A DNA stretch of 64,000 nucleotides from Marinicella sp. (GTDB taxonomy: Bacteria > Pseudomonadota > Gammaproteobacteria > Xanthomonadales > Marinicellaceae): assembly GCA_965230295.1 (NCBI GenBank), contig OZ246001.1, positions 2,912,001-2,976,000 of the forward strand. Reading direction: 5' to 3'. Positions 1 through 64,000 of this stretch are shown here, piece after piece; position 1 is the first letter of the stretch, and each line of letters opens with the position of its first letter. Below the pieces are notes generated by a model, which saw only the letters and a program-made list of their open reading frames with translations, was not told the DNA's origin and ran no database searches. The position numbers and the translations under genes were made by a program.

Positions 1-2
1 AG

Positions 3-245
3 TTATTAGGTGAAGTCACTCGTTTCAGCATGAATCAATTGTCCAATGATTACTTGGAACAAGAACAAGCCGAGTTGATGAATATGGATTTGACCGAGGC
101 TAAAGCTTTGATCAACCAACACATCGACGAAAGTGCCATGATTTATTTGGTTGTGGGCGATGCCAAAACTCAACTGCAGAGGATTAAGGATTTGGGTTAT
201 GGTGATCCGATTGTGCTGGATAAAGCAGGCCATGTGATTGAGTAA
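3..245 (+). CDS. C-terminal end (partial) of a probable M16/pitrilysin-family zinc protease
   Basis: The frame is open from the window start. The tail 'MIYLVVGDAKTQLQRIKDLGYGDPIVLD' resembles the C-termini of PqqL-like M16 peptidases. A terminator-like hairpin follows. Confidence 0.55.
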   Translation, partial: LLGEVTRFSMNQLSNDYLEQEQAELMNMDLTEAKALINQHIDESAMIYLVVGDAKTQLQRIKDLGYGDPIVLDKAGHVIE

Positions 246-262
246 CTTGATTGATTACGATG

Positions 263-288
263 AAAAGGCCGGCATTTCTGGCTTTTTT
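263..288 (+). terminator. Probable intrinsic terminator
   Basis: aaaaggccgg-cattt-ctggcttttttt: a GC stem with a T-tract just after the stop at 245. Confidence 0.55.
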
Positions 289-387
289 ACGCTCAAAATT
301 TGAGGTCAAATAATTCATGACCTACAGCCCATGTGGATGAAATACCTGCCCTCTATAATGTTTAGACTTTATTTTTGGTAATCAGAC

Positions 388-2145
388 ATGCACAAAAAAT
401 TCAAATTCGTCACCCTGCTGGTGATCATCACATTCAATGTCCAGGTTTGGGCAGAAGAACAAGACTGGGTCAAGCGATCCAATGACATTGCTTATAAAAT
501 TTTAGAATCAGGAGCCAAATTTGCCCCTGAGTTTTCTGGTCAAACCGGTGTTGATGGCTATGATGAAGAGATATTCGACCTCAGGGATGATTTGGTTAAG
601 CGCCAGTTACAGAATGCTGAAAGTAACTTAAAAATGCTCAATGAATTATTGGCCAAAGAGCAAGACGCCAGGGTTAAGCAAGACATCGAAATCATGATCC
701 AATCGGTGAATGACAACATCGAAGCCACCAAAATCAATGATGCCAAAGTATTACCCTATGGCAATGTGATTGGTTTGGTTTTCGCCGGTTTCAATGGGTT
801 GCTAGACAAACAAGTGCCTTTTGAAAGGCAGCAAGCTGCGTTGGTGCGATTGAAAAAATACACCGGAGCAGCCAAGGGTTATGAACCTTTGGTGGAGTTG
901 GCCAAAAAACGTTTAACAGAACGCATGGGTGAAAAGGATTTGATCAAACCTTATAAGGGTGAAGTTGAACAAGACATTCAACGGTCATCGATATTTATTG
1001 ATGGCTTAACTCAAGTGTTTGCCGCCACTGATTTAACAGGCTATGAAGATGACTTAAAAACCTTGCAAGGACAGTTGTCTGATTACAATGAATGGGTCAA
1101 AGCCAATATCTTGCCCAACACCCGAGAAAGCGCGGTATTACCTCGAGAACTGTATGAATTACAACTGAAAAACTATGGTGTTGATGCTTCTCCTGAAGAG
1201 TTGATGAAAATTGGCCAAACTGCATTCATGAATATACGCTTTGAAATGATGGCTTTGGCACCTTTGGTGGCTGAAAAGTTTGGTTATGAAACCAATGATT
1301 ATCGTGAAGTTATGGAGTTGCTCAAAGAAGACCAGGTGCATGGTGAAGCTTTGATGGAAGAATATGCCGCGGTGATGAAAGAGCTGGATAAAATCATCAA
1401 CAAGCATCAGCTGATTTCTTTACCCAATGAACCTGCGCGTGCCAGGATGGCAACGGCTGCTGAAACCGCCCAACAACCAGCAGCTCATTTAGATGTCCCG
1501 CGATTGGTTGGTAATACGGGTGAATTTCCGGAGTTCATTGTGCCCCGCATTGAGCAGAATGAAGATGGTTCCTGGCCTAAGAATGATTATGCCTTCAAAG
1601 CCATGATGTGGACTTTGTCTGCCCATGAAGCCAGACCAGGTCATGAACTACAGTTCACCACCATGCTCAGAGGCGGCGTGACCACGGCCAGGGCATTGTT
1701 TGCTTTTAACTCAGCCAACGTTGAAGGCTGGGCCCTGTATGCTGAAGCCATCAGTAAAGAGTACATGCCTTTGGAAGGTCAGTTGTATTCTCTCCAGGCA
1801 CGTTTGTTGCGGGCGGCCAGAATCTGGCTGGATCCCATGTTGAATTTGGGTTTGATCACACCTGCTGAGGCCAAACGTGTGTTGATGGAAGATGTGGGTG
1901 AGGATGATTTGAATGCCCAAACTGAGATTGACCGGTACACATTCAGATCACCTGCCCAAGCAACAGCCTATTATTATGGTTATGAAAAACTGTTGGTGTT
2001 GAGGGCAGAAACTGAATTGAAGTTAAAGGACAAATTCAATCAGAAAGCTTTTCATGACTTTATTTTGAAGCAAGGTTTGTTACCACCTGACTTGTTGAGA
2101 AAAGCCGTCATTGAGCATTTCATAACACCACAAATGATTGAATAA
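388..2145 (+). CDS. DUF885 family secreted protein (putative metallopeptidase)
   Basis: 585 aa with a signal peptide. Motifs HEARPGHELQ, EGWALYAE, 'EIDRY...PAQATAY' and 'KAFHDFIL' are typical of DUF885. Confidence 0.85.
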   Translation: MHKKFKFVTLLVIITFNVQVWAEEQDWVKRSNDIAYKILESGAKFAPEFSGQTGVDGYDEEIFDLRDDLVKRQLQNAESNLKMLNELLAKEQDARVKQDIEIMIQSVNDNIEATKINDAKVLPYGNVIGLVFAGFNGLLDKQVPFERQQAALVRLKKYTGAAKGYEPLVELAKKRLTERMGEKDLIKPYKGEVEQDIQRSSIFIDGLTQVFAATDLTGYEDDLKTLQGQLSDYNEWVKANILPNTRESAVLPRELYELQLKNYGVDASPEELMKIGQTAFMNIRFEMMALAPLVAEKFGYETNDYREVMELLKEDQVHGEALMEEYAAVMKELDKIINKHQLISLPNEPARARMATAAETAQQPAAHLDVPRLVGNTGEFPEFIVPRIEQNEDGSWPKNDYAFKAMMWTLSAHEARPGHELQFTTMLRGGVTTARALFAFNSANVEGWALYAEAISKEYMPLEGQLYSLQARLLRAARIWLDPMLNLGLITPAEAKRVLMEDVGEDDLNAQTEIDRYTFRSPAQATAYYYGYEKLLVLRAETELKLKDKFNQKAFHDFILKQGLLPPDLLRKAVIEHFITPQMIE

Positions 2146-2170
2146 ATCAGTTTAGGTTTTCTATAATGAT

Positions 2171-2197
2171 AAAGGCCCATAGAAATGGGCCTTTTTT
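2171..2197 (+). terminator. Intrinsic terminator
   Basis: aaaggcccat-agaa-atgggcctttttt downstream of the DUF885 stop. Confidence 0.75.
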
Positions 2198-2339
2198 GTA
2201 ACTGCCGATCGAAATGATCGCCAAAATAAATTAAATTTGGCATCTTTGTATTGATATTTACAATTATCAATATAATTATAACTTTGAAACCATGTTCTGT
2301 TTTAGAATTATTGAGTTAAGTTAATCAATAGGGGTTTCA

Positions 2340-5300
2340 ATGAAAATCAAAGTTCTCATATTAACCAGTCTGATTGTGTTTGGTGTCTATGAACTGGCAC
2401 CCATGATCAAACCCAGCAAACAAACCACTGAGTCTGCCACATTGGTGGCCAAGCCTGAATGGCAAGAGCTGGAACCGGATGAAGTAATCAACCCTTTGGT
2501 TCCAGTTGTGAGCCCTGATACAAAAGGAATCGTTGTAGATGGCATCACTTTACAACCACAAGTCAGGTACAATAATTTAAACCCAGAATTGGCTGGTCAG
2601 CTGAGTTCAGAATTTACACCAACTCCGAAAAAAAGAACTGGTGGTTATCGCTACCAGAAAGCCAACCCTGACGAAATCACACAAAATCATGCCAAGCTGG
2701 ATGAAGGGCTGCCAGTAACCCGCAGTCTTGTGTCATCCATTGATGCCGGTGGACAAGCAACAAATGGTGTCAACACTGGCTTCCTTTTTATCCCTGCAGA
2801 CCCTCATGGTGCTGCTGGTCCCAATCATGTGGTCAACGTCTTCAACACATCCATTGAGTTTTATCAAACCGATGGCACTGCCAATGGCAGTCAGTCATTG
2901 CAAAGTTTTTTCGCCCCTTTATCACCGGTAAACTTTACCTTCGATCCCAAGGTTCTGTATGACCAATATGAGCAGCGTTTTGTGGTTGTGACTCTGGAAA
3001 GACAAGACACTGCTGCCGGTGATCCCACCAATTCATCTCGTGTCTTGGTGGCTGTATCTGATGATGCAAACCCTAATGGCACTTGGTTCATGCATGCCAT
3101 CAACACCAACGTGAATATTGGCGGCACCCCCAGCTGGTTCGATTACCCGGGATTGGCCATCGATGAGGAGGTCATTTACTTAACCGGAAACCAATTCACT
3201 TACGGGGTTTCCAACTCTTTTCAAGGGGTTCGCTTGTGGGCCATACAAAAAACCGGTTTTTACAGCGGTGGGGCAGCTACAGTGGTTGGGTCTCTGGACC
3301 CTTTTGCTGGCGTTTCTCCCAATTTGCCGAATACCACCCAGCCTGCACATACCTATGGCAACGCGCCTGCTGGTTTGGGAACTTACCTGGTTTCTTATTC
3401 ACGCATCAACAACGGAACCAGTGAATTTTGGCAATTGATTCGCTTGGATAACCCTTTGGGTGTGCCGTCCTTCACCCATCAGTTCATCAATGTGGGCGAC
3501 ATCGAACCCAATGCCATTAATGGACCGCCATTTCCACTGGCTCCACAGTCAGGCACTGCATTAACCCTCGCGACCAATGACCCACGAGCCCTGGATGCGG
3601 TGTGGCGCGATGGCCAAATATTTGCAACAGCCACCATTGAAAGCCAAAGTGAATTGGGTGAAACTTCAGCATCCTGGTGGGTTTTTGATGGTGTTGGGGG
3701 CGCAGCAGCATTCAACGACACCGGCATCATAGATGGTGAAGACATTGCTGCGGGAACTTTCACCTTCTTTCCTTCCATTGCAGTCAATGCCGATGGCGGG
3801 GTCGGTGTGGGTTTTTCAGCCTCAGCGCCGAGCATCTTTCCCAGTTCATATTTCGCGGTCAGGTCTCCAGGGGATGCGGCAGGTACAATGAGGCCATCAC
3901 AGTTGATTCGTTCGGGCACTGATTTCTATCACCGTACTTTTGGTGGTCCAAGCAATCGATGGGGTGACTATACTTCGGTTGCCGTTGATCCGAATGACGA
4001 ATGTTTCTGGGTATACAACAAACATGCAGTGAACAGAAGCAGCGGTGCTGCCAGTGAAAATGGTATGTATGGAACTGCTTTTGGTGAGTTTTGTAACCAA
4101 GATCCGACTGCAGGGAATGACAGCATCAATGTTGATGAAGGTGCCACCTCAACGGCATTGGTGGGTGGATTCACAACTGTGTTGAACAACGATTCGGATC
4201 CCGATGCAGCAGACAGTATTGGTGCTATTTTAGTATCAGGCCCAGCCGATGCCAGTAGTTTCAACTTGAATGTCAATGGTACATTCAGTTATACCCACAA
4301 TGGCGACGAAGCACCTACTGATTCATTCACTTACAATGCTTGTGACGATGGTACCCCGGTTAAGTGTGATCTGGCTACAGTCAACATCAGTGTCAACCCA
4401 ATTGATGATGATCCCACCGCTGTGGACGACACTGCCACAGTGGATGAAAACACCAGCAACAACACCATCAATGTGTTGACCAACGACACCGATGTAGATG
4501 GTGGACCCTTACAAGTGACCGGAGTGACCCAGCCAACCAATGGCACAACTTCATTCACTGCCAGTAACGTCAGTTACACCCCTGATACAGACTACTGTAA
4601 CGATGGCGTGACCACTGATGATTTTGATTACACCATCAATGGTGGTTCCTCTGCCACAGTAGAAGTGACGGTTACTTGTCAGGCCAATCAAGATCCGGTG
4701 GCCAATAACGATGCAGTCAATACCGATGAGGACGTGTTGGTATCGGTCAATGTGTTGGCCAACGACAACGATCCGGATGCGGGCGATACCTTGAGTGTGA
4801 CGTCTTGTTCAGCCCCCAGTAACGGTACGGTGGTGCAAAACGGTAACAACTGTGATTTCACGCCCAGCCTGAACTTCAATGGTGCAGGTGGTTTCAGCTA
4901 TGCCATCAGTGACGGCAATGGGGGCACCGATACGGCCACAGTGACCGTGACGGTGGATCCGGTTAATGATGACCCTGTAGCAGTTAATGACAATGCCAAT
5001 ACCAATGAGGACACCTTGGTTTCAGTGGCAGTGTTGACTGGCGACTCAGATGTGGACACCGGTGACACCCTGAGTGTGACCTCATGTTCGGCCCCGAGCA
5101 ACGGAACGGTGGTGTTGAACGGCAACAACTGTGACTTCACCCCAAGCTTGAACTTCAACGGTTCGGGTGGTTTCAGTTATGCGATCAGTGATGGCAATGG
5201 CGGTACCGACACCGCAACAGTCACGGTCACGGTCGATGCGGTGAATGATGATCCGGTGGCTGTTAATGACAACGCCACCACTGACGAAGACACCTTGGTT

Positions 5301-6458
5301 TCGGTGGCCGTGTTGTCTGGTGATTCCGATGTGGATACGGGAGATACCTTGAGTGTCACGTCATGTTCCGCACCGAGCAATGGTACGGTGGTGCAAAACG
5401 GCAACAACTGTGATTTCACGCCCGGCCTGAATTTCAATGGCAGCGGAGGCTTCACTTATGCCATCAGCGACGGCAATGGTGGCAGCGACAGTGCCACGGT
5501 TTCAGTGACTGTGAACGCTGTGAATGACGATCCTGTGGCAGTCAACGACAATGCCAATACCAATGAAGACACCTTGGTATCGGTGGCTGTGCTGGCTGGT
5601 GACAGCGACCCGGATTCAGGCGATACCTTGAGTGTGACTTCATGTTCTGGTTCCAGCAACGGTACAGTGGTGCTCAATGGTAATAATTGTGACTACACAC
5701 CCAGCCTGAACTTCAACGGCACCGGTGGTTTCAGTTATGCCATCAGTGACGGCAATGGTGGCACCGACAGTGCCACGGTGACAGTATCGGTGGCAGCGGT
5801 TAACGATGATCCACTGGCGGTTAATGACAATGCCAATGCCAATGAAGATGGCGCTGTCTCAGTGGCGGTTTTGACTGGTGACAGTGATCCGGATAGTGGT
5901 GATACTTTGAGTGTAACTGCTTGTTCAGGCGCCAGTGATGGTTCAGTGGTACTCAACGGTAATAATTGTGATTTTACGCCGAGTTCGGATTTCAATGGCC
6001 AGGCCACATTTGATTACAGCATCAGCGATGGTAATGGTGGTTCAGACACCGCTTCGGTGACTGTTGATGTGGCTGCTGTAAATGATGAACCGAGCATGTC
6101 GGTGAATGATCAGGTATATGTCAGCTTGGCAGACATTGGCAGCCCGCCAGCACAAAACCTGGCTTGTCAATTTGACTTCGGTCCTGCCGACGAAGATGCC
6201 AGTCAGGCTGTTGCTGACATGATTGTCAGCATCACCAATGACCCTGACGGTATTTTGAGTTCAATCGATGTGGATAACAGCGGTGCTCTCAATTATACAT
6301 TTACCGGCAGTGCAGGGGTGGCAGAAGTGACTGTCTCGCTGCAAGATGATGGTGGCACCAGCAATGGTGGTGATGACACATCGGTGGCCTATACGTTCTT
6401 GGTCAATGTGCAGGATTACGTGTTCAGAAGTGACTTTGAAGCGCAAGTCTGTCCATAA
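2340..6458 (+). CDS. Large secreted protein with an N-terminal beta-rich domain and cadherin-like/Ig (tandem-95/Big_9-type) repeats; C-terminal DYVFRSDFE motif
   Basis: 1372 aa with an N-terminal hydrophobic segment. Contains a 'PADPHGAAGPNH...FDPKVLYD...RWGDYT' domain and repeats of the form 'NDDPVAVND...VL.GDSD.D.GD.L...F.YAISDGNGG'. Confidence 0.8.
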   Translation: MKIKVLILTSLIVFGVYELAPMIKPSKQTTESATLVAKPEWQELEPDEVINPLVPVVSPDTKGIVVDGITLQPQVRYNNLNPELAGQLSSEFTPTPKKRTGGYRYQKANPDEITQNHAKLDEGLPVTRSLVSSIDAGGQATNGVNTGFLFIPADPHGAAGPNHVVNVFNTSIEFYQTDGTANGSQSLQSFFAPLSPVNFTFDPKVLYDQYEQRFVVVTLERQDTAAGDPTNSSRVLVAVSDDANPNGTWFMHAINTNVNIGGTPSWFDYPGLAIDEEVIYLTGNQFTYGVSNSFQGVRLWAIQKTGFYSGGAATVVGSLDPFAGVSPNLPNTTQPAHTYGNAPAGLGTYLVSYSRINNGTSEFWQLIRLDNPLGVPSFTHQFINVGDIEPNAINGPPFPLAPQSGTALTLATNDPRALDAVWRDGQIFATATIESQSELGETSASWWVFDGVGGAAAFNDTGIIDGEDIAAGTFTFFPSIAVNADGGVGVGFSASAPSIFPSSYFAVRSPGDAAGTMRPSQLIRSGTDFYHRTFGGPSNRWGDYTSVAVDPNDECFWVYNKHAVNRSSGAASENGMYGTAFGEFCNQDPTAGNDSINVDEGATSTALVGGFTTVLNNDSDPDAADSIGAILVSGPADASSFNLNVNGTFSYTHNGDEAPTDSFTYNACDDGTPVKCDLATVNISVNPIDDDPTAVDDTATVDENTSNNTINVLTNDTDVDGGPLQVTGVTQPTNGTTSFTASNVSYTPDTDYCNDGVTTDDFDYTINGGSSATVEVTVTCQANQDPVANNDAVNTDEDVLVSVNVLANDNDPDAGDTLSVTSCSAPSNGTVVQNGNNCDFTPSLNFNGAGGFSYAISDGNGGTDTATVTVTVDPVNDDPVAVNDNANTNEDTLVSVAVLTGDSDVDTGDTLSVTSCSAPSNGTVVLNGNNCDFTPSLNFNGSGGFSYAISDGNGGTDTATVTVTVDAVNDDPVAVNDNATTDEDTLVSVAVLSGDSDVDTGDTLSVTSCSAPSNGTVVQNGNNCDFTPGLNFNGSGGFTYAISDGNGGSDSATVSVTVNAVNDDPVAVNDNANTNEDTLVSVAVLAGDSDPDSGDTLSVTSCSGSSNGTVVLNGNNCDYTPSLNFNGTGGFSYAISDGNGGTDSATVTVSVAAVNDDPLAVNDNANANEDGAVSVAVLTGDSDPDSGDTLSVTACSGASDGSVVLNGNNCDFTPSSDFNGQATFDYSISDGNGGSDTASVTVDVAAVNDEPSMSVNDQVYVSLADIGSPPAQNLACQFDFGPADEDASQAVADMIVSITNDPDGILSSIDVDNSGALNYTFTGSAGVAEVTVSLQDDGGTSNGGDDTSVAYTFLVNVQDYVFRSDFEAQVCP
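4686..6081 (+). repeat. Five tandem 279-bp (93-aa) intragenic Ig/cadherin-like repeats
   Basis: The 93-aa unit has 2 Cys and occurs five times. The copies are similar in protein sequence but carry many synonymous differences. Confidence 0.85.
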
Positions 6459-6475
6459 CCAGTATCAACAGAACC

Positions 6476-6503
6476 AAAAAAACCGGGCCATGCCCGGTTT
6501 TTT
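6476..6503. terminator. Bidirectional intrinsic terminator between convergent genes
   Basis: aaaaaaaccggg-ccatg-cccggttttttt. Confidence 0.8.
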
Positions 6504-6524
6504 TGTGCTTGATTGATGACTGGA

Positions 6525-7730
6525 TCAGCGAGCGGCAAATGTTTGCAACTTGTATTTGCTCAAGGAATCAGCAAATTCTTGCAGCAGTTTATTGCCACTT
6601 TGTTCAGCTTTGATACACCATGCTTTGAAATCAGCAATCATTTCTTCCACTGACTTGGTGTTGTTGTCCCATATGGCTTGTAACTCTGATTTGTACTGTA
6701 ATAAGTTTTTCAAGGACTTGCTGTCTTCGAAATAACTGCTCCATTTGGTTTTGATGTCGGCTTTTAAAAACTGTGGGTCCAAGGACAAATGGTGGGTGTA
6801 TTTTTTGATTCGCTTGTTAAATTTGTTTGATGCATTTTGGTATTCTTCGGCCAGTGAGGGTTTAATCACATCTTTGATGTAAACCTGTAGCACATTGAAT
6901 TTATGAGTCAAAATGGCTTTGACTGTTTCCCCGTCCAATTCCTGATTTTCGTTGTCAACATACAAATCAGGCACGACTTTCTTAATTTTACACAAGCCTA
7001 GTTTGTTCAGTACCCTGATGACATACCAACCCAAATCATGTTCGCCTTTTTTGTGAGCAAATTTACTTGAGGAAGGAAAGGCGTGGTGATTGTTGTGTAA
7101 TTCTTCTCCAAAAATAAAGAAGGCAAAGCGATAAATGTTACGGGATGAGTCATCGGTGCGGTAATTTCGATAACCGACAAAATGACCAACTCCATTGATG
7201 ACGCCTGCAGCGAAAAAAGGAATCCACAGCATTTGAATGGCATAAATCAACAAGCCAATCACACCAAATAGGGCAATGTTCATGAATGCCAATAACACGA
7301 TTCCGAGGTAATGAAATCGTGTGTAGATATTTCTTTCAACCCAGTCTTCAGGGGTTCCCTGACCGTACTTTTCCATGGTCTGTGGATTTTTTCTTTCCTT
7401 CGTGTATAAATTCACGCCATGGAACAACACTTTCTTGATGCCATGGATTTGCGGGCTGTGTGGATCGTCTTCTGTTTCACAAAAAGCGTGGTGCTTGCGA
7501 TGTATGGCTACCCATTCTTTGGTTAACATACCGGTGGTGAACCACAACCAAAAACGATAAAAATGTTGAAGGACCGGATTCATTTGAATCCCACGATGAG
7601 TTTGCTCACGGTGCAGGTAGAGGCTGACACCTGATAAGGTGACTTGCACCACAATAAAAGTATAGAGAACCATCTGCCAGGCAGAAAAGTTGAGTAAACC
7701 AGTTTCAAGAAAATCTAAAAATTGATACAT
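6525..7730 (-). CDS. desA: Acyl-CoA/phospholipid delta-9 fatty acid desaturase (DesA family)
   Basis: Three His boxes (HREQTH, HRKHH, HNNHH), TM segments and the helical C-terminal extension typical of gammaproteobacterial DesA. Confidence 0.85.
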   Translation of the reverse strand: MYQFLDFLETGLLNFSAWQMVLYTFIVVQVTLSGVSLYLHREQTHRGIQMNPVLQHFYRFWLWFTTGMLTKEWVAIHRKHHAFCETEDDPHSPQIHGIKKVLFHGVNLYTKERKNPQTMEKYGQGTPEDWVERNIYTRFHYLGIVLLAFMNIALFGVIGLLIYAIQMLWIPFFAAGVINGVGHFVGYRNYRTDDSSRNIYRFAFFIFGEELHNNHHAFPSSSKFAHKKGEHDLGWYVIRVLNKLGLCKIKKVVPDLYVDNENQELDGETVKAILTHKFNVLQVYIKDVIKPSLAEEYQNASNKFNKRIKKYTHHLSLDPQFLKADIKTKWSSYFEDSKSLKNLLQYKSELQAIWDNNTKSVEEMIADFKAWCIKAEQSGNKLLQEFADSLSKYKLQTFAAR

Positions 7731-7812
7731 AAATAGTGGTTTGTTTTATAAGGAATGCTCACTATAATGAATTAAATTTGCAATAGCCAGAGAAAAACAC
7801 GTACCTTTTCGT

Positions 7813-8532
7813 ATGGAAATAAACCCACAAACTGCTAACCAATTGAAGTTAAACAAACTTTGTTTAACCCGCTCAAACCAAAAAATCCTGCATGGTGTTG
7901 ATGTCGAGTTGCCCACACCTGGGGTGACCGTTTTGCTTGGAGCCAATGGCGCAGGGAAGTCCACATTGCTTAATATCTTGGCTGGCGTCACTCAAGCAGA
8001 TTCGGGCCAGATTGACGCGCCATCACAAAACAAGGCATGTTTAATGCCTGAACCAGCGGTTTTTTATCCACATTTGACGGTTGAAGAACAATTGAAATAT
8101 GTAGCAGAATTGTTTGGTGTTGATGGAGGTGTTGCCTCAGTCATAGATTTGTGGCAATTGAATTCGGAAGCCAAAAAACTAACCAGGCATTTATCCTTGG
8201 GTTATCGACAGCGCTTGTCATTGGCTCAATTAATGGTATCCCAGGCAGACCTCTTGTTGTTAGATGAACCCATGAATGGTATGGATCCTGAAGTCATGGC
8301 AGTCTTTAAACAACAAATGGATATCTGGCGCCAATCCAAAACCATCATCATGGCGACCCACATCATGCACGAAGCACAAAATATGGCGGACTGGGTGGTT
8401 ATTATGCACCAAGGTCAAGTCATCCAATCCTCTGCTTATCAACATGAAATGAGTTTCAATGAGTTGTATCAAAATGCCATCAACCAACACCACAGATTGT
8501 TGATACAGGATCAAGAGGTGGCGAGTCAATGA
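7813..8532 (+). CDS. ABC transporter ATP-binding protein (GldA-like)
   Basis: Walker A GANGAGKST, signature LSLGYRQR, Walker B LLLLDEP, and an H-loop. Confidence 0.9.
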   Translation: MEINPQTANQLKLNKLCLTRSNQKILHGVDVELPTPGVTVLLGANGAGKSTLLNILAGVTQADSGQIDAPSQNKACLMPEPAVFYPHLTVEEQLKYVAELFGVDGGVASVIDLWQLNSEAKKLTRHLSLGYRQRLSLAQLMVSQADLLLLDEPMNGMDPEVMAVFKQQMDIWRQSKTIIMATHIMHEAQNMADWVVIMHQGQVIQSSAYQHEMSFNELYQNAINQHHRLLIQDQEVASQ

Positions 8533-9275
8533 ACATCACTGAAAAAGACATCAAGACCATTTGGCGATCCCCCATCATCTGGTTGTTGTTGGCTGTTGTC
8601 AGTTTTATGAGTGCCTGGCTGTTTTGGCAGATGATAGATCGATATGCCAGTTTACAAACCAGTTTAATCAACCTGCCCAACCCGCCAACCATCACCCAAT
8701 CCTTGTGGCTGCCCTTTATATTGACTTTGGCAAAGTTTTTGATGCTGTTGGTGGCGTATACTGCGGGTGTCTCAATGGCCCAGGAGAGGTCACAACACAC
8801 CATGTGGTATTTGTTGATCAATCGGCAACAAACAATCACTGTAGTCACCGCGAAATTCAAAGCTCAGCTGATGATCATGGGTTTTGTGTTGTTACTATGC
8901 TTGATCACTGCCTTTTTGTTGGCTACTGGCGGTGCGGTTAATTGGTTGCAAATCATGGCAGGCATTTTGGGTTTGCTTTTGTTTGTAACCTGGTTGATTG
9001 CATTGGGGCTATTGGTTTCAAGTTATTGTCAATCTTCAGGTACCGCTGTGCTCATGAACGTGGTGCTCTTTATCTTCTTGTGGATGCTTGGTGGCGACGT
9101 CATCAGTCAGGATTATGGCTTGAATTGGTTAATTCTAGCCTCTCCGGCACACCACTTGCGGTGGTTTGGTGCTGGTGAAATTGGGATCAGTTCTTTGTGC
9201 TATTTTGTTTTGGGTGCGGTGATTTTTATTGGGTTAACAGCCCGTAAGTTAGAACAACTGAGGCGGGTTTTATGA
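8529..9275 (+). CDS. ABC-2 type permease (GldF-like)
   Basis: About 6 hydrophobic segments and an 'AQERSQHT' motif (E[RK]xxxT type). Overlaps the ATPase stop (ATGA). Confidence 0.8.
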   Translation: MNITEKDIKTIWRSPIIWLLLAVVSFMSAWLFWQMIDRYASLQTSLINLPNPPTITQSLWLPFILTLAKFLMLLVAYTAGVSMAQERSQHTMWYLLINRQQTITVVTAKFKAQLMIMGFVLLLCLITAFLLATGGAVNWLQIMAGILGLLLFVTWLIALGLLVSSYCQSSGTAVLMNVVLFIFLWMLGGDVISQDYGLNWLILASPAHHLRWFGAGEIGISSLCYFVLGAVIFIGLTARKLEQLRRVL

Positions 9276-10423
9276 GCAGGTTCTTGCTTCTTTTGGTTTG
9301 GATGTTTTTGGTGTTTCTGGCAGCAAGACTGATTCCCAATTGGCAACTGCGGCCAAGTTATGCAGACCTGTTGCCGACTTCTGCTCAACAAGTCTTGGCC
9401 CAACAGCCACCACTCTCTGTAGATGTTTTTGCTTTACCTGACTCGCCAGCGGCAAATTTGGTGGATAACTTTCTTGAACCTTTGATCTCTGGGTTATCAG
9501 AGGTAGAGGTGAATTACCTGGACGTCAGCAACAACCTTGAGCTGGTCAAGCAACACCAAATCAACAAGCAAGGTGAAATGCTGATCAGCAGTAAACAGGC
9601 CCATTTCAAGTTATCAACACTGTCATACGAAGCATTTTTCAATGGCTTAAAAAAAATGAGCCAACCACGGGACCAGTGGGTTGTTTTTCTTGAAAATATA
9701 GAGGGTAAACCTTTCAGTTCAGGCCAAGTTGGCAGCCTCAGTGATTGGTTAGCGGCCTTAAAGTCAGCCAACTACTCATCTATGGTGCTGTCATGGCATG
9801 AACAATTAGCCTTACCCCAACAAGCCAAACTGTTGATACTTGCTTCGCCATCAGCGCCTTTTGATCAAGCCAAAATGACTTGGTTGGAGGACCAAATTAA
9901 AGCTGGTAAAAGTGTGTTGTGGTTGACTGATCCGCAGACTGTGATTGTTCAACCTGAGCTGTCATTACTTTTTGATGTCATGAGGACAGATTCCTTTCAT
10001 GCTGGCCATTTGGTGGTGAAGGATTATCCAGAACATGGAATCAATCAGTTTTTTGATCGGCCGATTGACTTGGTTGATGTGGTGCCGTTTGAAACGGCCA
10101 ACGAATCCCTCTGGGTGAATGAACAAAAACAGACTTTAGCAGCTACCAATGAATTGGGTAACAGCCGCCTGATGGTTATTGGTGACAGTGATTTCTTAAG
10201 CAATGAGTTTTTGAGCAGTGGAGGCAACCTTGAAATGTCATTTCGATTGGTTGATTGGCTATTAAAACATGACAATCGGATAGATTTGCCCAGCATTGGT
10301 TTGGGCCAAACACAGCTGTTTTTCAGCCAATCAGAGGTGTTGTCATTTGCAGGAATTATGTTGGTATTGATTCCACTGTTATTTTTAATCCTGGGCGTTT
10401 ATCATTGGCGAAAAAACAAATGA
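9272..10423 (+). CDS. GldG-like ABC transporter auxiliary component
   Basis: N- and C-terminal TM helices and 'RLMVIGDSDFLSN...GNLEM...LVDWL', typical of ABC_transp_aux/GldG. Translationally coupled to the permease. Confidence 0.75.
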   Translation: MSRFLLLLVWMFLVFLAARLIPNWQLRPSYADLLPTSAQQVLAQQPPLSVDVFALPDSPAANLVDNFLEPLISGLSEVEVNYLDVSNNLELVKQHQINKQGEMLISSKQAHFKLSTLSYEAFFNGLKKMSQPRDQWVVFLENIEGKPFSSGQVGSLSDWLAALKSANYSSMVLSWHEQLALPQQAKLLILASPSAPFDQAKMTWLEDQIKAGKSVLWLTDPQTVIVQPELSLLFDVMRTDSFHAGHLVVKDYPEHGINQFFDRPIDLVDVVPFETANESLWVNEQKQTLAATNELGNSRLMVIGDSDFLSNEFLSSGGNLEMSFRLVDWLLKHDNRIDLPSIGLGQTQLFFSQSEVLSFAGIMLVLIPLLFLILGVYHWRKNK

Positions 10424-10430
10424 GGTTTGT

Positions 10431-11066
10431 ATGGATATAGGGGATATCAGGAATGAGTATACAAAGCATGGATTGAGCCGTGCCGAATTACAAGATGATC
10501 CTTTTGAACAGTTCAACCTGTGGTTCGAACAAGCCAGACAGGCTGAAATTAAAGAAGTGAATGCGATGAGCATAGCCACAGTCAGATCAGATGGCATGCC
10601 GCAAGTCAGAACCGTGTTGTTGAAACTGTTTGATGCCAATGGTTTTGTGTTTTTTACCAATTACAACAGCGCCAAAGCCGTGGAAATTCAACACAACCCA
10701 AAAGCATCGGTTTTATTTCCTTGGTTGGACCTTGAACGACAAGTCAGAATCAGCGGGCGGGTTGAGAAGATTTCTAAAATGGAATCCTTCAAATATTTCA
10801 CATCAAGGCCCAGGGGGTCGCAATTGGGAGCCTGGATCTCTGAACAAAGTCAAGTTATCTCCAACAGAACAGTTTTAAAGACTTTGATGAGCCAGATCAA
10901 AGAAAAATTCAAAGAAGGTGAAGTGCCTTTACCTGATGCTTGGGGAGGGTATCGAATCATTCCTGAATCTTTCGAATTTTGGCAAGGGCGTGCCAATAGA
11001 CTACATGACAGATTTAAATACACCCGATCTGAAACAGGGTGGCACATCAACCGATTGGCTCCCTGA
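10431..11066 (+). CDS. pdxH: Pyridoxamine 5'-phosphate oxidase
   Basis: Motifs RTVLLK, FFTNYNS, RQVRI, SRPRGSQLGAW and EFWQGRANRLHDR. Confidence 0.97.
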   Translation: MDIGDIRNEYTKHGLSRAELQDDPFEQFNLWFEQARQAEIKEVNAMSIATVRSDGMPQVRTVLLKLFDANGFVFFTNYNSAKAVEIQHNPKASVLFPWLDLERQVRISGRVEKISKMESFKYFTSRPRGSQLGAWISEQSQVISNRTVLKTLMSQIKEKFKEGEVPLPDAWGGYRIIPESFEFWQGRANRLHDRFKYTRSETGWHINRLAP

Positions 11067-11257
11067 TAGTTAATAGGATTGATTTTCGGATTGATTTTTT
11101 CCAATAGATTGATTGATCCATTTGGTTAAATTTAATATCAATCAATCAATTTATTCAGCCATATTCTCGAATATTCAACTGTTTATTCCTCAAGATTTGA
11201 TCAAAAATATTTACCTCACTGAATTCTAAATTCAATTAATTTTTATAGGGATTAACT

Positions 11258-12274
11258 ATGAGATTATTTATTTTCTGGGTGTGGGTAACTGTCATGTCTT
11301 TTTTGGTTGCAAAACCACATATTGCGTCAGCCAATAATGATGAATTCAATGACATGATTGTGGCCACTGAAAAAATTGATTTTTACAGTAATTATTGGAT
11401 TAATTTACATCATTATTTATTCAGGCTAGCTAAAAACAGCAGTCGCCAGACATCCTATTTATCTGAACTGCCATTGTTTAAGAACCTGAATGAACATGAG
11501 AGCAAAACACTCACAGAGGCAATTGACTACTATCAAACCCATTTGATTGGTAAGGATTTGCTGTTTAATCAGGACATGTTCAATATTAAGTTGGCTTTGA
11601 GTCAAAAACAAGCCAACCAATCTTTAAATTCGATTGTTAGTGATCAAGACTTGGTTGATCAATTGTCAGCTGCATCGCCAATCTATCAAAGTTATGTTTG
11701 GCCTCGGCATGATCAACAGAACCGAAATACTGTGAATAAATACATTGATTTAATAAAATCGAATGAAGTGGCATTTCTGCAAAAGTTGGAAGATCTTTCA
11801 GGTCAGTCCTGGCCCACAAATAGAATCCGCATTGATATGACATACTATGCTAACTGGGCTGAGGCATACACCACCATCAAACCAAAAATTCACGCAGTGA
11901 TCAGTTCGCTACACTACCAAGACAATCATGATTTTATTGAATTGTTGTGGCATGAATCCAGCCATGGAATTATTGCGCCGCAAGAATTTAACATGGCAAA
12001 AGAAATTAAGTACATTGCTGATCAATTAAAAGTTCAAGTTCCGAATCAATTGTGGCATGGAATTTTATTCTATCTTGCAGGTGCCACAACGAAAGAAATC
12101 TTACGCGATGAGGGCATCAAGTATGAGTTAATTATGGTGCGGAAGAACATCTTTAGCAGCCAAATTCCTTATTTGGTCAAGTACATGCAACCTTATGTTG
12201 ATGGACAAATATCTTTGCATGATGCCATAAAAGGGATTTTGATGGCCTATCAAACAGATACAAAGGATGGATAG
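11258..12274 (+). CDS. Hypothetical secreted protein with an HExxH motif (possible zincin)
   Basis: 338 aa with a signal peptide and 'LWHESSHG'. The gene and its upstream region are AT-rich. Confidence 0.6.
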   Translation: MRLFIFWVWVTVMSFLVAKPHIASANNDEFNDMIVATEKIDFYSNYWINLHHYLFRLAKNSSRQTSYLSELPLFKNLNEHESKTLTEAIDYYQTHLIGKDLLFNQDMFNIKLALSQKQANQSLNSIVSDQDLVDQLSAASPIYQSYVWPRHDQQNRNTVNKYIDLIKSNEVAFLQKLEDLSGQSWPTNRIRIDMTYYANWAEAYTTIKPKIHAVISSLHYQDNHDFIELLWHESSHGIIAPQEFNMAKEIKYIADQLKVQVPNQLWHGILFYLAGATTKEILRDEGIKYELIMVRKNIFSSQIPYLVKYMQPYVDGQISLHDAIKGILMAYQTDTKDG

Positions 12275-12306
12275 GAACGTCTTTGAGTTGAGGATGCATG
12301 TAGATT

Positions 12307-12345
12307 AAAAAAGGCCGGTTTGTACGTCGTCAACCCGGCCTTTTT
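12307..12345. terminator. Bidirectional terminator between convergent genes
   Basis: aaaaaggccgg...ccggccttttt. Confidence 0.7.
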
Positions 12346-12393
12346 CTAACGCCATTCTTAATTTCTATAAGCGTTTGAAGTTGTGATTTATCA

Positions 12394-15300
12394 TCAGTTC
12401 AAAAATGACTCCAATTGTCTGGTGGTGGAACCGATGGTTCCAGGTAAATCACATTCAAACGTATCCTTGAATACGAACTGGTAAATCAAATCGCTGTCTT
12501 CAGCAACATTGTTTAACAGGTTAACATCAGTGGTACCTGCTGGCATATCAACTGAACTTTGTACATCAATAAAATCAAACAGCGAACCAGTGACCGTTGA
12601 GTCAAACAAATAGACTAATTGAGAACCAACTGGCAAGTTAACCAACTCATTGACCACATCTCCAGTGCCTGCGTTATCGTCACAAGAAGCCCCTCCAGTT
12701 TCCATGCATATCCAATCAGGTGTACTGATGTTTGGACTTAAAGTTGCATTAATCAAAGCACCGTTGATGTCGATGTTACCTGAGTTATTGATGGTTAATT
12801 CATACAACAACTGTTCATTTTGATCCACACCTTTAACACAGTTGGTGAAGAATATGGTTAAATCAGGACGGTAAGCAACGGTTGCAGTGGCAGGCCCTGA
12901 TACATTATTCGCTGTGTCAGTTTGTGTGGCTGTTGCCGTTTCACCATCTACGGGTTCTGGGCTTAAGTCACAAGTCCAATTTCCACTGCCATCAACCAAA
13001 GCTGAACAACTGGCACCGGAAGTGGTGCTGACATTAACAGTGGCGCCAATTTCACCTGTACCAGAGACGGTTAAGCCATTACTCGGGTCGTTGATGGTTG
13101 GCGGATTGGGAACCGTATCATCAAATGTGAAGCTGGCAGGCGTGGTGTTGGTGTTGCCAGCAACGTCTTGTATGGTGGCAACCTCATCCCCATCAACACC
13201 ATTCTGTCCAGCAGTGGCGTTACAAATCACTACATTGCCAGATTCAAGTCCACAACTGTAGCCAGGTATGGTCAAAGTGGCATCCGTTTCAACACCTGTA
13301 CAAGTGGCTGTTACGGGTGTGCCATTTCCGGCAGGATCAGGTGTGACAGTACAAACTGGTGCAGCTGGTGGCGTGGTATCTATGCCACCAACTTCTGTGG
13401 TTGGAGGCGAGGTGTTGCCCGCTGGATCTGTTTGGTCAGCCGTGATGTCTTCGCCATCTACTGGAGGACCAACCAAGGTGCACGACCAGGTGCCATCAGG
13501 TTGAACCAATGCCATACAGGTGGATCCTGATGGGGTGGTGACAGTTACGGTTGCTCCAGGTTCACCTGTCCCGGTCACAGGTGCGCCATTGGTTGGAACA
13601 TTGATGACTGGAGCCAGAGGCGGTAATGTATCAACTTCGATAGTTACAGTACTGGCCGGTGATGTATTGCCCACCTCATCTGTGGCTGTGGCAGTCAACT
13701 GATTGGACCCATCTTGTAAGGCTGGGCTGATTTGACATGACCAATCTCCATTGACATCGGCTTGTACTGTACAGCTTTCACCCAAAGGTCCGGTCACATC
13801 CACTGTAGAAAATGGCTCAGCAGTACCAACTACCACTGGATCATTGATGTTAGTGATGGCCCCATCCAGAGGGGCAGTGATGACTGGTGCAGCCGGTGCT
13901 TGTGCATCTACAGTGACCTCAGTAGGCAAGGATGAGTTGCCGTTGTCATCGGTGACAAACACACTGAGCACATCGTTGTGTGCAGGTGCTGGGATCACTG
14001 GTGAACAAGAGAAGTTACCTGCTGCATCAGCTGTGGTGGTACACAGGACATTGCCCTGATTATCCAACACCGTGATGTCGCCATTGGGGATGGTGGTACC
14101 CGTAACAGGATCACCATCGGTTGGGTTCACTTGAGGTGCAGGAGGTGCTGTGACATTCGGATCAAACACCGTGGTGGTTACCGGCGGTGATGCCAACAAG
14201 CCAGATTGAGTGGCCGTTGCACTGATCACATTGCCAGTGGCCGGTACTGGTGATGGTGAGTCACACACCCAGTTACCTGAAGCATCGACCGTTACAGGTG
14301 CGTTGCTACAAGTGATGCCAGCCAAATCAATGGTTGAATCAGGTACCGCAGAACCGGTGATTTCAGTGGCACCATCGGCCACAGGATCAATGGTTGGGCT
14401 GACTGATTGGGTCGCTGAATCGGCCACTGTGGTGCTGGTTGGGCCAGACTCGTTACCCGCGGCATCGGTGGCCGTTGCCGTGATCAGGGTGCCCGGAACC
14501 AAAGGTGCAGAGGTGGTCACATCACAAGACCACACCCCGTTCACATCAGCAAACACAGGGGCGTTGTCACACACGATGCCACTCAAAGTGATCAGAGCAC
14601 CAGGTTCTGCCAAACCAGTGACTGGGTTGGTGTTTTCATCAACCGGATCAATGGTCGGTGCGGTTGGTGCGGTGGTATCCAACACCAATTCACCGGATGT
14701 GGCATCTGGAGGAGAGGTGTTGCCGGCCGCATCAGTGGCTGTGACTGTGACATCATTGACACCGTTCAGATCCAGGTTCAAAGTACCTGAGTCTGGAGTG
14801 GCAGAAGCCAGATCCAACGACCAGTTGCCTGAACCGTCGGCAGTGGTGGTGTAAGTCGCACCACCAACCACGATGGTCACGGTGCTATCAGCTTCGGCTG
14901 TACCGTTAAGCACTGGAGTCGGGTTGTTGGTGGTTTGTGAAACAACCGTTGGCGCAGCCGGTGCTTGTGCATCTACAGTGACCTCAGTAGGCAAGGATGA
15001 GTTGCCGTTGTCATCGGTGACAAACACACTGAGCACATCGTTGTGTGCAGGTGCTGGGATCACTGGTGAACAAGAGAAGTTACCTGCTGCATCAGCTGTG
15101 GTGGTACACAGGACATTGCCCTGATTATCCAACACCGTGATGTCGCCATTGGGGATGGTGGTACCCGTAACAGGATCACCATCGGTTGGGTTCACTTGAG
15201 GTGCAGGAGGTGCTGTGACATTCGGATCAAACACCGTGGTGGTTACCGGCGGTGATGCCAACAAGCCAGATTGAGTGGCCGTTGCACTGATCACATTGCC

Positions 15301-18300
15301 AGTGGCCGGTACTGGTGATGGTGAGTCACACACCCAGTTACCTGAAGCATCGGCCGTTACAGGTGCGTTGCTACAAGTGATGCCAGCCAAATCAATGGTT
15401 GAATCAGGTACCGCAGAACCGGTGATTTCAGTGGCACCATCGGCCACAGGATCAATGGTTGGGCTGACTGATTGGGTCGCTGAATCGGCCACTGTGGTGC
15501 TGGTTGGGCCAGACTCGTTACCCGCGGCATCGGTGGCCGTTGCCGTGATCAGGGTGCCCGGAACCAAAGGTGCAGAGGTGGTCACATCACAAGACCACAC
15601 CCCGTTCACATCAGCAAACACAGGGGCGTTGTCACACACGATGCCACTCAAAGTGATCAGAGCACCAGGTTCTGCCAAACCAGTGACTGGGTTGGTGTTT
15701 TCATCAACCGGATCAATGGTCGGTGCGGTTGGTGCGGTGGTATCCAACACCAATTCACCGGATGTGGCATCTGGAGGAGAGGTGTTGCCGGCCGCATCAG
15801 TGGCTGTGACTGTGACATCATTGACACCGTTCAGATCCAGGTTCAAAGTACCTGAGTCTGGAGTGGCAGAAGCCAGATCCAACGACCAGTTGCCTGAACC
15901 GTCGGCAGTGGTGGTGTAAGTCGCACCACCAACCACGATGGTCACGGTGCTATCAGCTTCGGCTGTACCGTTAAGCACTGGAGTCGGGTTGTTGGTGGTT
16001 TGTGAAACAACCGTTGGCGCAGCCGGTGCTTGTGCATCTACAGTGACCTCAGTAGGCAAGGATGAGTTGCCGTTGTCATCGGTGACAAACACACTGAGCA
16101 CATCGTTGTGTGCAGGTGCTGGGATCACTGGTGAACAAGAGAAGTTACCTGCTGCATCAGCTGTGGTGGCACACAGGACATTGCCCTGATTATCCAACAC
16201 CGTGATGTCGCCATTGGGGATGGTGGTACCCGTAACAGGATCACCATCGGTTGGGTTCACTTGAGGTGCAGGAGGTGCTGTGACATTCGGATCAAACACC
16301 GTGGTGGTTACCGGCGGTGATGCCAACAAGCCAGATTGAGTGGCCGTTGCACTGATCACATTGCCAGTGGCCGGTACTGGTGATGGTGAGTCACACACCC
16401 AGTTACCTGAAGCATCGGCCGTTACAGGTGCGTTGCTACAAGTGATGCCAGCCAAATCAATGGTTGAATCAGGTACCGCAGAACCGGTGATTTCAGTGGC
16501 ACCATCGGCCACAGGATCAATGGTTGGGCTGACTGATTGGGTCGCTGAATCGGCCACTGTGGTGCTGGTTGGGCCAGACTCGTTACCCGCGGCATCGGTG
16601 GCCGTTGCCGTGATCAGGGTGCCCGGAACCAAAGGTGCAGAGGTGGTCACATCACAAGACCACACCCCGTTCACATCAGCAAACACAGGGGCGTTGTCAC
16701 ACACGATGCCACTCAAAGTGATCAGAGCACCAGGTTCTGCCAAACCAGTGACTGGGTTGGTGTTTTCATCAACCGGATCAATGGTCGGTGCGGTTGGTGC
16801 GGTGGTATCCAACACCAATTCACCGGATGTGGCATCTGGAGGAGAGGTGTTGCCGGCCGCATCAGTGGCTGTGACTGTGACATCATTGACACCGTTCAGA
16901 TCCAGGTTCAAAGTACCTGAGTCTGGAGTGGCAGAAGCCAGATCCAACGACCAGTTGCCTGAACCGTCGGCAGTGGTGGTGTAAGTCGCACCACCAACCA
17001 CGATGGTCACGGTGCTATCAGCTTCGGCTGTACCGTTAAGCACTGGAGTCGGGTTGTTGGTGGTTTGTGAAACAACCGTTGGTGCAGCCGGTGCGCTCAA
17101 ATCAATGCCACCTGCAACTGTGGTTGGAGGAGACGTATTGCCTGCTGCATCTTCTTGGGTTGCAGTGATGTCTTCACCGTCCACAGGTGTTGGAGACAAG
17201 GTACAAGACCAAGTGCCATCCAGTTGAACTGTTGCTGTACAAGTGGCGCCCGATGGTGTGGTTACCGTAACGGTGGCACCTGGTTCGCCAGTACCGGTTA
17301 CCGGTGCACCTGTAGTAGGTGCATTGATCACCGGAGCTGGAGGTGCATCATTATCCAAAGTGAAGTTGGCAGGCGTGGTTGCTGTGTTACCAGCCGCATC
17401 AGTTGCGGTGGCCGTTTCATCACCGTCAACACCAGCTGTGCCGACAGTACCGGTACAAGACCAGTTACCAGAACCATTGTCGGTACAGGCATAGCCTGGA
17501 ATGGTTAATGTAGCACCGGCTTCAACGCCAGTACAGTTGGCTGTAACGGCTGTGCCGTTGTTGGCAGGATCTGGAGTTACGGTACAGGTTCCGATGGTGG
17601 GCGGGGTGTTATCTAAAGTAAATGTAGCAGGAGTGGTGGCAGTATTGCCAGCAGCATCTGTGGCCGTGGCGGTTTCATCACCGTCAACACCAGCCGTACC
17701 CACGGTACCGGTACAAGACCAGTTGCCTGAGCCGTTATCGGTACAGGCATAGCCTGGGATGGTTAATGTAGAACCGGCTTCAACACCCGTACAGTTGGCT
17801 GTAACGGCTGTGCCGTTGTTGGCAGGATCTGGAGTAACCGTACAAGTGCCAATCGAAGGAGGCGTATTATCCAGTGTGAAATTAGCTGGAGTGGTGGCTG
17901 TGTTGCCAGCGGCATCGGTAGCTGTGGCGGTTTCATCACCGTCAACACCAGCTGTGCCGACAGTACCGGTACAAGACCAGTTACCAGAACCATTGTCGGT
18001 ACAGGCATAGCCTGGAATGGTTAATGTAGCACCGGCTTCAACGCCAGTACAGTTGGCTGTAACGGCTGTGCCGTTGTTGGCAGGATCTGGAGTTACGGTA
18101 CAGGTTCCGATGGTGGGCGGGGTGTTATCTAAAGTAAATGTAGCAGGAGTGGTGGCAGTATTGCCAGCAGTATCTGTGGCCGTGGCCGTTTCATCACCGT
18201 CAACACCAGCTGTGCCCACGGTACCGGTACAAGACCAGTTGCCTGAGCCATTGTCGGTACAGGCATAGCCTGGAATGGTTAATGTAGCACCGGCTTCAAC

Positions 18301-21300
18301 GCCAGTACAGTTGGCTGTAACGGCTGTGCCGTTGTTGGCAGGATCTGGAGTAACCGTACAAGTTCCGATCGCTGGTGGCGTATTATCCAGTGTGAAATTA
18401 GCAGGAGTGGTGGCAGTATTGCCAGCAGTATCTGTGGCCGTGGCCGTTTCATCACCGTCAACACCAGCCGTACCCACGGTACCGGTACAAGACCAGTTGC
18501 CTGAGCCGTTATCGGTACAGGCATAGCCTGGAATGGTTAAGGTAGCACCGGCTTCCACACCGGTACAGTTGGCTGTAACAGCGGTGCCGTTGTTGGCAGG
18601 ATCTGGAGTTACGGTACAGGTTCCGATGGTGGGTGGGGTGTTGTCTAAGGTAAAGGTAGCAGGCGTTGTTGCTGTGTTGCCCGCGGCATCAGTTGCGGTG
18701 GCCGTTTCATCACCGTCAACACCAGCCGTACCCACGGTACCGGTACAAGACCAGTTGCCTGAGCCATTGTCGGTACAGGCATAGCCTGGGATGGTTAAGG
18801 TAGCACCACCTTCCACACCCGTACAGTTGGCCGTAACGGCAGTGCCATTATTGGCTGGGTCTGGAGTAACCGTACACGTACCAATCGAAGGCGGCGTGTT
18901 GTCCAATGTGAAATTAGCTGGAGTCGTTGCTGTGTTACCAGCCGCATCAGTTGCGGTGGCCGTTTCATCGCCATCAACACCAGCCGTACCCACGGTACCG
19001 GTACAAGACCAGTTGCCTGAGCCATTGTCGGTACAGGCATAGCCTGGAATGGTTAAGGTAGCACCCGCTTCAACACCCGTACAGTTGGCTGTAACAGCGG
19101 TGCCATTGTTGGCTGGATCTGGAGTTACGGTACACGTTCCAATCGCAGGAGGCGTATTATCCAGTGTGAAATTAGCAGGCGTTGTTGCTGTGTTGCCCGC
19201 GGCATCAGTTGCGGTGGCCGTTTCATCACCGTCAACACCAGCTGTGCCCACGGTACCGGTACAAGACCAGTTGCCTGAGCCGTTATCGGTACAGGCATAG
19301 CCTGGAATGGTTAAGGTAGCACCGGCTTCAACGCCAGTACAGTTGGCTGTAACGGCTGTGCCGTTGTTGGCAGGATCTGGAGTAACCGTACAAGTTCCGA
19401 TCGCAGGAGGCGTATTATCCAGTGTGAAATTAGCAGGCGTTGTTGCTGTGTTGCCCGCGGCATCAGTTGCGGTGGCCGTTTCATCGCCATCAACACCAGC
19501 CGTACCCACGGTACCGGTACAAGACCAGTTGCCTGAGCCATTGTCGGTACAGGCATAGCCTGGAATGGTTAAGGTAGCACCACCTTCCACACCCGTACAG
19601 TTGGCCGTAACGGCAGTGCCATTATTGGCTGGGTCTGGAGTAACCGTACACGTACCAATCGAAGGCGGCGTGTTGTCCAATGTGAAATTAGCTGGAGTCG
19701 TTGCTGTGTTACCAGCCGCATCAGTTGCGGTGGCCGTTTCATCGCCATCAACACCAGCCGTACCCACGGTACCGGTACAAGACCAGTTGCCTGAGCCATT
19801 GTCGGTACAGGCATAGCCTGGAATGGTTAAGGTAGCACCCGCTTCAACACCCGTACAGTTGGCTGTAACAGCGGTGCCATTGTTGGCTGGATCTGGAGTT
19901 ACGGTACAGGTTCCGATGGTGGGAGGTGTGATGTCATTAAGGGTTACCGTTGCCGTGTCTTGAAAGGTGAAATCAGTGGTGGGCAATTGGGTTGAGTTTG
20001 AGTTGATGGTGACAATATTGTCGATATCACCTGTGGGTGCTGCCGCATCAATTTGGGCTTGAAATCTCACCACAACTTGTTCACCTGGGGCAATTTCGCC
20101 ACCGTTGCTGTTATCAGCATTCAAACCGACTCGGAACACCACTTGATCGTTGCCGCTGTCATATTCAGCTGCATCATCACCAACTGTGTCAGTCAAACTA
20201 CCGGTTGGGCCGGCATCGGCGCTGACGATTTCCAATGAGTTTGGCACATAGGTCATGTTGGCAGGAATGGGGTCTGTAACAACGGTGTTGATGGCATCGT
20301 CGGAACCGTCATTGGTGAAACTGATGTCATAGGTGATCACATCGTTTCTGCCAATATCGCCGCCATTGTCATCGGTGGCGGTCTTTGTCAAAGATGAACT
20401 GAAGTCCGGTACATTGAGGTCGGTAACAAATGTTAAATAGTTCGGGTAATAGGAATCACCATTGGTCTGAAACTCAATGTTGGCTTCTATCTCTGAGTTG
20501 CCCCAAATGGCCAATGGAATGTCATGGAAATCTACGTCCATACCCAGTTGATTGACGTAGTTGGGCGTTTTGTTGGTGATTTGAGCGCCACTTTTGGTGA
20601 TCGAGCTGTTCCAAAAGTTATCAACTGGATTGATGCCAGTGGTGAACAAGTCAGTGCCTTCAAAACGGAATCGATCCCCTGAAATGTTTTGATCACCTTC
20701 CCAAACCAAGGCCCCGACAGATGCTGTGACGTCTCCTGATGCCGGTGTGAGCAATCCACCAATGGTCACTGCGACAGGCGTGGTACCCGTGACCCGTGCG
20801 GCCCCATCGTACAAAGCCAAGCGCCGGAATGGTAGTGTACTGTCTTCATAAACAACCACAATAGACCAGCCGCCATAAAATCCCAGCCCATCGGCACCGT
20901 TGTTGGCAGATAAACCACCAACGAAGTAAACACCTGAACCATTGGTTTGAACCATGGTGGTGATGTCTGCCCAGACTTGATAAGGTCTGTTGCCAGCAGA
21001 GCCTTGAGTTGAAAAATCATCTAAGTTGCCCGCGCCTACATTGATGCTGCTGTAACTACCGGCAAGTGGAGGCTTGATATTGATGGTACGTCGAGCGTTG
21101 GAACCACCACCACTGTCAGCAAATCGTCCACCCCAGTATAAACCGGCGTACAAGACATTACTGCCGGCTGGCAGCGTGAGGGTGGCGCTGGAGGAATTGG
21201 TAAAACCGCCAGGCACGTCTTCGTTGACATAGCGGGTTTGGATGTTGTTGTTGCCGTTAACGGTACCGCTTTGTCTATCGGCACAATCGGTTGTCGTTGC

Positions 21301-21456
21301 TTCATCACAAGTGATCAATACATTACCGATCAATTCAATGCCCCCATTGGTGTCAACACTGAATCGACTGGTGAAGTTACGGTCAATTTGGGCTTGAACC
21401 GAAGAAAAAACAAGTAAAAGGACAGCAAAAACGCTGTATTTGGATTTAACGCTCAT
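12394..21456 (-). CDS. Giant repetitive Ig-like surface protein/adhesin (~3020 aa) with DUF11-type domains; C-terminal QFVFKDTFE motif
   Basis: Probable ATG start at 21456 (the ORF track starts at GTG 21468), followed by a signal peptide. Contains a DUF11-like 'TKT...GDI...ITYDISFTNDG...VVTDPIP' domain, many 'TATDAAGNTS' bacterial Ig repeats and a C-terminal DUF11-like domain. Confidence 0.85.
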   Translation of the reverse strand: MSVKSKYSVFAVLLLVFSSVQAQIDRNFTSRFSVDTNGGIELIGNVLITCDEATTTDCADRQSGTVNGNNNIQTRYVNEDVPGGFTNSSSATLTLPAGSNVLYAGLYWGGRFADSGGGSNARRTINIKPPLAGSYSSINVGAGNLDDFSTQGSAGNRPYQVWADITTMVQTNGSGVYFVGGLSANNGADGLGFYGGWSIVVVYEDSTLPFRRLALYDGAARVTGTTPVAVTIGGLLTPASGDVTASVGALVWEGDQNISGDRFRFEGTDLFTTGINPVDNFWNSSITKSGAQITNKTPNYVNQLGMDVDFHDIPLAIWGNSEIEANIEFQTNGDSYYPNYLTFVTDLNVPDFSSSLTKTATDDNGGDIGRNDVITYDISFTNDGSDDAINTVVTDPIPANMTYVPNSLEIVSADAGPTGSLTDTVGDDAAEYDSGNDQVVFRVGLNADNSNGGEIAPGEQVVVRFQAQIDAAAPTGDIDNIVTINSNSTQLPTTDFTFQDTATVTLNDITPPTIGTCTVTPDPANNGTAVTANCTGVEAGATLTIPGYACTDNGSGNWSCTGTVGTAGVDGDETATATDAAGNTATTPANFTLDNTPPSIGTCTVTPDPANNGTAVTANCTGVEGGATLTIPGYACTDNGSGNWSCTGTVGTAGVDGDETATATDAAGNTATTPANFTLDNTPPAIGTCTVTPDPANNGTAVTANCTGVEAGATLTIPGYACTDNGSGNWSCTGTVGTAGVDGDETATATDAAGNTATTPANFTLDNTPPAIGTCTVTPDPANNGTAVTANCTGVEAGATLTIPGYACTDNGSGNWSCTGTVGTAGVDGDETATATDAAGNTATTPANFTLDNTPPSIGTCTVTPDPANNGTAVTANCTGVEGGATLTIPGYACTDNGSGNWSCTGTVGTAGVDGDETATATDAAGNTATTPATFTLDNTPPTIGTCTVTPDPANNGTAVTANCTGVEAGATLTIPGYACTDNGSGNWSCTGTVGTAGVDGDETATATDTAGNTATTPANFTLDNTPPAIGTCTVTPDPANNGTAVTANCTGVEAGATLTIPGYACTDNGSGNWSCTGTVGTAGVDGDETATATDTAGNTATTPATFTLDNTPPTIGTCTVTPDPANNGTAVTANCTGVEAGATLTIPGYACTDNGSGNWSCTGTVGTAGVDGDETATATDAAGNTATTPANFTLDNTPPSIGTCTVTPDPANNGTAVTANCTGVEAGSTLTIPGYACTDNGSGNWSCTGTVGTAGVDGDETATATDAAGNTATTPATFTLDNTPPTIGTCTVTPDPANNGTAVTANCTGVEAGATLTIPGYACTDNGSGNWSCTGTVGTAGVDGDETATATDAAGNTATTPANFTLDNDAPPAPVINAPTTGAPVTGTGEPGATVTVTTPSGATCTATVQLDGTWSCTLSPTPVDGEDITATQEDAAGNTSPPTTVAGGIDLSAPAAPTVVSQTTNNPTPVLNGTAEADSTVTIVVGGATYTTTADGSGNWSLDLASATPDSGTLNLDLNGVNDVTVTATDAAGNTSPPDATSGELVLDTTAPTAPTIDPVDENTNPVTGLAEPGALITLSGIVCDNAPVFADVNGVWSCDVTTSAPLVPGTLITATATDAAGNESGPTSTTVADSATQSVSPTIDPVADGATEITGSAVPDSTIDLAGITCSNAPVTADASGNWVCDSPSPVPATGNVISATATQSGLLASPPVTTTVFDPNVTAPPAPQVNPTDGDPVTGTTIPNGDITVLDNQGNVLCATTADAAGNFSCSPVIPAPAHNDVLSVFVTDDNGNSSLPTEVTVDAQAPAAPTVVSQTTNNPTPVLNGTAEADSTVTIVVGGATYTTTADGSGNWSLDLASATPDSGTLNLDLNGVNDVTVTATDAAGNTSPPDATSGELVLDTTAPTAPTIDPVDENTNPVTGLAEPGALITLSGIVCDNAPVFADVNGVWSCDVTTSAPLVPGTLITATATDAAGNESGPTSTTVADSATQSVSPTIDPVADGATEITGSAVPDSTIDLAGITCSNAPVTADASGNWVCDSPSPVPATGNVISATATQSGLLASPPVTTTVFDPNVTAPPAPQVNPTDGDPVTGTTIPNGDITVLDNQGNVLCTTTADAAGNFSCSPVIPAPAHNDVLSVFVTDDNGNSSLPTEVTVDAQAPAAPTVVSQTTNNPTPVLNGTAEADSTVTIVVGGATYTTTADGSGNWSLDLASATPDSGTLNLDLNGVNDVTVTATDAAGNTSPPDATSGELVLDTTAPTAPTIDPVDENTNPVTGLAEPGALITLSGIVCDNAPVFADVNGVWSCDVTTSAPLVPGTLITATATDAAGNESGPTSTTVADSATQSVSPTIDPVADGATEITGSAVPDSTIDLAGITCSNAPVTVDASGNWVCDSPSPVPATGNVISATATQSGLLASPPVTTTVFDPNVTAPPAPQVNPTDGDPVTGTTIPNGDITVLDNQGNVLCTTTADAAGNFSCSPVIPAPAHNDVLSVFVTDDNGNSSLPTEVTVDAQAPAAPVITAPLDGAITNINDPVVVGTAEPFSTVDVTGPLGESCTVQADVNGDWSCQISPALQDGSNQLTATATDEVGNTSPASTVTIEVDTLPPLAPVINVPTNGAPVTGTGEPGATVTVTTPSGSTCMALVQPDGTWSCTLVGPPVDGEDITADQTDPAGNTSPPTTEVGGIDTTPPAAPVCTVTPDPAGNGTPVTATCTGVETDATLTIPGYSCGLESGNVVICNATAGQNGVDGDEVATIQDVAGNTNTTPASFTFDDTVPNPPTINDPSNGLTVSGTGEIGATVNVSTTSGASCSALVDGSGNWTCDLSPEPVDGETATATQTDTANNVSGPATATVAYRPDLTIFFTNCVKGVDQNEQLLYELTINNSGNIDINGALINATLSPNISTPDWICMETGGASCDDNAGTGDVVNELVNLPVGSQLVYLFDSTVTGSLFDFIDVQSSVDMPAGTTDVNLLNNVAEDSDLIYQFVFKDTFECDLPGTIGSTTRQLESFLN
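13900..17094 (-). repeat. Three tandem near-identical 1065-bp (355-aa) repeats
   Basis: Antisense ORFs recur at a 1065-bp period (14210/15275/16340) with almost identical sequence. Only a few substitutions are visible (V/A, T/A). Confidence 0.92.
17356..19935 (-). repeat. Ten tandem 258-bp (86-aa) Cys-containing Ig-like repeats
   Basis: The unit 'TPPxIGTCTVTPDPANNG...GVDGDETATATDAAGNTATTPAxFTLDN' occurs 10 times. The ORF track shows a 258-bp periodicity. Confidence 0.92.
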
Positions 21457-21671
21457 AGACACACACACTATCTGTTGATTAATGTGTGATTTATATCACA
21501 GAAAATCTGAAAATAAAGGCTGTAAGTGGGAAAACTGTGAACTAATTAACAGTTTGTGACATTTGGTCAATATATATGGCACAAAGTTATAGCTAAGATG
21601 ACGTATCTTCAACTAATTTGACAAATCATGTCACTCAATAATAGAACAGTAAAATCAGTCAATTAAGTTGG

Positions 21672-22208
21672 TTACTTTACTTGTTGTGGTACCATCAGTA
21701 TGTCACTGGCTCTGTAACCTTCATCCACCGCTATGTTGACCAGTTTTTCTAACTCACGAGGATCAATTTGCGGTTTTCTGGCCATGATCCACAAGTAATC
21801 ACGTTTGGTTCTGCCGATGATGGTGTATTCATAGGCTGGATCAACATACACAATGATGAACTCTGATTTGAAGGGCCACAGGAATTGCATTTTCCATTCC
21901 GCATTGGATGGATTTTCAGTGACGACAAAACCGGTTGGGTTGTATTCTTTTTTGGGGCCGGTGAAGCTGTCTTTGTTGAAGCTGAATTGGGTGTCGATCA
22001 CTGTGTCTGACTTTTTGGTATAACTTTCTATGGCGTTATGTGCCCCTTTTTCAATGAAAGTGGGTATGTTGGCAATCACATACCAATCACCCATAAACAA
22101 ATCCAGATTGACCCGTTCAGCCATCCGGATGGGTGGTCCTTGGCGACAAGATTGGAATGCAAATATTGACACAAGCAACATGATTCCTAAACCGATGATT
22201 TTCTTCAT
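21672..22208 (-). CDS. blc: Bacterial lipocalin (Blc-like lipoprotein)
   Basis: Lipobox-like FQSC; lipocalin motifs 'FMGDWYVIA' and 'YLWIMARKP'. Confidence 0.85.
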   Translation of the reverse strand: MKKIIGLGIMLLVSIFAFQSCRQGPPIRMAERVNLDLFMGDWYVIANIPTFIEKGAHNAIESYTKKSDTVIDTQFSFNKDSFTGPKKEYNPTGFVVTENPSNAEWKMQFLWPFKSEFIIVYVDPAYEYTIIGRTKRDYLWIMARKPQIDPRELEKLVNIAVDEGYRASDILMVPQQVK

Positions 22209-22275
22209 TTGTATTCAACCTGAAAAATACCCATGTTAAATGCTGTGATGTGAAAATTGGGTCAAGCCATTGGCA

Positions 22276-22453
22276 TAAGGAATGTCTTTAGGACTTCACT
22301 GAAATTGTTCCAAACAAAAGTGAATGGAGACCACGGCGAACATAACTTGCTACCTCGCACGCACTACGACATTCAAATCGGGCTTCTTTATCTTCGATAA
22401 AACCGCCCAACTTTCATTGCCTGTGCTGGTCGAACTGTCCGACAGTTCTCCTA
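22276..22453. mobile_element. Modular palindromic non-autonomous element, family A, short copy (178 bp)
   Basis: Starts TAAGGAATGT and ends ...ctccTA. Shares a ~90-bp core (gcgaacat...ttcaaatcgggcttctttatcttcgataaaaccgcccaactttcat) with 54756-55047 and, inverted, with 37376-37466. Confidence 0.75.
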
Positions 22454-22461
22454 AGTTGAAG

Positions 22462-22491
22462 TATAAAAGCGTTTCAATTGAAACGCTTTTA
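22462..22491 (-). terminator. Hairpin terminator after the 22512-26012 gene
   Basis: ataaaagcgtttcaa/ttgaaacgcttttat: a perfect inverted repeat with A/T tails. Confidence 0.65.
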
Positions 22492-22511
22492 TGTATCACA
22501 GGTGTCAACGA

Positions 22512-25500
22512 TCAGTTGTTTTCTAAACCGTCTTTAAAGATCAAGTCAGTTTCTATCATTGAAAAAGCATCCAGGTTATATTCGAAAACAGTTCCATCTG
22601 GATTGCCTACGATCACAGCACAGAATGCTGAAGACGTGTTGTCGGGTAGCAATAACCTGCTGCTGTTTGTTTGCCATTGTGGTGTTGGCGATGCGGGTAT
22701 AACAAACTCTTCCATGTGATTTGGACCAGTGCCATTGCCATTACAATCGGCATCCTCTAACAAGGCACAAATCAAAAACAACTCTAAATTGTTTGCTTGA
22801 GATGGAACGCCCAGTCCTGATACAGATAAAGTGTGGCTGCCGGGCGATTCAAAATTAATACACTGTTCTATGCCAAGTTGAGGTGAGTTGAGGCTTTTCA
22901 TGTATACGGATCCAGACAAGGAAGAATCATCAAAGTCAACAGTACTGTCAGCAACTATGATATCAGGATTTTGTCCAATAATATTGAATGTGTTGAGTGA
23001 AATAGGACTGTCACCACAATCATCCAAATATGCGTTTGTCATCAAATTGTCTGGTTCTACTCTGAACTGGCGCTTTAAGTTACCACCCGGGGTGCCATTC
23101 AGATCACCATCGATCGCATTGCCGGCTGCATCTGTGATGTCATCACAAACCATCAACACATATTGACCAGCCGTTAAAGGTGCATCTAAGGTTAATGTGG
23201 CATCCGGGTTTGTCGGGGTACCTCCTGTGGTGAACGTATTGATGTTAATGAAACTGTCATCACCCATTACACTGTCACAAGATAAGGTTTGCAAATCTTG
23301 ATCTAATCCAGTATCGATGAGGGCGTAATTCAGGTTGTCATCGACCCCAATGAGCCCAGGGTTGTCATCCTGAAATGAAACCACGATTGCAGAAATTTGA
23401 TCATTATTTTGGCTACAAGACAAAATTTCTGTGATAGAAGGGTTGGCATCGATCAAGGTCACAACCGGAATGATTTGATCAACTGGTGTCAACTCCGTAT
23501 CGGCATCATTGTCGATGGCGTTAAAGGCAGACAAGGTAGCGGTGTTTGACAATTCGGTCACGCCTGGATCCAGGCTCTCATCCACCTTAACCGCAAAGAA
23601 GACGGTGTCTTTACCAGAAAGACCAGGTAAACCACCGATGTCATAGGTACAGGTTGAACCTGCTGAATTGTCCGGCACGCAAGCCCATCCAGCGGTACTG
23701 CCGGGGGGATAGAATGTGGTGTTGTCAGGAACCGTTTCTGTGATGAGGGCATTCAAAGCATCCCGATCCCCTTCATTGAAATTAATGAGGGTGTAGTTGA
23801 TGACTTTGCCCAGTGCTGCGGTAACGCCTCCATCGGTTTTAACAATCCTCAAATCCACTTCAGCATCAATGGGCGTGGTGTCCTGAGCATTCGCTGCAGT
23901 GGCATTGCTGGCATCCATCACCACCGTGTTGGTCAATTGAGAAAAAATACCGGGTACCGGGGTGTTGAGCGTCAATGCAAAATCTGCTGAACCGTTTGTG
24001 CCACCGCCCACAGTGCCTAAGTCAAAGGTACAAGTACTGCCAGCTGTGTTGTCAGGTAAACATACCCATCCTGCCGTACTGGCAGCCGCATCGAATACAG
24101 TCTCTGTCAAGACCGTTTCACTCAATGTGGCGCTGTCAGCATCCTGATCACCTGTGTTGCCATAATCAATCTGATAAACCACTGTGGAACCGGGTGTTAG
24201 GCTGATGTCGCCATCGGTTTTACTGACACTCAAAACAGCTGCCGATGTAACTGGTGTTGAATCTGATGCCATGTCATCGCTGGCATTGTCAGCACTCAGC
24301 GTAACGCTGTTACTTATCTGTGTGGTACCGGCAGGTACTGAGCTGATGATCTGAACATCGAAAGTGGTGGAAAAATTTGTTCCTGCCAGATTGCTTGGCA
24401 AAGTCGTACACGTAGATCCCGCGCTATTGTCGGGCAAGCAAGTCCAATCGAAGGGTGCGGTTGGTACATAGTTGGTATTGGTTGGTACCACTTCCGTTAA
24501 AACGGCATTACTGGCCACTTGATTACCTGTGTTGGTGGCGACGATGTCGTAGGTAATTGTGTCACCAGGAACGGCATTGATTAAATCATTGTCTGTTTTG
24601 GTGACTGATAAGACTGCAGCTGAGGTGATGGGGGTGGTGTCAGCTGCCATGACATCATTGATGGCGTTGTTGGCACCCAATGTCACGCTGTTGCTGACAG
24701 CTGTTACGCCGACGCTGACATAATCATCAACCTGGACCGCGAAGGTGGCTGAATCTGAACCACCAGGTCCGAGTTCAGCGGGTGTCAAAGTACAAGTGGA
24801 TCCTGCCATATTATCAGGCAAACAAGCCCATCCAACCGTGCTGCTGCCAGGTAAAAAAGTGGTCTCAGCAGGTACGGTTTCGGTTAAGGTAATTCCAGAT
24901 GTGGCTCCTGCACCTGCTGCATTGGCATAATTCAATGTGTAAGTGATGGTGCCACCAGGTGCTGTATTGGTCACATCACCGTCAGATTTGGTGATGGACA
25001 ATTCAGGTCCGGGCAAAACTTCAATGCCGGCATATCCATTGGTTTGGACCAGACTGGCATTTTCAATGTCGACGTTGGTGCTGGACTCATTAATCAGGTC
25101 GATGGTATACATGCTCCATTTGTTGGCATTGGGACCAGTCGAAGGGCGTCCGAAGAAAAAATATTGACTCGATTGGTAATTCAGGGCCGATAAGCCACTG
25201 GCAGTGGTGATTGGATCGCCAAAATCAATTTCAATGTTGGTGTTGACTTCAGGCTCCCCGCCATCAGAAATATCTCCTTCAATTTTTGCCAAGCTGCGAG
25301 CGCCTCCACCCGGGCTATAAAGCACCCAAAGCGCATCACTGGATTGGTCCCATTCGAGACCAAAAATATTGCTGGGAGTGAAATCGCCCCAGAAATCATC
25401 CAGAATGAGTGAAAAGTGTTCGTCAGTATTGGCAGTTGAAATGACATACAATTCGCCGTCACCGATGAAAAATGCGCGTTGTCCGGTCGAGTCACCAGTC

Positions 25501-26012
25501 AGCAGGCCAGAACCCAGTGCCACACCAGATCCAACAATGGCGCTGTGTTGTTGGGTCACATTGCCATTGGTTGGATCAATGATCGCCAATTCAATAGCAA
25601 CCCCGCGATCAAATAATGCGTACAAAACAGCATTGGGTTCGTCGTACCAGATCCCCCAGTTGTTGGATGTGGTATAACCGGCTGTCAAGGCAGGGTTGGT
25701 GTCAGTGATTCCAGTGGTTAAATCCACCGTATAGATTCGATCCACATTGAGGTCATCTCTACCAATGAAGTAAGATTTATTGTTTGCCACGTTGAGTGCA
25801 GTTGCTCCAGTGGTCATGTCCAACATACCGGTTTCTACTGAGGAGTCTGTACCCAGTAATGTGATGGTACCTGTGGTAGGGTCAACAGTTCCGATTTGTT
25901 TTTCGCCCAAATCTGTTGCAGGTGGCAGTCCAAAAAACCCATAAACTTCTTGAGCAATGGCAGATTGACCACACAAACAGATAAGAAGAATAAGTAATGC
26001 GCATGATTTCAT
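22512..26012 (-). CDS. Secreted DUF11-repeat protein with an N-terminal beta-propeller-like region; C-terminal DLIFKDGLE motif
   Basis: 1166 aa with a signal peptide. Four 'L.ITKSDG...PG.TITY...N...TETVP..T.F....GW.C.PDN.AGSTCT' DUF11-type repeats, then a C-terminal jelly-roll-like domain. Confidence 0.8.
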   Translation of the reverse strand: MKSCALLILLICLCGQSAIAQEVYGFFGLPPATDLGEKQIGTVDPTTGTITLLGTDSSVETGMLDMTTGATALNVANNKSYFIGRDDLNVDRIYTVDLTTGITDTNPALTAGYTTSNNWGIWYDEPNAVLYALFDRGVAIELAIIDPTNGNVTQQHSAIVGSGVALGSGLLTGDSTGQRAFFIGDGELYVISTANTDEHFSLILDDFWGDFTPSNIFGLEWDQSSDALWVLYSPGGGARSLAKIEGDISDGGEPEVNTNIEIDFGDPITTASGLSALNYQSSQYFFFGRPSTGPNANKWSMYTIDLINESSTNVDIENASLVQTNGYAGIEVLPGPELSITKSDGDVTNTAPGGTITYTLNYANAAGAGATSGITLTETVPAETTFLPGSSTVGWACLPDNMAGSTCTLTPAELGPGGSDSATFAVQVDDYVSVGVTAVSNSVTLGANNAINDVMAADTTPITSAAVLSVTKTDNDLINAVPGDTITYDIVATNTGNQVASNAVLTEVVPTNTNYVPTAPFDWTCLPDNSAGSTCTTLPSNLAGTNFSTTFDVQIISSVPAGTTQISNSVTLSADNASDDMASDSTPVTSAAVLSVSKTDGDISLTPGSTVVYQIDYGNTGDQDADSATLSETVLTETVFDAAASTAGWVCLPDNTAGSTCTFDLGTVGGGTNGSADFALTLNTPVPGIFSQLTNTVVMDASNATAANAQDTTPIDAEVDLRIVKTDGGVTAALGKVINYTLINFNEGDRDALNALITETVPDNTTFYPPGSTAGWACVPDNSAGSTCTYDIGGLPGLSGKDTVFFAVKVDESLDPGVTELSNTATLSAFNAIDNDADTELTPVDQIIPVVTLIDANPSITEILSCSQNNDQISAIVVSFQDDNPGLIGVDDNLNYALIDTGLDQDLQTLSCDSVMGDDSFININTFTTGGTPTNPDATLTLDAPLTAGQYVLMVCDDITDAAGNAIDGDLNGTPGGNLKRQFRVEPDNLMTNAYLDDCGDSPISLNTFNIIGQNPDIIVADSTVDFDDSSLSGSVYMKSLNSPQLGIEQCINFESPGSHTLSVSGLGVPSQANNLELFLICALLEDADCNGNGTGPNHMEEFVIPASPTPQWQTNSSRLLLPDNTSSAFCAVIVGNPDGTVFEYNLDAFSMIETDLIFKDGLENN

Positions 26013-26094
26013 GATTTTCCCCGAGATTTTTTTATTTATTATAGCCCACGAACAGAAAAATATGCATGAAACTAACTTGATCTAGGTCATACTA

Positions 26095-26649
26095 ATGTCT
26101 CAATTATCATCATCTAAACAGCAAATGACTCAAAACGCCAAGTCTTGGTATGGAAACAAATACCTCAGTTTACTCCGTGATGTCTTGTTGATCGTTTTAC
26201 TGATGTCAGCGATTTCCTGGTGGCTTAACCGGGGTTCATTGGCCGCAGCTGGACAATTAGCACCGGCTTTCACCTTGTCCACACTGACAGGTGAAATCAC
26301 ATCTCTGAAGGAACATCAAGGCAAACAGGTGTTGCTGTATTTTTTTGCACCTTGGTGTTCTGTTTGTCGCTTGTCTGCTGACAACCTGAATGACCTAAGG
26401 GCCGCACGTGAAGATGAGGAGTTATCAATTCTGATGGTGGCTTTATCCTATGAAAGCCGCGCTGAGGTTGAGGCTTTTGTGGCAGACCTGGATTTACAGG
26501 TACCTGTGTTATTGGGTACTGCACAACAATTCAATGACTATCAAATTGTTGGCTTTCCAACTTATTATGTGATCGATGAAGCAGGCAACTTGGCTTCTAA
26601 ATCCATGGGTTACAGTACAGAATTGGGCATGCGAGTCAGAACCTGGTGA
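26095..26649 (+). CDS. TlpA-family thiol-disulfide oxidoreductase
   Basis: N-terminal TM, 'APAFTL', WCSVC active site and a 'FPT' cis-Pro motif. Confidence 0.85.
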   Translation: MSQLSSSKQQMTQNAKSWYGNKYLSLLRDVLLIVLLMSAISWWLNRGSLAAAGQLAPAFTLSTLTGEITSLKEHQGKQVLLYFFAPWCSVCRLSADNLNDLRAAREDEELSILMVALSYESRAEVEAFVADLDLQVPVLLGTAQQFNDYQIVGFPTYYVIDEAGNLASKSMGYSTELGMRVRTW

Positions 26650-26715
26650 GTTTTGCTCACAAAGCCAGATAACAAGGCAATCACAGCTTTACCATCACTG
26701 GTTGAAACCGTATAA

Positions 26716-29717
<3,002 letters not shown>

Positions 29718-29727
29718 CCTCAGATAA

Positions 29728-30732
29728 ATGAAATTATATTTCAACCAACTGGAAACACAGCTGAAACAACAACTGCTACCGGTGTATTTGTTGGTGGGTG
29801 ATGAACCCTTACAGTTACAAGAAGCTGGTGATGCCATCAAAAAAACAGCACTGAAACAGGGTTTTACAGAACGTGAAGCCCATTTGGTAGATAACAGTTT
29901 TCAATGGCATGAACTACAAAACAGTGCCGGAAACATGTCATTGTTTGCTACTCAGCGCATCATTGATTTACACATGCCTACTGGCAAGCCGGGTACCAAA
30001 GGTTCTGCCAGCATTGTTGGTTTCATCGAAAACATGCCTACTGATGTCATGCTGATCATCCGTTGTGACGAATGGAATGCCGGTAATGACAAGACCAAAT
30101 GGGTCAAAACCATCATCGAAAAAGGCGCCTTTTTGCGTGTCTACCAACCCAAAGCAGCAGAATTACCCAAATGGATCAGACAGCGGTGTCAAAACATCGG
30201 TTTGAAAGTTGATAATGATGCCATCGGATTACTCAGCATGCGCCTGGAAGGCAATTTATTGGCCGCTGCACAAGAACTTGAAAAGTTGAAGATGCGTTAC
30301 GTCAACCAAACAGTGACTGGTCATGATGTGGCCAGTTTGGTGGCTGACAATGCCAGGTTTGATGTGTTCAGATTAACGGATGCTTTGTTCGACAACCAAC
30401 CGGTCAGGGCGATCAGAATCCTGCGATCGTTACAAAAAAACGACTTGTCAGCAGTCATCATCCATTGGGCATTGGAACGGGAAACCAGAATGTTGTGCGA
30501 GTTGTCATTCATTCGTTCTCAGAAGCGCAATGTGAGTGCCGCTGATTACCGCCGGTTTGGGATTTGGCAAAATCGCCAGGCCACCATTCAAAAAACCTTG
30601 AATCACAGGCCATTGCCACATTGGGAACAGTGTTTGCAAGAGCTCTCAGTCATTGATCGCATGATCAAGGGCCGCAAGAAAGGCAATGTTTGGCTAGCCA
30701 TTGAAAACTGGGTCATCTTGTTTGTGAGTTGA
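29728..30732 (+). CDS. holA: DNA polymerase III delta subunit
   Basis: Motifs 'VYLLVGDEPL', 'SLFA', 'EGNLLAAAQELEKL' and 'FDVFRL'; gene order. Confidence 0.95.
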   Translation: MKLYFNQLETQLKQQLLPVYLLVGDEPLQLQEAGDAIKKTALKQGFTEREAHLVDNSFQWHELQNSAGNMSLFATQRIIDLHMPTGKPGTKGSASIVGFIENMPTDVMLIIRCDEWNAGNDKTKWVKTIIEKGAFLRVYQPKAAELPKWIRQRCQNIGLKVDNDAIGLLSMRLEGNLLAAAQELEKLKMRYVNQTVTGHDVASLVADNARFDVFRLTDALFDNQPVRAIRILRSLQKNDLSAVIIHWALERETRMLCELSFIRSQKRNVSAADYRRFGIWQNRQATIQKTLNHRPLPHWEQCLQELSVIDRMIKGRKKGNVWLAIENWVILFVS

Positions 30733-30733
30733 T

Positions 30734-32155
30734 ATGCTGTTCAACTCAATCACATTTTTGCTGTTTTTTGCTTGGGTGATTTTGGTTCATTATTCGGCAT
30801 TGAATTGGTCATTGAAGAAATCGCATTTGTTGATGGCAAGCTACCTGTTTTATGCCGCATGGAACCCACCCTTTGTGATTTTGTTGTGGCTATCAACCTT
30901 GGTGGATTGGCAGGTGGCCAACAAAATTCATCAACAGCAAGACCCCAAAAAACGCAAACACTGGCTTTGGCTCAGTTTGGGCGTCAACCTGGGGATGTTG
31001 GTGGTGTTCAAATATGCAGGCTTCCTGCTGGCTAATTTCAATGCGCTGTTACAGTCTTTAAACATTGAAATCACTTTCGCAGACCCGGGGTTGATTCTGC
31101 CCATGGGCATTTCATTTTTTACCTTTCAAACACTGTCATATACGCTGGATGTGTATTACAAAAGACTAAAACCTTGGCACAGTTTCAAAGATTACGCCCT
31201 GTTTGTCAGCTTTTTTCCTCAATTGGTCGCAGGTCCCATTGTGAGGGCAAGGAACTTTTTACCCCAGTTAGTCTCCCAGAGCAAAATTGCTTTCAACCAG
31301 TTTTCAGTCGGGATCTGCTTTTTCATCATAGGTTTGTTTCAAAAGTCTGTCATGGCAGATGGTTTTTTCGCGCCTGTGGTGGATCAGGTGTTTGCCAACC
31401 ACGAATCACTGGATTCGACTTCATCATGGTTGGGGTCACTGTTTTTCAGTGCCCAGATCTTTTGTGATTTCTCTGGATATTCTTTGTGCGCCATCGGCGT
31501 GGCCATGTGTTTGGGCTTTCAATTACCCATCAACTTCAAGTCACCATTTGCGGCCATCGGTTTTTCAGATTTGTGGCGCCGGTGGCACATCTCCTTGTCT
31601 TCATGGTTAAGAGATTATTTATACATTCCATTGGGTGGAAACCGTAATGGTCAACTCAAGCGCTATCGGAATTTGATGTTGACCATGTTGTTAGGTGGTT
31701 TGTGGCATGGGGCGGCATGGACATTCGTTTTGTGGGGTGTGTTACATGGATCCTTTTTAATCATTGAGCAGCTGTTGAAAAAATGGGTTCCTGCTGATGG
31801 AGTCCATACTTCAAAGTTGGGGCAATTTGTTCTGGGTCTGTTAACATTTTTTGCTGTTATGCTGGCCTTTGTGGTCTTCAGGGCTGAGAATGTAACACAA
31901 GCTTGGCACATCATATCTGCCATGTTCGTCTCTAACAGTACACGACCATTGATTCAACAAGATGCGTGGTTATGGATTGTTTTGAGTGCATTTTTATTGA
32001 TGATGGTCGTTCAGTGGTACATGAGAAACAGAGATTTGTCGCAAGTCATTAACAGCATGCCGTTATTATTTCGATCTCTGATCATTGCAATGGCATTGAT
32101 TTTGATATCATTGTCTCCAGGAAATTCAAATGCCTTCATCTATTTCCAATTCTGA
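30734..32155 (+). CDS. MBOAT family O-acyltransferase (AlgI/DltB-like)
   Basis: Motifs 'MLFNS', 'LPMGISFFTFQ', 'FFPQLVAGPI', 'WRRWHISLSSWLRDY', 'GLWHGA' and C-terminal 'FIYFQF'. Confidence 0.93.
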   Translation: MLFNSITFLLFFAWVILVHYSALNWSLKKSHLLMASYLFYAAWNPPFVILLWLSTLVDWQVANKIHQQQDPKKRKHWLWLSLGVNLGMLVVFKYAGFLLANFNALLQSLNIEITFADPGLILPMGISFFTFQTLSYTLDVYYKRLKPWHSFKDYALFVSFFPQLVAGPIVRARNFLPQLVSQSKIAFNQFSVGICFFIIGLFQKSVMADGFFAPVVDQVFANHESLDSTSSWLGSLFFSAQIFCDFSGYSLCAIGVAMCLGFQLPINFKSPFAAIGFSDLWRRWHISLSSWLRDYLYIPLGGNRNGQLKRYRNLMLTMLLGGLWHGAAWTFVLWGVLHGSFLIIEQLLKKWVPADGVHTSKLGQFVLGLLTFFAVMLAFVVFRAENVTQAWHIISAMFVSNSTRPLIQQDAWLWIVLSAFLLMMVVQWYMRNRDLSQVINSMPLLFRSLIIAMALILISLSPGNSNAFIYFQF

Positions 32156-33152
32156 CAGAAATCACTGGCTGCTGACCTGGATGGTGGTGGCCATCTTGTT
32201 GCTGTGTTTTTTTGCAGGCTATGAATATTATTTGAAAAAGCATGGTTTTGAACCAGCCGTAGAGTTCAATAAGGATTTGTGGAGTTGGCATCGCCGGGCT
32301 GCTTCTGACCACCCTGAAGTCATCGCGTTGATAGGAACATCCCGCATGCAGTTGGGAATCAACACAGCAACCATGCGAGCACAATTCCCCAACAACAAAA
32401 TCGTTCAGCTGGCCATCAATGGTCAATACCCAATGGCTTCAATGAAATCCTTGGCGGATGATGAATCGTTCACTGGCACTGTCATCATGTCATTCATGGC
32501 ACAGATGCTGGAGCCAAGGTATGAAGACATGCAAGCAGAATACAATGATTATGCCCAATATGAATCCAGTTGGTATTTGGCACTGGACTCGTGGTTGACG
32601 GCAAAATTCAAGTATCAGTTTCGTTTCTTGCATCCACTGTTAGGGCTTAAAGATCTGGTCAATCACTGGTCTAAGTACCACAGCATGCCAAAGCCCTTTT
32701 ATGCGAGTGCTCATTATGACGGCAGTGCCTTTGGCGATTACACCAAAGTAAACACCATTCCTCTGAAAAAACATTTCATCTCAGAAAAGAGAAAAAACTA
32801 TCAAGAGTACCCAATCATGAATACCCTGATTTGGCAGGAACAAGTCAAGAAGTTAGCTGACTACATCAAAAAGATTAAGCACAAAGGTGGGCAAGTGATA
32901 CTGGTCCGTTTTCCAACCAGTGACGACCATTGGGTCTTGGATGAACAGTTTTATCCCAGGCATCAATTTTGGGACACCCTGGTGAATGCGATACCTGCTG
33001 CCCATTTCATTCATTTCAAAGACGATGAAATCCTGCGCTCATTTGAATTGCCTGATTCTTCACACTTGGATCAAAAAGATGCCATACCGTTCACTGTCAG
33101 AATCATTGAGATACTCAAAGACAAGCAGTACATACCAGATGCGAAAAACTGA
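32130..33152 (+). CDS. Membrane-anchored SGNH-like partner of the MBOAT (AlgJ/DltD-like acyltransferase)
   Basis: N-terminal TM, 'LIGTSR' (GxS block) and 'DSSHL' (DxxH). Overlaps the MBOAT 3' end. Confidence 0.65.
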   Translation: MPSSISNSDRNHWLLTWMVVAILLLCFFAGYEYYLKKHGFEPAVEFNKDLWSWHRRAASDHPEVIALIGTSRMQLGINTATMRAQFPNNKIVQLAINGQYPMASMKSLADDESFTGTVIMSFMAQMLEPRYEDMQAEYNDYAQYESSWYLALDSWLTAKFKYQFRFLHPLLGLKDLVNHWSKYHSMPKPFYASAHYDGSAFGDYTKVNTIPLKKHFISEKRKNYQEYPIMNTLIWQEQVKKLADYIKKIKHKGGQVILVRFPTSDDHWVLDEQFYPRHQFWDTLVNAIPAAHFIHFKDDEILRSFELPDSSHLDQKDAIPFTVRIIEILKDKQYIPDAKN

Positions 33153-33215
33153 TGAGTTCATCTGTCTGAACTAACCGGCAGAAGATGAGTCCAAAGCTAA
33201 AAACAGGACCAAGCT

Positions 33216-33902
33216 TTGATATTTAAAACATTACTTTTTTTGCTGTTAACCCAAGTGCAGATACCAACCAGCCAGCGGTCTGAAGCCGCCATTCAGAACA
33301 CCACCCCTCGCTTAAAAGCATCCTTTCAGCAAAAGCAGTTAAACTGGGGTTCACCTGTTTACATTCGGATCTTTAAAGCCAATAAAGAGCTGCAAGTGTG
33401 GATCAAAAGCAAGCAAGGATTTGTGTTGTTCAAATCTTATCCAGTCTGTACCTATTCAGGTCAATTAGGGCCCAAGTTGAAAGAAGGTGATTTTCAAAGT
33501 CCAGAAGGATTTTATTATGTCAAACCCAATCAATTGAATCCCTGGAGTCGATTCCATTTGTCTTTCAATTTGGGCTTTCCCAATGCTTATGATCGAGCAC
33601 AAGGGCGCACAGGCAGTGCATTGATGGTGCATGGATCTTGTGTTTCAATTGGCTGTTATGCGATGACAGATGCCCAAATCGAAGAAATATACACTTTGAT
33701 GGATGCTGCCTATCAAGCTGGACAACCGTTCATTCGGGTGCACATTTTTCCATTCGAGATGAACCAGGCCAACATGTCAGCTCATAAAAACTCACCTTGG
33801 ATTGATTTTTGGACCCATTTAAAAATCGGTCATGACTTCTTTGCCGATAACAACCGCCCACCCAATGTCGAAGTGGTGGACGGCATGTATGTTTTTGATT
33901 GA
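33216..33902 (+). CDS. YkuD/L,D-transpeptidase family protein (YafK/DpaA-like)
   Basis: Motifs 'GPKLKEGDFQSPEGFY', 'FNLGFPN' and catalytic 'HGSCVSIGC'. Confidence 0.88.
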   Translation: MIFKTLLFLLLTQVQIPTSQRSEAAIQNTTPRLKASFQQKQLNWGSPVYIRIFKANKELQVWIKSKQGFVLFKSYPVCTYSGQLGPKLKEGDFQSPEGFYYVKPNQLNPWSRFHLSFNLGFPNAYDRAQGRTGSALMVHGSCVSIGCYAMTDAQIEEIYTLMDAAYQAGQPFIRVHIFPFEMNQANMSAHKNSPWIDFWTHLKIGHDFFADNNRPPNVEVVDGMYVFD

Positions 33903-33905
33903 TTC

Positions 33906-35132
33906 TTAATTGCCGGTAATTTCTGTCGATTGATTCGACTTTGAATTTTTACCATACTGGGTTTTGAGTACCAAGTAACCGATCAAAGCTGAAATCAAAG
34001 AGCCGACAATGATACCCAGTCGTTCATCGAATACCATGTCGAATTGAGTTTCTTCATAGGCCAGGGAGCCAATGAATAAACTCATGGTGAAGCCAATGCC
34101 GCACAAAGCTGCAATCCCGTATAAGGAGACCCAATTACTTCGTTCTGGTAGAGTGGCCCACTTCATTTTGATGGCCAGCCAACACAATCCAAAGATACCC
34201 ACTTGCTTACCGACCACCAGTCCCAAAGCGATGCCTAGCGGGACAGGGTGCAACAGTTGCTCAACACCGATTCCGGATAAGTTAATACCTGAATTGGCAA
34301 AAGCGAATATGGGTAAAATAATGTATGCCACTGCCGAATGCAGGTTATGTTCTAATTCTTTCAAGGGCGAATAATCCGGTTTGATTTTTGACTTAATGGG
34401 TATGAACATGGCCAAGATCACTCCGGTTAATGTGGCATGAACGCCAGATTTCAGCATGGCTACCCACATCACAATGCCAATCATGATGTATGTACTGGTG
34501 GCTTCAATGCCTTTTTTGTTGATCAGCCACAGCAAAGGAATACAAATGGCCACCACAATCAATGCAGTCATGGAGATTTGTGAGGTGTAGAAAAAGGCAA
34601 TCACCAATATGGCTCCAATGTCATCAAAAATGGCGAGTGAGGTGAGGAAGATTTTCAAGCTGGTTGGGACTCTGGGACCCAATATTTTCAGAACACCTAA
34701 AGCAAAAGCGATGTCTGTGGCTGCCGGTATGGCCCATCCTTGTAAAGCCATCGGGTCGTCTTTATTGAACCAAAAGAACACCATGGCAGGAACCAACATA
34801 CCGCCCACAGCACCGATGCCAGGTAGAATGATGTTCTTCTTGTCAGACAGTTCACCTTCTATCAATTCTCTTTTTAACTCTAAACCGACCAAAAAGAAAA
34901 ACACAGCCATCAAACCATCATTGATCCACAGTAACAATGGTTTGGCAATATTCAATGCCCCGATCTGAATGGCCACTGGTGTATCCAAAAGCAAGTTGTA
35001 ATAACTGGTGAGCGGAGAGTTGGCAATCAGCATGGCCAACACGGCTGAGAAAAATAACAAGATACCAGCGGATGACTCCATTCTGAAAAAGTTTTTAATA
35101 AATGATACGGCTGCTTTTTGCATGGTTTTCAC
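33906..35132 (-). CDS. nhaA: Na+/H+ antiporter NhaA
   Basis: Motifs 'WINDGLMA', 'GWAIPAATDIAFA', 'LAIFDD' and 'GIGFTMS'. Confidence 0.97.
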   Translation of the reverse strand: MKTMQKAAVSFIKNFFRMESSAGILLFFSAVLAMLIANSPLTSYYNLLLDTPVAIQIGALNIAKPLLLWINDGLMAVFFFLVGLELKRELIEGELSDKKNIILPGIGAVGGMLVPAMVFFWFNKDDPMALQGWAIPAATDIAFALGVLKILGPRVPTSLKIFLTSLAIFDDIGAILVIAFFYTSQISMTALIVVAICIPLLWLINKKGIEATSTYIMIGIVMWVAMLKSGVHATLTGVILAMFIPIKSKIKPDYSPLKELEHNLHSAVAYIILPIFAFANSGINLSGIGVEQLLHPVPLGIALGLVVGKQVGIFGLCWLAIKMKWATLPERSNWVSLYGIAALCGIGFTMSLFIGSLAYEETQFDMVFDERLGIIVGSLISALIGYLVLKTQYGKNSKSNQSTEITGN

Positions 35133-35217
35133 ATAAATTTGATTGCTAGAAGATATAGTAGCAAATGTTTAACATTCAAGGTAAATCGTAATGATTTACA
35201 TTCTAATTTAGAGAGGT

Positions 35218-36579
35218 TTGTCAATGAATTTGGTGTGGTTTCGAAATGACTTGCGATTGGCCGATAACCCGGCTTTGTTTCATGCACTTAATCACCACTC
35301 GAAAACACAGGCCCTATTCATATTAACGCCCAAACAACACCAAAATCATGGTGAAGCCCCTCAAAAATTCGAGTTTATCAAAGCCCATGTGAATGATTTG
35401 ACAAAACGCTTGGCCAAAATGGGTGTTTTTTCGCAGGTATTTGAAGTCAATGACTTTTCTGATGTTCCTGATGTGTTCGATCAACTGTGCTCAAAACACG
35501 AAATTTCCGGGGTTTTTTTCAACACCAATGACTGGGTCAATGAGATTTTGCGCGATCAGTCAGTCAAAGCGGTTTTGACCAGGCAGGCTGTGACTACCCA
35601 TGAATTCCACAGCAATTACCTGTTGCCACCTGGTACGGTGCGTAAAGCAGATGGCAGTATGTACCATGTGTTCACGCCTTATAAAAGGACATTCATCGAA
35701 GCACTGAAGATCAATTATCATTTACCTTTGAATGTCCCGGATGCCCAAGAAGAAGCCATTGATGAACCCAAACAGCTGGCGGTTAATTTCGAATTGAATG
35801 ACTGGCCCATAGGTGAACAGGCTGTTGCAGATCGAATCAAGGTGTTTACTGGACAAAACAACTACCATGAAGAACGCGATTACCCGGCAATAGCCGGTAC
35901 CAGTCAATTGTCTCCATATCTTGCCATAGGGGTGATCAGTGCTCAACAATGCTTGGCCCATGCATTAAAACAACAAGGAGAAGCGGCTTTCAACAGTACG
36001 TGGGTTTCTGAATTGATTTGGCGGGATTTTTATAATGACCTGATGTTTGAATACCCAAAATTGGCCAAAGGACAAACGTTTAAAAAAGAAGCCACTGATG
36101 ACTGGGTTGATGCACCCGATTTGTACCAGGCCTGGCAACAAGGGCAGACGGGTTTTCCTATTGTCGATGCCGGGATGCGTCAGTTGCTCAAAGAAGGCTG
36201 GATGCACAACCGCGTCCGCATGATTGTTGCTTCATTCCTGAGTAAATTGTGCTTGGTCGACTGGCGTTTGGGTGAAGCCCATTTTATGGCTCATTTACTC
36301 GATGGCGATTTGGCCTCTAACAATGGCGGTTGGCAGTGGTCTTCAGCCACCGGATGTGATGCAGCGCCTTACTTTCGAATCTTCAATCCCACCACACAGT
36401 CTAAGAAGTTTGATCCTGATGGCAGCTATATCAGGACCTATGTGCCAGAGTTGTCTCTGCTAGGCAGTAAAGAGATCCACGATCCAAGACCTGAAATCAG
36501 GGCAGCCAACAGTTACCCACAACCCGTCATTGATTATAAAAAAGCGCGTCAGCAAGCACTGGCTTGGTTTAAAAAATAA
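35218..36579 (+). CDS. phrB: Deoxyribodipyrimidine (CPD) photolyase
   Basis: Motifs 'WFRNDLRLADN', 'TSQLSPYL', 'GWMHNRVRM', 'NNGGWQW' and 'YFRIFNP'. Confidence 0.93.
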   Translation: MSMNLVWFRNDLRLADNPALFHALNHHSKTQALFILTPKQHQNHGEAPQKFEFIKAHVNDLTKRLAKMGVFSQVFEVNDFSDVPDVFDQLCSKHEISGVFFNTNDWVNEILRDQSVKAVLTRQAVTTHEFHSNYLLPPGTVRKADGSMYHVFTPYKRTFIEALKINYHLPLNVPDAQEEAIDEPKQLAVNFELNDWPIGEQAVADRIKVFTGQNNYHEERDYPAIAGTSQLSPYLAIGVISAQQCLAHALKQQGEAAFNSTWVSELIWRDFYNDLMFEYPKLAKGQTFKKEATDDWVDAPDLYQAWQQGQTGFPIVDAGMRQLLKEGWMHNRVRMIVASFLSKLCLVDWRLGEAHFMAHLLDGDLASNNGGWQWSSATGCDAAPYFRIFNPTTQSKKFDPDGSYIRTYVPELSLLGSKEIHDPRPEIRAANSYPQPVIDYKKARQQALAWFKK

Positions 36580-36737
36580 AAAAATCATAAACTCAATATG
36601 ACAACTCATTTGATGAGAAATAATACAAATAAGTATTCAACAAGGCTTCACGTCCAAGTATTAAAAACTTAATTTTTCATACCGAATTTAATACCATGGT
36701 TTTATACTGAAATAAGTTAGCTCAACGAGAGGAAAAC

Positions 36738-37070
36738 ATGACCGACCCAACAAGACTCATTTGTGAAAAAGCCATGACATATCCAGGTGTGGTAAAAGGG
36801 CAATCATGTAACCAAATGGCCTTTAAAACCGGAAAGAAAAATTTCTTGTTCATTGGTCCTGGTGCTAAAGGCATAGGCTACAAAGCCATGTTTAAATTGG
36901 ATGCATCTGCCAATCAAGCACGTGAACTGGCAGCCAAAGAACCAGAGCGTTATCAGATGGGAGCTTCAGCAGGATGGGCAACCGTCAGGTTTACTGCTGA
37001 AAAGCCAATCCCCCAAGCTATTTGGCAAAAATGGCTCAAGGAATCTTATGATTTGAGTCAAAAGTCTTGA
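36738..37070 (+). CDS. MmcQ/YjbR-like small protein
   Basis: 110 aa with a good RBS (gaggaa). 'AFKTGKKNF...GWATV...WLKESY' resembles the YjbR fold. Confidence 0.6.
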   Translation: MTDPTRLICEKAMTYPGVVKGQSCNQMAFKTGKKNFLFIGPGAKGIGYKAMFKLDASANQARELAAKEPERYQMGASAGWATVRFTAEKPIPQAIWQKWLKESYDLSQKS

Positions 37071-37124
37071 ATAAGTATTGAATAATTCATGCTTTGTTTT
37101 TACTTCACAATGATTTATATCATC

Positions 37125-37680
37125 TAGGGAAAGCTGCTGAACAGCTTGACCCGCCGAGCTGGTTAGGCCACGAATGCAATCATGGCGGTTTGACGAAGTC
37201 AATAAGCCTTGATGAAATGAGTGATAAGACGTGAGCTATTGATGTTGCGGCCGCTATCGCTCCTTGCTATCGCGGCAGACCTACATCCATGTAGGCCAAT
37301 CAGAAGCGAAGAGAATAGCCAATGAACATGTGGCGATTTGACGAAGTCAAGAAGCCTTATGTGAATGGCGTTATAGCACAGGCAATGAAAGTTGGGCGGT
37401 TTTATCGAAGATAAAGAAGCCCGATTTGAATGCCGTAGTGCGTGCGAGATAGCATGTCATGTTCGCAGGTTAGGCAATGAATTCGTTACGGTTTTGCCAA
37501 AGGCAAAGAAGTAACGAGTGAATGCCGTAAACCGTGGACGCTTTCACTTTTGTCTGGAACAGACATACAGTGCGAAGCAACTGCTCAGACAAATAGTCTG
37601 TAAAGGTCGGTTTATTTGCGCAGCAAATATGAAGACCTGTCAGACCATGAACCAGAATGAAGCCCAAAGAACATTCCTTA
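37125..37680. mobile_element. Modular palindromic non-autonomous element, family A, long copy (556 bp)
   Basis: Bounded by TAGGGAAAGCTG... and ...ACATTCCTTA. Both ends and the core match the copies at 22276 and 54756 in inverted orientation. Contains five related hairpins and no credible ORF. Confidence 0.75.
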
Positions 37681-37765
37681 TAATGTAACAATTGTTTAAA
37701 AATCAAATATTTACTTTGGATTTGATGTGGTAGGATGGAATCAAATTATATTTTGAGGAGGACAT

Positions 37766-38047
37766 ATGGAATCACTTTTACCATTAATCATACAATTGGT
37801 CAGCGGTGCAGTAGGCGGTAATTTAGCTGGCGGTATTTTAAAGAAATTTTCATTGGGTACCCTGTGGAATTCAGTGGTCGGTATTTTGGGCGGAGGTATA
37901 GGCGGTCAATTACTGGGTATGCTGGGCATGGGTGTCAGTGGTGGCATGGATTTAACCGGCATTTTATCCTCTGTAGCAGCTGGTGGCGCTGGAGGTGGCG
38001 TCTTACTTGGCATTGTTGGCATGATCAAAAAAGCCATGGGTAAATAG
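37766..38047 (+). CDS. Small Gly-rich membrane protein (GlsB/YeaQ/YmgE-like)
   Basis: 93 aa of Gly-zipper hydrophobic helices; strong RBS gaggagg. Confidence 0.75.
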   Translation: MESLLPLIIQLVSGAVGGNLAGGILKKFSLGTLWNSVVGILGGGIGGQLLGMLGMGVSGGMDLTGILSSVAAGGAGGGVLLGIVGMIKKAMGK

Positions 38048-38068
38048 TTTCATCCACTCATCTCCAAG

Positions 38069-38097
38069 AAGAGGGACCAAAGGACGGTCCTTTTTTT
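38069..38097 (+). terminator. Intrinsic terminator
   Basis: gggacc...ggtcct stem followed by a T7 tract. Confidence 0.65.
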
Positions 38098-38201
38098 ATG
38101 CCCAAGTGCTTTAATTAAACACCCGGTCAATTTTTTCAGTACAATGGCTGCCTCATCGAGGGATCAAGAATCCTTGTTATTCAAATGAATGGATTGATTA
38201 A

Positions 38202-38930
38202 ATGCAAAAACTTATCTTAGGTATATGGATTTTAGGGTTTTCCGGACCCTCAATAACTGATGTGTTGGGATTTTCTGTGGGGGCACAATATTGGCATTAT
38301 GACATGGACGGTCAAGTGGAATCACCTTTGTCAGATAACAGCACGGCCAATATTGATTTTTCTGGCAACAGCGACTTGAACCCATATCTTCAATTTGAGC
38401 ACCCGGTACCTTTTGTGCCTAATTTCAAACTGCAACAGAATCAAATACAGGCTCAAGGTATGTTTCCTTTATCCGATCCAGACCTCATGAACGGTCAGGA
38501 AATTTTGGTACGCGGTGATCTGGACTTCAGCCACACGGATTTGATGTTGTATTATGAAGTATTGGACAATTGGCTGAACCTTGATTTGGGCTTCAGTTTC
38601 AAGTATTTCGATGGTCACCAAAGGTTTCAATACCAGAGCACCATTGATGATGAGTCTGACTTTGATGATTTAATCCCGATGGTTTATGCCAAGGGTCAAT
38701 TTGATTTGCCATTCACTGGATTCTCAGCTTTGGCCACTGTTGAAGCTTTGAGTTTTGACAGCAATCATGTGACCGACCTTGATCTGGCGGTGCGTTATGA
38801 AACCTCATTGGGACTGGCAGCAGATTTGGGTTACCGAAATTTTGATGTTGATTTGAAGAAAATCAACGATTACAAAAGCCACATCAAAGCTGATGGGTTT
38901 TATCTGGGCGTGAGTTTTAGGGCCTATTAA
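38202..38930 (+). CDS. Outer-membrane beta-barrel protein, TIGR04219-like
   Basis: Signal peptide, 'FEHPVPFVPN', 'LYYEVLDN', 'LDLG' and a C-terminal aromatic beta-signal. Confidence 0.8.
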   Translation: MQKLILGIWILGFSGPSITDVLGFSVGAQYWHYDMDGQVESPLSDNSTANIDFSGNSDLNPYLQFEHPVPFVPNFKLQQNQIQAQGMFPLSDPDLMNGQEILVRGDLDFSHTDLMLYYEVLDNWLNLDLGFSFKYFDGHQRFQYQSTIDDESDFDDLIPMVYAKGQFDLPFTGFSALATVEALSFDSNHVTDLDLAVRYETSLGLAADLGYRNFDVDLKKINDYKSHIKADGFYLGVSFRAY

Positions 38931-39177
38931 CACTATGCAAATAGTGACTGCTGAAGTTACTTTTTCAATCCAGCAAGGCAAAAGTCGTGATGTGTGGTTT
39001 TTCTACATGAACGACTGATAACGCCGTTGGATGGGAAAAGCAGCCCAGCCCTACGGGTTAGGACTGAAATTAACCCACTCTATGTTGCTCATCACTTGAT
39101 GGGGATCACCAACTGCGCTCTTCGCGCCTTGATTGGATTAATTTCAGTCAAAACAGTAACCATTTGCATAGTGTTAA
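38927..39177. mobile_element. MITE (251 bp) with ~24-bp terminal inverted repeats and TTAA/TA flanks
   Basis: Left end ttaacactatgcaaatagtgactg; right end cagtaaccatttgcatagtgttaa. An internal inverted repeat pairs gactgaaattaa (39062-39073) with ttaatttcagtc (39138-39149). Confidence 0.8.
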
Positions 39178-39223
39178 CAGGCCCTGGTTTTTGATCGGCA
39201 TCAAGATTTCATCAGATACCATG

Positions 39224-39251
39224 AAAAGCGTCTCAAAAGAGGCGTTTTTTT
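39224..39251 (+). terminator. Probable intrinsic terminator
   Basis: aaaagcgtctc-aaaa-gaggcgttttttt. Confidence 0.6.
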
Positions 39252-39285
39252 GGTTACAATGAATTCAAATCAAAAGGATGTCATT

Positions 39286-41439
39286 ATGCCCATAATAACC
39301 AAAGACTTCGCAGAAGTGATCAACCTGTTGCATGATCAACTGGAACATACATGGGTGGTGGGCACACCTTTAGGTATCGGCAAACCCAACCCATTGGTGA
39401 ATGAGATTTACCAGCATGCTATTGATAACCCTGATCTGAAACTGGATATATTCACCGCATTGTCATTGGCCATTCCCAAAGGCAGTTCGATTCTGGAACA
39501 ACGCTTTCTGGATGCATTCACCCAGCGCTTCTTTGGTGACTACCCAGAATTGACCTACATAGAAGACGTGCAACACAACCGGGTCTCTAATCACATCCAT
39601 GTGCGTGAATTTTACATGCAATCAGGGAAAATGTTGCGCTCGGAAACGGCACAAAGAGCATATGTCAGCAGCAATTACACGCATGTGGCCAGAGACATGG
39701 TTGATCGTGACGTGAACATTGTGTTGCAGATGGTGGCTGTTGAACGTACTGAACAAGGCCCTCAGTACAGCTTAAGTTGCAACCCCGATCTGACCCTCGA
39801 TATCGTCAGAATCGCGGCAGAAAAAGGGAAGCCCAAGCCTTTGGTGATTGCCATGGTCAATGAAGACTTGCCCTACATGGGTGGTCAGGCTGAAGTACCC
39901 ACTGATTTTTTTGACTGTATCCTTGATAACCCTGACCTGTATTTCCCGCCATTTGCCACACCGGCCCAAGCCATCAACCCGACTGATTACAGCATCGGTT
40001 TGTTGGCCAGCACCTTGATTAAAGACGGTGGCACTTTGCAGATTGGTATTGGCTCCTTGGCTGATGCCCTGGTGTACAGTACCCAGCTGCGACACCAGAA
40101 CAATGACACCTATCATGAATTGTTACAACACGCTGGGATCAAAGAAAATTTTGCACCTTTGATTGAACAGGTTGGTGACACCGAACCTTTTGCACAAGGT
40201 TTGTACGCTGCCAGTGAAATGTTTGTTGAAGGTTTTGCCCACCTGTATGATTCAGACATCCTCAAACGAAAAGTGTATCCTGACGCAGAAATTCAACAGT
40301 TGATCAATGAGGGCACGATAACAGAACAGTTAAAACCCAATGTCATCAGTGAGTTGCTGCAGCATCAAGTGATTGATGAAGTGATCACTGAACGCCAGTT
40401 CAAGCGGTTACAATTCCTGGGAATATTAAAAAATGACCTGACTTTCAAGCCCGGCACCATCACCGACGCCGCGGGTCATCAATACGACACCTATTTACAC
40501 GACACCGCCAACCGGCATGCCATCGAACAAAACTGTGTGGGTCACAGATTGCAGCATGGTGCGGTGTTGCATGCGGCCTTTTTTATGGGTTCAAAGCGAT
40601 TTTATGCCTGGTTGCGGGGGCTTAAGCCGGACATTCGACCTTGGTTTCAGATGACCCCGGTCAGCCAAATCAATGAGTTGTATGGTGGAGAGGCCTTAGA
40701 TCGCGTACAACGCATCAAAGCCCGATTTGTGAACACCTGTATGAAAGTGGATGTGTTGGGTGCAGCAGCTTCAGATACCTTGGAAGACCATCAGGTGGTC
40801 AGTGGTGTGGGTGGTCAATACAATTTCGTTGCCATGGCCCATGCCCTGGCTGACAGTCGTTCGATTTTGATGTTGCGCAGCGTGCACAAGGGGAAAAACA
40901 GCATTGAATCTAATATCGTGTGGAAATATGGGTATTGCACGATTCCCAGACACCTCAGAGATGTCGTGATCACTGAATACGGTATGGCGGACTTACGCGG
41001 GCAATCTGATGAAGTGTGTATCCAACGGATGATTTGTATAGCCGACAGTCGCTTCCAGGAAGGCTTAAGGACACAAGCGGTGGCTTATAAAAAACTATCG
41101 GCAGATTGGCAAGTTCCTGAGGCATTCAAAAACAACACACCTGAACGAATCAAAGAGCAGTTTAAGTCATTACAAGGCCAGGGGTATTTTCCTACTCACC
41201 CATTTGGTGAAGATTTCACCGCTGATGAGAAAACCATCATTGCTTCGCTACAATGGTTGAAGAGCCAAACGGCCAATAAGTACGGTACCTTGATGACCCT
41301 GGCCAAAGCCATGTGGTCTAGACCGTCAACAGCCCATCAGCCTTATTTGTCGCTGATGAAATTAGACCGAACCGGCCATTTTAAGGAGAAGTTGGCAGCC
41401 AAGTTGTTGGTTTATGCCTTGCGCCACCATGGGATATAA
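39286..41439 (+). CDS. Acetyl-CoA hydrolase/transferase family protein (long form)
   Basis: Motifs 'PLGIGKPN', 'SSNYTHVARD', 'DGGTLQIGIG', 'SGVGGQYNFV' and 'ITEYGMADLRG'. The likely ATG is 39286, after RBS aagga (the ORF track starts at 39250). Confidence 0.85.
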   Translation: MPIITKDFAEVINLLHDQLEHTWVVGTPLGIGKPNPLVNEIYQHAIDNPDLKLDIFTALSLAIPKGSSILEQRFLDAFTQRFFGDYPELTYIEDVQHNRVSNHIHVREFYMQSGKMLRSETAQRAYVSSNYTHVARDMVDRDVNIVLQMVAVERTEQGPQYSLSCNPDLTLDIVRIAAEKGKPKPLVIAMVNEDLPYMGGQAEVPTDFFDCILDNPDLYFPPFATPAQAINPTDYSIGLLASTLIKDGGTLQIGIGSLADALVYSTQLRHQNNDTYHELLQHAGIKENFAPLIEQVGDTEPFAQGLYAASEMFVEGFAHLYDSDILKRKVYPDAEIQQLINEGTITEQLKPNVISELLQHQVIDEVITERQFKRLQFLGILKNDLTFKPGTITDAAGHQYDTYLHDTANRHAIEQNCVGHRLQHGAVLHAAFFMGSKRFYAWLRGLKPDIRPWFQMTPVSQINELYGGEALDRVQRIKARFVNTCMKVDVLGAAASDTLEDHQVVSGVGGQYNFVAMAHALADSRSILMLRSVHKGKNSIESNIVWKYGYCTIPRHLRDVVITEYGMADLRGQSDEVCIQRMICIADSRFQEGLRTQAVAYKKLSADWQVPEAFKNNTPERIKEQFKSLQGQGYFPTHPFGEDFTADEKTIIASLQWLKSQTANKYGTLMTLAKAMWSRPSTAHQPYLSLMKLDRTGHFKEKLAAKLLVYALRHHGI

Positions 41440-42205
41440 AGCTGTCATGATGCAAATATTGACTTTAACAGCCATGTCCTCAGTGGCCATTTCAGAGCTT
41501 GATCATCCATTGATGATTGCCCATGCGGGTGGCGGTCTGGTCACCAACAGTGGTGCATATAATTACACTAACTCGATTGAAGCCCTGAATGCTAACCATG
41601 CGGCTGGATTTCGGTATTTTGAAATTGACTTTTCTTGGACCAGTGATGGTCAAATGGTGTGCCTGCATGATTGGGACAAAACCTTTAAAAAGTTGTTTGG
41701 ATACAAGATCAAACAAGCCATCAGCTTTGCTGAATTTAAGCGGTTGATCGATGAGCACGATGAATTCCAGGTGTGTACTTTGGAAACACTGGCAAGTTGG
41801 TTACGTGACAAACCCGAGGTTAAAATCATCACCGACATCAAATACCACAACCTACAAGGCCTGCAAAACATCGCGAATCAGTTTCCAGAGCTGACCAAAC
41901 AATTCATTCCACAGATTTACCAACCTGAAGAATATGCGGTGGTCAAAGATCTGGGTTTTGATCAACTGATCTGGATTCTGTACCAATACAAAGGCTCCAA
42001 AAAGTCGGTGTTGGAACGTGCAGAAAAGATGGACCTGTTGGCTGTCAGCATGCGCGCCTCTCAAGCCAAAAACCGCACCTTGAAAAAACTGCTGAACAAG
42101 CACCGCATCTTTGTCTACACGGTGAACAAAGACCGGATCAAAAACAAACTGATTAACCAATACAGCGTCAGCGGCATCTACACCGACTTTTTGCCTTATG
42201 AGTGA
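41414..42205 (+). CDS. Glycerophosphodiester phosphodiesterase-like protein
   Basis: Motifs 'IAHAGG', 'NSIEA', 'FEIDF..TSDG..VCLHD', 'ITDIK', 'YTVN' and 'GIYTD'. The true start may be slightly downstream. Confidence 0.8.
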   Translation: MPCATMGYKAVMMQILTLTAMSSVAISELDHPLMIAHAGGGLVTNSGAYNYTNSIEALNANHAAGFRYFEIDFSWTSDGQMVCLHDWDKTFKKLFGYKIKQAISFAEFKRLIDEHDEFQVCTLETLASWLRDKPEVKIITDIKYHNLQGLQNIANQFPELTKQFIPQIYQPEEYAVVKDLGFDQLIWILYQYKGSKKSVLERAEKMDLLAVSMRASQAKNRTLKKLLNKHRIFVYTVNKDRIKNKLINQYSVSGIYTDFLPYE

Positions 42206-42247
42206 TGTTAAGAGTAAATACTTCCCAGCGGTATCATTCCGAATGCA

Positions 42248-42664
42248 GTCATCCTGCGGCTTGACCGCAGGATCCAGGTTGAAGGTGCTTTAGTGTTGTA
42301 AAAGCATTAATTAATTTGATGGTCCATGCAGCCTGGATCCCGGATCGGGGTCCGGGATGACGAAGCATTGGTTCAATCTAACTATTTCGTCATGCCGGCG
42401 TAGGTCGGTATCAAGCGTCTTCCAAATAGACCTTACAACAGTGGATATTATCATCCTCGGGCTTGACCCGGGGATCCAGGTTGGAGGCGCTTCAGTATTG
42501 AAAGGGCCTTAATTAATTTGATGGGCTATGCTGCCTGAATCCCGGATCGGGGTCCGGGCAGATGAAATTCCAAAATACATACTGCATTCACCACATCCAT
42601 GTGGTTCGATGACGAATTAAAGAATTAAATCGAACCCGTCATGCCGGCGCAGGTCGGCATCCAG
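42248..42664. repeat. Cluster of six RPE/REP-like palindromes (GTCATCC...GGATCCA type) arranged as two tandem units
   Basis: Palindromes at 42248-42276, 42334-42361 (inverted), 42389-42414, 42451-42478, 42536-42613 (interrupted) and 42638-42663. The spacer 'ttaattaatttgatgg' occurs in both units. The cluster lies between convergent genes. Confidence 0.8.
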
Positions 42665-42694
42665 TCCTTAGACGTCTACGGCAGATTGACCCCC

Positions 42695-43537
42695 TTAACC
42701 CGCCAAAACCCCGGCCTGGTAATCCTTGAATGCTTGTTGAATTTCTTCGGTGGTGTTCATCACGAAGGGGCCGCCTCTGGCGATCGGTTCATTCAGGGGT
42801 TTGCCAGATACCACAATGAAGCGTGCATCTTCAGTGGCTTCAATCAACAATTGTTCAGCCGGGGTCAGGGTGGCCAAATGACCGGCATTGAGCTCTTGTT
42901 GATCTGCCAACTTGACTTGTCCTTGGAACAGGTAAATGAAGGCATTGTGCTCAGGGTCAATGCGATCGATCAATTGACTACCAGCAACCATGGTCACATC
43001 CCAATAGTTGGGTTTGACAAACGGGTTCTCAATCACACCTTGCGTACCCAGTTGTGTACTGCCGGCAATGACTTTGATTTGAACACCATCGGCATGCTGT
43101 TCGACTGGAATGTCTTGTGCCTCATATTCCTGGTATTGCGGTACATTCATTTTTTCCGCAGCCGGTAAATTGACCCACAATTGAAACCCTGACAGCAGGC
43201 CTTCGGTTTGTTCTGGCATTTCAGAATGAATGATGCCCTTACCTGCAGTCATCCATTGTACGCCGCCATCTTCGATCACACCGTTGTTACCGACACTGTC
43301 TTGATGGCGCATTTTGCCATTGAGCATATAAGTCACGGTTTCAAAACCACGGTGAGGGTGGGGGGGAAAGCCTGCCATGTAATCATCCGGCTGATCTGAA
43401 CCAAAATGATCCAGCAACAAGAATGGATCCAAATCCTGAACCTGGTGGTTGCCGATGATGCGGGTCAATTGCACCCCGGCCCCATCTGAGGCTGGCAATC
43501 CTCTGAAAATACGGTTGATGTGGTTGTGTTTGTTCAT
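42695..43537 (-). CDS. Pirin family protein
   Basis: Motifs 'DPFLLLD', 'HPHRGFETVTY', 'WMTAGKGIIHSE', 'QLWVNLP' and 'GPFVMN'. Confidence 0.95.
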   Translation of the reverse strand: MNKHNHINRIFRGLPASDGAGVQLTRIIGNHQVQDLDPFLLLDHFGSDQPDDYMAGFPPHPHRGFETVTYMLNGKMRHQDSVGNNGVIEDGGVQWMTAGKGIIHSEMPEQTEGLLSGFQLWVNLPAAEKMNVPQYQEYEAQDIPVEQHADGVQIKVIAGSTQLGTQGVIENPFVKPNYWDVTMVAGSQLIDRIDPEHNAFIYLFQGQVKLADQQELNAGHLATLTPAEQLLIEATEDARFIVVSGKPLNEPIARGGPFVMNTTEEIQQAFKDYQAGVLAG

Positions 43538-43538
43538 G

Positions 43539-44156
43539 TTATATCACTCCTGGTTCAAGCTGGGCTTGTTGGTTCATTGTAAACCCAGCCAATGGCTGTG
43601 CAACCGTCCAATCGGCTGCTTGATTGGCTTGATTGGCGTCGACGACAGTGATGTCATCAATACCAATAAAACGCATGATTTGTTGTAAATAGGGGGTGGC
43701 AAAATCCAGATCAGAACCGATGGGTACACCACCAGAAGCCATCACCAGAATGGCTCTTTTCCCTGTCATCAAACCAACAGGTCCTTGCTCGGTGTATTTA
43801 AAAGTCAGTTGGGCCCGGGCAATTTGATCAATCCAGGCCTTAAGCACAGCAGGTACACTGAAGTTGTAGATGGGCGATGCAATCACCATCACATCGGCTT
43901 GTTCAATTTCTTCAACCAAAGCATGAGAGTCAGACAAAAATTCATTTTGAACGGGCAGTCGCTCAGCTGCCGGGGTGAAATTGGCACCAATCCAATTTTC
44001 ATTGATGAAGGGTACGCCAGGCGCTAAATCGCGTTCAGTGAGGTTGATGTCATTCATTGTGGATGACAAATGTTCAATCACTTGGGTGCTGACATTTCTG
44101 GTGACCGAATCTTGTGAACGGCCGCTTGAGTTGATGTGTAATATATGGGTGGTCAT
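43539..44156 (-). CDS. azoR: FMN-dependent NADH-azoreductase
   Basis: Motifs 'ILHINSS.R...SVTR', 'PIYNFSVPAVLKAWID', 'FKYTEQGP.GL' and 'ASGG'. Confidence 0.88.
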   Translation of the reverse strand: MTTHILHINSSGRSQDSVTRNVSTQVIEHLSSTMNDINLTERDLAPGVPFINENWIGANFTPAAERLPVQNEFLSDSHALVEEIEQADVMVIASPIYNFSVPAVLKAWIDQIARAQLTFKYTEQGPVGLMTGKRAILVMASGGVPIGSDLDFATPYLQQIMRFIGIDDITVVDANQANQAADWTVAQPLAGFTMNQQAQLEPGVI

Positions 44157-44170
44157 GATGTACTCCTGGA

Positions 44171-44563
44171 TTATTGTTTGTTGCGAAACTTGTTATCCAA
44201 CGCCCATTTCCCAGGGCCATGAGCCACCAAGAACAGAAAACCACCTGCGATGGCAACGTTCTTCATGAACATGATGGATTGGGTTTGGTCAGCAAAGTCA
44301 AGATGAAAAAATAAGGCCGATAGCAGGCTGAATCCGGCCATGAGGAAGGCCACCAATCGTGTTTTGAATCCGACGATGATGGCCACAGCGCCAATGACTT
44401 CGGTGATGATCACCAAAGGCAACAGCAAGCTGGGCACACCCATGGCATCCATATATGCTGCGGTACCGCTGTAAGTTGAGATTTTGTTCAAACCTGCCAT
44501 AAGAAAAATAACGCTGATGAATATTCGTCCCACCAAAGCACTGTATTGTTGTATGTTTTGCAT
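44171..44563 (-). CDS. DoxX family membrane protein
   Basis: 4 TM segments; 'GRIF...F...G..K' and 'FMKNVAIAGG...GPG..ALD'. Confidence 0.9.
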   Translation of the reverse strand: MQNIQQYSALVGRIFISVIFLMAGLNKISTYSGTAAYMDAMGVPSLLLPLVIITEVIGAVAIIVGFKTRLVAFLMAGFSLLSALFFHLDFADQTQSIMFMKNVAIAGGFLFLVAHGPGKWALDNKFRNKQ

Positions 44564-44641
44564 GAAATGCTCCTGTTGAAAAATTAATTGATGCCATTAT
44601 GTGGGTTTTTGATGGGTGAATAAACAGTGTTAAATAGAATA

Positions 44642-44666
44642 TATTGTTCTGTAATAATGAACAATA
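44642..44666. promoter_or_regulatory. Putative LysR recognition site (T-N11-A dyad)
   Basis: Inverted repeat tattgttc-N9-gaacaata in the divergent doxX/lysR intergenic region. Confidence 0.6.
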
Positions 44667-44718
44667 GAGCATTAAAATAACCGCATACTGTGAAATCCAC
44701 ACATCAGGAAAAAATGAC

Positions 44719-45654
44719 ATGAACCATTTTGAAGACATGCAAACCTTTGTTCGGGTGGTTGAAGCTGGCAGCATCACCAAAGCGGCAGAACAACTGAATA
44801 CAGTTAAATCAGCTGTCAGTCAACGACTCAGCCGATTGGAAACAAAACTGGGTACTCAGTTACTCTCACGTACCACTCGATCACAAACACTGACGGACGT
44901 GGGCAGCCAATATTACCAAGCTTGCCTGAGGATACTGGATGATGTGGCGGAGACAGAGGCACAGATCAAGCACCAGGACCAAGCATTGGCAGGTCGAATT
45001 AAATTGGCCATCCCCCTGTCTTTTGGTTTGAATCACTTGAGTTGTGCCTTGCGCCGGTTTAATCAATTACACCCGGAAGTCGTTTTTGAACTTGACTTCA
45101 ACGACCGTCAAGTTGATTTGATCAATGAAGGTTTTGACTTGGCCATTCGCATTGCACGGCTGCAGGATTCAAGTTTAATCGCAAGAAAAATCACCCACAC
45201 CCAAATCATCCTCAGTGCCAGCCCCAGTTATCTAGAGCAATATGGCACCCCGAATCATCCTGATGATTTGAAGCATGGCCATGTGAAACTGCAGTACAGT
45301 TCCGCCCCTGGGCGCTGGCAATTTAAAGATGCCAACAACAAAACATATTCAGTCAAAGTGCCTACTGTATTGACCTGCAACAACGGTGATTTCATGCGCG
45401 ATGCTGCGATCGATGGTTTGGGTTTGGTACTGATCCCGGATTTTGTCTGCTCCCAAGCCATTAAAGATCAACAATTGATCCCTTTGTTGTGTGATTACAG
45501 GGCCGATAACCAGCTTAATGCCTATGCGGTCTATCCGCAGAACCGGCATGTGCCTGCCCGAATTAAGGCTTTGATCGAGTTTTTGTCAGATTATTTTGGT
45601 GATACGCCTGCTTGGCAAGTGTATGAGCCAATCAATCAAATGATCGGTAAGTAA
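44719..45654 (+). CDS. LysR family transcriptional regulator
   Basis: N-terminal HTH 'FVRVVEAGSITKAAEQL...SAVSQRLSRLE..LG..LL.RTTR'. Divergent from doxX-azoR-pirin. Confidence 0.95.
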   Translation: MNHFEDMQTFVRVVEAGSITKAAEQLNTVKSAVSQRLSRLETKLGTQLLSRTTRSQTLTDVGSQYYQACLRILDDVAETEAQIKHQDQALAGRIKLAIPLSFGLNHLSCALRRFNQLHPEVVFELDFNDRQVDLINEGFDLAIRIARLQDSSLIARKITHTQIILSASPSYLEQYGTPNHPDDLKHGHVKLQYSSAPGRWQFKDANNKTYSVKVPTVLTCNNGDFMRDAAIDGLGLVLIPDFVCSQAIKDQQLIPLLCDYRADNQLNAYAVYPQNRHVPARIKALIEFLSDYFGDTPAWQVYEPINQMIGK

Positions 45655-46514
45655 ATGTCGGTGATCAAATCATGTTCTGCCATTTGTGGGAACAAGTTTC
45701 GGTAGACGAAAAAACAAGGGAAATCACGCAACTCTTCATCGCTGTTCATCAACCATTGTTGGTACAGGTAGCGGATTTTATCTCCCATTAAATCATAAGA
45801 GCCATGGTGTGTTATTTTGGCACAACGGCCCCCTGGTATTTGTTTGGTCACAATGCCATAGTCATTGGGCCTTACATCGGTCAATACTGAGCTACAAACA
45901 TCGAACCGAAATTCGTCATTAGGGGTGGTTTCAGGGTCGTTGTAAGCCAAGCCCACCGTCAGGGTCGTTTCCAGTGGTGATTCTCCGCTTTGTTTGCGCC
46001 ATTGTATGAACTGGGCAATGGTTTGGTTGATGGCTTTTGGATTGCCGTGGTGTTCCAGAACCGCCAAAAGGGTGGTTGGGAATTCACAGGTGGTTACTTC
46101 CATATGGGTTTCCTGATGAGACATGTTGATTTGATGAAGTTCACTCCAGTCATCCCAATTGGGATTGGACCTGAAGCCTGAAGGCGTTTGGTCGTAGGTT
46201 TTCTTGAATGCCCTGGAAAAAGATTCATGGTTTTCAAATCCGGCATCCAGTGCAATGTCAATGATCTTGATTTCTGGCATAAAAGCCAATTGATATGAGG
46301 CACGTTTTAATTTAAGGCGTTGAATCAGTTGTGCCATGTTCAAGCCAAAATAAGCATTGAAAACCCGGTGAAAGTGGTATTTTGAAAAACAGGCCACTGT
46401 ACTGAGGTGATCCAGGCTTAATCCCCCCTCAGTGGGCTCTGACAATTCTTTATAGATATGCCGGATGACTCGATTCATCCTGTTGGCATACTTTATTTGT
46501 TTGTTTGGGCTCAT
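45636..46514 (-). CDS. AraC family regulator with a GyrI-like effector-binding domain
   Basis: 'ACFSKYHFHRVF', 'IALDAGFENHESFSRAFK' and a C-terminal GyrI-like 'TDIYLPI'. The likely ATG is 46514. Confidence 0.9.
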   Translation of the reverse strand: MSPNKQIKYANRMNRVIRHIYKELSEPTEGGLSLDHLSTVACFSKYHFHRVFNAYFGLNMAQLIQRLKLKRASYQLAFMPEIKIIDIALDAGFENHESFSRAFKKTYDQTPSGFRSNPNWDDWSELHQINMSHQETHMEVTTCEFPTTLLAVLEHHGNPKAINQTIAQFIQWRKQSGESPLETTLTVGLAYNDPETTPNDEFRFDVCSSVLTDVRPNDYGIVTKQIPGGRCAKITHHGSYDLMGDKIRYLYQQWLMNSDEELRDFPCFFVYRNLFPQMAEHDLITDIYLPII

Positions 46515-46527
46515 TGTTGAATCGTCT

Positions 46528-47001
46528 TTACTGAATTGTGGTGCGTTGTTTCCAGGGTTTGTAATATTTTGCCATGCCAATGATGCCCAGTATATATACC
46601 CCGGTACTGGCGATAATGACCATAGATAAAAAAGGCGAATTGGGAATCCGGGTAAACACTTCAGCTGCCAATGCCATATATAAGCCGATCACAGACCAAT
46701 ACATGAATTGAAAATGCCAGAAGCGGTATTTGTTAACCGGTTTTTTTATCCACAACGGTATCATGCCACCCATCAATGTTAATGTGGCTGCCACAGACAT
46801 GTAATGAAACAAGCCAAAATGTCCATACAATCTGTATGTCAGAAAAGATGTTCCTAACATGACCACCATAGAGCAAACATAAGCATACCCCAATATACGG
46901 TGTAATCGATTGCCTTTGCGTTTTGCCAGCACACAGGTACCAAAAATCAAGGCACTGATGGCAGAAATTAAATGAATGTTACCAAAAAACTGTTGGGTCA
47001 T
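46528..47001 (-). CDS. DUF2306-like membrane protein
   Basis: 'H......G.......KG..LHR.LG..Y' pattern with 5 TM segments. The likely start is MTQQ at 47001. Confidence 0.7.
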   Translation of the reverse strand: MTQQFFGNIHLISAISALIFGTCVLAKRKGNRLHRILGYAYVCSMVVMLGTSFLTYRLYGHFGLFHYMSVAATLTLMGGMIPLWIKKPVNKYRFWHFQFMYWSVIGLYMALAAEVFTRIPNSPFLSMVIIASTGVYILGIIGMAKYYKPWKQRTTIQ

Positions 47002-47169
47002 GAGCGGACAATAAATGATTGATTGGCTCCTATTGTAAGGATTGGTTTTGGTTTTACTTGACCGCAATTGCGGTTTATCCATGCTGTCCAGTGTAGGATT
47101 TGTGAAACATTGCTCAGCGCTTATTCGGAACTTGTGGTTTAATGTGAGTCATCACAGATTTGAGGCACA

Positions 47170-48609
47170 GTGATGTTATTAAGAACAAAAAGGATCCAAT
47201 GGGTGTTGTTGGTTTTGATTATAGGCCAGTCTTTCAATGCTTGGGCACAACTCAAAGCTTTTCCGGAAGCGACAGGTTTTGCTGCTTATGTAACTGGAGG
47301 ACGAGGTGGGGATGTCCACATTGTCACCAACCTCAATGCTTCAGGTGTGGGCAGTTTGCAATGGGCTGTTTCTCAGCCAGGCCCACGCATTGTGGTGTTT
47401 GAAGTTTCCGGGTTGATTGTTGGTGACTTACACATTCCACATGGTGATTTAACCCTGGCTGGACAAACAGCTCCCGGGGCAGGGATCACTCTGGTGGGGC
47501 ACATGTACACCACTTATAACTCGGACACGGGTAACATCATCATCAGGCACATGCGGATCAGGCCACCAGATCCTGATAGTGAATGGCCTGCTAATCAGCA
47601 TGATGCCATCCAATTTTCCACCGCCAACAACATCATGCTGGATCACATTGATGCTTCACATGGTGCGGATGAGACCATAGATTTTTGGGGAGGGGCAGCT
47701 CACATCACCATCCAGTATTCGCATTTATCATTTCCAATTTATGACACTGCCAATGGTTGGACCCACAACAAGGGTGTGATCAACCACCGTCCTTGTTTGG
47801 ATGGCGGAAGCTGTCAGCCCGGCGATCGAACAGGTGGTTACATCTCCATCATTAAAAATGTGTTTACGCATTCTCGAAACCGGACACCAGCCTTGTCTGT
47901 GGGCCCAGCCGAAGTGATCAACAACATCACTTATAACGGTCGTGAAGGCTTTGTTCACCATAATATTTCGGAAGGACAGTTCAACATCATGGGTAATCAG
48001 TACATAGAAGGACCCAGTGCCAGTTTGGCACCATTTTGGTTTGATCCAGAAAACCCTTCACCACCAGTACCCACTGAATATTGGCTGCAAGACAATTTGG
48101 TGGAAGACCCGGGCAGTTACAACGGCACAGTGCAAAACCCCTGGGATGATGTGGCATTCAGCAATGCCTATTCATTTGCTTGCTGTGGCATCAATTCATC
48201 CCAATTCAATCAATCAGCGGCTTTTGATTTCACTGTTGATCCAGGTTATGCCAGCAGCCAAATGATGGATCAAAATCAGTTGGAGACCAATTTGTTGTCA
48301 AGTATTGGCGCCTACCCGCATGACATTGTGGCCAGACAATCCATTCAAGAGTTGGAACAACGCAATGGCAGTTGGCGCAATTACCGACCCGCCAATCTAA
48401 TGGATGGTCTGACGCCAACGACACCACCCTTGGATTCAGATGATGATGGCATGCCCAATGACTGGGAAAACCTACATGGCTTAGACCCTCAAAATGGCAA
48501 TGACCACACCACCATCATGCCATCTGGTTACACAGCCATTGAACAATACATCAATGAACTGGCTTCCTGGTTGATTGGCGATGTTATTTTTGCCGATGAT
48601 TTTGAGTGA
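47170..48609 (+). CDS. Pectate lyase-like (PL1-type) secreted beta-helix protein; C-terminal DVIFADDFE motif
   Basis: Motifs 'AFPEA.GF...TGGRGG.V..VTNLN.SG.GSL', 'AGQTAPG.GI', 'RNRTP' and 'DSDDDGMPNDWE'. Confidence 0.82.
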   Translation: MMLLRTKRIQWVLLVLIIGQSFNAWAQLKAFPEATGFAAYVTGGRGGDVHIVTNLNASGVGSLQWAVSQPGPRIVVFEVSGLIVGDLHIPHGDLTLAGQTAPGAGITLVGHMYTTYNSDTGNIIIRHMRIRPPDPDSEWPANQHDAIQFSTANNIMLDHIDASHGADETIDFWGGAAHITIQYSHLSFPIYDTANGWTHNKGVINHRPCLDGGSCQPGDRTGGYISIIKNVFTHSRNRTPALSVGPAEVINNITYNGREGFVHHNISEGQFNIMGNQYIEGPSASLAPFWFDPENPSPPVPTEYWLQDNLVEDPGSYNGTVQNPWDDVAFSNAYSFACCGINSSQFNQSAAFDFTVDPGYASSQMMDQNQLETNLLSSIGAYPHDIVARQSIQELEQRNGSWRNYRPANLMDGLTPTTPPLDSDDDGMPNDWENLHGLDPQNGNDHTTIMPSGYTAIEQYINELASWLIGDVIFADDFE

Positions 48610-48654
48610 AATCGTTTGTTACAGAATAGTCGTAATTTTTTCCAGGTGACATCC

Positions 48655-49575
48655 ATGAAAAAACAATTGTTGATATGGCCACTTATACTTACCTGCGGAT
48701 TATCTGGCTTCAATTCACATGCAACCAAACAAATAGCCATTTCCTTCGATGATGCACCACGATCTGACACCCATTTAAGCAGTGCGACCAGAACTGAAAA
48801 ATTGATGACGGGTTTAAAAAACAGTGGTGTTGAACATGCCATTTTTTTCATCACGACCAAGCATTTGAATGACAGCAGCCAATGGGTGTTGAAACAATAT
48901 GAACAAGCTGGGCACTACATCGCCAATCACAGCGATCAACATCTATGGCTCAATAAAACGGATGTGAGAATTTATCAACAAGATGTGCTCACAGCTCATG
49001 AACAATTGAAAGACTATGATCACTTTAAACCATTCTTTAGATACCCGTTTTTGGATGAAGGCAGGGATCATGAAAAAGTCAATGCCATGCAAACCTTCTT
49101 AACCAGGCTGGGTTATCAAAATGGTTACGTCACGGTGGATAATTATGACTGGTACCTAGATAAGCTTTATCAGGATGCCATCAAAGCCGGCAAAGCAGTT
49201 AACATGGCTCAAATGAGGCGGTTGTATGTCGATGTTTTGTATGCCGCCATCACCTTCTACGATGACACAGCCGTCAAGTACTTGGGGCATGCTCCCAAAC
49301 ATGTCTTGTTGCTGCATGAAAATGATTTGGCCGCTTATTTCATCGGTGATTTGGTGGCAAAACTCGAGTCAGAAGGCTGGGAAATCATATCACCTCTGGA
49401 AGCCTACCAAGACCCCATTGCACAACAAATTCCGAAAACTTTATTCACCGGCCAAGGCAGGGTGTCAGCCCTGGTGAGGGATACTGGCATTCTGGCCAAA
49501 GCGTTGATTCATGAAGCTGAAGATGAAGCCCATTTAGAACAAATGTTTCATGACTATCAAGTGGTTGCTGAATAG
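48655..49575 (+). CDS. Polysaccharide deacetylase family protein (CE4)
   Basis: Motifs 'ISFDDAP', 'NHSDQH', 'FRYPFL' and 'LLLHE'. A signal peptide starts at ATG 48655 (the ORF track starts at 48616). Confidence 0.88.
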   Translation: MKKQLLIWPLILTCGLSGFNSHATKQIAISFDDAPRSDTHLSSATRTEKLMTGLKNSGVEHAIFFITTKHLNDSSQWVLKQYEQAGHYIANHSDQHLWLNKTDVRIYQQDVLTAHEQLKDYDHFKPFFRYPFLDEGRDHEKVNAMQTFLTRLGYQNGYVTVDNYDWYLDKLYQDAIKAGKAVNMAQMRRLYVDVLYAAITFYDDTAVKYLGHAPKHVLLLHENDLAAYFIGDLVAKLESEGWEIISPLEAYQDPIAQQIPKTLFTGQGRVSALVRDTGILAKALIHEAEDEAHLEQMFHDYQVVAE

Positions 49576-49686
49576 GTTTTGGTCGATAATTCATCGCACT
49601 GTACAAGCCAGAATCACTGCCAAATGACCATACAGAAAGACCAGAAACTTGTGTCTGCCTAAACAAGTGGTTAAACTGATTAAAAC

Positions 49687-50319
49687 TTGACTGAAACCCA
49701 CAACATGCAACTAAACCAAACTGTTATCATCATCGCTGTCACTTGTCTGGTCTCTTATTTCGCCTGGCAGAACCGAACCTTGATGTCACGATTGATCTTC
49801 TGGTCTCCTGCCATCAAACAAGGACAGGTTGAACGTTTCATCACCCATGGCTTTATTCATGCTGATGGCATGCATTTGCTGTTCAACATGTTCACCTTTT
49901 ATTTCTTTGGTTCCATCATCGAAAGCTTTTACCGCCAATATTTGGGAGGTGCCGGTTTTGTGTTGTTTTACCTCTGTGCCATAGTGGTGGCCATGTTGCC
50001 TTCTTACATCAAGCACAAGGATGATCGCAATTACGCCAGCTTGGGAGCGTCAGGTGCCGTTTCAGCGGTGTTATTTGCCTACATTTTATTTGCGCCCTGG
50101 GAGTTTTTATACATCTTCGGAGCCATCCCCGTTCCGGCCATTGTGTTCGTGGTGGGGTATGTTTGGTACAGCATCAAAGCGCATCATGAGAACAATGACA
50201 ACATCAACCACAGCGCCCATTTATACGGTGGCTTATTTGGCGTGGTTGTCACTGCAGTGGTCGAACCCAGGATTGTCAGTCACTTTTTCAATCAATTATT
50301 CAATCCCGGTTGGTTCTGA
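49687..50319 (+). CDS. Rhomboid family intramembrane serine protease
   Basis: 'HGFIHAD.MHLLFNM', catalytic 'GASG' and 'HSAHLYG'. Confidence 0.92.
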   Translation: MTETHNMQLNQTVIIIAVTCLVSYFAWQNRTLMSRLIFWSPAIKQGQVERFITHGFIHADGMHLLFNMFTFYFFGSIIESFYRQYLGGAGFVLFYLCAIVVAMLPSYIKHKDDRNYASLGASGAVSAVLFAYILFAPWEFLYIFGAIPVPAIVFVVGYVWYSIKAHHENNDNINHSAHLYGGLFGVVVTAVVEPRIVSHFFNQLFNPGWF

Positions 50320-50365
50320 CAAGCCCAGCACATCAGAGGCATGACCCAATCCTGGATTGAGGCAA

Positions 50366-51589
50366 TCACAACAAATTAACAGCCACTCCATGGGGTAAGG
50401 CGGGCAGGGTAAAATGCTTGGCCAGGGTTTGGCCCATGTCTGCGAATGATTTTCTTGGCCCAATGTTCTGAGCTTGAATGTCTGGGCCAAAAAACAGCAC
50501 CGGTACATGTTCTCGGGTGTGGTCAGAACCAGGGAAGGTGGGGTCACAACCATGGTCAGCTGTGATCAAGGCCAAGTCACCAGGTTGCATCAATGCTTCT
50601 AATTCAGGTAAGCGCAAATCAAATTCTTCCAGCGCGTTGGCATAACCGGCCACATCTCTGCGGTGACCGAAATGGCTGTCAAAGTCGACAAAATTAACGA
50701 AAATCAGGGTGTTATCAGTTGCCTTTTTAAGCGAAGTCAACATGGCATCAAACAATGCCATGTTGTTTTCACCCTTGACCATTTGACTGATTCCACGATT
50801 GGCAAAAATATCAGCAATTTTCCCCACTGAGACCACTTCACCACCATTGGCCACCAAATGGTCCAATAAGGTTGATTGGATGGGTGGTGTAGTGAAATCT
50901 TTGCGGTTGGCCGTTCGTTGAAATGTGCTGGCGTCTTCACCGATAAATGGTCTGGCAATGACGCGGGTGATGTTGAGTTTATCAACCAGTTTCTTGGCCA
51001 CTTTTGAGATCTCTAACAATCGGTCCAAGCCAAAATGAGTTTCATGGGCGGCGATTTGAAACACGGAGTCTGCCGAGGTGTAACAAATGGGCTTGCCCGT
51101 TTGGATGTGATCTGTGCCCAATTGTTGAATGATTTCAGTTCCTGAAGCATGGCAATTACCCAAAATGCCTGGTAATTTCGCTTCCTTAACGAATTGGTCA
51201 ACCAACGATTTTGGAAAACAAGGAATTTTGTTTGGAAATGTGCCCCATTTAAATGGAACCGGAACGCCAGCCATTTCCCAGTGTCCACTGGGTGTGTCTT
51301 TGTCTTTACTTTGTTCTATGGCGTAGCCGAATGCCGCAGAAATGGTGTTGGTGTCATTGCCCGCCAGTGGTGAACCACTGCTGTCCTGTTGTGCTGCAGC
51401 CAATCCTAAGCGGGTTAAATTGGGGATTTTTAGTGAACCTGACCTGAGGCCTGCTACATCAGCATGACCTGCAGCACATTGAGCGGCGATGTGACCTAAA
51501 GTATTGGCCCCTTCATCGCCATAATTGGGTGCGTCTTCACTGGCACCTATACCCAATGAATCCATGACTAAAATGATGGCTCTGTGCAT
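50366..51589 (-). CDS. deoB: Phosphopentomutase
   Basis: Motifs 'MDSLGIG', 'KDTPSGHWE', 'YTSADSVFQIAAHE', 'GHRRD', 'TADHGCDP' and 'HTRE'. Confidence 0.97.
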   Translation of the reverse strand: MHRAIILVMDSLGIGASEDAPNYGDEGANTLGHIAAQCAAGHADVAGLRSGSLKIPNLTRLGLAAAQQDSSGSPLAGNDTNTISAAFGYAIEQSKDKDTPSGHWEMAGVPVPFKWGTFPNKIPCFPKSLVDQFVKEAKLPGILGNCHASGTEIIQQLGTDHIQTGKPICYTSADSVFQIAAHETHFGLDRLLEISKVAKKLVDKLNITRVIARPFIGEDASTFQRTANRKDFTTPPIQSTLLDHLVANGGEVVSVGKIADIFANRGISQMVKGENNMALFDAMLTSLKKATDNTLIFVNFVDFDSHFGHRRDVAGYANALEEFDLRLPELEALMQPGDLALITADHGCDPTFPGSDHTREHVPVLFFGPDIQAQNIGPRKSFADMGQTLAKHFTLPALPHGVAVNLL

Positions 51590-51674
51590 AAATAATTGTG
51601 ATATAACTCAATGATAACCTATCATATTCTATCAGTGTACAGGGGTAATTAGAAAGTGAGGTCACATTAAACCG

Positions 51675-53084
51675 ATGAGACAGTTATTTAACAATCACCT
51701 TTTTCTGGGTTTCCTAGGCTTATTGTGTGCCCATGCAACGTTTGCCAAAGCGTTTGATGATTCAAAAATCATTGAAAAAATTGAAAACATCAGAGCCCAA
51801 CATGGTGTGGCTGCAGCCACTGTGATCCTGGTTCGTTCTGATCAGGTGTTGATCAAGCGAAATTTAGGGGTTGCTGATTGGGGCAGCAAAAAACCACTGT
51901 CTGAAGCTTCAATCTTTCGCATTGGTTCAATCAGTAAGGCATATGCAGGTATCCTGGCTTTGCGACTTGAAGCCCGGGGCATGATCAAACTCACCGATGA
52001 TGTGCGTGACTATGGCTTGTCACCCTATTTGAAAAACACCTTTCCCAAACAAGCCATCACGCTGGCGCAGTTGTTGGAGCATACGGCTGGATTGACTGAT
52101 CTGAGCAAGGCTGAATGGGATTATAATGAGGCCAGTGTCAGCAATTTAAAAAGTCGTTTTGAGTTAAAGTTGGGCAACCACCAAACAGTGTGGCCCCCAG
52201 GCATGCACAGTTCCTATAGCAATGTTGGGCCAGGCCTTTTTGGATTGGCCTTAGAAAATAAATTCGGAGTCAGCTATGAAACATTGATGCAACAACATGT
52301 TTTAGGCCCACTCCGAATGCAAAATACCAATCTATTGTTGACCGATGCAGTCAAGAAAAATTTGATGACCGGTTATGATCGTGATGGTAAAACCCAGATC
52401 CCTTATTGGCACAATGTTTATCGGCCCTTTGCAGCGATCAACACCAACAACCATGACATGGTGATTTGGTTACAAATGTTGCTTCATGATGGGCATCCAT
52501 TCCTTAGCAGCCTACAAAAGAAACGCTTGGGAACGCCCACCACCACTTTAGCGGCCAGTCATGGTTTAACTTATGGTTATGGTTTGGGCAGCTATCAGTG
52601 GCAAGTCAATGGACACAGTTTTTGGGGACATGGTGGCGATGCCGATGGCTATTTGAGCCGATATGGTGTCAACCCGGAATCGGGGATGGCTTATTTTGTG
52701 ATGATCAATGCTTTCAATCATCAACCTTTGAATGCCATGGTTGACTTGTTGGAAAACCACATTGTGAAAGATTTACCCAAACCCGATTATCCATTGCGCA
52801 TACAACTTCCATCGGCTGTGCTTGATTCATATGTGGGGTCCTACCAACCAGTAACCAAACGTTTCGGACGGCTACCTAAAAATCCATCACGTACACTGGA
52901 AATCACCCAAGCAGATAATCAACTTTATTATCGATACCAGTCAGGTTGTAAGCGTAACCTTTATGCGGTTAACCAGAATACGTTTAGATTCAGCCATCAC
53001 TCAACTGCCACTATGGGCTTTTTCCAGCATGGAGGAAAAATGTATTTCCAAGGTGATGCGGGTAATTTTATCCAGGTTGATTGA
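51675..53084 (+). CDS. Serine hydrolase, beta-lactamase class C/PBP-like family
   Basis: Signal peptide; SxxK (SISK), 'LLEHTAG', YSN and HGG motifs. Confidence 0.88.
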   Translation: MRQLFNNHLFLGFLGLLCAHATFAKAFDDSKIIEKIENIRAQHGVAAATVILVRSDQVLIKRNLGVADWGSKKPLSEASIFRIGSISKAYAGILALRLEARGMIKLTDDVRDYGLSPYLKNTFPKQAITLAQLLEHTAGLTDLSKAEWDYNEASVSNLKSRFELKLGNHQTVWPPGMHSSYSNVGPGLFGLALENKFGVSYETLMQQHVLGPLRMQNTNLLLTDAVKKNLMTGYDRDGKTQIPYWHNVYRPFAAINTNNHDMVIWLQMLLHDGHPFLSSLQKKRLGTPTTTLAASHGLTYGYGLGSYQWQVNGHSFWGHGGDADGYLSRYGVNPESGMAYFVMINAFNHQPLNAMVDLLENHIVKDLPKPDYPLRIQLPSAVLDSYVGSYQPVTKRFGRLPKNPSRTLEITQADNQLYYRYQSGCKRNLYAVNQNTFRFSHHSTATMGFFQHGGKMYFQGDAGNFIQVD

Positions 53085-53181
53085 AGCTGTTGTACAGATT
53101 CAGTTGGCTGGCATTCCATGAATGTAACCCCATAAGAACATGACTTTGTTAGAATGGTTGTTTTGGCACAAATTATTGAAG

Positions 53182-54750
53182 ATGAAACACCTTAAATTGT
53201 TTTGGACTGTATTGCTGTTGCCAGCCTGTTTGCATGCAGGTGGGTTGTCGACCTTAACCCTACCGACCCGGCCTGATTGTGAAGGCCTTTATTTTATAGA
53301 CATTCAAGCCAGTTACCCCGGGGTAGATTTTGCCAATTTGGACCGCTTGTACATACCCCAAGGACATTACAGTTTCATCAGGTTGGGTAATTTACCTGAC
53401 AAAACTGCCGTCAATCCATTGGTCATCACCAACACCGGTGGCCAGGTAAGGGTTGGGGGTTGTGCTCACCATTACAATTTTGTCGTCTCAGGAGGCAGTC
53501 ATTGGAAGTTGACAGGTGAATACCAACTGACTGAAGCGACTGGAGATGCCCAATTTGTTGGTCACGCCAACGGACAATATGCACACTCTTATGATCAATA
53601 TGGCATTTTGATTGATGCTGAATATGGGCCTGGTAATATTGGTTTAAGTGTTGCAGGTGGGTCAACAGATTTTGCAGTGAGCTTCCTTGAAGTGAGGAAG
53701 TTGGGTTTTGCAGGCATGATGTTTAAGACCGACAACGATGGCAATGCACACATGGATAATGTGAAAATTCATGATAACTATATTCATGACACCATCAGTG
53801 AAGGGGTTTATTTGGGCAGCACCCAAAGCCAACCACAACACAAATTTACCAACCTTGAATTTTATAACAACCGCTTGATCAGGACGGGCACAGAAATTGG
53901 CCAATTCGGCAACCTTGGTGACAACAGTCGCATTCACCACAATGTGTTTTTATTGGGTGCTCTGGAGTGGAAAAACCCATTCCAAAATTTTCAGGACAGC
54001 AGCATCCAATTAGGCCATCGGGAAGGCAGCATGTCATTTGACCACAACATCGTGATTGGCGGGGCCAGTAATAACTTAATCTTCTTCAATCCTGATGTGG
54101 CCGGCGATCAACACACGGTGAATGACTTGGTCAACATCCATGACAATTATTTCGGGTTTTCACGAAACATTGGTGTATATATCCATTCATCCAGTGACGG
54201 TGTCAAACAAATTGAATTCAACAACAATTATTTTACTGAAGTGGTGTTCAGTTACGATGAACTCAATCCGGGAAGCACCAATCACCAACGCATCATCAGG
54301 TCATTCAATGCCGACAATCCTATTGGTTTAAATAACAACATTTATGAACCTCAAGCCGGGCAAAGTTTTTATGCGGGTTTTTCTAACATCACAGACAATA
54401 ATAATCAGCCTTCAAGCATTGATGACATTCCGTTTTACCAATTGGGGTGGCCTGGTTCTGGCGATTATTTCACCATGGAAATTTGGACGGCCTTAGATAC
54501 ACATGGTGAAACGGTCACCTACCAAGCAGGCGACTTGGTGGTTCATCTAGGCAGTATTTATGAAGCACAAAGAACCATAGACTACCAAGTCGATAATCAA
54601 GTCTCACCGGATAACGCACTGGTTACAGATTGGCTACTGAAACCACCCATGGCTGATGACGTCAGGCAGTTGTTCAACTCTCCATTTGCACACATTGGGT
54701 TGTTGGACCAAGTCTTGAGTGATGTGATTTTTGCTGATGGGTTTGAATGA
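53182..54750 (+). CDS. Secreted right-handed parallel beta-helix protein with a possible CBM5/12-like module; C-terminal DVIFADGFE motif
   Basis: Signal peptide from ATG 53182 (the ORF track starts at 53140). Repeated 'IHDNY/FYNN/IHHN' beta-helix turns and a 'YQAGDLVVHLGSIYEA' CBM-like segment. Confidence 0.7.
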   Translation: MKHLKLFWTVLLLPACLHAGGLSTLTLPTRPDCEGLYFIDIQASYPGVDFANLDRLYIPQGHYSFIRLGNLPDKTAVNPLVITNTGGQVRVGGCAHHYNFVVSGGSHWKLTGEYQLTEATGDAQFVGHANGQYAHSYDQYGILIDAEYGPGNIGLSVAGGSTDFAVSFLEVRKLGFAGMMFKTDNDGNAHMDNVKIHDNYIHDTISEGVYLGSTQSQPQHKFTNLEFYNNRLIRTGTEIGQFGNLGDNSRIHHNVFLLGALEWKNPFQNFQDSSIQLGHREGSMSFDHNIVIGGASNNLIFFNPDVAGDQHTVNDLVNIHDNYFGFSRNIGVYIHSSSDGVKQIEFNNNYFTEVVFSYDELNPGSTNHQRIIRSFNADNPIGLNNNIYEPQAGQSFYAGFSNITDNNNQPSSIDDIPFYQLGWPGSGDYFTMEIWTALDTHGETVTYQAGDLVVHLGSIYEAQRTIDYQVDNQVSPDNALVTDWLLKPPMADDVRQLFNSPFAHIGLLDQVLSDVIFADGFE

Positions 54751-54755
54751 CCTGA

Positions 54756-55047
54756 TAAAGGAATGTTCTTGCGGTTTCACTGAAATTGTTCCAAACAAAA
54801 CAGAAAGCGAATGCTTACATGGATGTAAGTATGCAGCGATAGCAGGCAGGAATTGTTCCAAACAATTCTCTGCATTCACCCCGTCCTAGGGATCGATGCG
54901 GTAGCTGCCGAGGCGAACATAAGTGACTACATCGCACGCACTACGGCATTCAAATCGGACTTCTTTATCTTCGATAAAACCGCCCAACTTTCATCACCTA
55001 CGTTGCCTAATCGGCTTCATGAATCAAGCTGTTATGCAGCTTTTCAA
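54756..55047. mobile_element. Modular palindromic non-autonomous element, family A, intermediate copy (~290 bp)
   Basis: Starts taaaggaatgttct and contains the family core (54913-54994). The module cttacatggatgtaag and the end caagctgttatgcagctttt match the 37125 copy in inverted orientation. Confidence 0.75.
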
Positions 55048-55123
55048 TGACTTGCTGGAGACGATATGGCGTCTTTGCTATTTTATACACAGCGAGTTCT
55101 TGAGGATGGATAAATAGCGAAGA

Positions 55124-55155
55124 GTTAAAAGACCAGAAATATCTGGTCTTTTAAC
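55124..55155. terminator. Bidirectional terminator hairpin
   Basis: gttaaaagaccaga-aata-tctggtcttttaac. Confidence 0.7.
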
Positions 55156-55168
55156 ACAAACTCTTCCT

Positions 55169-56149
55169 TCATTTACTGGGTGGTGTAATTTTCCCGCTGA
55201 TTTTGAAAGACTTATCGTCTTTTTTGGGTTTAGTTGTTCCAATTGGAGTTCTTACCACAGAGACACCATCTCCTGTAAGCTTAAGTGGCGTACAGGTAGA
55301 AGTATCGCATGGATGATATTCATGAGTTTTTGTTAATGTGTATTGAAAACCTTTTATTTCGGTTGAAAAAGTTAATTGATAGCTTCTATTGGCACCTCCA
55401 GCACCTCCTGCGTCTACAAGTGAAGCAAATGCACCTCCGTCATCAGTTGTGCTGGTACCAGTGTCATCGTCATCAGACGTGGCTTCAGCACCAATTTTAA
55501 GCTTGTCGGTTATAAACTCATTTAACGGAATCAGGTCAGCCAGTTTTGTTGTGTCCACATTATTGGTTGCGCTGGTTAATGTACCATTAGCAGCCATAGT
55601 TATGTTTGTGTTAGTGGTAGAAAATGGATAAACTTTAGAGTTGAAAAGAAATGTTTGGGTATAGTCAACAATGACTTCAGGAATATATACATTCGATACC
55701 ATATATTCTTGTAACAAAGTTAAACTTGTTAGATTCGGGTCAGCCTCTGCAAGTAATATATTTTCATCAATCAATAATGAACTTGAATTCAATTTTTCTC
55801 TGATATATTGAAAAGCATTGGCCGCTGGAACATCATTTTGTTTTATATCAACCTCAGCTTCATTAACCCATTTCTCAAGTAAGCTTGAGTCGTAATTTTT
55901 TAGACTGATTGGGAAACTGGTATTTAATCCCAAAGCTTTGTTTTCTTTGCTGTCATCAAATACTTGATATTTGATGTTTGCAACAAGCCAGTTTCTGTTG
56001 ATTACTGTTGTTTGCTTAATGATTTGCTTATGTGAATAAAACGGTATTCCTTCTATCGAGTCTTTTAAACCCTTTTGATGAATTTTAAAAGTTGAACACC
56101 CAGATAAAATAGTAAGGCTTGTCATCAGTGCGAATAATTTGAATCTCAT
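55169..56149 (-). CDS. Hypothetical lipoprotein
   Basis: ATG 56149 gives MRFKLFALMTSLTILSG-C, a lipobox. The gene is AT-rich and encodes an acidic/Gly-rich linker. Confidence 0.7.
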   Translation of the reverse strand: MRFKLFALMTSLTILSGCSTFKIHQKGLKDSIEGIPFYSHKQIIKQTTVINRNWLVANIKYQVFDDSKENKALGLNTSFPISLKNYDSSLLEKWVNEAEVDIKQNDVPAANAFQYIREKLNSSSLLIDENILLAEADPNLTSLTLLQEYMVSNVYIPEVIVDYTQTFLFNSKVYPFSTTNTNITMAANGTLTSATNNVDTTKLADLIPLNEFITDKLKIGAEATSDDDDTGTSTTDDGGAFASLVDAGGAGGANRSYQLTFSTEIKGFQYTLTKTHEYHPCDTSTCTPLKLTGDGVSVVRTPIGTTKPKKDDKSFKISGKITPPSK

Positions 56150-56296
56150 ATTTAAGTACCTCTGTTTAGATATCAATATGTGTAATGATGGATTAACTCC
56201 TCTCACAACATTTAAATTAAAACTGCAGAAAAGCAATTACCCGTGGCCATTGTGAATAATATTTTTTTAACATCGTAAGTTGCTGGATATTCGTGA

Positions 56297-56722
56297 TTAA
56301 TTACCGTGGTACAAATATGGAACAATAAATGTCCAGCCTAATATCAATAAAGAAGCATACTCGGGTTTGAATGAAGTTCCCAAATATTCGGCTACTACTC
56401 CACCCAAGCTGATGACCCAAATAAAATATGAAATTAATGATATGAAAACAGCAGGCCATTGGACTTGATTGTTGGCCATGGTGTTTTTTGCCCTGACTAT
56501 GATCAAAGCAACAGCGCAAAAAATCAACCAAATTATATTGACTGCATCAATGTGCTTTTCTAAATCTTTAATAAATCCATATCCAATCAAATATAGGCCA
56601 ACAACCTCACTGGGAATTAGCTTCATTAATCTTTCTAAGTAACTATCAAAACCGTTATTGACATTATTGATGGTTTTGAAAGTTGTTTTTTTGTTTATTC
56701 TATAAATAGACATTATTCTCAC
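56297..56722 (-). CDS. Small 4-TM membrane protein of unknown function
   Basis: 141 aa (alternative ATG at 56713). 'YLERLMKLIPSEVVGLY' is followed by 4 hydrophobic helices. Starts 2 nt after the M4 protease stop. Confidence 0.7.
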   Translation of the reverse strand: MRIMSIYRINKKTTFKTINNVNNGFDSYLERLMKLIPSEVVGLYLIGYGFIKDLEKHIDAVNIIWLIFCAVALIIVRAKNTMANNQVQWPAVFISLISYFIWVISLGGVVAEYLGTSFKPEYASLLILGWTFIVPYLYHGN

Positions 56723-56724
56723 TC

Positions 56725-58467
56725 CTATACAATGCCAACAGATTTGTATGCTGCTCTGATGGCTTTTGTTTTGTTTTTGCTTTCATTGGGGTCGTTTGCG
56801 TAATACAAAGAAGCCACATTCAATATGGTTCTTCTACAATCAGTAAAAACTGACCTTCGATTTAATTTAGTCAACGTTAAATAATATAAGATGGCTACTT
56901 CTTCAGGGTTGAATAAGTAATTTGATGCTGTTTTTGTTGTGAGTACTTTGTATGCCGCTAAATTGTGAATTCCACTGTATATATGAACACCACCATGATC
57001 TTTGGTTATGGGTTTGTATTGGTTAAAGTGAGTAGGGTGGTTTGTTGCTGATGGGTCAGAAAAATCTCTCATCGGGCCTCCATTCGGGCCTAAACCATCT
57101 CCGATTTTCCAGTTCCAATAATCTATAGAATTTGGCGCACCTGGATACCAGTTATTGATAATGACACCAAAAATATCACTGAATGACTCATTCAAAGCTC
57201 CACTTAAACCTTTATATATTAGGTTTGCACTGGTTTGAGTGACCCCATGGGTTAATTCATGCCCGATTACATCAAGATAACGTGCCAAGCTTTTGGTGTT
57301 TCCTGCTTTATCTATGGTTTGTCCATACCACATTTTTTGTTTCCACCACACAGCATTAACCCACTCAGGATAGGGGTTAATGTTGTTTTTACTGTAATAG
57401 GAGTTGATTGCTGACTCAATCGCCATGCCTTGATCATCAATACCATTTCTTTTTAGTACGTCGTTGTAAAAATCAAATACTAAAGTTGCATTAGCATGTG
57501 CGGAAACAGCTGAATTATTAACGTTAGAAAAACTGGCTGAGCCATTCTTGATTGGATGATGCGGTAAATTTGGTGTAGGTATTTTATTTAGATCTTTGAA
57601 ATTATAATCGTAAGTTTTAATGTTTCTAATTGGGTCATACATGAGGTACTTACTTCCGTCGAAGAGAGTAGAAAAATCGCGGTTAATACCATGCTCATCC
57701 ATACCAGTACTTAGGGTGGGAATGTCTAACCTTGGAGTTGAGCTGAAATAATAAAATACTTCACCACTGTGTGCATCTACAAAATAGTCATATAAAAGCG
57801 AATCGTGACGGGGAGATTCACCAAGGCAGAAATCATATGAATCATTGCTGTTGTCATCAGTTTCTTCCTGTTTCGGAGCGATAGAAACTTGTTCAAAGTG
57901 AAAAGCCAATCTCCACTTGTCATTTTCTTCGTCAGCAAAAAAAACCAGATTTGGGGGTGAGGCGCTGAGGTGTTGTGAGGATTCACCTTCACTAAACTGT
58001 GTAATTTGGTTTAATGCATCGGATGCACTGATTTCTGCCAGTGGTGAAACATCAGGTCGACTTACCAAGTCGGCATCAATGCCTACTAGTGAATGTTCAA
58101 TAGAGTCAATTTCAACAGTGGCTTTGGCACCAAAAATTGGAATAGAGTGGCTGGTTTGAAGAAACTCAACTGTTCTGGTGCTAATTAATTTACTGGTATG
58201 AGTTTTTTTCATAATCAAATCAGGCATGATTTCAGGTCTATCTGGGGCTGTAAGTTCAGTTAAATCTTCTTGACCTAAAGATTCCAAGTAAGATTGTAAA
58301 AATAACCTTGAGGCATGTTCTTCATTGAGATTTTGTAAACTAGAGGCTAACTCGGGCGATCGTATGTTCACTGGGGTATTTAAATCTTTGCTCAGTGCTA
58401 ACAGCTTTGCTGGAGTTTTATCATCGGTTTCTGCAGCACTGAAATTAATTTTGAGAGTTTTCAGCAT
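56725..58467 (-). CDS. M4 (thermolysin) family metallopeptidase with an FTP/PepSY-like propeptide and no evident signal peptide
   Basis: HELTH, 'GALNESFSD', 'NAVW' and 'DHGGVHIYSG'; propeptide segment 'YFVDAHSGEV'. Confidence 0.9.
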   Translation of the reverse strand: MLKTLKINFSAAETDDKTPAKLLALSKDLNTPVNIRSPELASSLQNLNEEHASRLFLQSYLESLGQEDLTELTAPDRPEIMPDLIMKKTHTSKLISTRTVEFLQTSHSIPIFGAKATVEIDSIEHSLVGIDADLVSRPDVSPLAEISASDALNQITQFSEGESSQHLSASPPNLVFFADEENDKWRLAFHFEQVSIAPKQEETDDNSNDSYDFCLGESPRHDSLLYDYFVDAHSGEVFYYFSSTPRLDIPTLSTGMDEHGINRDFSTLFDGSKYLMYDPIRNIKTYDYNFKDLNKIPTPNLPHHPIKNGSASFSNVNNSAVSAHANATLVFDFYNDVLKRNGIDDQGMAIESAINSYYSKNNINPYPEWVNAVWWKQKMWYGQTIDKAGNTKSLARYLDVIGHELTHGVTQTSANLIYKGLSGALNESFSDIFGVIINNWYPGAPNSIDYWNWKIGDGLGPNGGPMRDFSDPSATNHPTHFNQYKPITKDHGGVHIYSGIHNLAAYKVLTTKTASNYLFNPEEVAILYYLTLTKLNRRSVFTDCRRTILNVASLYYANDPNESKNKTKAIRAAYKSVGIV

Positions 58468-58632
58468 CCTGATTCTCCTGTGTTGTCATTTTTTAAGTTT
58501 TAAATAGAATCCATATACTGGAACTATTAATAATCAATAGTGATCTCATGTTCAGAGTTCTCTCACATAAATCAATTAAGTAGCTTGAATAACAGTAAGT
58601 TGCGGTGAGAGTTTTTATAGGACCTGTGTAGC

Positions 58633-58697
58633 ATTGTCGACAATAACTGATTTAAAAATTGCAAAACAGCTTCAATGTGCTTATATTGTCGACAATA
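58633..58697 (+). promoter_or_regulatory. Sigma70-like promoter with two ATTGTCGACAAT palindromic operators (GntR-family propionate regulator sites)
   Basis: ATTGTCGACAAT at 58633-58644 and 58685-58696. TTGCAA (58659-58664) and TATATT (58682-58687) are 17 bp apart; the second operator overlaps the -10. Confidence 0.75.
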
Positions 58698-58724
58698 CTG
58701 TTAAAAATAGACGAATTCATACCA

Positions 58725-59387
58725 ATGAATCATATTGTTGATCCAGCTGTAACTACAACTGATCGAACCTTTATTCAATTACGTAATGACATTGTTGAAG
58801 GTGTGATTGCCGCAGGGTCAAAACTCAGTGAAGCCGAACTGGCAAATAAGTATGTTGTCAGCCGAGCAGTGATCCGAGAAGCCATTAATAGATTGGTGGC
58901 TTGCAATTTGATTGAACGCAAAGCGAATGTAGGTGCACGAGTTGTGGCGCTGAATTCAGGGGATCTCATAGAGCTGTACCAAGTTAGAGAATCACTTGAA
59001 GGTATGGCTGCAAGGTTAGCTGCTCAGCACATGACTGATTTAGAGATACTAGAGTTACAAGAGCTGTTGTCCAGATATACACACACAGTGGAAAAAGCTG
59101 CAACCTATTATCAAGAAGCTGGAGATGATGATTTTCATTATCGCATTGTACTAGGCAGTAAAAACAAGTATCTAATTTCTATGCTAATGGAAGGTATCTA
59201 CCATCTGATACGAATGTACAGGGTACAGTTTGGGATGGAAGGGCCTCGTGTGACACAAGCGTTGATTGAACACAATCAAATTGTTCAGGCTATAAGTAAT
59301 CGAGATGCAGAATTAGCAGAAATATTGATGCGTAGGCACATTCAATATACCAGAAATGACGTGCATGAAAATAAAATTGAACACTGA
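58725..59387 (+). CDS. GntR/FCD family transcriptional regulator of methylcitrate genes
   Basis: wHTH 'GSKLSEAELA..Y.VSR..IREA', FCD 'DDDFH...EH..I..AI...D'. Lies upstream of acnD; the likely ATG is 58725. Confidence 0.88.
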   Translation: MNHIVDPAVTTTDRTFIQLRNDIVEGVIAAGSKLSEAELANKYVVSRAVIREAINRLVACNLIERKANVGARVVALNSGDLIELYQVRESLEGMAARLAAQHMTDLEILELQELLSRYTHTVEKAATYYQEAGDDDFHYRIVLGSKNKYLISMLMEGIYHLIRMYRVQFGMEGPRVTQALIEHNQIVQAISNRDAELAEILMRRHIQYTRNDVHENKIEH

Positions 59388-59437
59388 TTGGAATAATTGA
59401 AAGAACTTAAATTAGGTAATCCCATTGAGAAACTACC

Positions 59438-62026
59438 ATGAATGAATTATATCGAAAAAAACTACCGGGAACCCAACTTGATTACTTTGACACCCGTGAG
59501 GCAGTTGATGCCATTCAACCAGGTGCCTATGAACAATTGCCGTTCACCTCAAAAGTACTGGCAGAAAATTTGGTGCGACGTTGTCCGCCTGAACATTTAA
59601 CTGCTTCATTGCAGCAAATCATCGAACGCAAGCGAGACCTGGATTTTCCCTGGTTTCCAGCCCGGGTGGTTTGTCATGACATTTTGGGCCAGACTGCTTT
59701 TGTTGATTTGGCCGGTTTGCGTGATGCGATCGCTGAAAAAGGAGGTGATCCGGCACAAATCAATCCAGTGGTGCCGACGCAATTGATTGTGGACCATTCA
59801 TTGGCCGTAGAGCACGCTGGCTTTGAAGAAGATGCTTTCGAGAAAAACCGTGCCATTGAAGACCGTCGTAACAAAGACCGTTTTCGCTTCATCAATTGGT
59901 GTAAAACGGCCTTTAAAAACGTCAATGTGGTGCCACCAGGTAATGGCATCATGCATCAAATCAACCTAGAGCGCATGTCGCCGGTGATTCAAAGCAGGGA
60001 AGGGGTGGCCTTTCCAGACACTTTGGTGGGTACCGATAGCCACACCCCGATGGTGGATGCTTTGGGTGTCATTTCTGTTGGTGTGGGTGGATTGGAAGCC
60101 GAAAGTGTGATGTTGGGGCGCGCTTCATACATGCGCCTACCAGACATCATTGGAGTCGAATTAACGGGGCAAGCCAAACCTGGCATCACCAGTACTGACA
60201 TTGTGTTGGCTTTGACTGAGTTCTTGCGCCATGAAAAAGTGGTTTCCAGTTATTTGGAATTCTATGGTCCTGGTGCCGATGCCATGACATTGGGTGAACG
60301 GGCCACCATTTCTAACATGACGCCTGAATTCGGTGCCACTGCAGCCATGTTTTACATTGATCAACAGACCATTGATTATTTAAGACTCACAGGCCGTGAT
60401 GAAGAACGGGTCAAGTTGGTAGAGACCTATGCCAAGCACACGGGTTTATGGGCTGATGACATGACTGCAGCGAAATATGAACGGGTGTTGACTTTTGACA
60501 TGTCTACGGTGGAACGCAACATAGCCGGCCCGTCCAATCCGCATGCCCGGGTGGCTGTGAAAGATTTGGCGGCCAAAGGCATCACGGGCGATTACCACAG
60601 CGAAGATGGCCTGATGCCAGATGGCGCCTGTATCATTGCGGCCATCACCAGTTGTACCAACACCTCCAACCCGCGCAACATGATTGCCGCAGGTTTGATC
60701 GCCCGCAACGCCAATAAGTTGGGACTGAAACGCAAGCCTTGGGTGAAAACCTCTTTGGCGCCTGGTTCCAAAGCAGTCACCTTGTACCTTGAAGAGTCTG
60801 AATTGTTGCCTGAGTTGGAAGAACTGGGCTTTGGCGTGGTGGCTTATGCCTGTACGTCTTGTAATGGCATGAGTGGTGCCTTAGACCCGGCCATCAAACA
60901 AGAAATCCTGGACCGCAAGTTGTATGCCACAGCCGTGTTATCCGGTAACCGCAATTTTGATGGCCGGATACATCCGCATGCCAGCGAAGCCTTTCTGGCC
61001 TCACCGCCGTTGGTGGTGGCCTATGCGATTGCCGGTTCGATCCGTTTTGACATTGAAAAAGATGTCTTAGGCCTGGATCAGGACGGCAATGAAATCAGGC
61101 TGAAAGACATTTGGCCTTCAGATGAAGAAGTCAATGCTGTGATCGCACAAAGTGTTAAACCCGAACATTTCACCCAAGTGTATGAGCCGATGTTCAACAT
61201 CCAAGACATCATCGCCAAGCACACCCCACCTTTGTATGACTGGGACAGCCGTTCGACTTACATCCAACGCCCACCGTATTGGGAAGGTGCTTTGGCCGGT
61301 GAACGCACCATGCGAGGCATGCGACCGTTGGCGGTTTTGGGTGACAACATCACCACCGATCATTTGTCGCCCTCCAATGCGATTCAGCTGTCCAGTGCCG
61401 CAGGTGCTTACCTGGCCAAGATGGGTTTGCCGGAAGAAGATTTCAATTCTTATGCCACCCACCGTGGTGATCACTTGACTGCACAGCGCGCGACCTTTGC
61501 CAATCCCAAGTTACTCAATGAAATGGTGCGCAATGAAGATGGCAGTGTCCGCCAAGGGTCGTTGGCACGTTTGGAGCCAGAAGGCGAAGTGATGCGCATG
61601 TGGGAAACCATTGAAACTTATATGGAACGCAAACAGCCATTGATCATCATAGCTGGCGCTGATTACGGCCAGGGCTCATCCCGTGACTGGGCTGCCAAAG
61701 GCGTTCGTTTAGCCGGTGTAGAAGTGATTGTGGCCGAAGGCTTTGAGCGCATCCACCGCACCAATTTGATTGGCATGGGTGTGTTGCCACTGGAATTCAC
61801 CAACGGGGAAACCCGCAAAACCTATGCCATTGATGGCACCGAAACTTATGATGTCAAAGGCGACATCAGCCCGGGTTCTGACATGACTGTGGTGATGACC
61901 CGGAAAAACGGTGAACAAGTGCTGATTCCAGTCATATCCAGACTCGATACCGCCGAAGAAGTTTCCATTTACGAAGCCGGTGGTGTGTTACAACGGTTTG
62001 CCAATGATTTTTTGGCAGCCAGTTGA
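59438..62026 (+). CDS. acnD: Fe/S-dependent 2-methylisocitrate dehydratase AcnD
   Basis: 862 aa aconitase family; 'DFPWFPARVVCHDILGQT', 'AITSCTNTSN', 'ACTSCNGMSG'; adjacent to prpF. Confidence 0.96.
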   Translation: MNELYRKKLPGTQLDYFDTREAVDAIQPGAYEQLPFTSKVLAENLVRRCPPEHLTASLQQIIERKRDLDFPWFPARVVCHDILGQTAFVDLAGLRDAIAEKGGDPAQINPVVPTQLIVDHSLAVEHAGFEEDAFEKNRAIEDRRNKDRFRFINWCKTAFKNVNVVPPGNGIMHQINLERMSPVIQSREGVAFPDTLVGTDSHTPMVDALGVISVGVGGLEAESVMLGRASYMRLPDIIGVELTGQAKPGITSTDIVLALTEFLRHEKVVSSYLEFYGPGADAMTLGERATISNMTPEFGATAAMFYIDQQTIDYLRLTGRDEERVKLVETYAKHTGLWADDMTAAKYERVLTFDMSTVERNIAGPSNPHARVAVKDLAAKGITGDYHSEDGLMPDGACIIAAITSCTNTSNPRNMIAAGLIARNANKLGLKRKPWVKTSLAPGSKAVTLYLEESELLPELEELGFGVVAYACTSCNGMSGALDPAIKQEILDRKLYATAVLSGNRNFDGRIHPHASEAFLASPPLVVAYAIAGSIRFDIEKDVLGLDQDGNEIRLKDIWPSDEEVNAVIAQSVKPEHFTQVYEPMFNIQDIIAKHTPPLYDWDSRSTYIQRPPYWEGALAGERTMRGMRPLAVLGDNITTDHLSPSNAIQLSSAAGAYLAKMGLPEEDFNSYATHRGDHLTAQRATFANPKLLNEMVRNEDGSVRQGSLARLEPEGEVMRMWETIETYMERKQPLIIIAGADYGQGSSRDWAAKGVRLAGVEVIVAEGFERIHRTNLIGMGVLPLEFTNGETRKTYAIDGTETYDVKGDISPGSDMTVVMTRKNGEQVLIPVISRLDTAEEVSIYEAGGVLQRFANDFLAAS

Positions 62027-62033
62027 TCAATAA

Positions 62034-62492
62034 ATGAAAGAGAAAAATAACTCAGTTTCAATACGATGTCTGTGGTTTTTTGTTTTAATTTTTGGCTTAA
62101 TTGGATGTTCTCAAGTGTATCTTGGGGCTAATCAGTCGATCATTGAAAATTTTGAAATCAATCCAGAGACGGTTCTGTTGGTTGTTCGTATCAAGGATTC
62201 AAGACCAACCGATTATTTTCCATCTGATGTAACAAAAGTCTGTTACGGTGATGACGCTTGTATACCTTGGTCATATTGGTATGTTCACAGTGCTGAAGTT
62301 TTGGAGGTGGTTTATGGTGACTACGCTGGTGAATCAGTCAATTTTGCTATTCTACAACATGCTGATTTCAGTGAAATTGTGAAAGAGGAGTTTTATGTGG
62401 TGTTGAAAGAATTCGCAACTGATGAGGTCAAAAGAAAATTATCAACTGAGTACTTTGTTGAAAACTACAGTTACAACACCACATTTCAATGA
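62034..62492 (+). CDS. Hypothetical lipoprotein inserted between acnD and prpF
   Basis: 152 aa with a 'LIGC' lipobox. Codon usage is more AT-rich than in the flanking genes. Confidence 0.6.
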   Translation: MKEKNNSVSIRCLWFFVLIFGLIGCSQVYLGANQSIIENFEINPETVLLVVRIKDSRPTDYFPSDVTKVCYGDDACIPWSYWYVHSAEVLEVVYGDYAGESVNFAILQHADFSEIVKEEFYVVLKEFATDEVKRKLSTEYFVENYSYNTTFQ

Positions 62493-62524
62493 TTCATTGA
62501 AATGATTTATTAATTGAGAAATTC

Positions 62525-63709
62525 ATGACACACAAACCACAAATTCAAGTCCCTGCCACTTACATGCGGGGTGGTACCTCCAAAGGGGTGTTTTTTAACC
62601 TGACCGATTTACCATCAGCGGCACAAGTGTCTGGAGAGGCCCGTGACCGATTGTTGCTCAGGGTGATTGGCAGTCCGGACCCCTATGGCAAACAAACCGA
62701 TGGCATGGGTGGTGCCACTTCCAGCACCAGCAAGGCGGTGATCCTGTCGAAAAGCGCTGAGCCAGGTCATGATGTGGATTATTTGTTTGGTCAAGTGGCG
62801 ATTGACAAAGCTTTTGTCGACTGGAGTGGTAACTGCGGTAACCTGACCGCGGCCGTTGGTGCTTTCGCCATCAGCAGTGGCCTGGTGGACCCGGCCAAAG
62901 TCCCGGACAATGGCATCGCCGAAATTCAGATTTGGCAGGCCAACATCAATAAAACCATTGTGGCCCATGTGCCGATGACCGATGGACAGGTACAGGAAAC
63001 CGGTGATTTTGAATTAGACGGGGTGACCTTTCCGGCTGCTGAAGTCAAAATCGATTTCATCGATCCGGTCGGTGATGCTGCCATGTTCCCTACGGGTAAT
63101 TTGGTAGACGAGCTGGAAGTCCCAGGCATTGGAACTTTCAAAGCCACCATGATTGCAGCGGGCATCCCAACCATTTTCTTGAATGCCGCCGACATAGGTT
63201 TCAGTGGTAAAGAGCTGCAAGGTGACATCAATGGCGATGAAAAAATTCTGACTATGTTTGAAACCATCCGTGCCCATGGCGCCATAAAAATGGGTCTGAT
63301 CAATACTGTGGCTGAAGCGGCCAGTCGCCAACACACCCCCAAAGTGGCCTTTGTGGCCCCACCTGAAGATTACACTGCATCCAGTGGCAAAGCCATCGCT
63401 ACCAGTGACATCGACTTGAATGTCCGCGCTTTGTCCATGGGTTTGTTGCACCATGCCATGATGGGCACCGCAGCAGTGGCGATTGCCACAGCCGCTGCCA
63501 TACCAGGTACTTTAGTCAACCTGGCAGCTGGTGGCGGTGATCGCGATTCTGTGCGATTTGGTCATCCATCTGGTACTTTGAAAGTGGGGGCATCTGTGAC
63601 ACAAACTGATGGCCAATGGAAAGCCCAAAAAGTCAGCATGAGCCGTTCTGCTCGGGTGTTGATGAAGGGTGAGGTATACGTGCCTGGTGATGTATTGATG
63701 GATGACTGA
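62525..63709 (+). CDS. prpF: 2-methylaconitate cis-trans isomerase PrpF
   Basis: Motifs 'YMRGGTSKG', 'GSPDPYGKQ.DGMGG', 'SGNCGNL', 'HHAMMGT' and 'GHPSG'. Confidence 0.96.
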   Translation: MTHKPQIQVPATYMRGGTSKGVFFNLTDLPSAAQVSGEARDRLLLRVIGSPDPYGKQTDGMGGATSSTSKAVILSKSAEPGHDVDYLFGQVAIDKAFVDWSGNCGNLTAAVGAFAISSGLVDPAKVPDNGIAEIQIWQANINKTIVAHVPMTDGQVQETGDFELDGVTFPAAEVKIDFIDPVGDAAMFPTGNLVDELEVPGIGTFKATMIAAGIPTIFLNAADIGFSGKELQGDINGDEKILTMFETIRAHGAIKMGLINTVAEAASRQHTPKVAFVAPPEDYTASSGKAIATSDIDLNVRALSMGLLHHAMMGTAAVAIATAAAIPGTLVNLAAGGGDRDSVRFGHPSGTLKVGASVTQTDGQWKAQKVSMSRSARVLMKGEVYVPGDVLMDD

Positions 63710-64000
63710 TTTGCGTAAACTCATAGATGCATACAATGCTGGCCTCAAACAGCCCCAACTATGGGGAGGTGTGCCTATTTGCAAACCCAGGGCCAAGAGT
63801 ATACGTAAAATCAATGAATCACTGAGTGTACAGATTCCAGAATCTATGATTGAATTCGTTGCTAAAAGTAAGCGCAATGACTGGTTGGCCAGTTTAGGTG
63901 ATGATTATGATTCACCTTTTCACATCCTGAAAATCAATCGGTATTGTCGCTCTATTCGACGACGGGTCATCAAAGGTAAGGGCCAGTGGGAGTACGTCTT
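63702..64000 (+). CDS. Partial hypothetical protein (possibly SMI1/KNR4-like)
   Basis: The ATG overlaps the prpF 3' end and the frame is open to the window end: MTDLRKLIDAY...IRKINESLSVQIPESMIEFV... Confidence 0.45.
   Translation, partial: MTDLRKLIDAYNAGLKQPQLWGGVPICKPRAKSIRKINESLSVQIPESMIEFVAKSKRNDWLASLGDDYDSPFHILKINRYCRSIRRRVIKGKGQWEYV

Follow-up and report, generated by a model that had tools for sequence, protein, structure and literature searches.

Five secreted proteins of different domain content, encoded in a 64,000 nt stretch of the Marinicella sp. genome (hereafter, the window), end in similar residues, which raises the question of whether these tails are a sorting signal and, if so, what reads them. 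The first-pass annotation had proposed that unrelated secreted proteins share a short sorting or anchoring tag at the C-terminus, and this proposal withstood each of the checks suggested with it that we ran. The five tails lie where they had been placed, as verified by translation (Table 1), and three of them are canonical; the other two turned out to be degenerate, extended variants, with Y (cadherin-like adhesin) or F (giant adhesin) at the position for L, V or I and, in the latter, Q for D. Since the loose regular expression described below misses both, we consider these two to be tag-like and not canonical; the first agrees with seven of the nine logo positions.

Table 1. Proteins of the window with canonical or degenerate C-terminal tags (coordinates within the window).
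Protein	Length	Coordinates	Strand	Tail
Pectate-lyase-like secreted protein	479 aa	47170..48609	+	canonical tag DVIFADDFE, 48580-48609 including stop
Right-handed beta-helix secreted protein	536 aa	53140..54750	+	canonical tag DVIFADGFE, 54721-54750 including stop
DUF11-repeat surface protein (DUF11 x4)	1166 aa	22512..26012	-	DLIFKDGLE, 22521-22547, then NN and stop; loose-regex carrier
Cadherin-like / tandem-95-repeat adhesin	1372 aa	2340..6458	+	degenerate tag DYVFRSDFE, 6414-6440, then AQVCP and stop
Giant repeat adhesin	3024 aa	12394..21468	-	degenerate tag QFVFKDTFE, 12454-12480, then 19-residue extension CDLPGTIGSTTRQLESFLN and stop

The pectate-lyase-like protein, also a regex carrier, has a weak match to Pectate_lyase_4 and a PelZ-like match of 77.6 bits, under the cut-off. 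Homologs of the beta-helix protein carry PF13229; the nearest keep the short tag, and those farther away have a longer tail, no tail, or PEP-CTERM-like tails. This longer form, F-x-DGFESGD...W-S, occurs in homologs from other phyla and once in the Marinicella genome, and presumably resembles the first strand of MAM/LamG-type domains. The DUF11 protein has L instead of F at the second-last tag position, followed by two residues, and the cadherin-like adhesin matches Big_9, Cadherin_4/5 and tand_rpt_95. A 3388 aa paralog of the giant adhesin, encoded outside the window (genome positions 2689110-2699276), has the same tag-plus-extension, ending in FKGQFECVAPGTIGSSTELLESLLH and the stop. As first noted, other secreted proteins of the window lack the tag: the ORFs for a DUF885 protein, a deacetylase and a hydrolase of beta-lactamase type are not carriers, and neither is that for an M4 peptidase.

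The motif is far more widespread than these five tails. Many exported proteins of the genome have at their C-terminus nine residues with the consensus D-[LVI]-I-F-x-[DNS]-[GDS]-F-[EDQ]. Among 3241 ORFs called with a crude home-made heuristic on the single 4.0 Mb contig, a loose regular expression matched within the last 16 residues of 84 (hereafter, carriers; about 2.6 % of the proteome), versus some four expected by chance, as calculated from 140 internal loose matches. A strict expression had 40 matches in the 30 C-terminal residues of these ORFs and a single one in their remaining ca. 1.1 million residues, and a six-frame scan of the whole genome placed 27 of 47 matches directly at a stop codon and 38 no more than five residues from one. 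The tag is therefore real and strongly enriched at the extreme C-terminus, as the suggested comparison of terminal and internal frequencies required. Fifty-two carriers (62 %) stop exactly on the tag and 32 continue for one to seven residues, mostly polar; 44 carriers have E as the final tag residue, 33 have D and seven have Q, and the residue before it is F in 78 and L in three. Thus, the tail has neither the transmembrane helix nor the basic cluster whose lack had been remarked on in the window. By similarity, the 100-residue stretches preceding the tag form 64 groups, of which 56 have a single member, indicating that the carriers do not share a single domain of which the tag would be the final strand.

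Nearly all carriers have the leader of an exported protein (Sec, Tat or lipoprotein), and their folds are unrelated. A crude home-made predictor found signal peptides in 70 of the 84 carriers versus 1176 of the 3157 other ORFs (odds ratio 8.4, Fisher p 1.5e-17), confirming the anticipated enrichment; leaders are visible by eye in ten of the 14 predictor-negative carriers, including a Tat leader on a DUF1501 protein, and a lipoprotein-type leader is also present on a carrier. A Pfam search with 47 carriers identified M12B, M28, M14 and S8 peptidases, DUF11, GEVED, LTD, CotH, MAM, FG-GAP, cadherin-like, CBM96 and choice-of-anchor I domains, and no family in 17 of them. Carriers thus have the Sec or Tat leader, and the periplasmic intermediate that this entails, of T2SS cargo. 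The T2SS takes folded periplasmic proteins, and cargo with both types of leader fits a system that exports such proteins.

The tag of the choice-of-anchor I protein is kept in seven of seven Marinicella orthologs that are 72–78 % identical, with the tag positions conserved and the x positions varying. It is absent from the remaining 72 homologous loci, whose products stop after the domain or continue with a PEP-CTERM (L055), dockerin-like, RTX or extra domains. This comparison suggests that the tag has been appended at the anchor position, where homologs in other phyla stop or bear PEP-CTERM or other anchors; the family of the beta-helix protein of the window behaves alike.

An AF2 model (pLDDT 86.5) extends the last strand through the first four tag residues and gives the last five a pLDDT below 50, so that the C-terminal end of the tag is predicted to be free. 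The amphipathic beta-strand envisaged by the first-pass annotation would hence cover only those four residues, the other five being modeled as disordered.

We examined the distribution of the tag with a codon-degenerate DNA pattern that included the stop codon, using the reversed pattern as control, which gave no matches anywhere. All 24 Marinicellaceae genomes were tag-positive, with 7–55 matches each. In the order Xanthomonadales, to which GTDB assigns Marinicella and to whose relatives the first-pass annotation had correctly linked such tails, 43 of 121 genomes were positive, the tag being sparse beyond Marinicellaceae; one family (f3), tentatively Wenzhouxiangellaceae, had it in seven of seven genomes. 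No tag was seen in 397 genomes of the class outside the order, where the only two matches, one per genome, ended in TGG and not in a stop codon. The tag is therefore lineage-restricted, with the proviso that zero matches do not equal absence, because the strict DNA pattern detects just 31 of the 84 carriers of the Marinicella sp. genome. Searches for an NCBIfam model or a publication describing the tag found none, in agreement with the earlier statement that no characterized machinery is known for it.

Phylogenetic profiling, which had been suggested for finding co-occurring genes, revealed a strict association with the GspC-type T2SS: among 178 Xanthomonadales genomes, which include related ones and are not independent samples, all 53 with the tag encode GspC and none of the 77 without GspC has the tag. 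Both the genome-wide scale of the tag and this co-occurrence are new. In the set of 121 genomes of the order, GspC (PF11356) is present in 85, including the 43 tag-positive ones, and the tag in none of the 36 GspC-negative. A second, patchy family (71 genomes from 28 genera) repeats the pattern, with the 14 tag-positive genomes all within the 21 GspC-positive and no tag in the other 50; one of its genera is itself split, the tag occurring only on the GspC-positive side. In this family the pseudopilin GspG is found in 70 of the 71 genomes, which indicates that a T2SS alone is insufficient for the tag. A GspG match of E <= 2.3e-38 (at least 131.9 bits; next best, 118.6) singles out precisely the 21 GspC-positive genomes, and the GspC-negative genomes checked retain another T2SS. 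In genome G484, from a distant genus, two genes for signal-peptide proteins ending in DVVFADGFD and DVIFANGFD are divergent to gspC(PDZ)-gspD-gspE, and in three of the four genomes of that genus there is a tag match 2–4 kb from gspC.

The Marinicella sp. genome likewise encodes gspC(PDZ)-D-E-F and a high-scoring gspG, so that the T2SS is both present and co-distributed with its putative cargo, although no carrier adjoins the gspCDEF (0.65 Mb) or gspG (2.61 Mb) loci. It also encodes a second, Xps-like T2SS, a possible route for carriers. The strict pattern found no match in 48 of 101 GspC-positive genomes, among them 12 of 14, 11 of 14 and 11 of 14 genomes of three families and the three genomes of one genus (g388), implying that the Gsp system works without the tag. 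The co-occurrence shows no more than a necessary condition; besides, loss of the Gsp system from a clade would entail loss of its cargo, regardless of what the tag does.

Altogether, we consider it very probable that the tail is a sorting tag of some kind, read in trans. The specific reading that we favor, that it is an export tag for cargo of the Gsp-type T2SS, is plausible, although we would put its chances slightly short of even. Having crossed the inner membrane via Sec or Tat, tagged proteins would fold in the periplasm, where the tag would mark them as cargo of the Gsp-type T2SS, whose GspC has a PDZ domain. A periplasmic part of the T2SS would recognize the exposed acidic-hydrophobic C-terminal peptide in trans and thereby help select which proteins are exported to the cell surface or the medium. 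We infer that the tag is read by the T2SS, more precisely by the PDZ domain, and that this promotes export rather than retention; taken on its own, the PDZ domain of GspC is a tentative first candidate for the reader. Canonical PDZ ligands have a free C-terminal carboxylate and a hydrophobic last residue, whereas the tag ends in E, D or Q, and the one to seven extra residues in 32 of the 84 carriers are a poor fit to a strict free-carboxylate reader. Even so, the tail could be the first linear, transferable T2SS signal, read by the GspC PDZ domain, with its long cousin F-x-DGFESGD...W-S acting likewise in other phyla, such as Acidobacteriota; in this wider form, which we regard as doubtful, the conserved Arg of the GspC G-L-R-V loop might pair with the acidic last residue, and Marinicellaceae would have expanded the use of the tag to about 80 proteins per genome. 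There are precedents for the link of tag and T2SS: part of the T2SS cargo of Vibrio cholerae and Dickeya is selected through the PDZ domain of GspC (PMC12369372), and proteins tagged with GlyGly-CTERM and MYXO-CTERM require the T2SS (preprint 10.1101/2023.06.07.544157).

Co-occurrence with the Gsp T2SS is equally expected if carriers are exported by virtue of ordinary structural features and the tail then docks non-covalently on the cell surface, on LPS, an outer-membrane protein or a repeat scaffold, keeping hydrolases and adhesins cell-bound. Such a retention tag, which has perhaps a minor share of the probability, would also explain why many GspC-positive genomes export without it and why many carriers are adhesin-like. 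The consistently tagged family f3 would be in line with it if it is, as we guess, Wenzhouxiangellaceae. For the sister genus Wenzhouxiangella, PMC7691419 reports no proteolytic activity in the medium, and its authors infer outer-membrane-anchored proteases. Against retention, we found no candidate receptor or scaffold, and nine residues, the last five predicted to be disordered, are a small handle for stable anchoring. A periplasmic or outer-membrane peptidase or transpeptidase might instead remove or modify the tail and attach the protein to a lipid or glycan, by analogy with the removal of the T9SS CTD or with rhombosortase and glycerophosphoethanolamine. According to preprint 10.1101/2023.06.07.544157, each small C-terminal sorting signal known so far has a dedicated enzyme that cleaves it; furthermore, some carriers tolerate one to seven residues after the tag, and two tolerate 19, as for a cleavage site, and a rhomboid with a weak match to the rhombosortase model (43.9 bits; cut-off, 84) is encoded 1 kb from a carrier in the window. 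Nevertheless, processing is improbable: nothing follows the tag in 52 of the 84 carriers, no enzyme gene recurs beside carriers in the loci examined, and a tag without a membrane-spanning part leaves rhomboid, exosortase and CPBP intramembrane proteases nothing to cut.

Two further explanations were considered. PDZ proteases read C-terminal peptides, as DegS does with those of outer-membrane proteins, and the genome has genes for at least ten PDZ proteins in addition to GspC; periplasmic proteases of this type (DegP/DegQ, Prc/Ctp-like) might thus read the tail to control stability. This seems quite unlikely, as HtrA and Prc proteases are near-universal and would not explain the restriction to GspC-positive genomes, nor the place of the tag where other taxa put surface anchors, and it is difficult to see why some 80 abundant extracellular enzymes and adhesins would bear a degron. 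Least probable of all, the tail would have no role in trans, being a structural cap in cis or the leftover first strand of a lost jelly-roll (MAM/LamG-like) spread by recombination among genes for secreted proteins. The modeled prolongation of the last strand by the first four tag residues and the resemblance of the long form to a MAM/LamG first strand agree with this, but the predicted disorder of the last five residues and the conservation of the tag positions over the x positions in the seven orthologs do not. Moreover, with 56 or more unrelated sequences preceding the tag, a structural role common to all is unlikely, and the exclusive association with exported proteins and GspC would be left without explanation.

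How the T2SS chooses its cargo is a long-standing question, which the tag makes testable, since one short, conserved and exposed C-terminal peptide marks about 2.6 % of a proteome and is confined to genomes with one type of T2SS. Even if its role were surface retention, the tail would stand as the first small Gram-negative C-terminal sorting signal without a membrane anchor. The extracellular proteome of Marinicellaceae and relatives, marine degraders of proteins and polymers, could then be predicted by a simple rule. It could also serve as a compact tag in display or secretion engineering.

According to PMC12369372, the view in the T2SS field is that no linear secretion signal exists, so a linear tail conserved on cargo linked to the T2SS would be a novelty; folded Sec/Tat cargo and a GspC C-terminal domain acting as selectivity module for a substrate subset are shared with general T2SS recognition. 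The T9SS CTD of Bacteroidota is also a TM-less C-terminal signal on dozens of Sec-exported hydrolases and adhesins per genome, with a similar cargo repertoire, but it is a folded domain of about 70–100 residues, far longer, as had been pointed out, than the nine conserved residues with a disordered end of this gammaproteobacterial tag; no match to Por_Secre_tail or any other CTD model of NCBIfam or Pfam was obtained with four carriers of the window and six tails. The tag resembles the beta-signal of outer-membrane proteins and PDZ ligands in being a short, Phe-rich hydrophobic C-terminal motif on envelope proteins, readable by strand addition. It is not a beta-signal, because F is second to last (78 of 84), the last residue is E, D or Q, and carriers are soluble multi-domain proteins and not beta-barrels. 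The N-terminal leaders of carriers likewise discard the C-terminal signal of the one-step T1SS, which uses no signal peptide.

The closest parallel is GlyGly-CTERM/rhombosortase of Vibrio, Shewanella and Acinetobacter, in which many unrelated Sec-exported hydrolases, also of Gammaproteobacteria, have a short tag at the C-terminus. According to PMC12369372, its cargo needs the T2SS for surface localization, and the model cargo VesB needs the PDZ domain of GspC (EpsC), although the PDZ-dependent information of VesB is in an Ig-fold domain and not in the tail. GlyGly-CTERM consists of three parts (Gly/Ser motif, transmembrane helix, basic cluster) and an intramembrane rhomboid cleaves it, whereas the Marinicella tag has neither helix nor basic tail and is the very end of 62 % of carriers. 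PEP-CTERM/exosortase, MYXO-CTERM/myxosortase (whose cargo is also T2SS-dependent in preprint 10.1101/2023.06.07.544157) and LPXTG/sortase are comparable in being lineage-specific, in their many copies per genome and in occupying the extreme C-terminus of adhesins, peptidases, beta-helix and choice-of-anchor proteins, and homologs of two carriers bear PEP-CTERM-type tails at the same place. However, the tag has the motif of a tripartite signal without its transmembrane helix or Arg/Lys cluster, and the rhomboid with the weak rhombosortase match is the only hint of a cognate membrane protease. A scan of the genome for C-terminal transmembrane segments followed by basic tails identified a different, small set of PVPVP-type proteins.

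Translation of the five ORFs placed the tails exactly where the first-pass annotation had located them; no Pfam or NCBIfam domain was found within the tails, and the domain content of the five proteins was unrelated (Pfam and NCBIfam). The claim of one motif common to all five held for three clean tails, the other two being degenerate and extended (table below). A 3388-residue paralogue (genome 2689110-2699276) has the same ending as the 3024-residue repeat adhesin, the tag followed by 19 residues (...FE-C-x-x-PGTIGS-x-x-x-LES-x-L). The 3024-residue adhesin contains ten near-identical units, each of ca. 107 residues, as well as three near-identical blocks, each of ca. 355 residues, and its region has 51-55% G+C vs 44% for the genome; the plus-strand ORFs at 14210, 15275 and 16340 (214 aa each) are artefacts of its repeats.

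Tagged proteins of the window and proteins with PVPVP-type tails. Unprefixed coordinates refer to the window and those marked genome to contig OZ246001.1; tails of the window proteins are read from their translations.
Feature	Coordinates	Strand	C-terminal end	Tag
Cadherin-like adhesin	2340-6458		DYVFRSDFE+AQVCP-stop	degenerate, extended
Repeat adhesin, 3024 residues	12394-21468	-	QFVFKDTFE, then 19 residues	degenerate, extended
DUF11 protein	22512-26012	-	DLIFKDGLENN-stop	clean
Pectate-lyase-like protein	47170-48609		DVIFADDFE-stop	clean
Beta-helix protein	53140-54750		DVIFADGFE-stop	clean
PVPVP-type protein	genome 3056-3868			
PVPVP-type protein	genome 820214-821107			
PVPVP-type protein	genome 982792-983415			
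PVPVP-type protein	genome 2285626-2286402			
PVPVP-type protein	genome 2778439-2783760			
PVPVP-type protein	genome 3946541-3948502			

The contig containing the window is single (4,008,074 bp, 44% G+C), and a six-frame scan of it with a simple regular expression gave 47 matches, of which 27 run right up to a stop codon and 38 lie no more than five residues from one. In a crude set of 3241 non-overlapping ORFs, covering 90% of the genome, a strict expression had 40 matches within 30 residues of the C-terminus and a single one in the other ca. 1.1 million residues, bearing out the C-terminal enrichment expected from the first reading. A looser expression identified 84 carriers with the tag in their last 16 residues, vs a chance expectation of ca. 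4 computed from its 140 internal matches; a TetR-like protein among the 84 is clearly a chance false match. The consensus runs D (76 of 84), L, V or I (46, 25 and 8), I (78), F (76), any residue, D, N or S (54, 13 and 11), G, D or S (42, 21 and 9), F (78) and E, D or Q (44, 33 and 7), with no conservation upstream of it across the 84 carriers. The tag is the exact protein end in 52 carriers and is followed by 1-7 residues in the others; ca. nine carriers or variants have a Cys immediately after it. The motif could have been the terminal strand of a single domain common to the carriers, but the 100 residues preceding the tag fall into 64 similarity groups, of which 56 are singletons; this refutes the alternative and agrees with the original view of a tag on unrelated proteins.

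Carriers were also strongly enriched in signal peptides, as had been proposed: a deliberately simple predictor was positive for 70/84 carriers vs 1176/3157 other ORFs (odds ratio 8.4, Fisher p 1.5e-17). Ten of the 14 carriers that it missed have leaders by eye, one of them twin-arginine (a DUF1501 protein), and one carrier has a lipoprotein-type leader. For 47 of the 84 carriers, namely alternate ones in genome order and the members of two hot spots, Pfam identified peptidases of families M12B, M28, M14 and S8, together with DUF11, GEVED, LTD, CotH, MAM, Calx-beta, FG-GAP, LRR, DUF285, cadherin-like, CBM96 and choice-of-anchor I domains; 17 of the 47 had no Pfam family, and nothing in Pfam matched the tails. 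Such a repertoire bears T9SS, PEP-CTERM or similar tags in other phyla. The hot spots (loci L004-L006) lie at genome 1196590-1216122 and 3805764-3835053, the latter containing FG-GAP paralogues that end in ...FDCN or ...FDCI, plus DUF285, CotH+LTD and LRR proteins. The longest frame of a tagged LRR protein (genome 3834094-3835053, +) opens with six tandem NRLDY repeats, followed by the likely true start and a signal peptide.

Comparison with homologues indicates that the tag is an add-on occupying the position of an anchor. Among 79 loci from named genomes related to the choice-of-anchor I protein, a tagged carrier, all seven Marinicella orthologues (72-78% identity) end in ...GVFRL[IV][DE]V[IVL]FxxxF[ED] and a stop, and the tag was found in none of the other 72. 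Nine of these stop 3-11 residues past the domain, one (Desulfobulbus) has a PEP-CTERM tail and three have dockerin-like tails; the remaining ones run on into RTX repeats or further domains. The same picture emerges from 120 listed homologues of the window's beta-helix protein: the closest (59-79% identity) retain the short tag, ca. 35 at 44-53% identity have a longer tail ([LIVF]-F-x-DGFESGD..W-S plus a few residues), and most of the remoter ones stop directly after the domain, two having PEP-CTERM-like tails. The long tail, in full [LIVF]-F-x-DGFESGD(T/L)..W-S plus 2-8 residues, ends homologues P0018-P0056, several of which are named as Acidobacteriota or Thermoanaerobaculia MAGs by NCBI. One protein of the window's genome has it (genome 3860455-3861678, -), it is rare in the order (8/121 genomes), and four long tails matched no NCBIfam model; the long form may be a more widespread relative of the short tag that extends across phyla. 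In an AF2 model of the choice-of-anchor I carrier (34-row alignment; mean pLDDT 86.5, pTM 0.88), the last strand extends through the first four tag residues and the final five have pLDDT <50, so the end of the tag is predicted to be exposed.

According to the available text of a study on the sister genus (PMC7691419), in which neither the word 'C-terminal' nor 'motif' occurs and such a motif is not mentioned, Marinicellaceae and Wenzhouxiangellaceae are placed in the GTDB Xanthomonadales and are non-motile, marine and proteolytic, with T2SS in their shared core. We examined the distribution of the tag with a codon-degenerate DNA pattern that spans the tag and a terminal stop codon and detects 31 of the 84 carriers of the window's genome; a reversed-pattern control gave 0 in every genome. 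The pattern matched in 24/24 other Marinicellaceae genomes searched (7-55 matches each) and in 43 of 121 genomes from the order, all with a completeness of at least 90%. By family, the latter included 14/14 Marinicellaceae, 7/7 and 2/2 genomes of families f3 and f5, and 0/15 and 0/14 of f2 and f8, zeros that do not equal absence, as the pattern misses most tag variants; six further families had the tag in some genomes. Among 397 genomes from other orders of the class, a single match occurred in each of two, both ending in TGG and not in a stop.

The tag accompanies the canonical Gsp type of T2SS. The window's genome has three secretins: one lies in a gspC(PDZ)-D-E-F cluster, with its high-scoring gspG elsewhere, and another in an Xps-like operon that is complete but lacks a Pfam GspC; the third was rejected as tag machinery because it is PilQ of the type IV pilus, as were two Omp85 proteins of ordinary BamA and TamA size. 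Pfam T2SSC (GspC) is present in 85 of the 121 genomes of the order, including 43/43 tag-positive ones, and the tag occurs in 0/36 GspC-negative genomes. Family f12 (71 genomes, 28 genera) was sampled because both tag and GspC are patchy in it: 14 genomes from 6 genera carry the tag, and each of these is among the 21 genomes, from 7 genera, that carry GspC; none of 50 GspC-negative genomes is tagged, and one genus divides along the same line. The pseudopilin GspG, used as a control, is present in 70/71 of these genomes and the tag only with GspC, indicating that a T2SS alone is not sufficient. A GspG at E <= 2.3e-38 (at least 131.9 bits) is present in precisely the 21 GspC-positive genomes, the next-best one (118.6 bits) being in a GspC-negative genome; 18 of the 21 also have a lower-scoring GspG. 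Physical linkage was found in a distant genus, where the genes for two signal-peptide proteins with the ends DVVFADGFD and DVIFANGFD are arranged head-to-head with gspC(PDZ)-gspD-gspE (genome G484), and a tag match is situated 2-4 kb from gspC in 3/4 genomes. A crude ORF caller, which kept spurious opposite-strand frames, revealed no common neighbour around nine tagged genes (L120-L128) of two high-GC genomes; a direct look at one of these loci led to the gspC adjacency.

The best-supported reading is that the tail is a sorting tag read in trans on cargo of the Gsp-type T2SS. The pooled samples comprise 178 distinct genomes, with 53 tag-positive ones, all containing GspC, and 77 GspC-negative ones, none tagged, although related genomes are not independent in such counts; 48 of the 101 GspC-positive genomes lack a strict match. 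A lineage losing a secretion system would also lose its cargo, regardless of the function of the tail. There is precedent for selection by GspC: according to PMC12369372, its PDZ domain picks out part of the cargo in Vibrio cholerae (VesB) and Dickeya. The tail is of interest because that paper states that T2SS have no linear universal signal. A preprint (10.1101/2023.06.07.544157) reports that GlyGly-CTERM and MYXO-CTERM proteins need the T2SS. The stretch G-[LMV]-R-[VL] is conserved in the GspC PDZ domain across an alignment of 21 sequences, and we speculate that it might be a carboxylate-binding loop, its Arg meeting the acidic last residue of the tag. Co-folding of residues 24-517 of the choice-of-anchor I protein (34-row alignment) with GspC PDZ residues 185-288 (21-row) scored 0.00 in both runs, made without controls, and thus speaks neither for nor against this idea; a listing of the PDZ proteins of the window's genome gave about eleven candidates, none of which stood out. 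The alternative that the tag serves surface retention instead of export is kept alive by the inference of the Wenzhouxiangella authors (PMC7691419) that proteases stay cell-bound.

In its behaviour, the tail resembles the small C-terminal sorting signals, but it has neither their defining transmembrane helix nor their basic cluster, and its length falls far below that of a T9SS CTD, all as first described; T1SS signals, OMP beta-signals, T9SS CTDs and tripartite signals were rejected on the tested features. The initial impression that no machinery had been characterised for it also stood: four window carriers and six short tails matched no NCBIfam tail model, and literature searches on the motif, Marinicella secretion, sorting signals and T2SS, whose coverage left out most subscription journals and supplements, retrieved no description.

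A second, classical tail type is found in ca. six proteins encoded outside the window, with an (A/P)VPVP-like motif, a hydrophobic helix and basic residues, and we take it to resemble the IPTL-CTERM and VPXXXP-CTERM sorting domains; the genome may therefore run two different C-terminal sorting systems. A leaderless 110-residue ORF (genome 982463-982795) ending in the canonical tag DLIFESGFE overlaps the start of one of these PVPVP-type genes (982792-983415), and the pair may be a frameshifted or fused gene with the two tail types in series. A rhomboid protease at 49687-50319 (+), 1 kb downstream of a tagged gene, matched rhombosortase with 43.9 bits, below the cut-off of 84, and a TIGR04219 'OMP_w_GlyGly' beta-barrel 9 kb upstream, at 38202-38930 (+), scored 201 bits, over the cut-off; the scan for TM-plus-basic tails gave no obvious GlyGly-CTERM proteins. 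The ORF at 6525-7730 (-) joins an N-terminal part of a fatty-acid desaturase to a C-terminal part of an ISL3-type transposase, and probably reflects either the junction of an insertion sequence or an artefact of ORF calling. Finally, lptE-holA is followed at 30734-33902 (+) by genes for an MBOAT (DltB-like) acyltransferase, an unannotated 340-residue partner and an LdtF/DpaA-like amidase of L,D-transpeptidase fold, and a second MBOAT pair adjoins the gspCDEF locus (L003).
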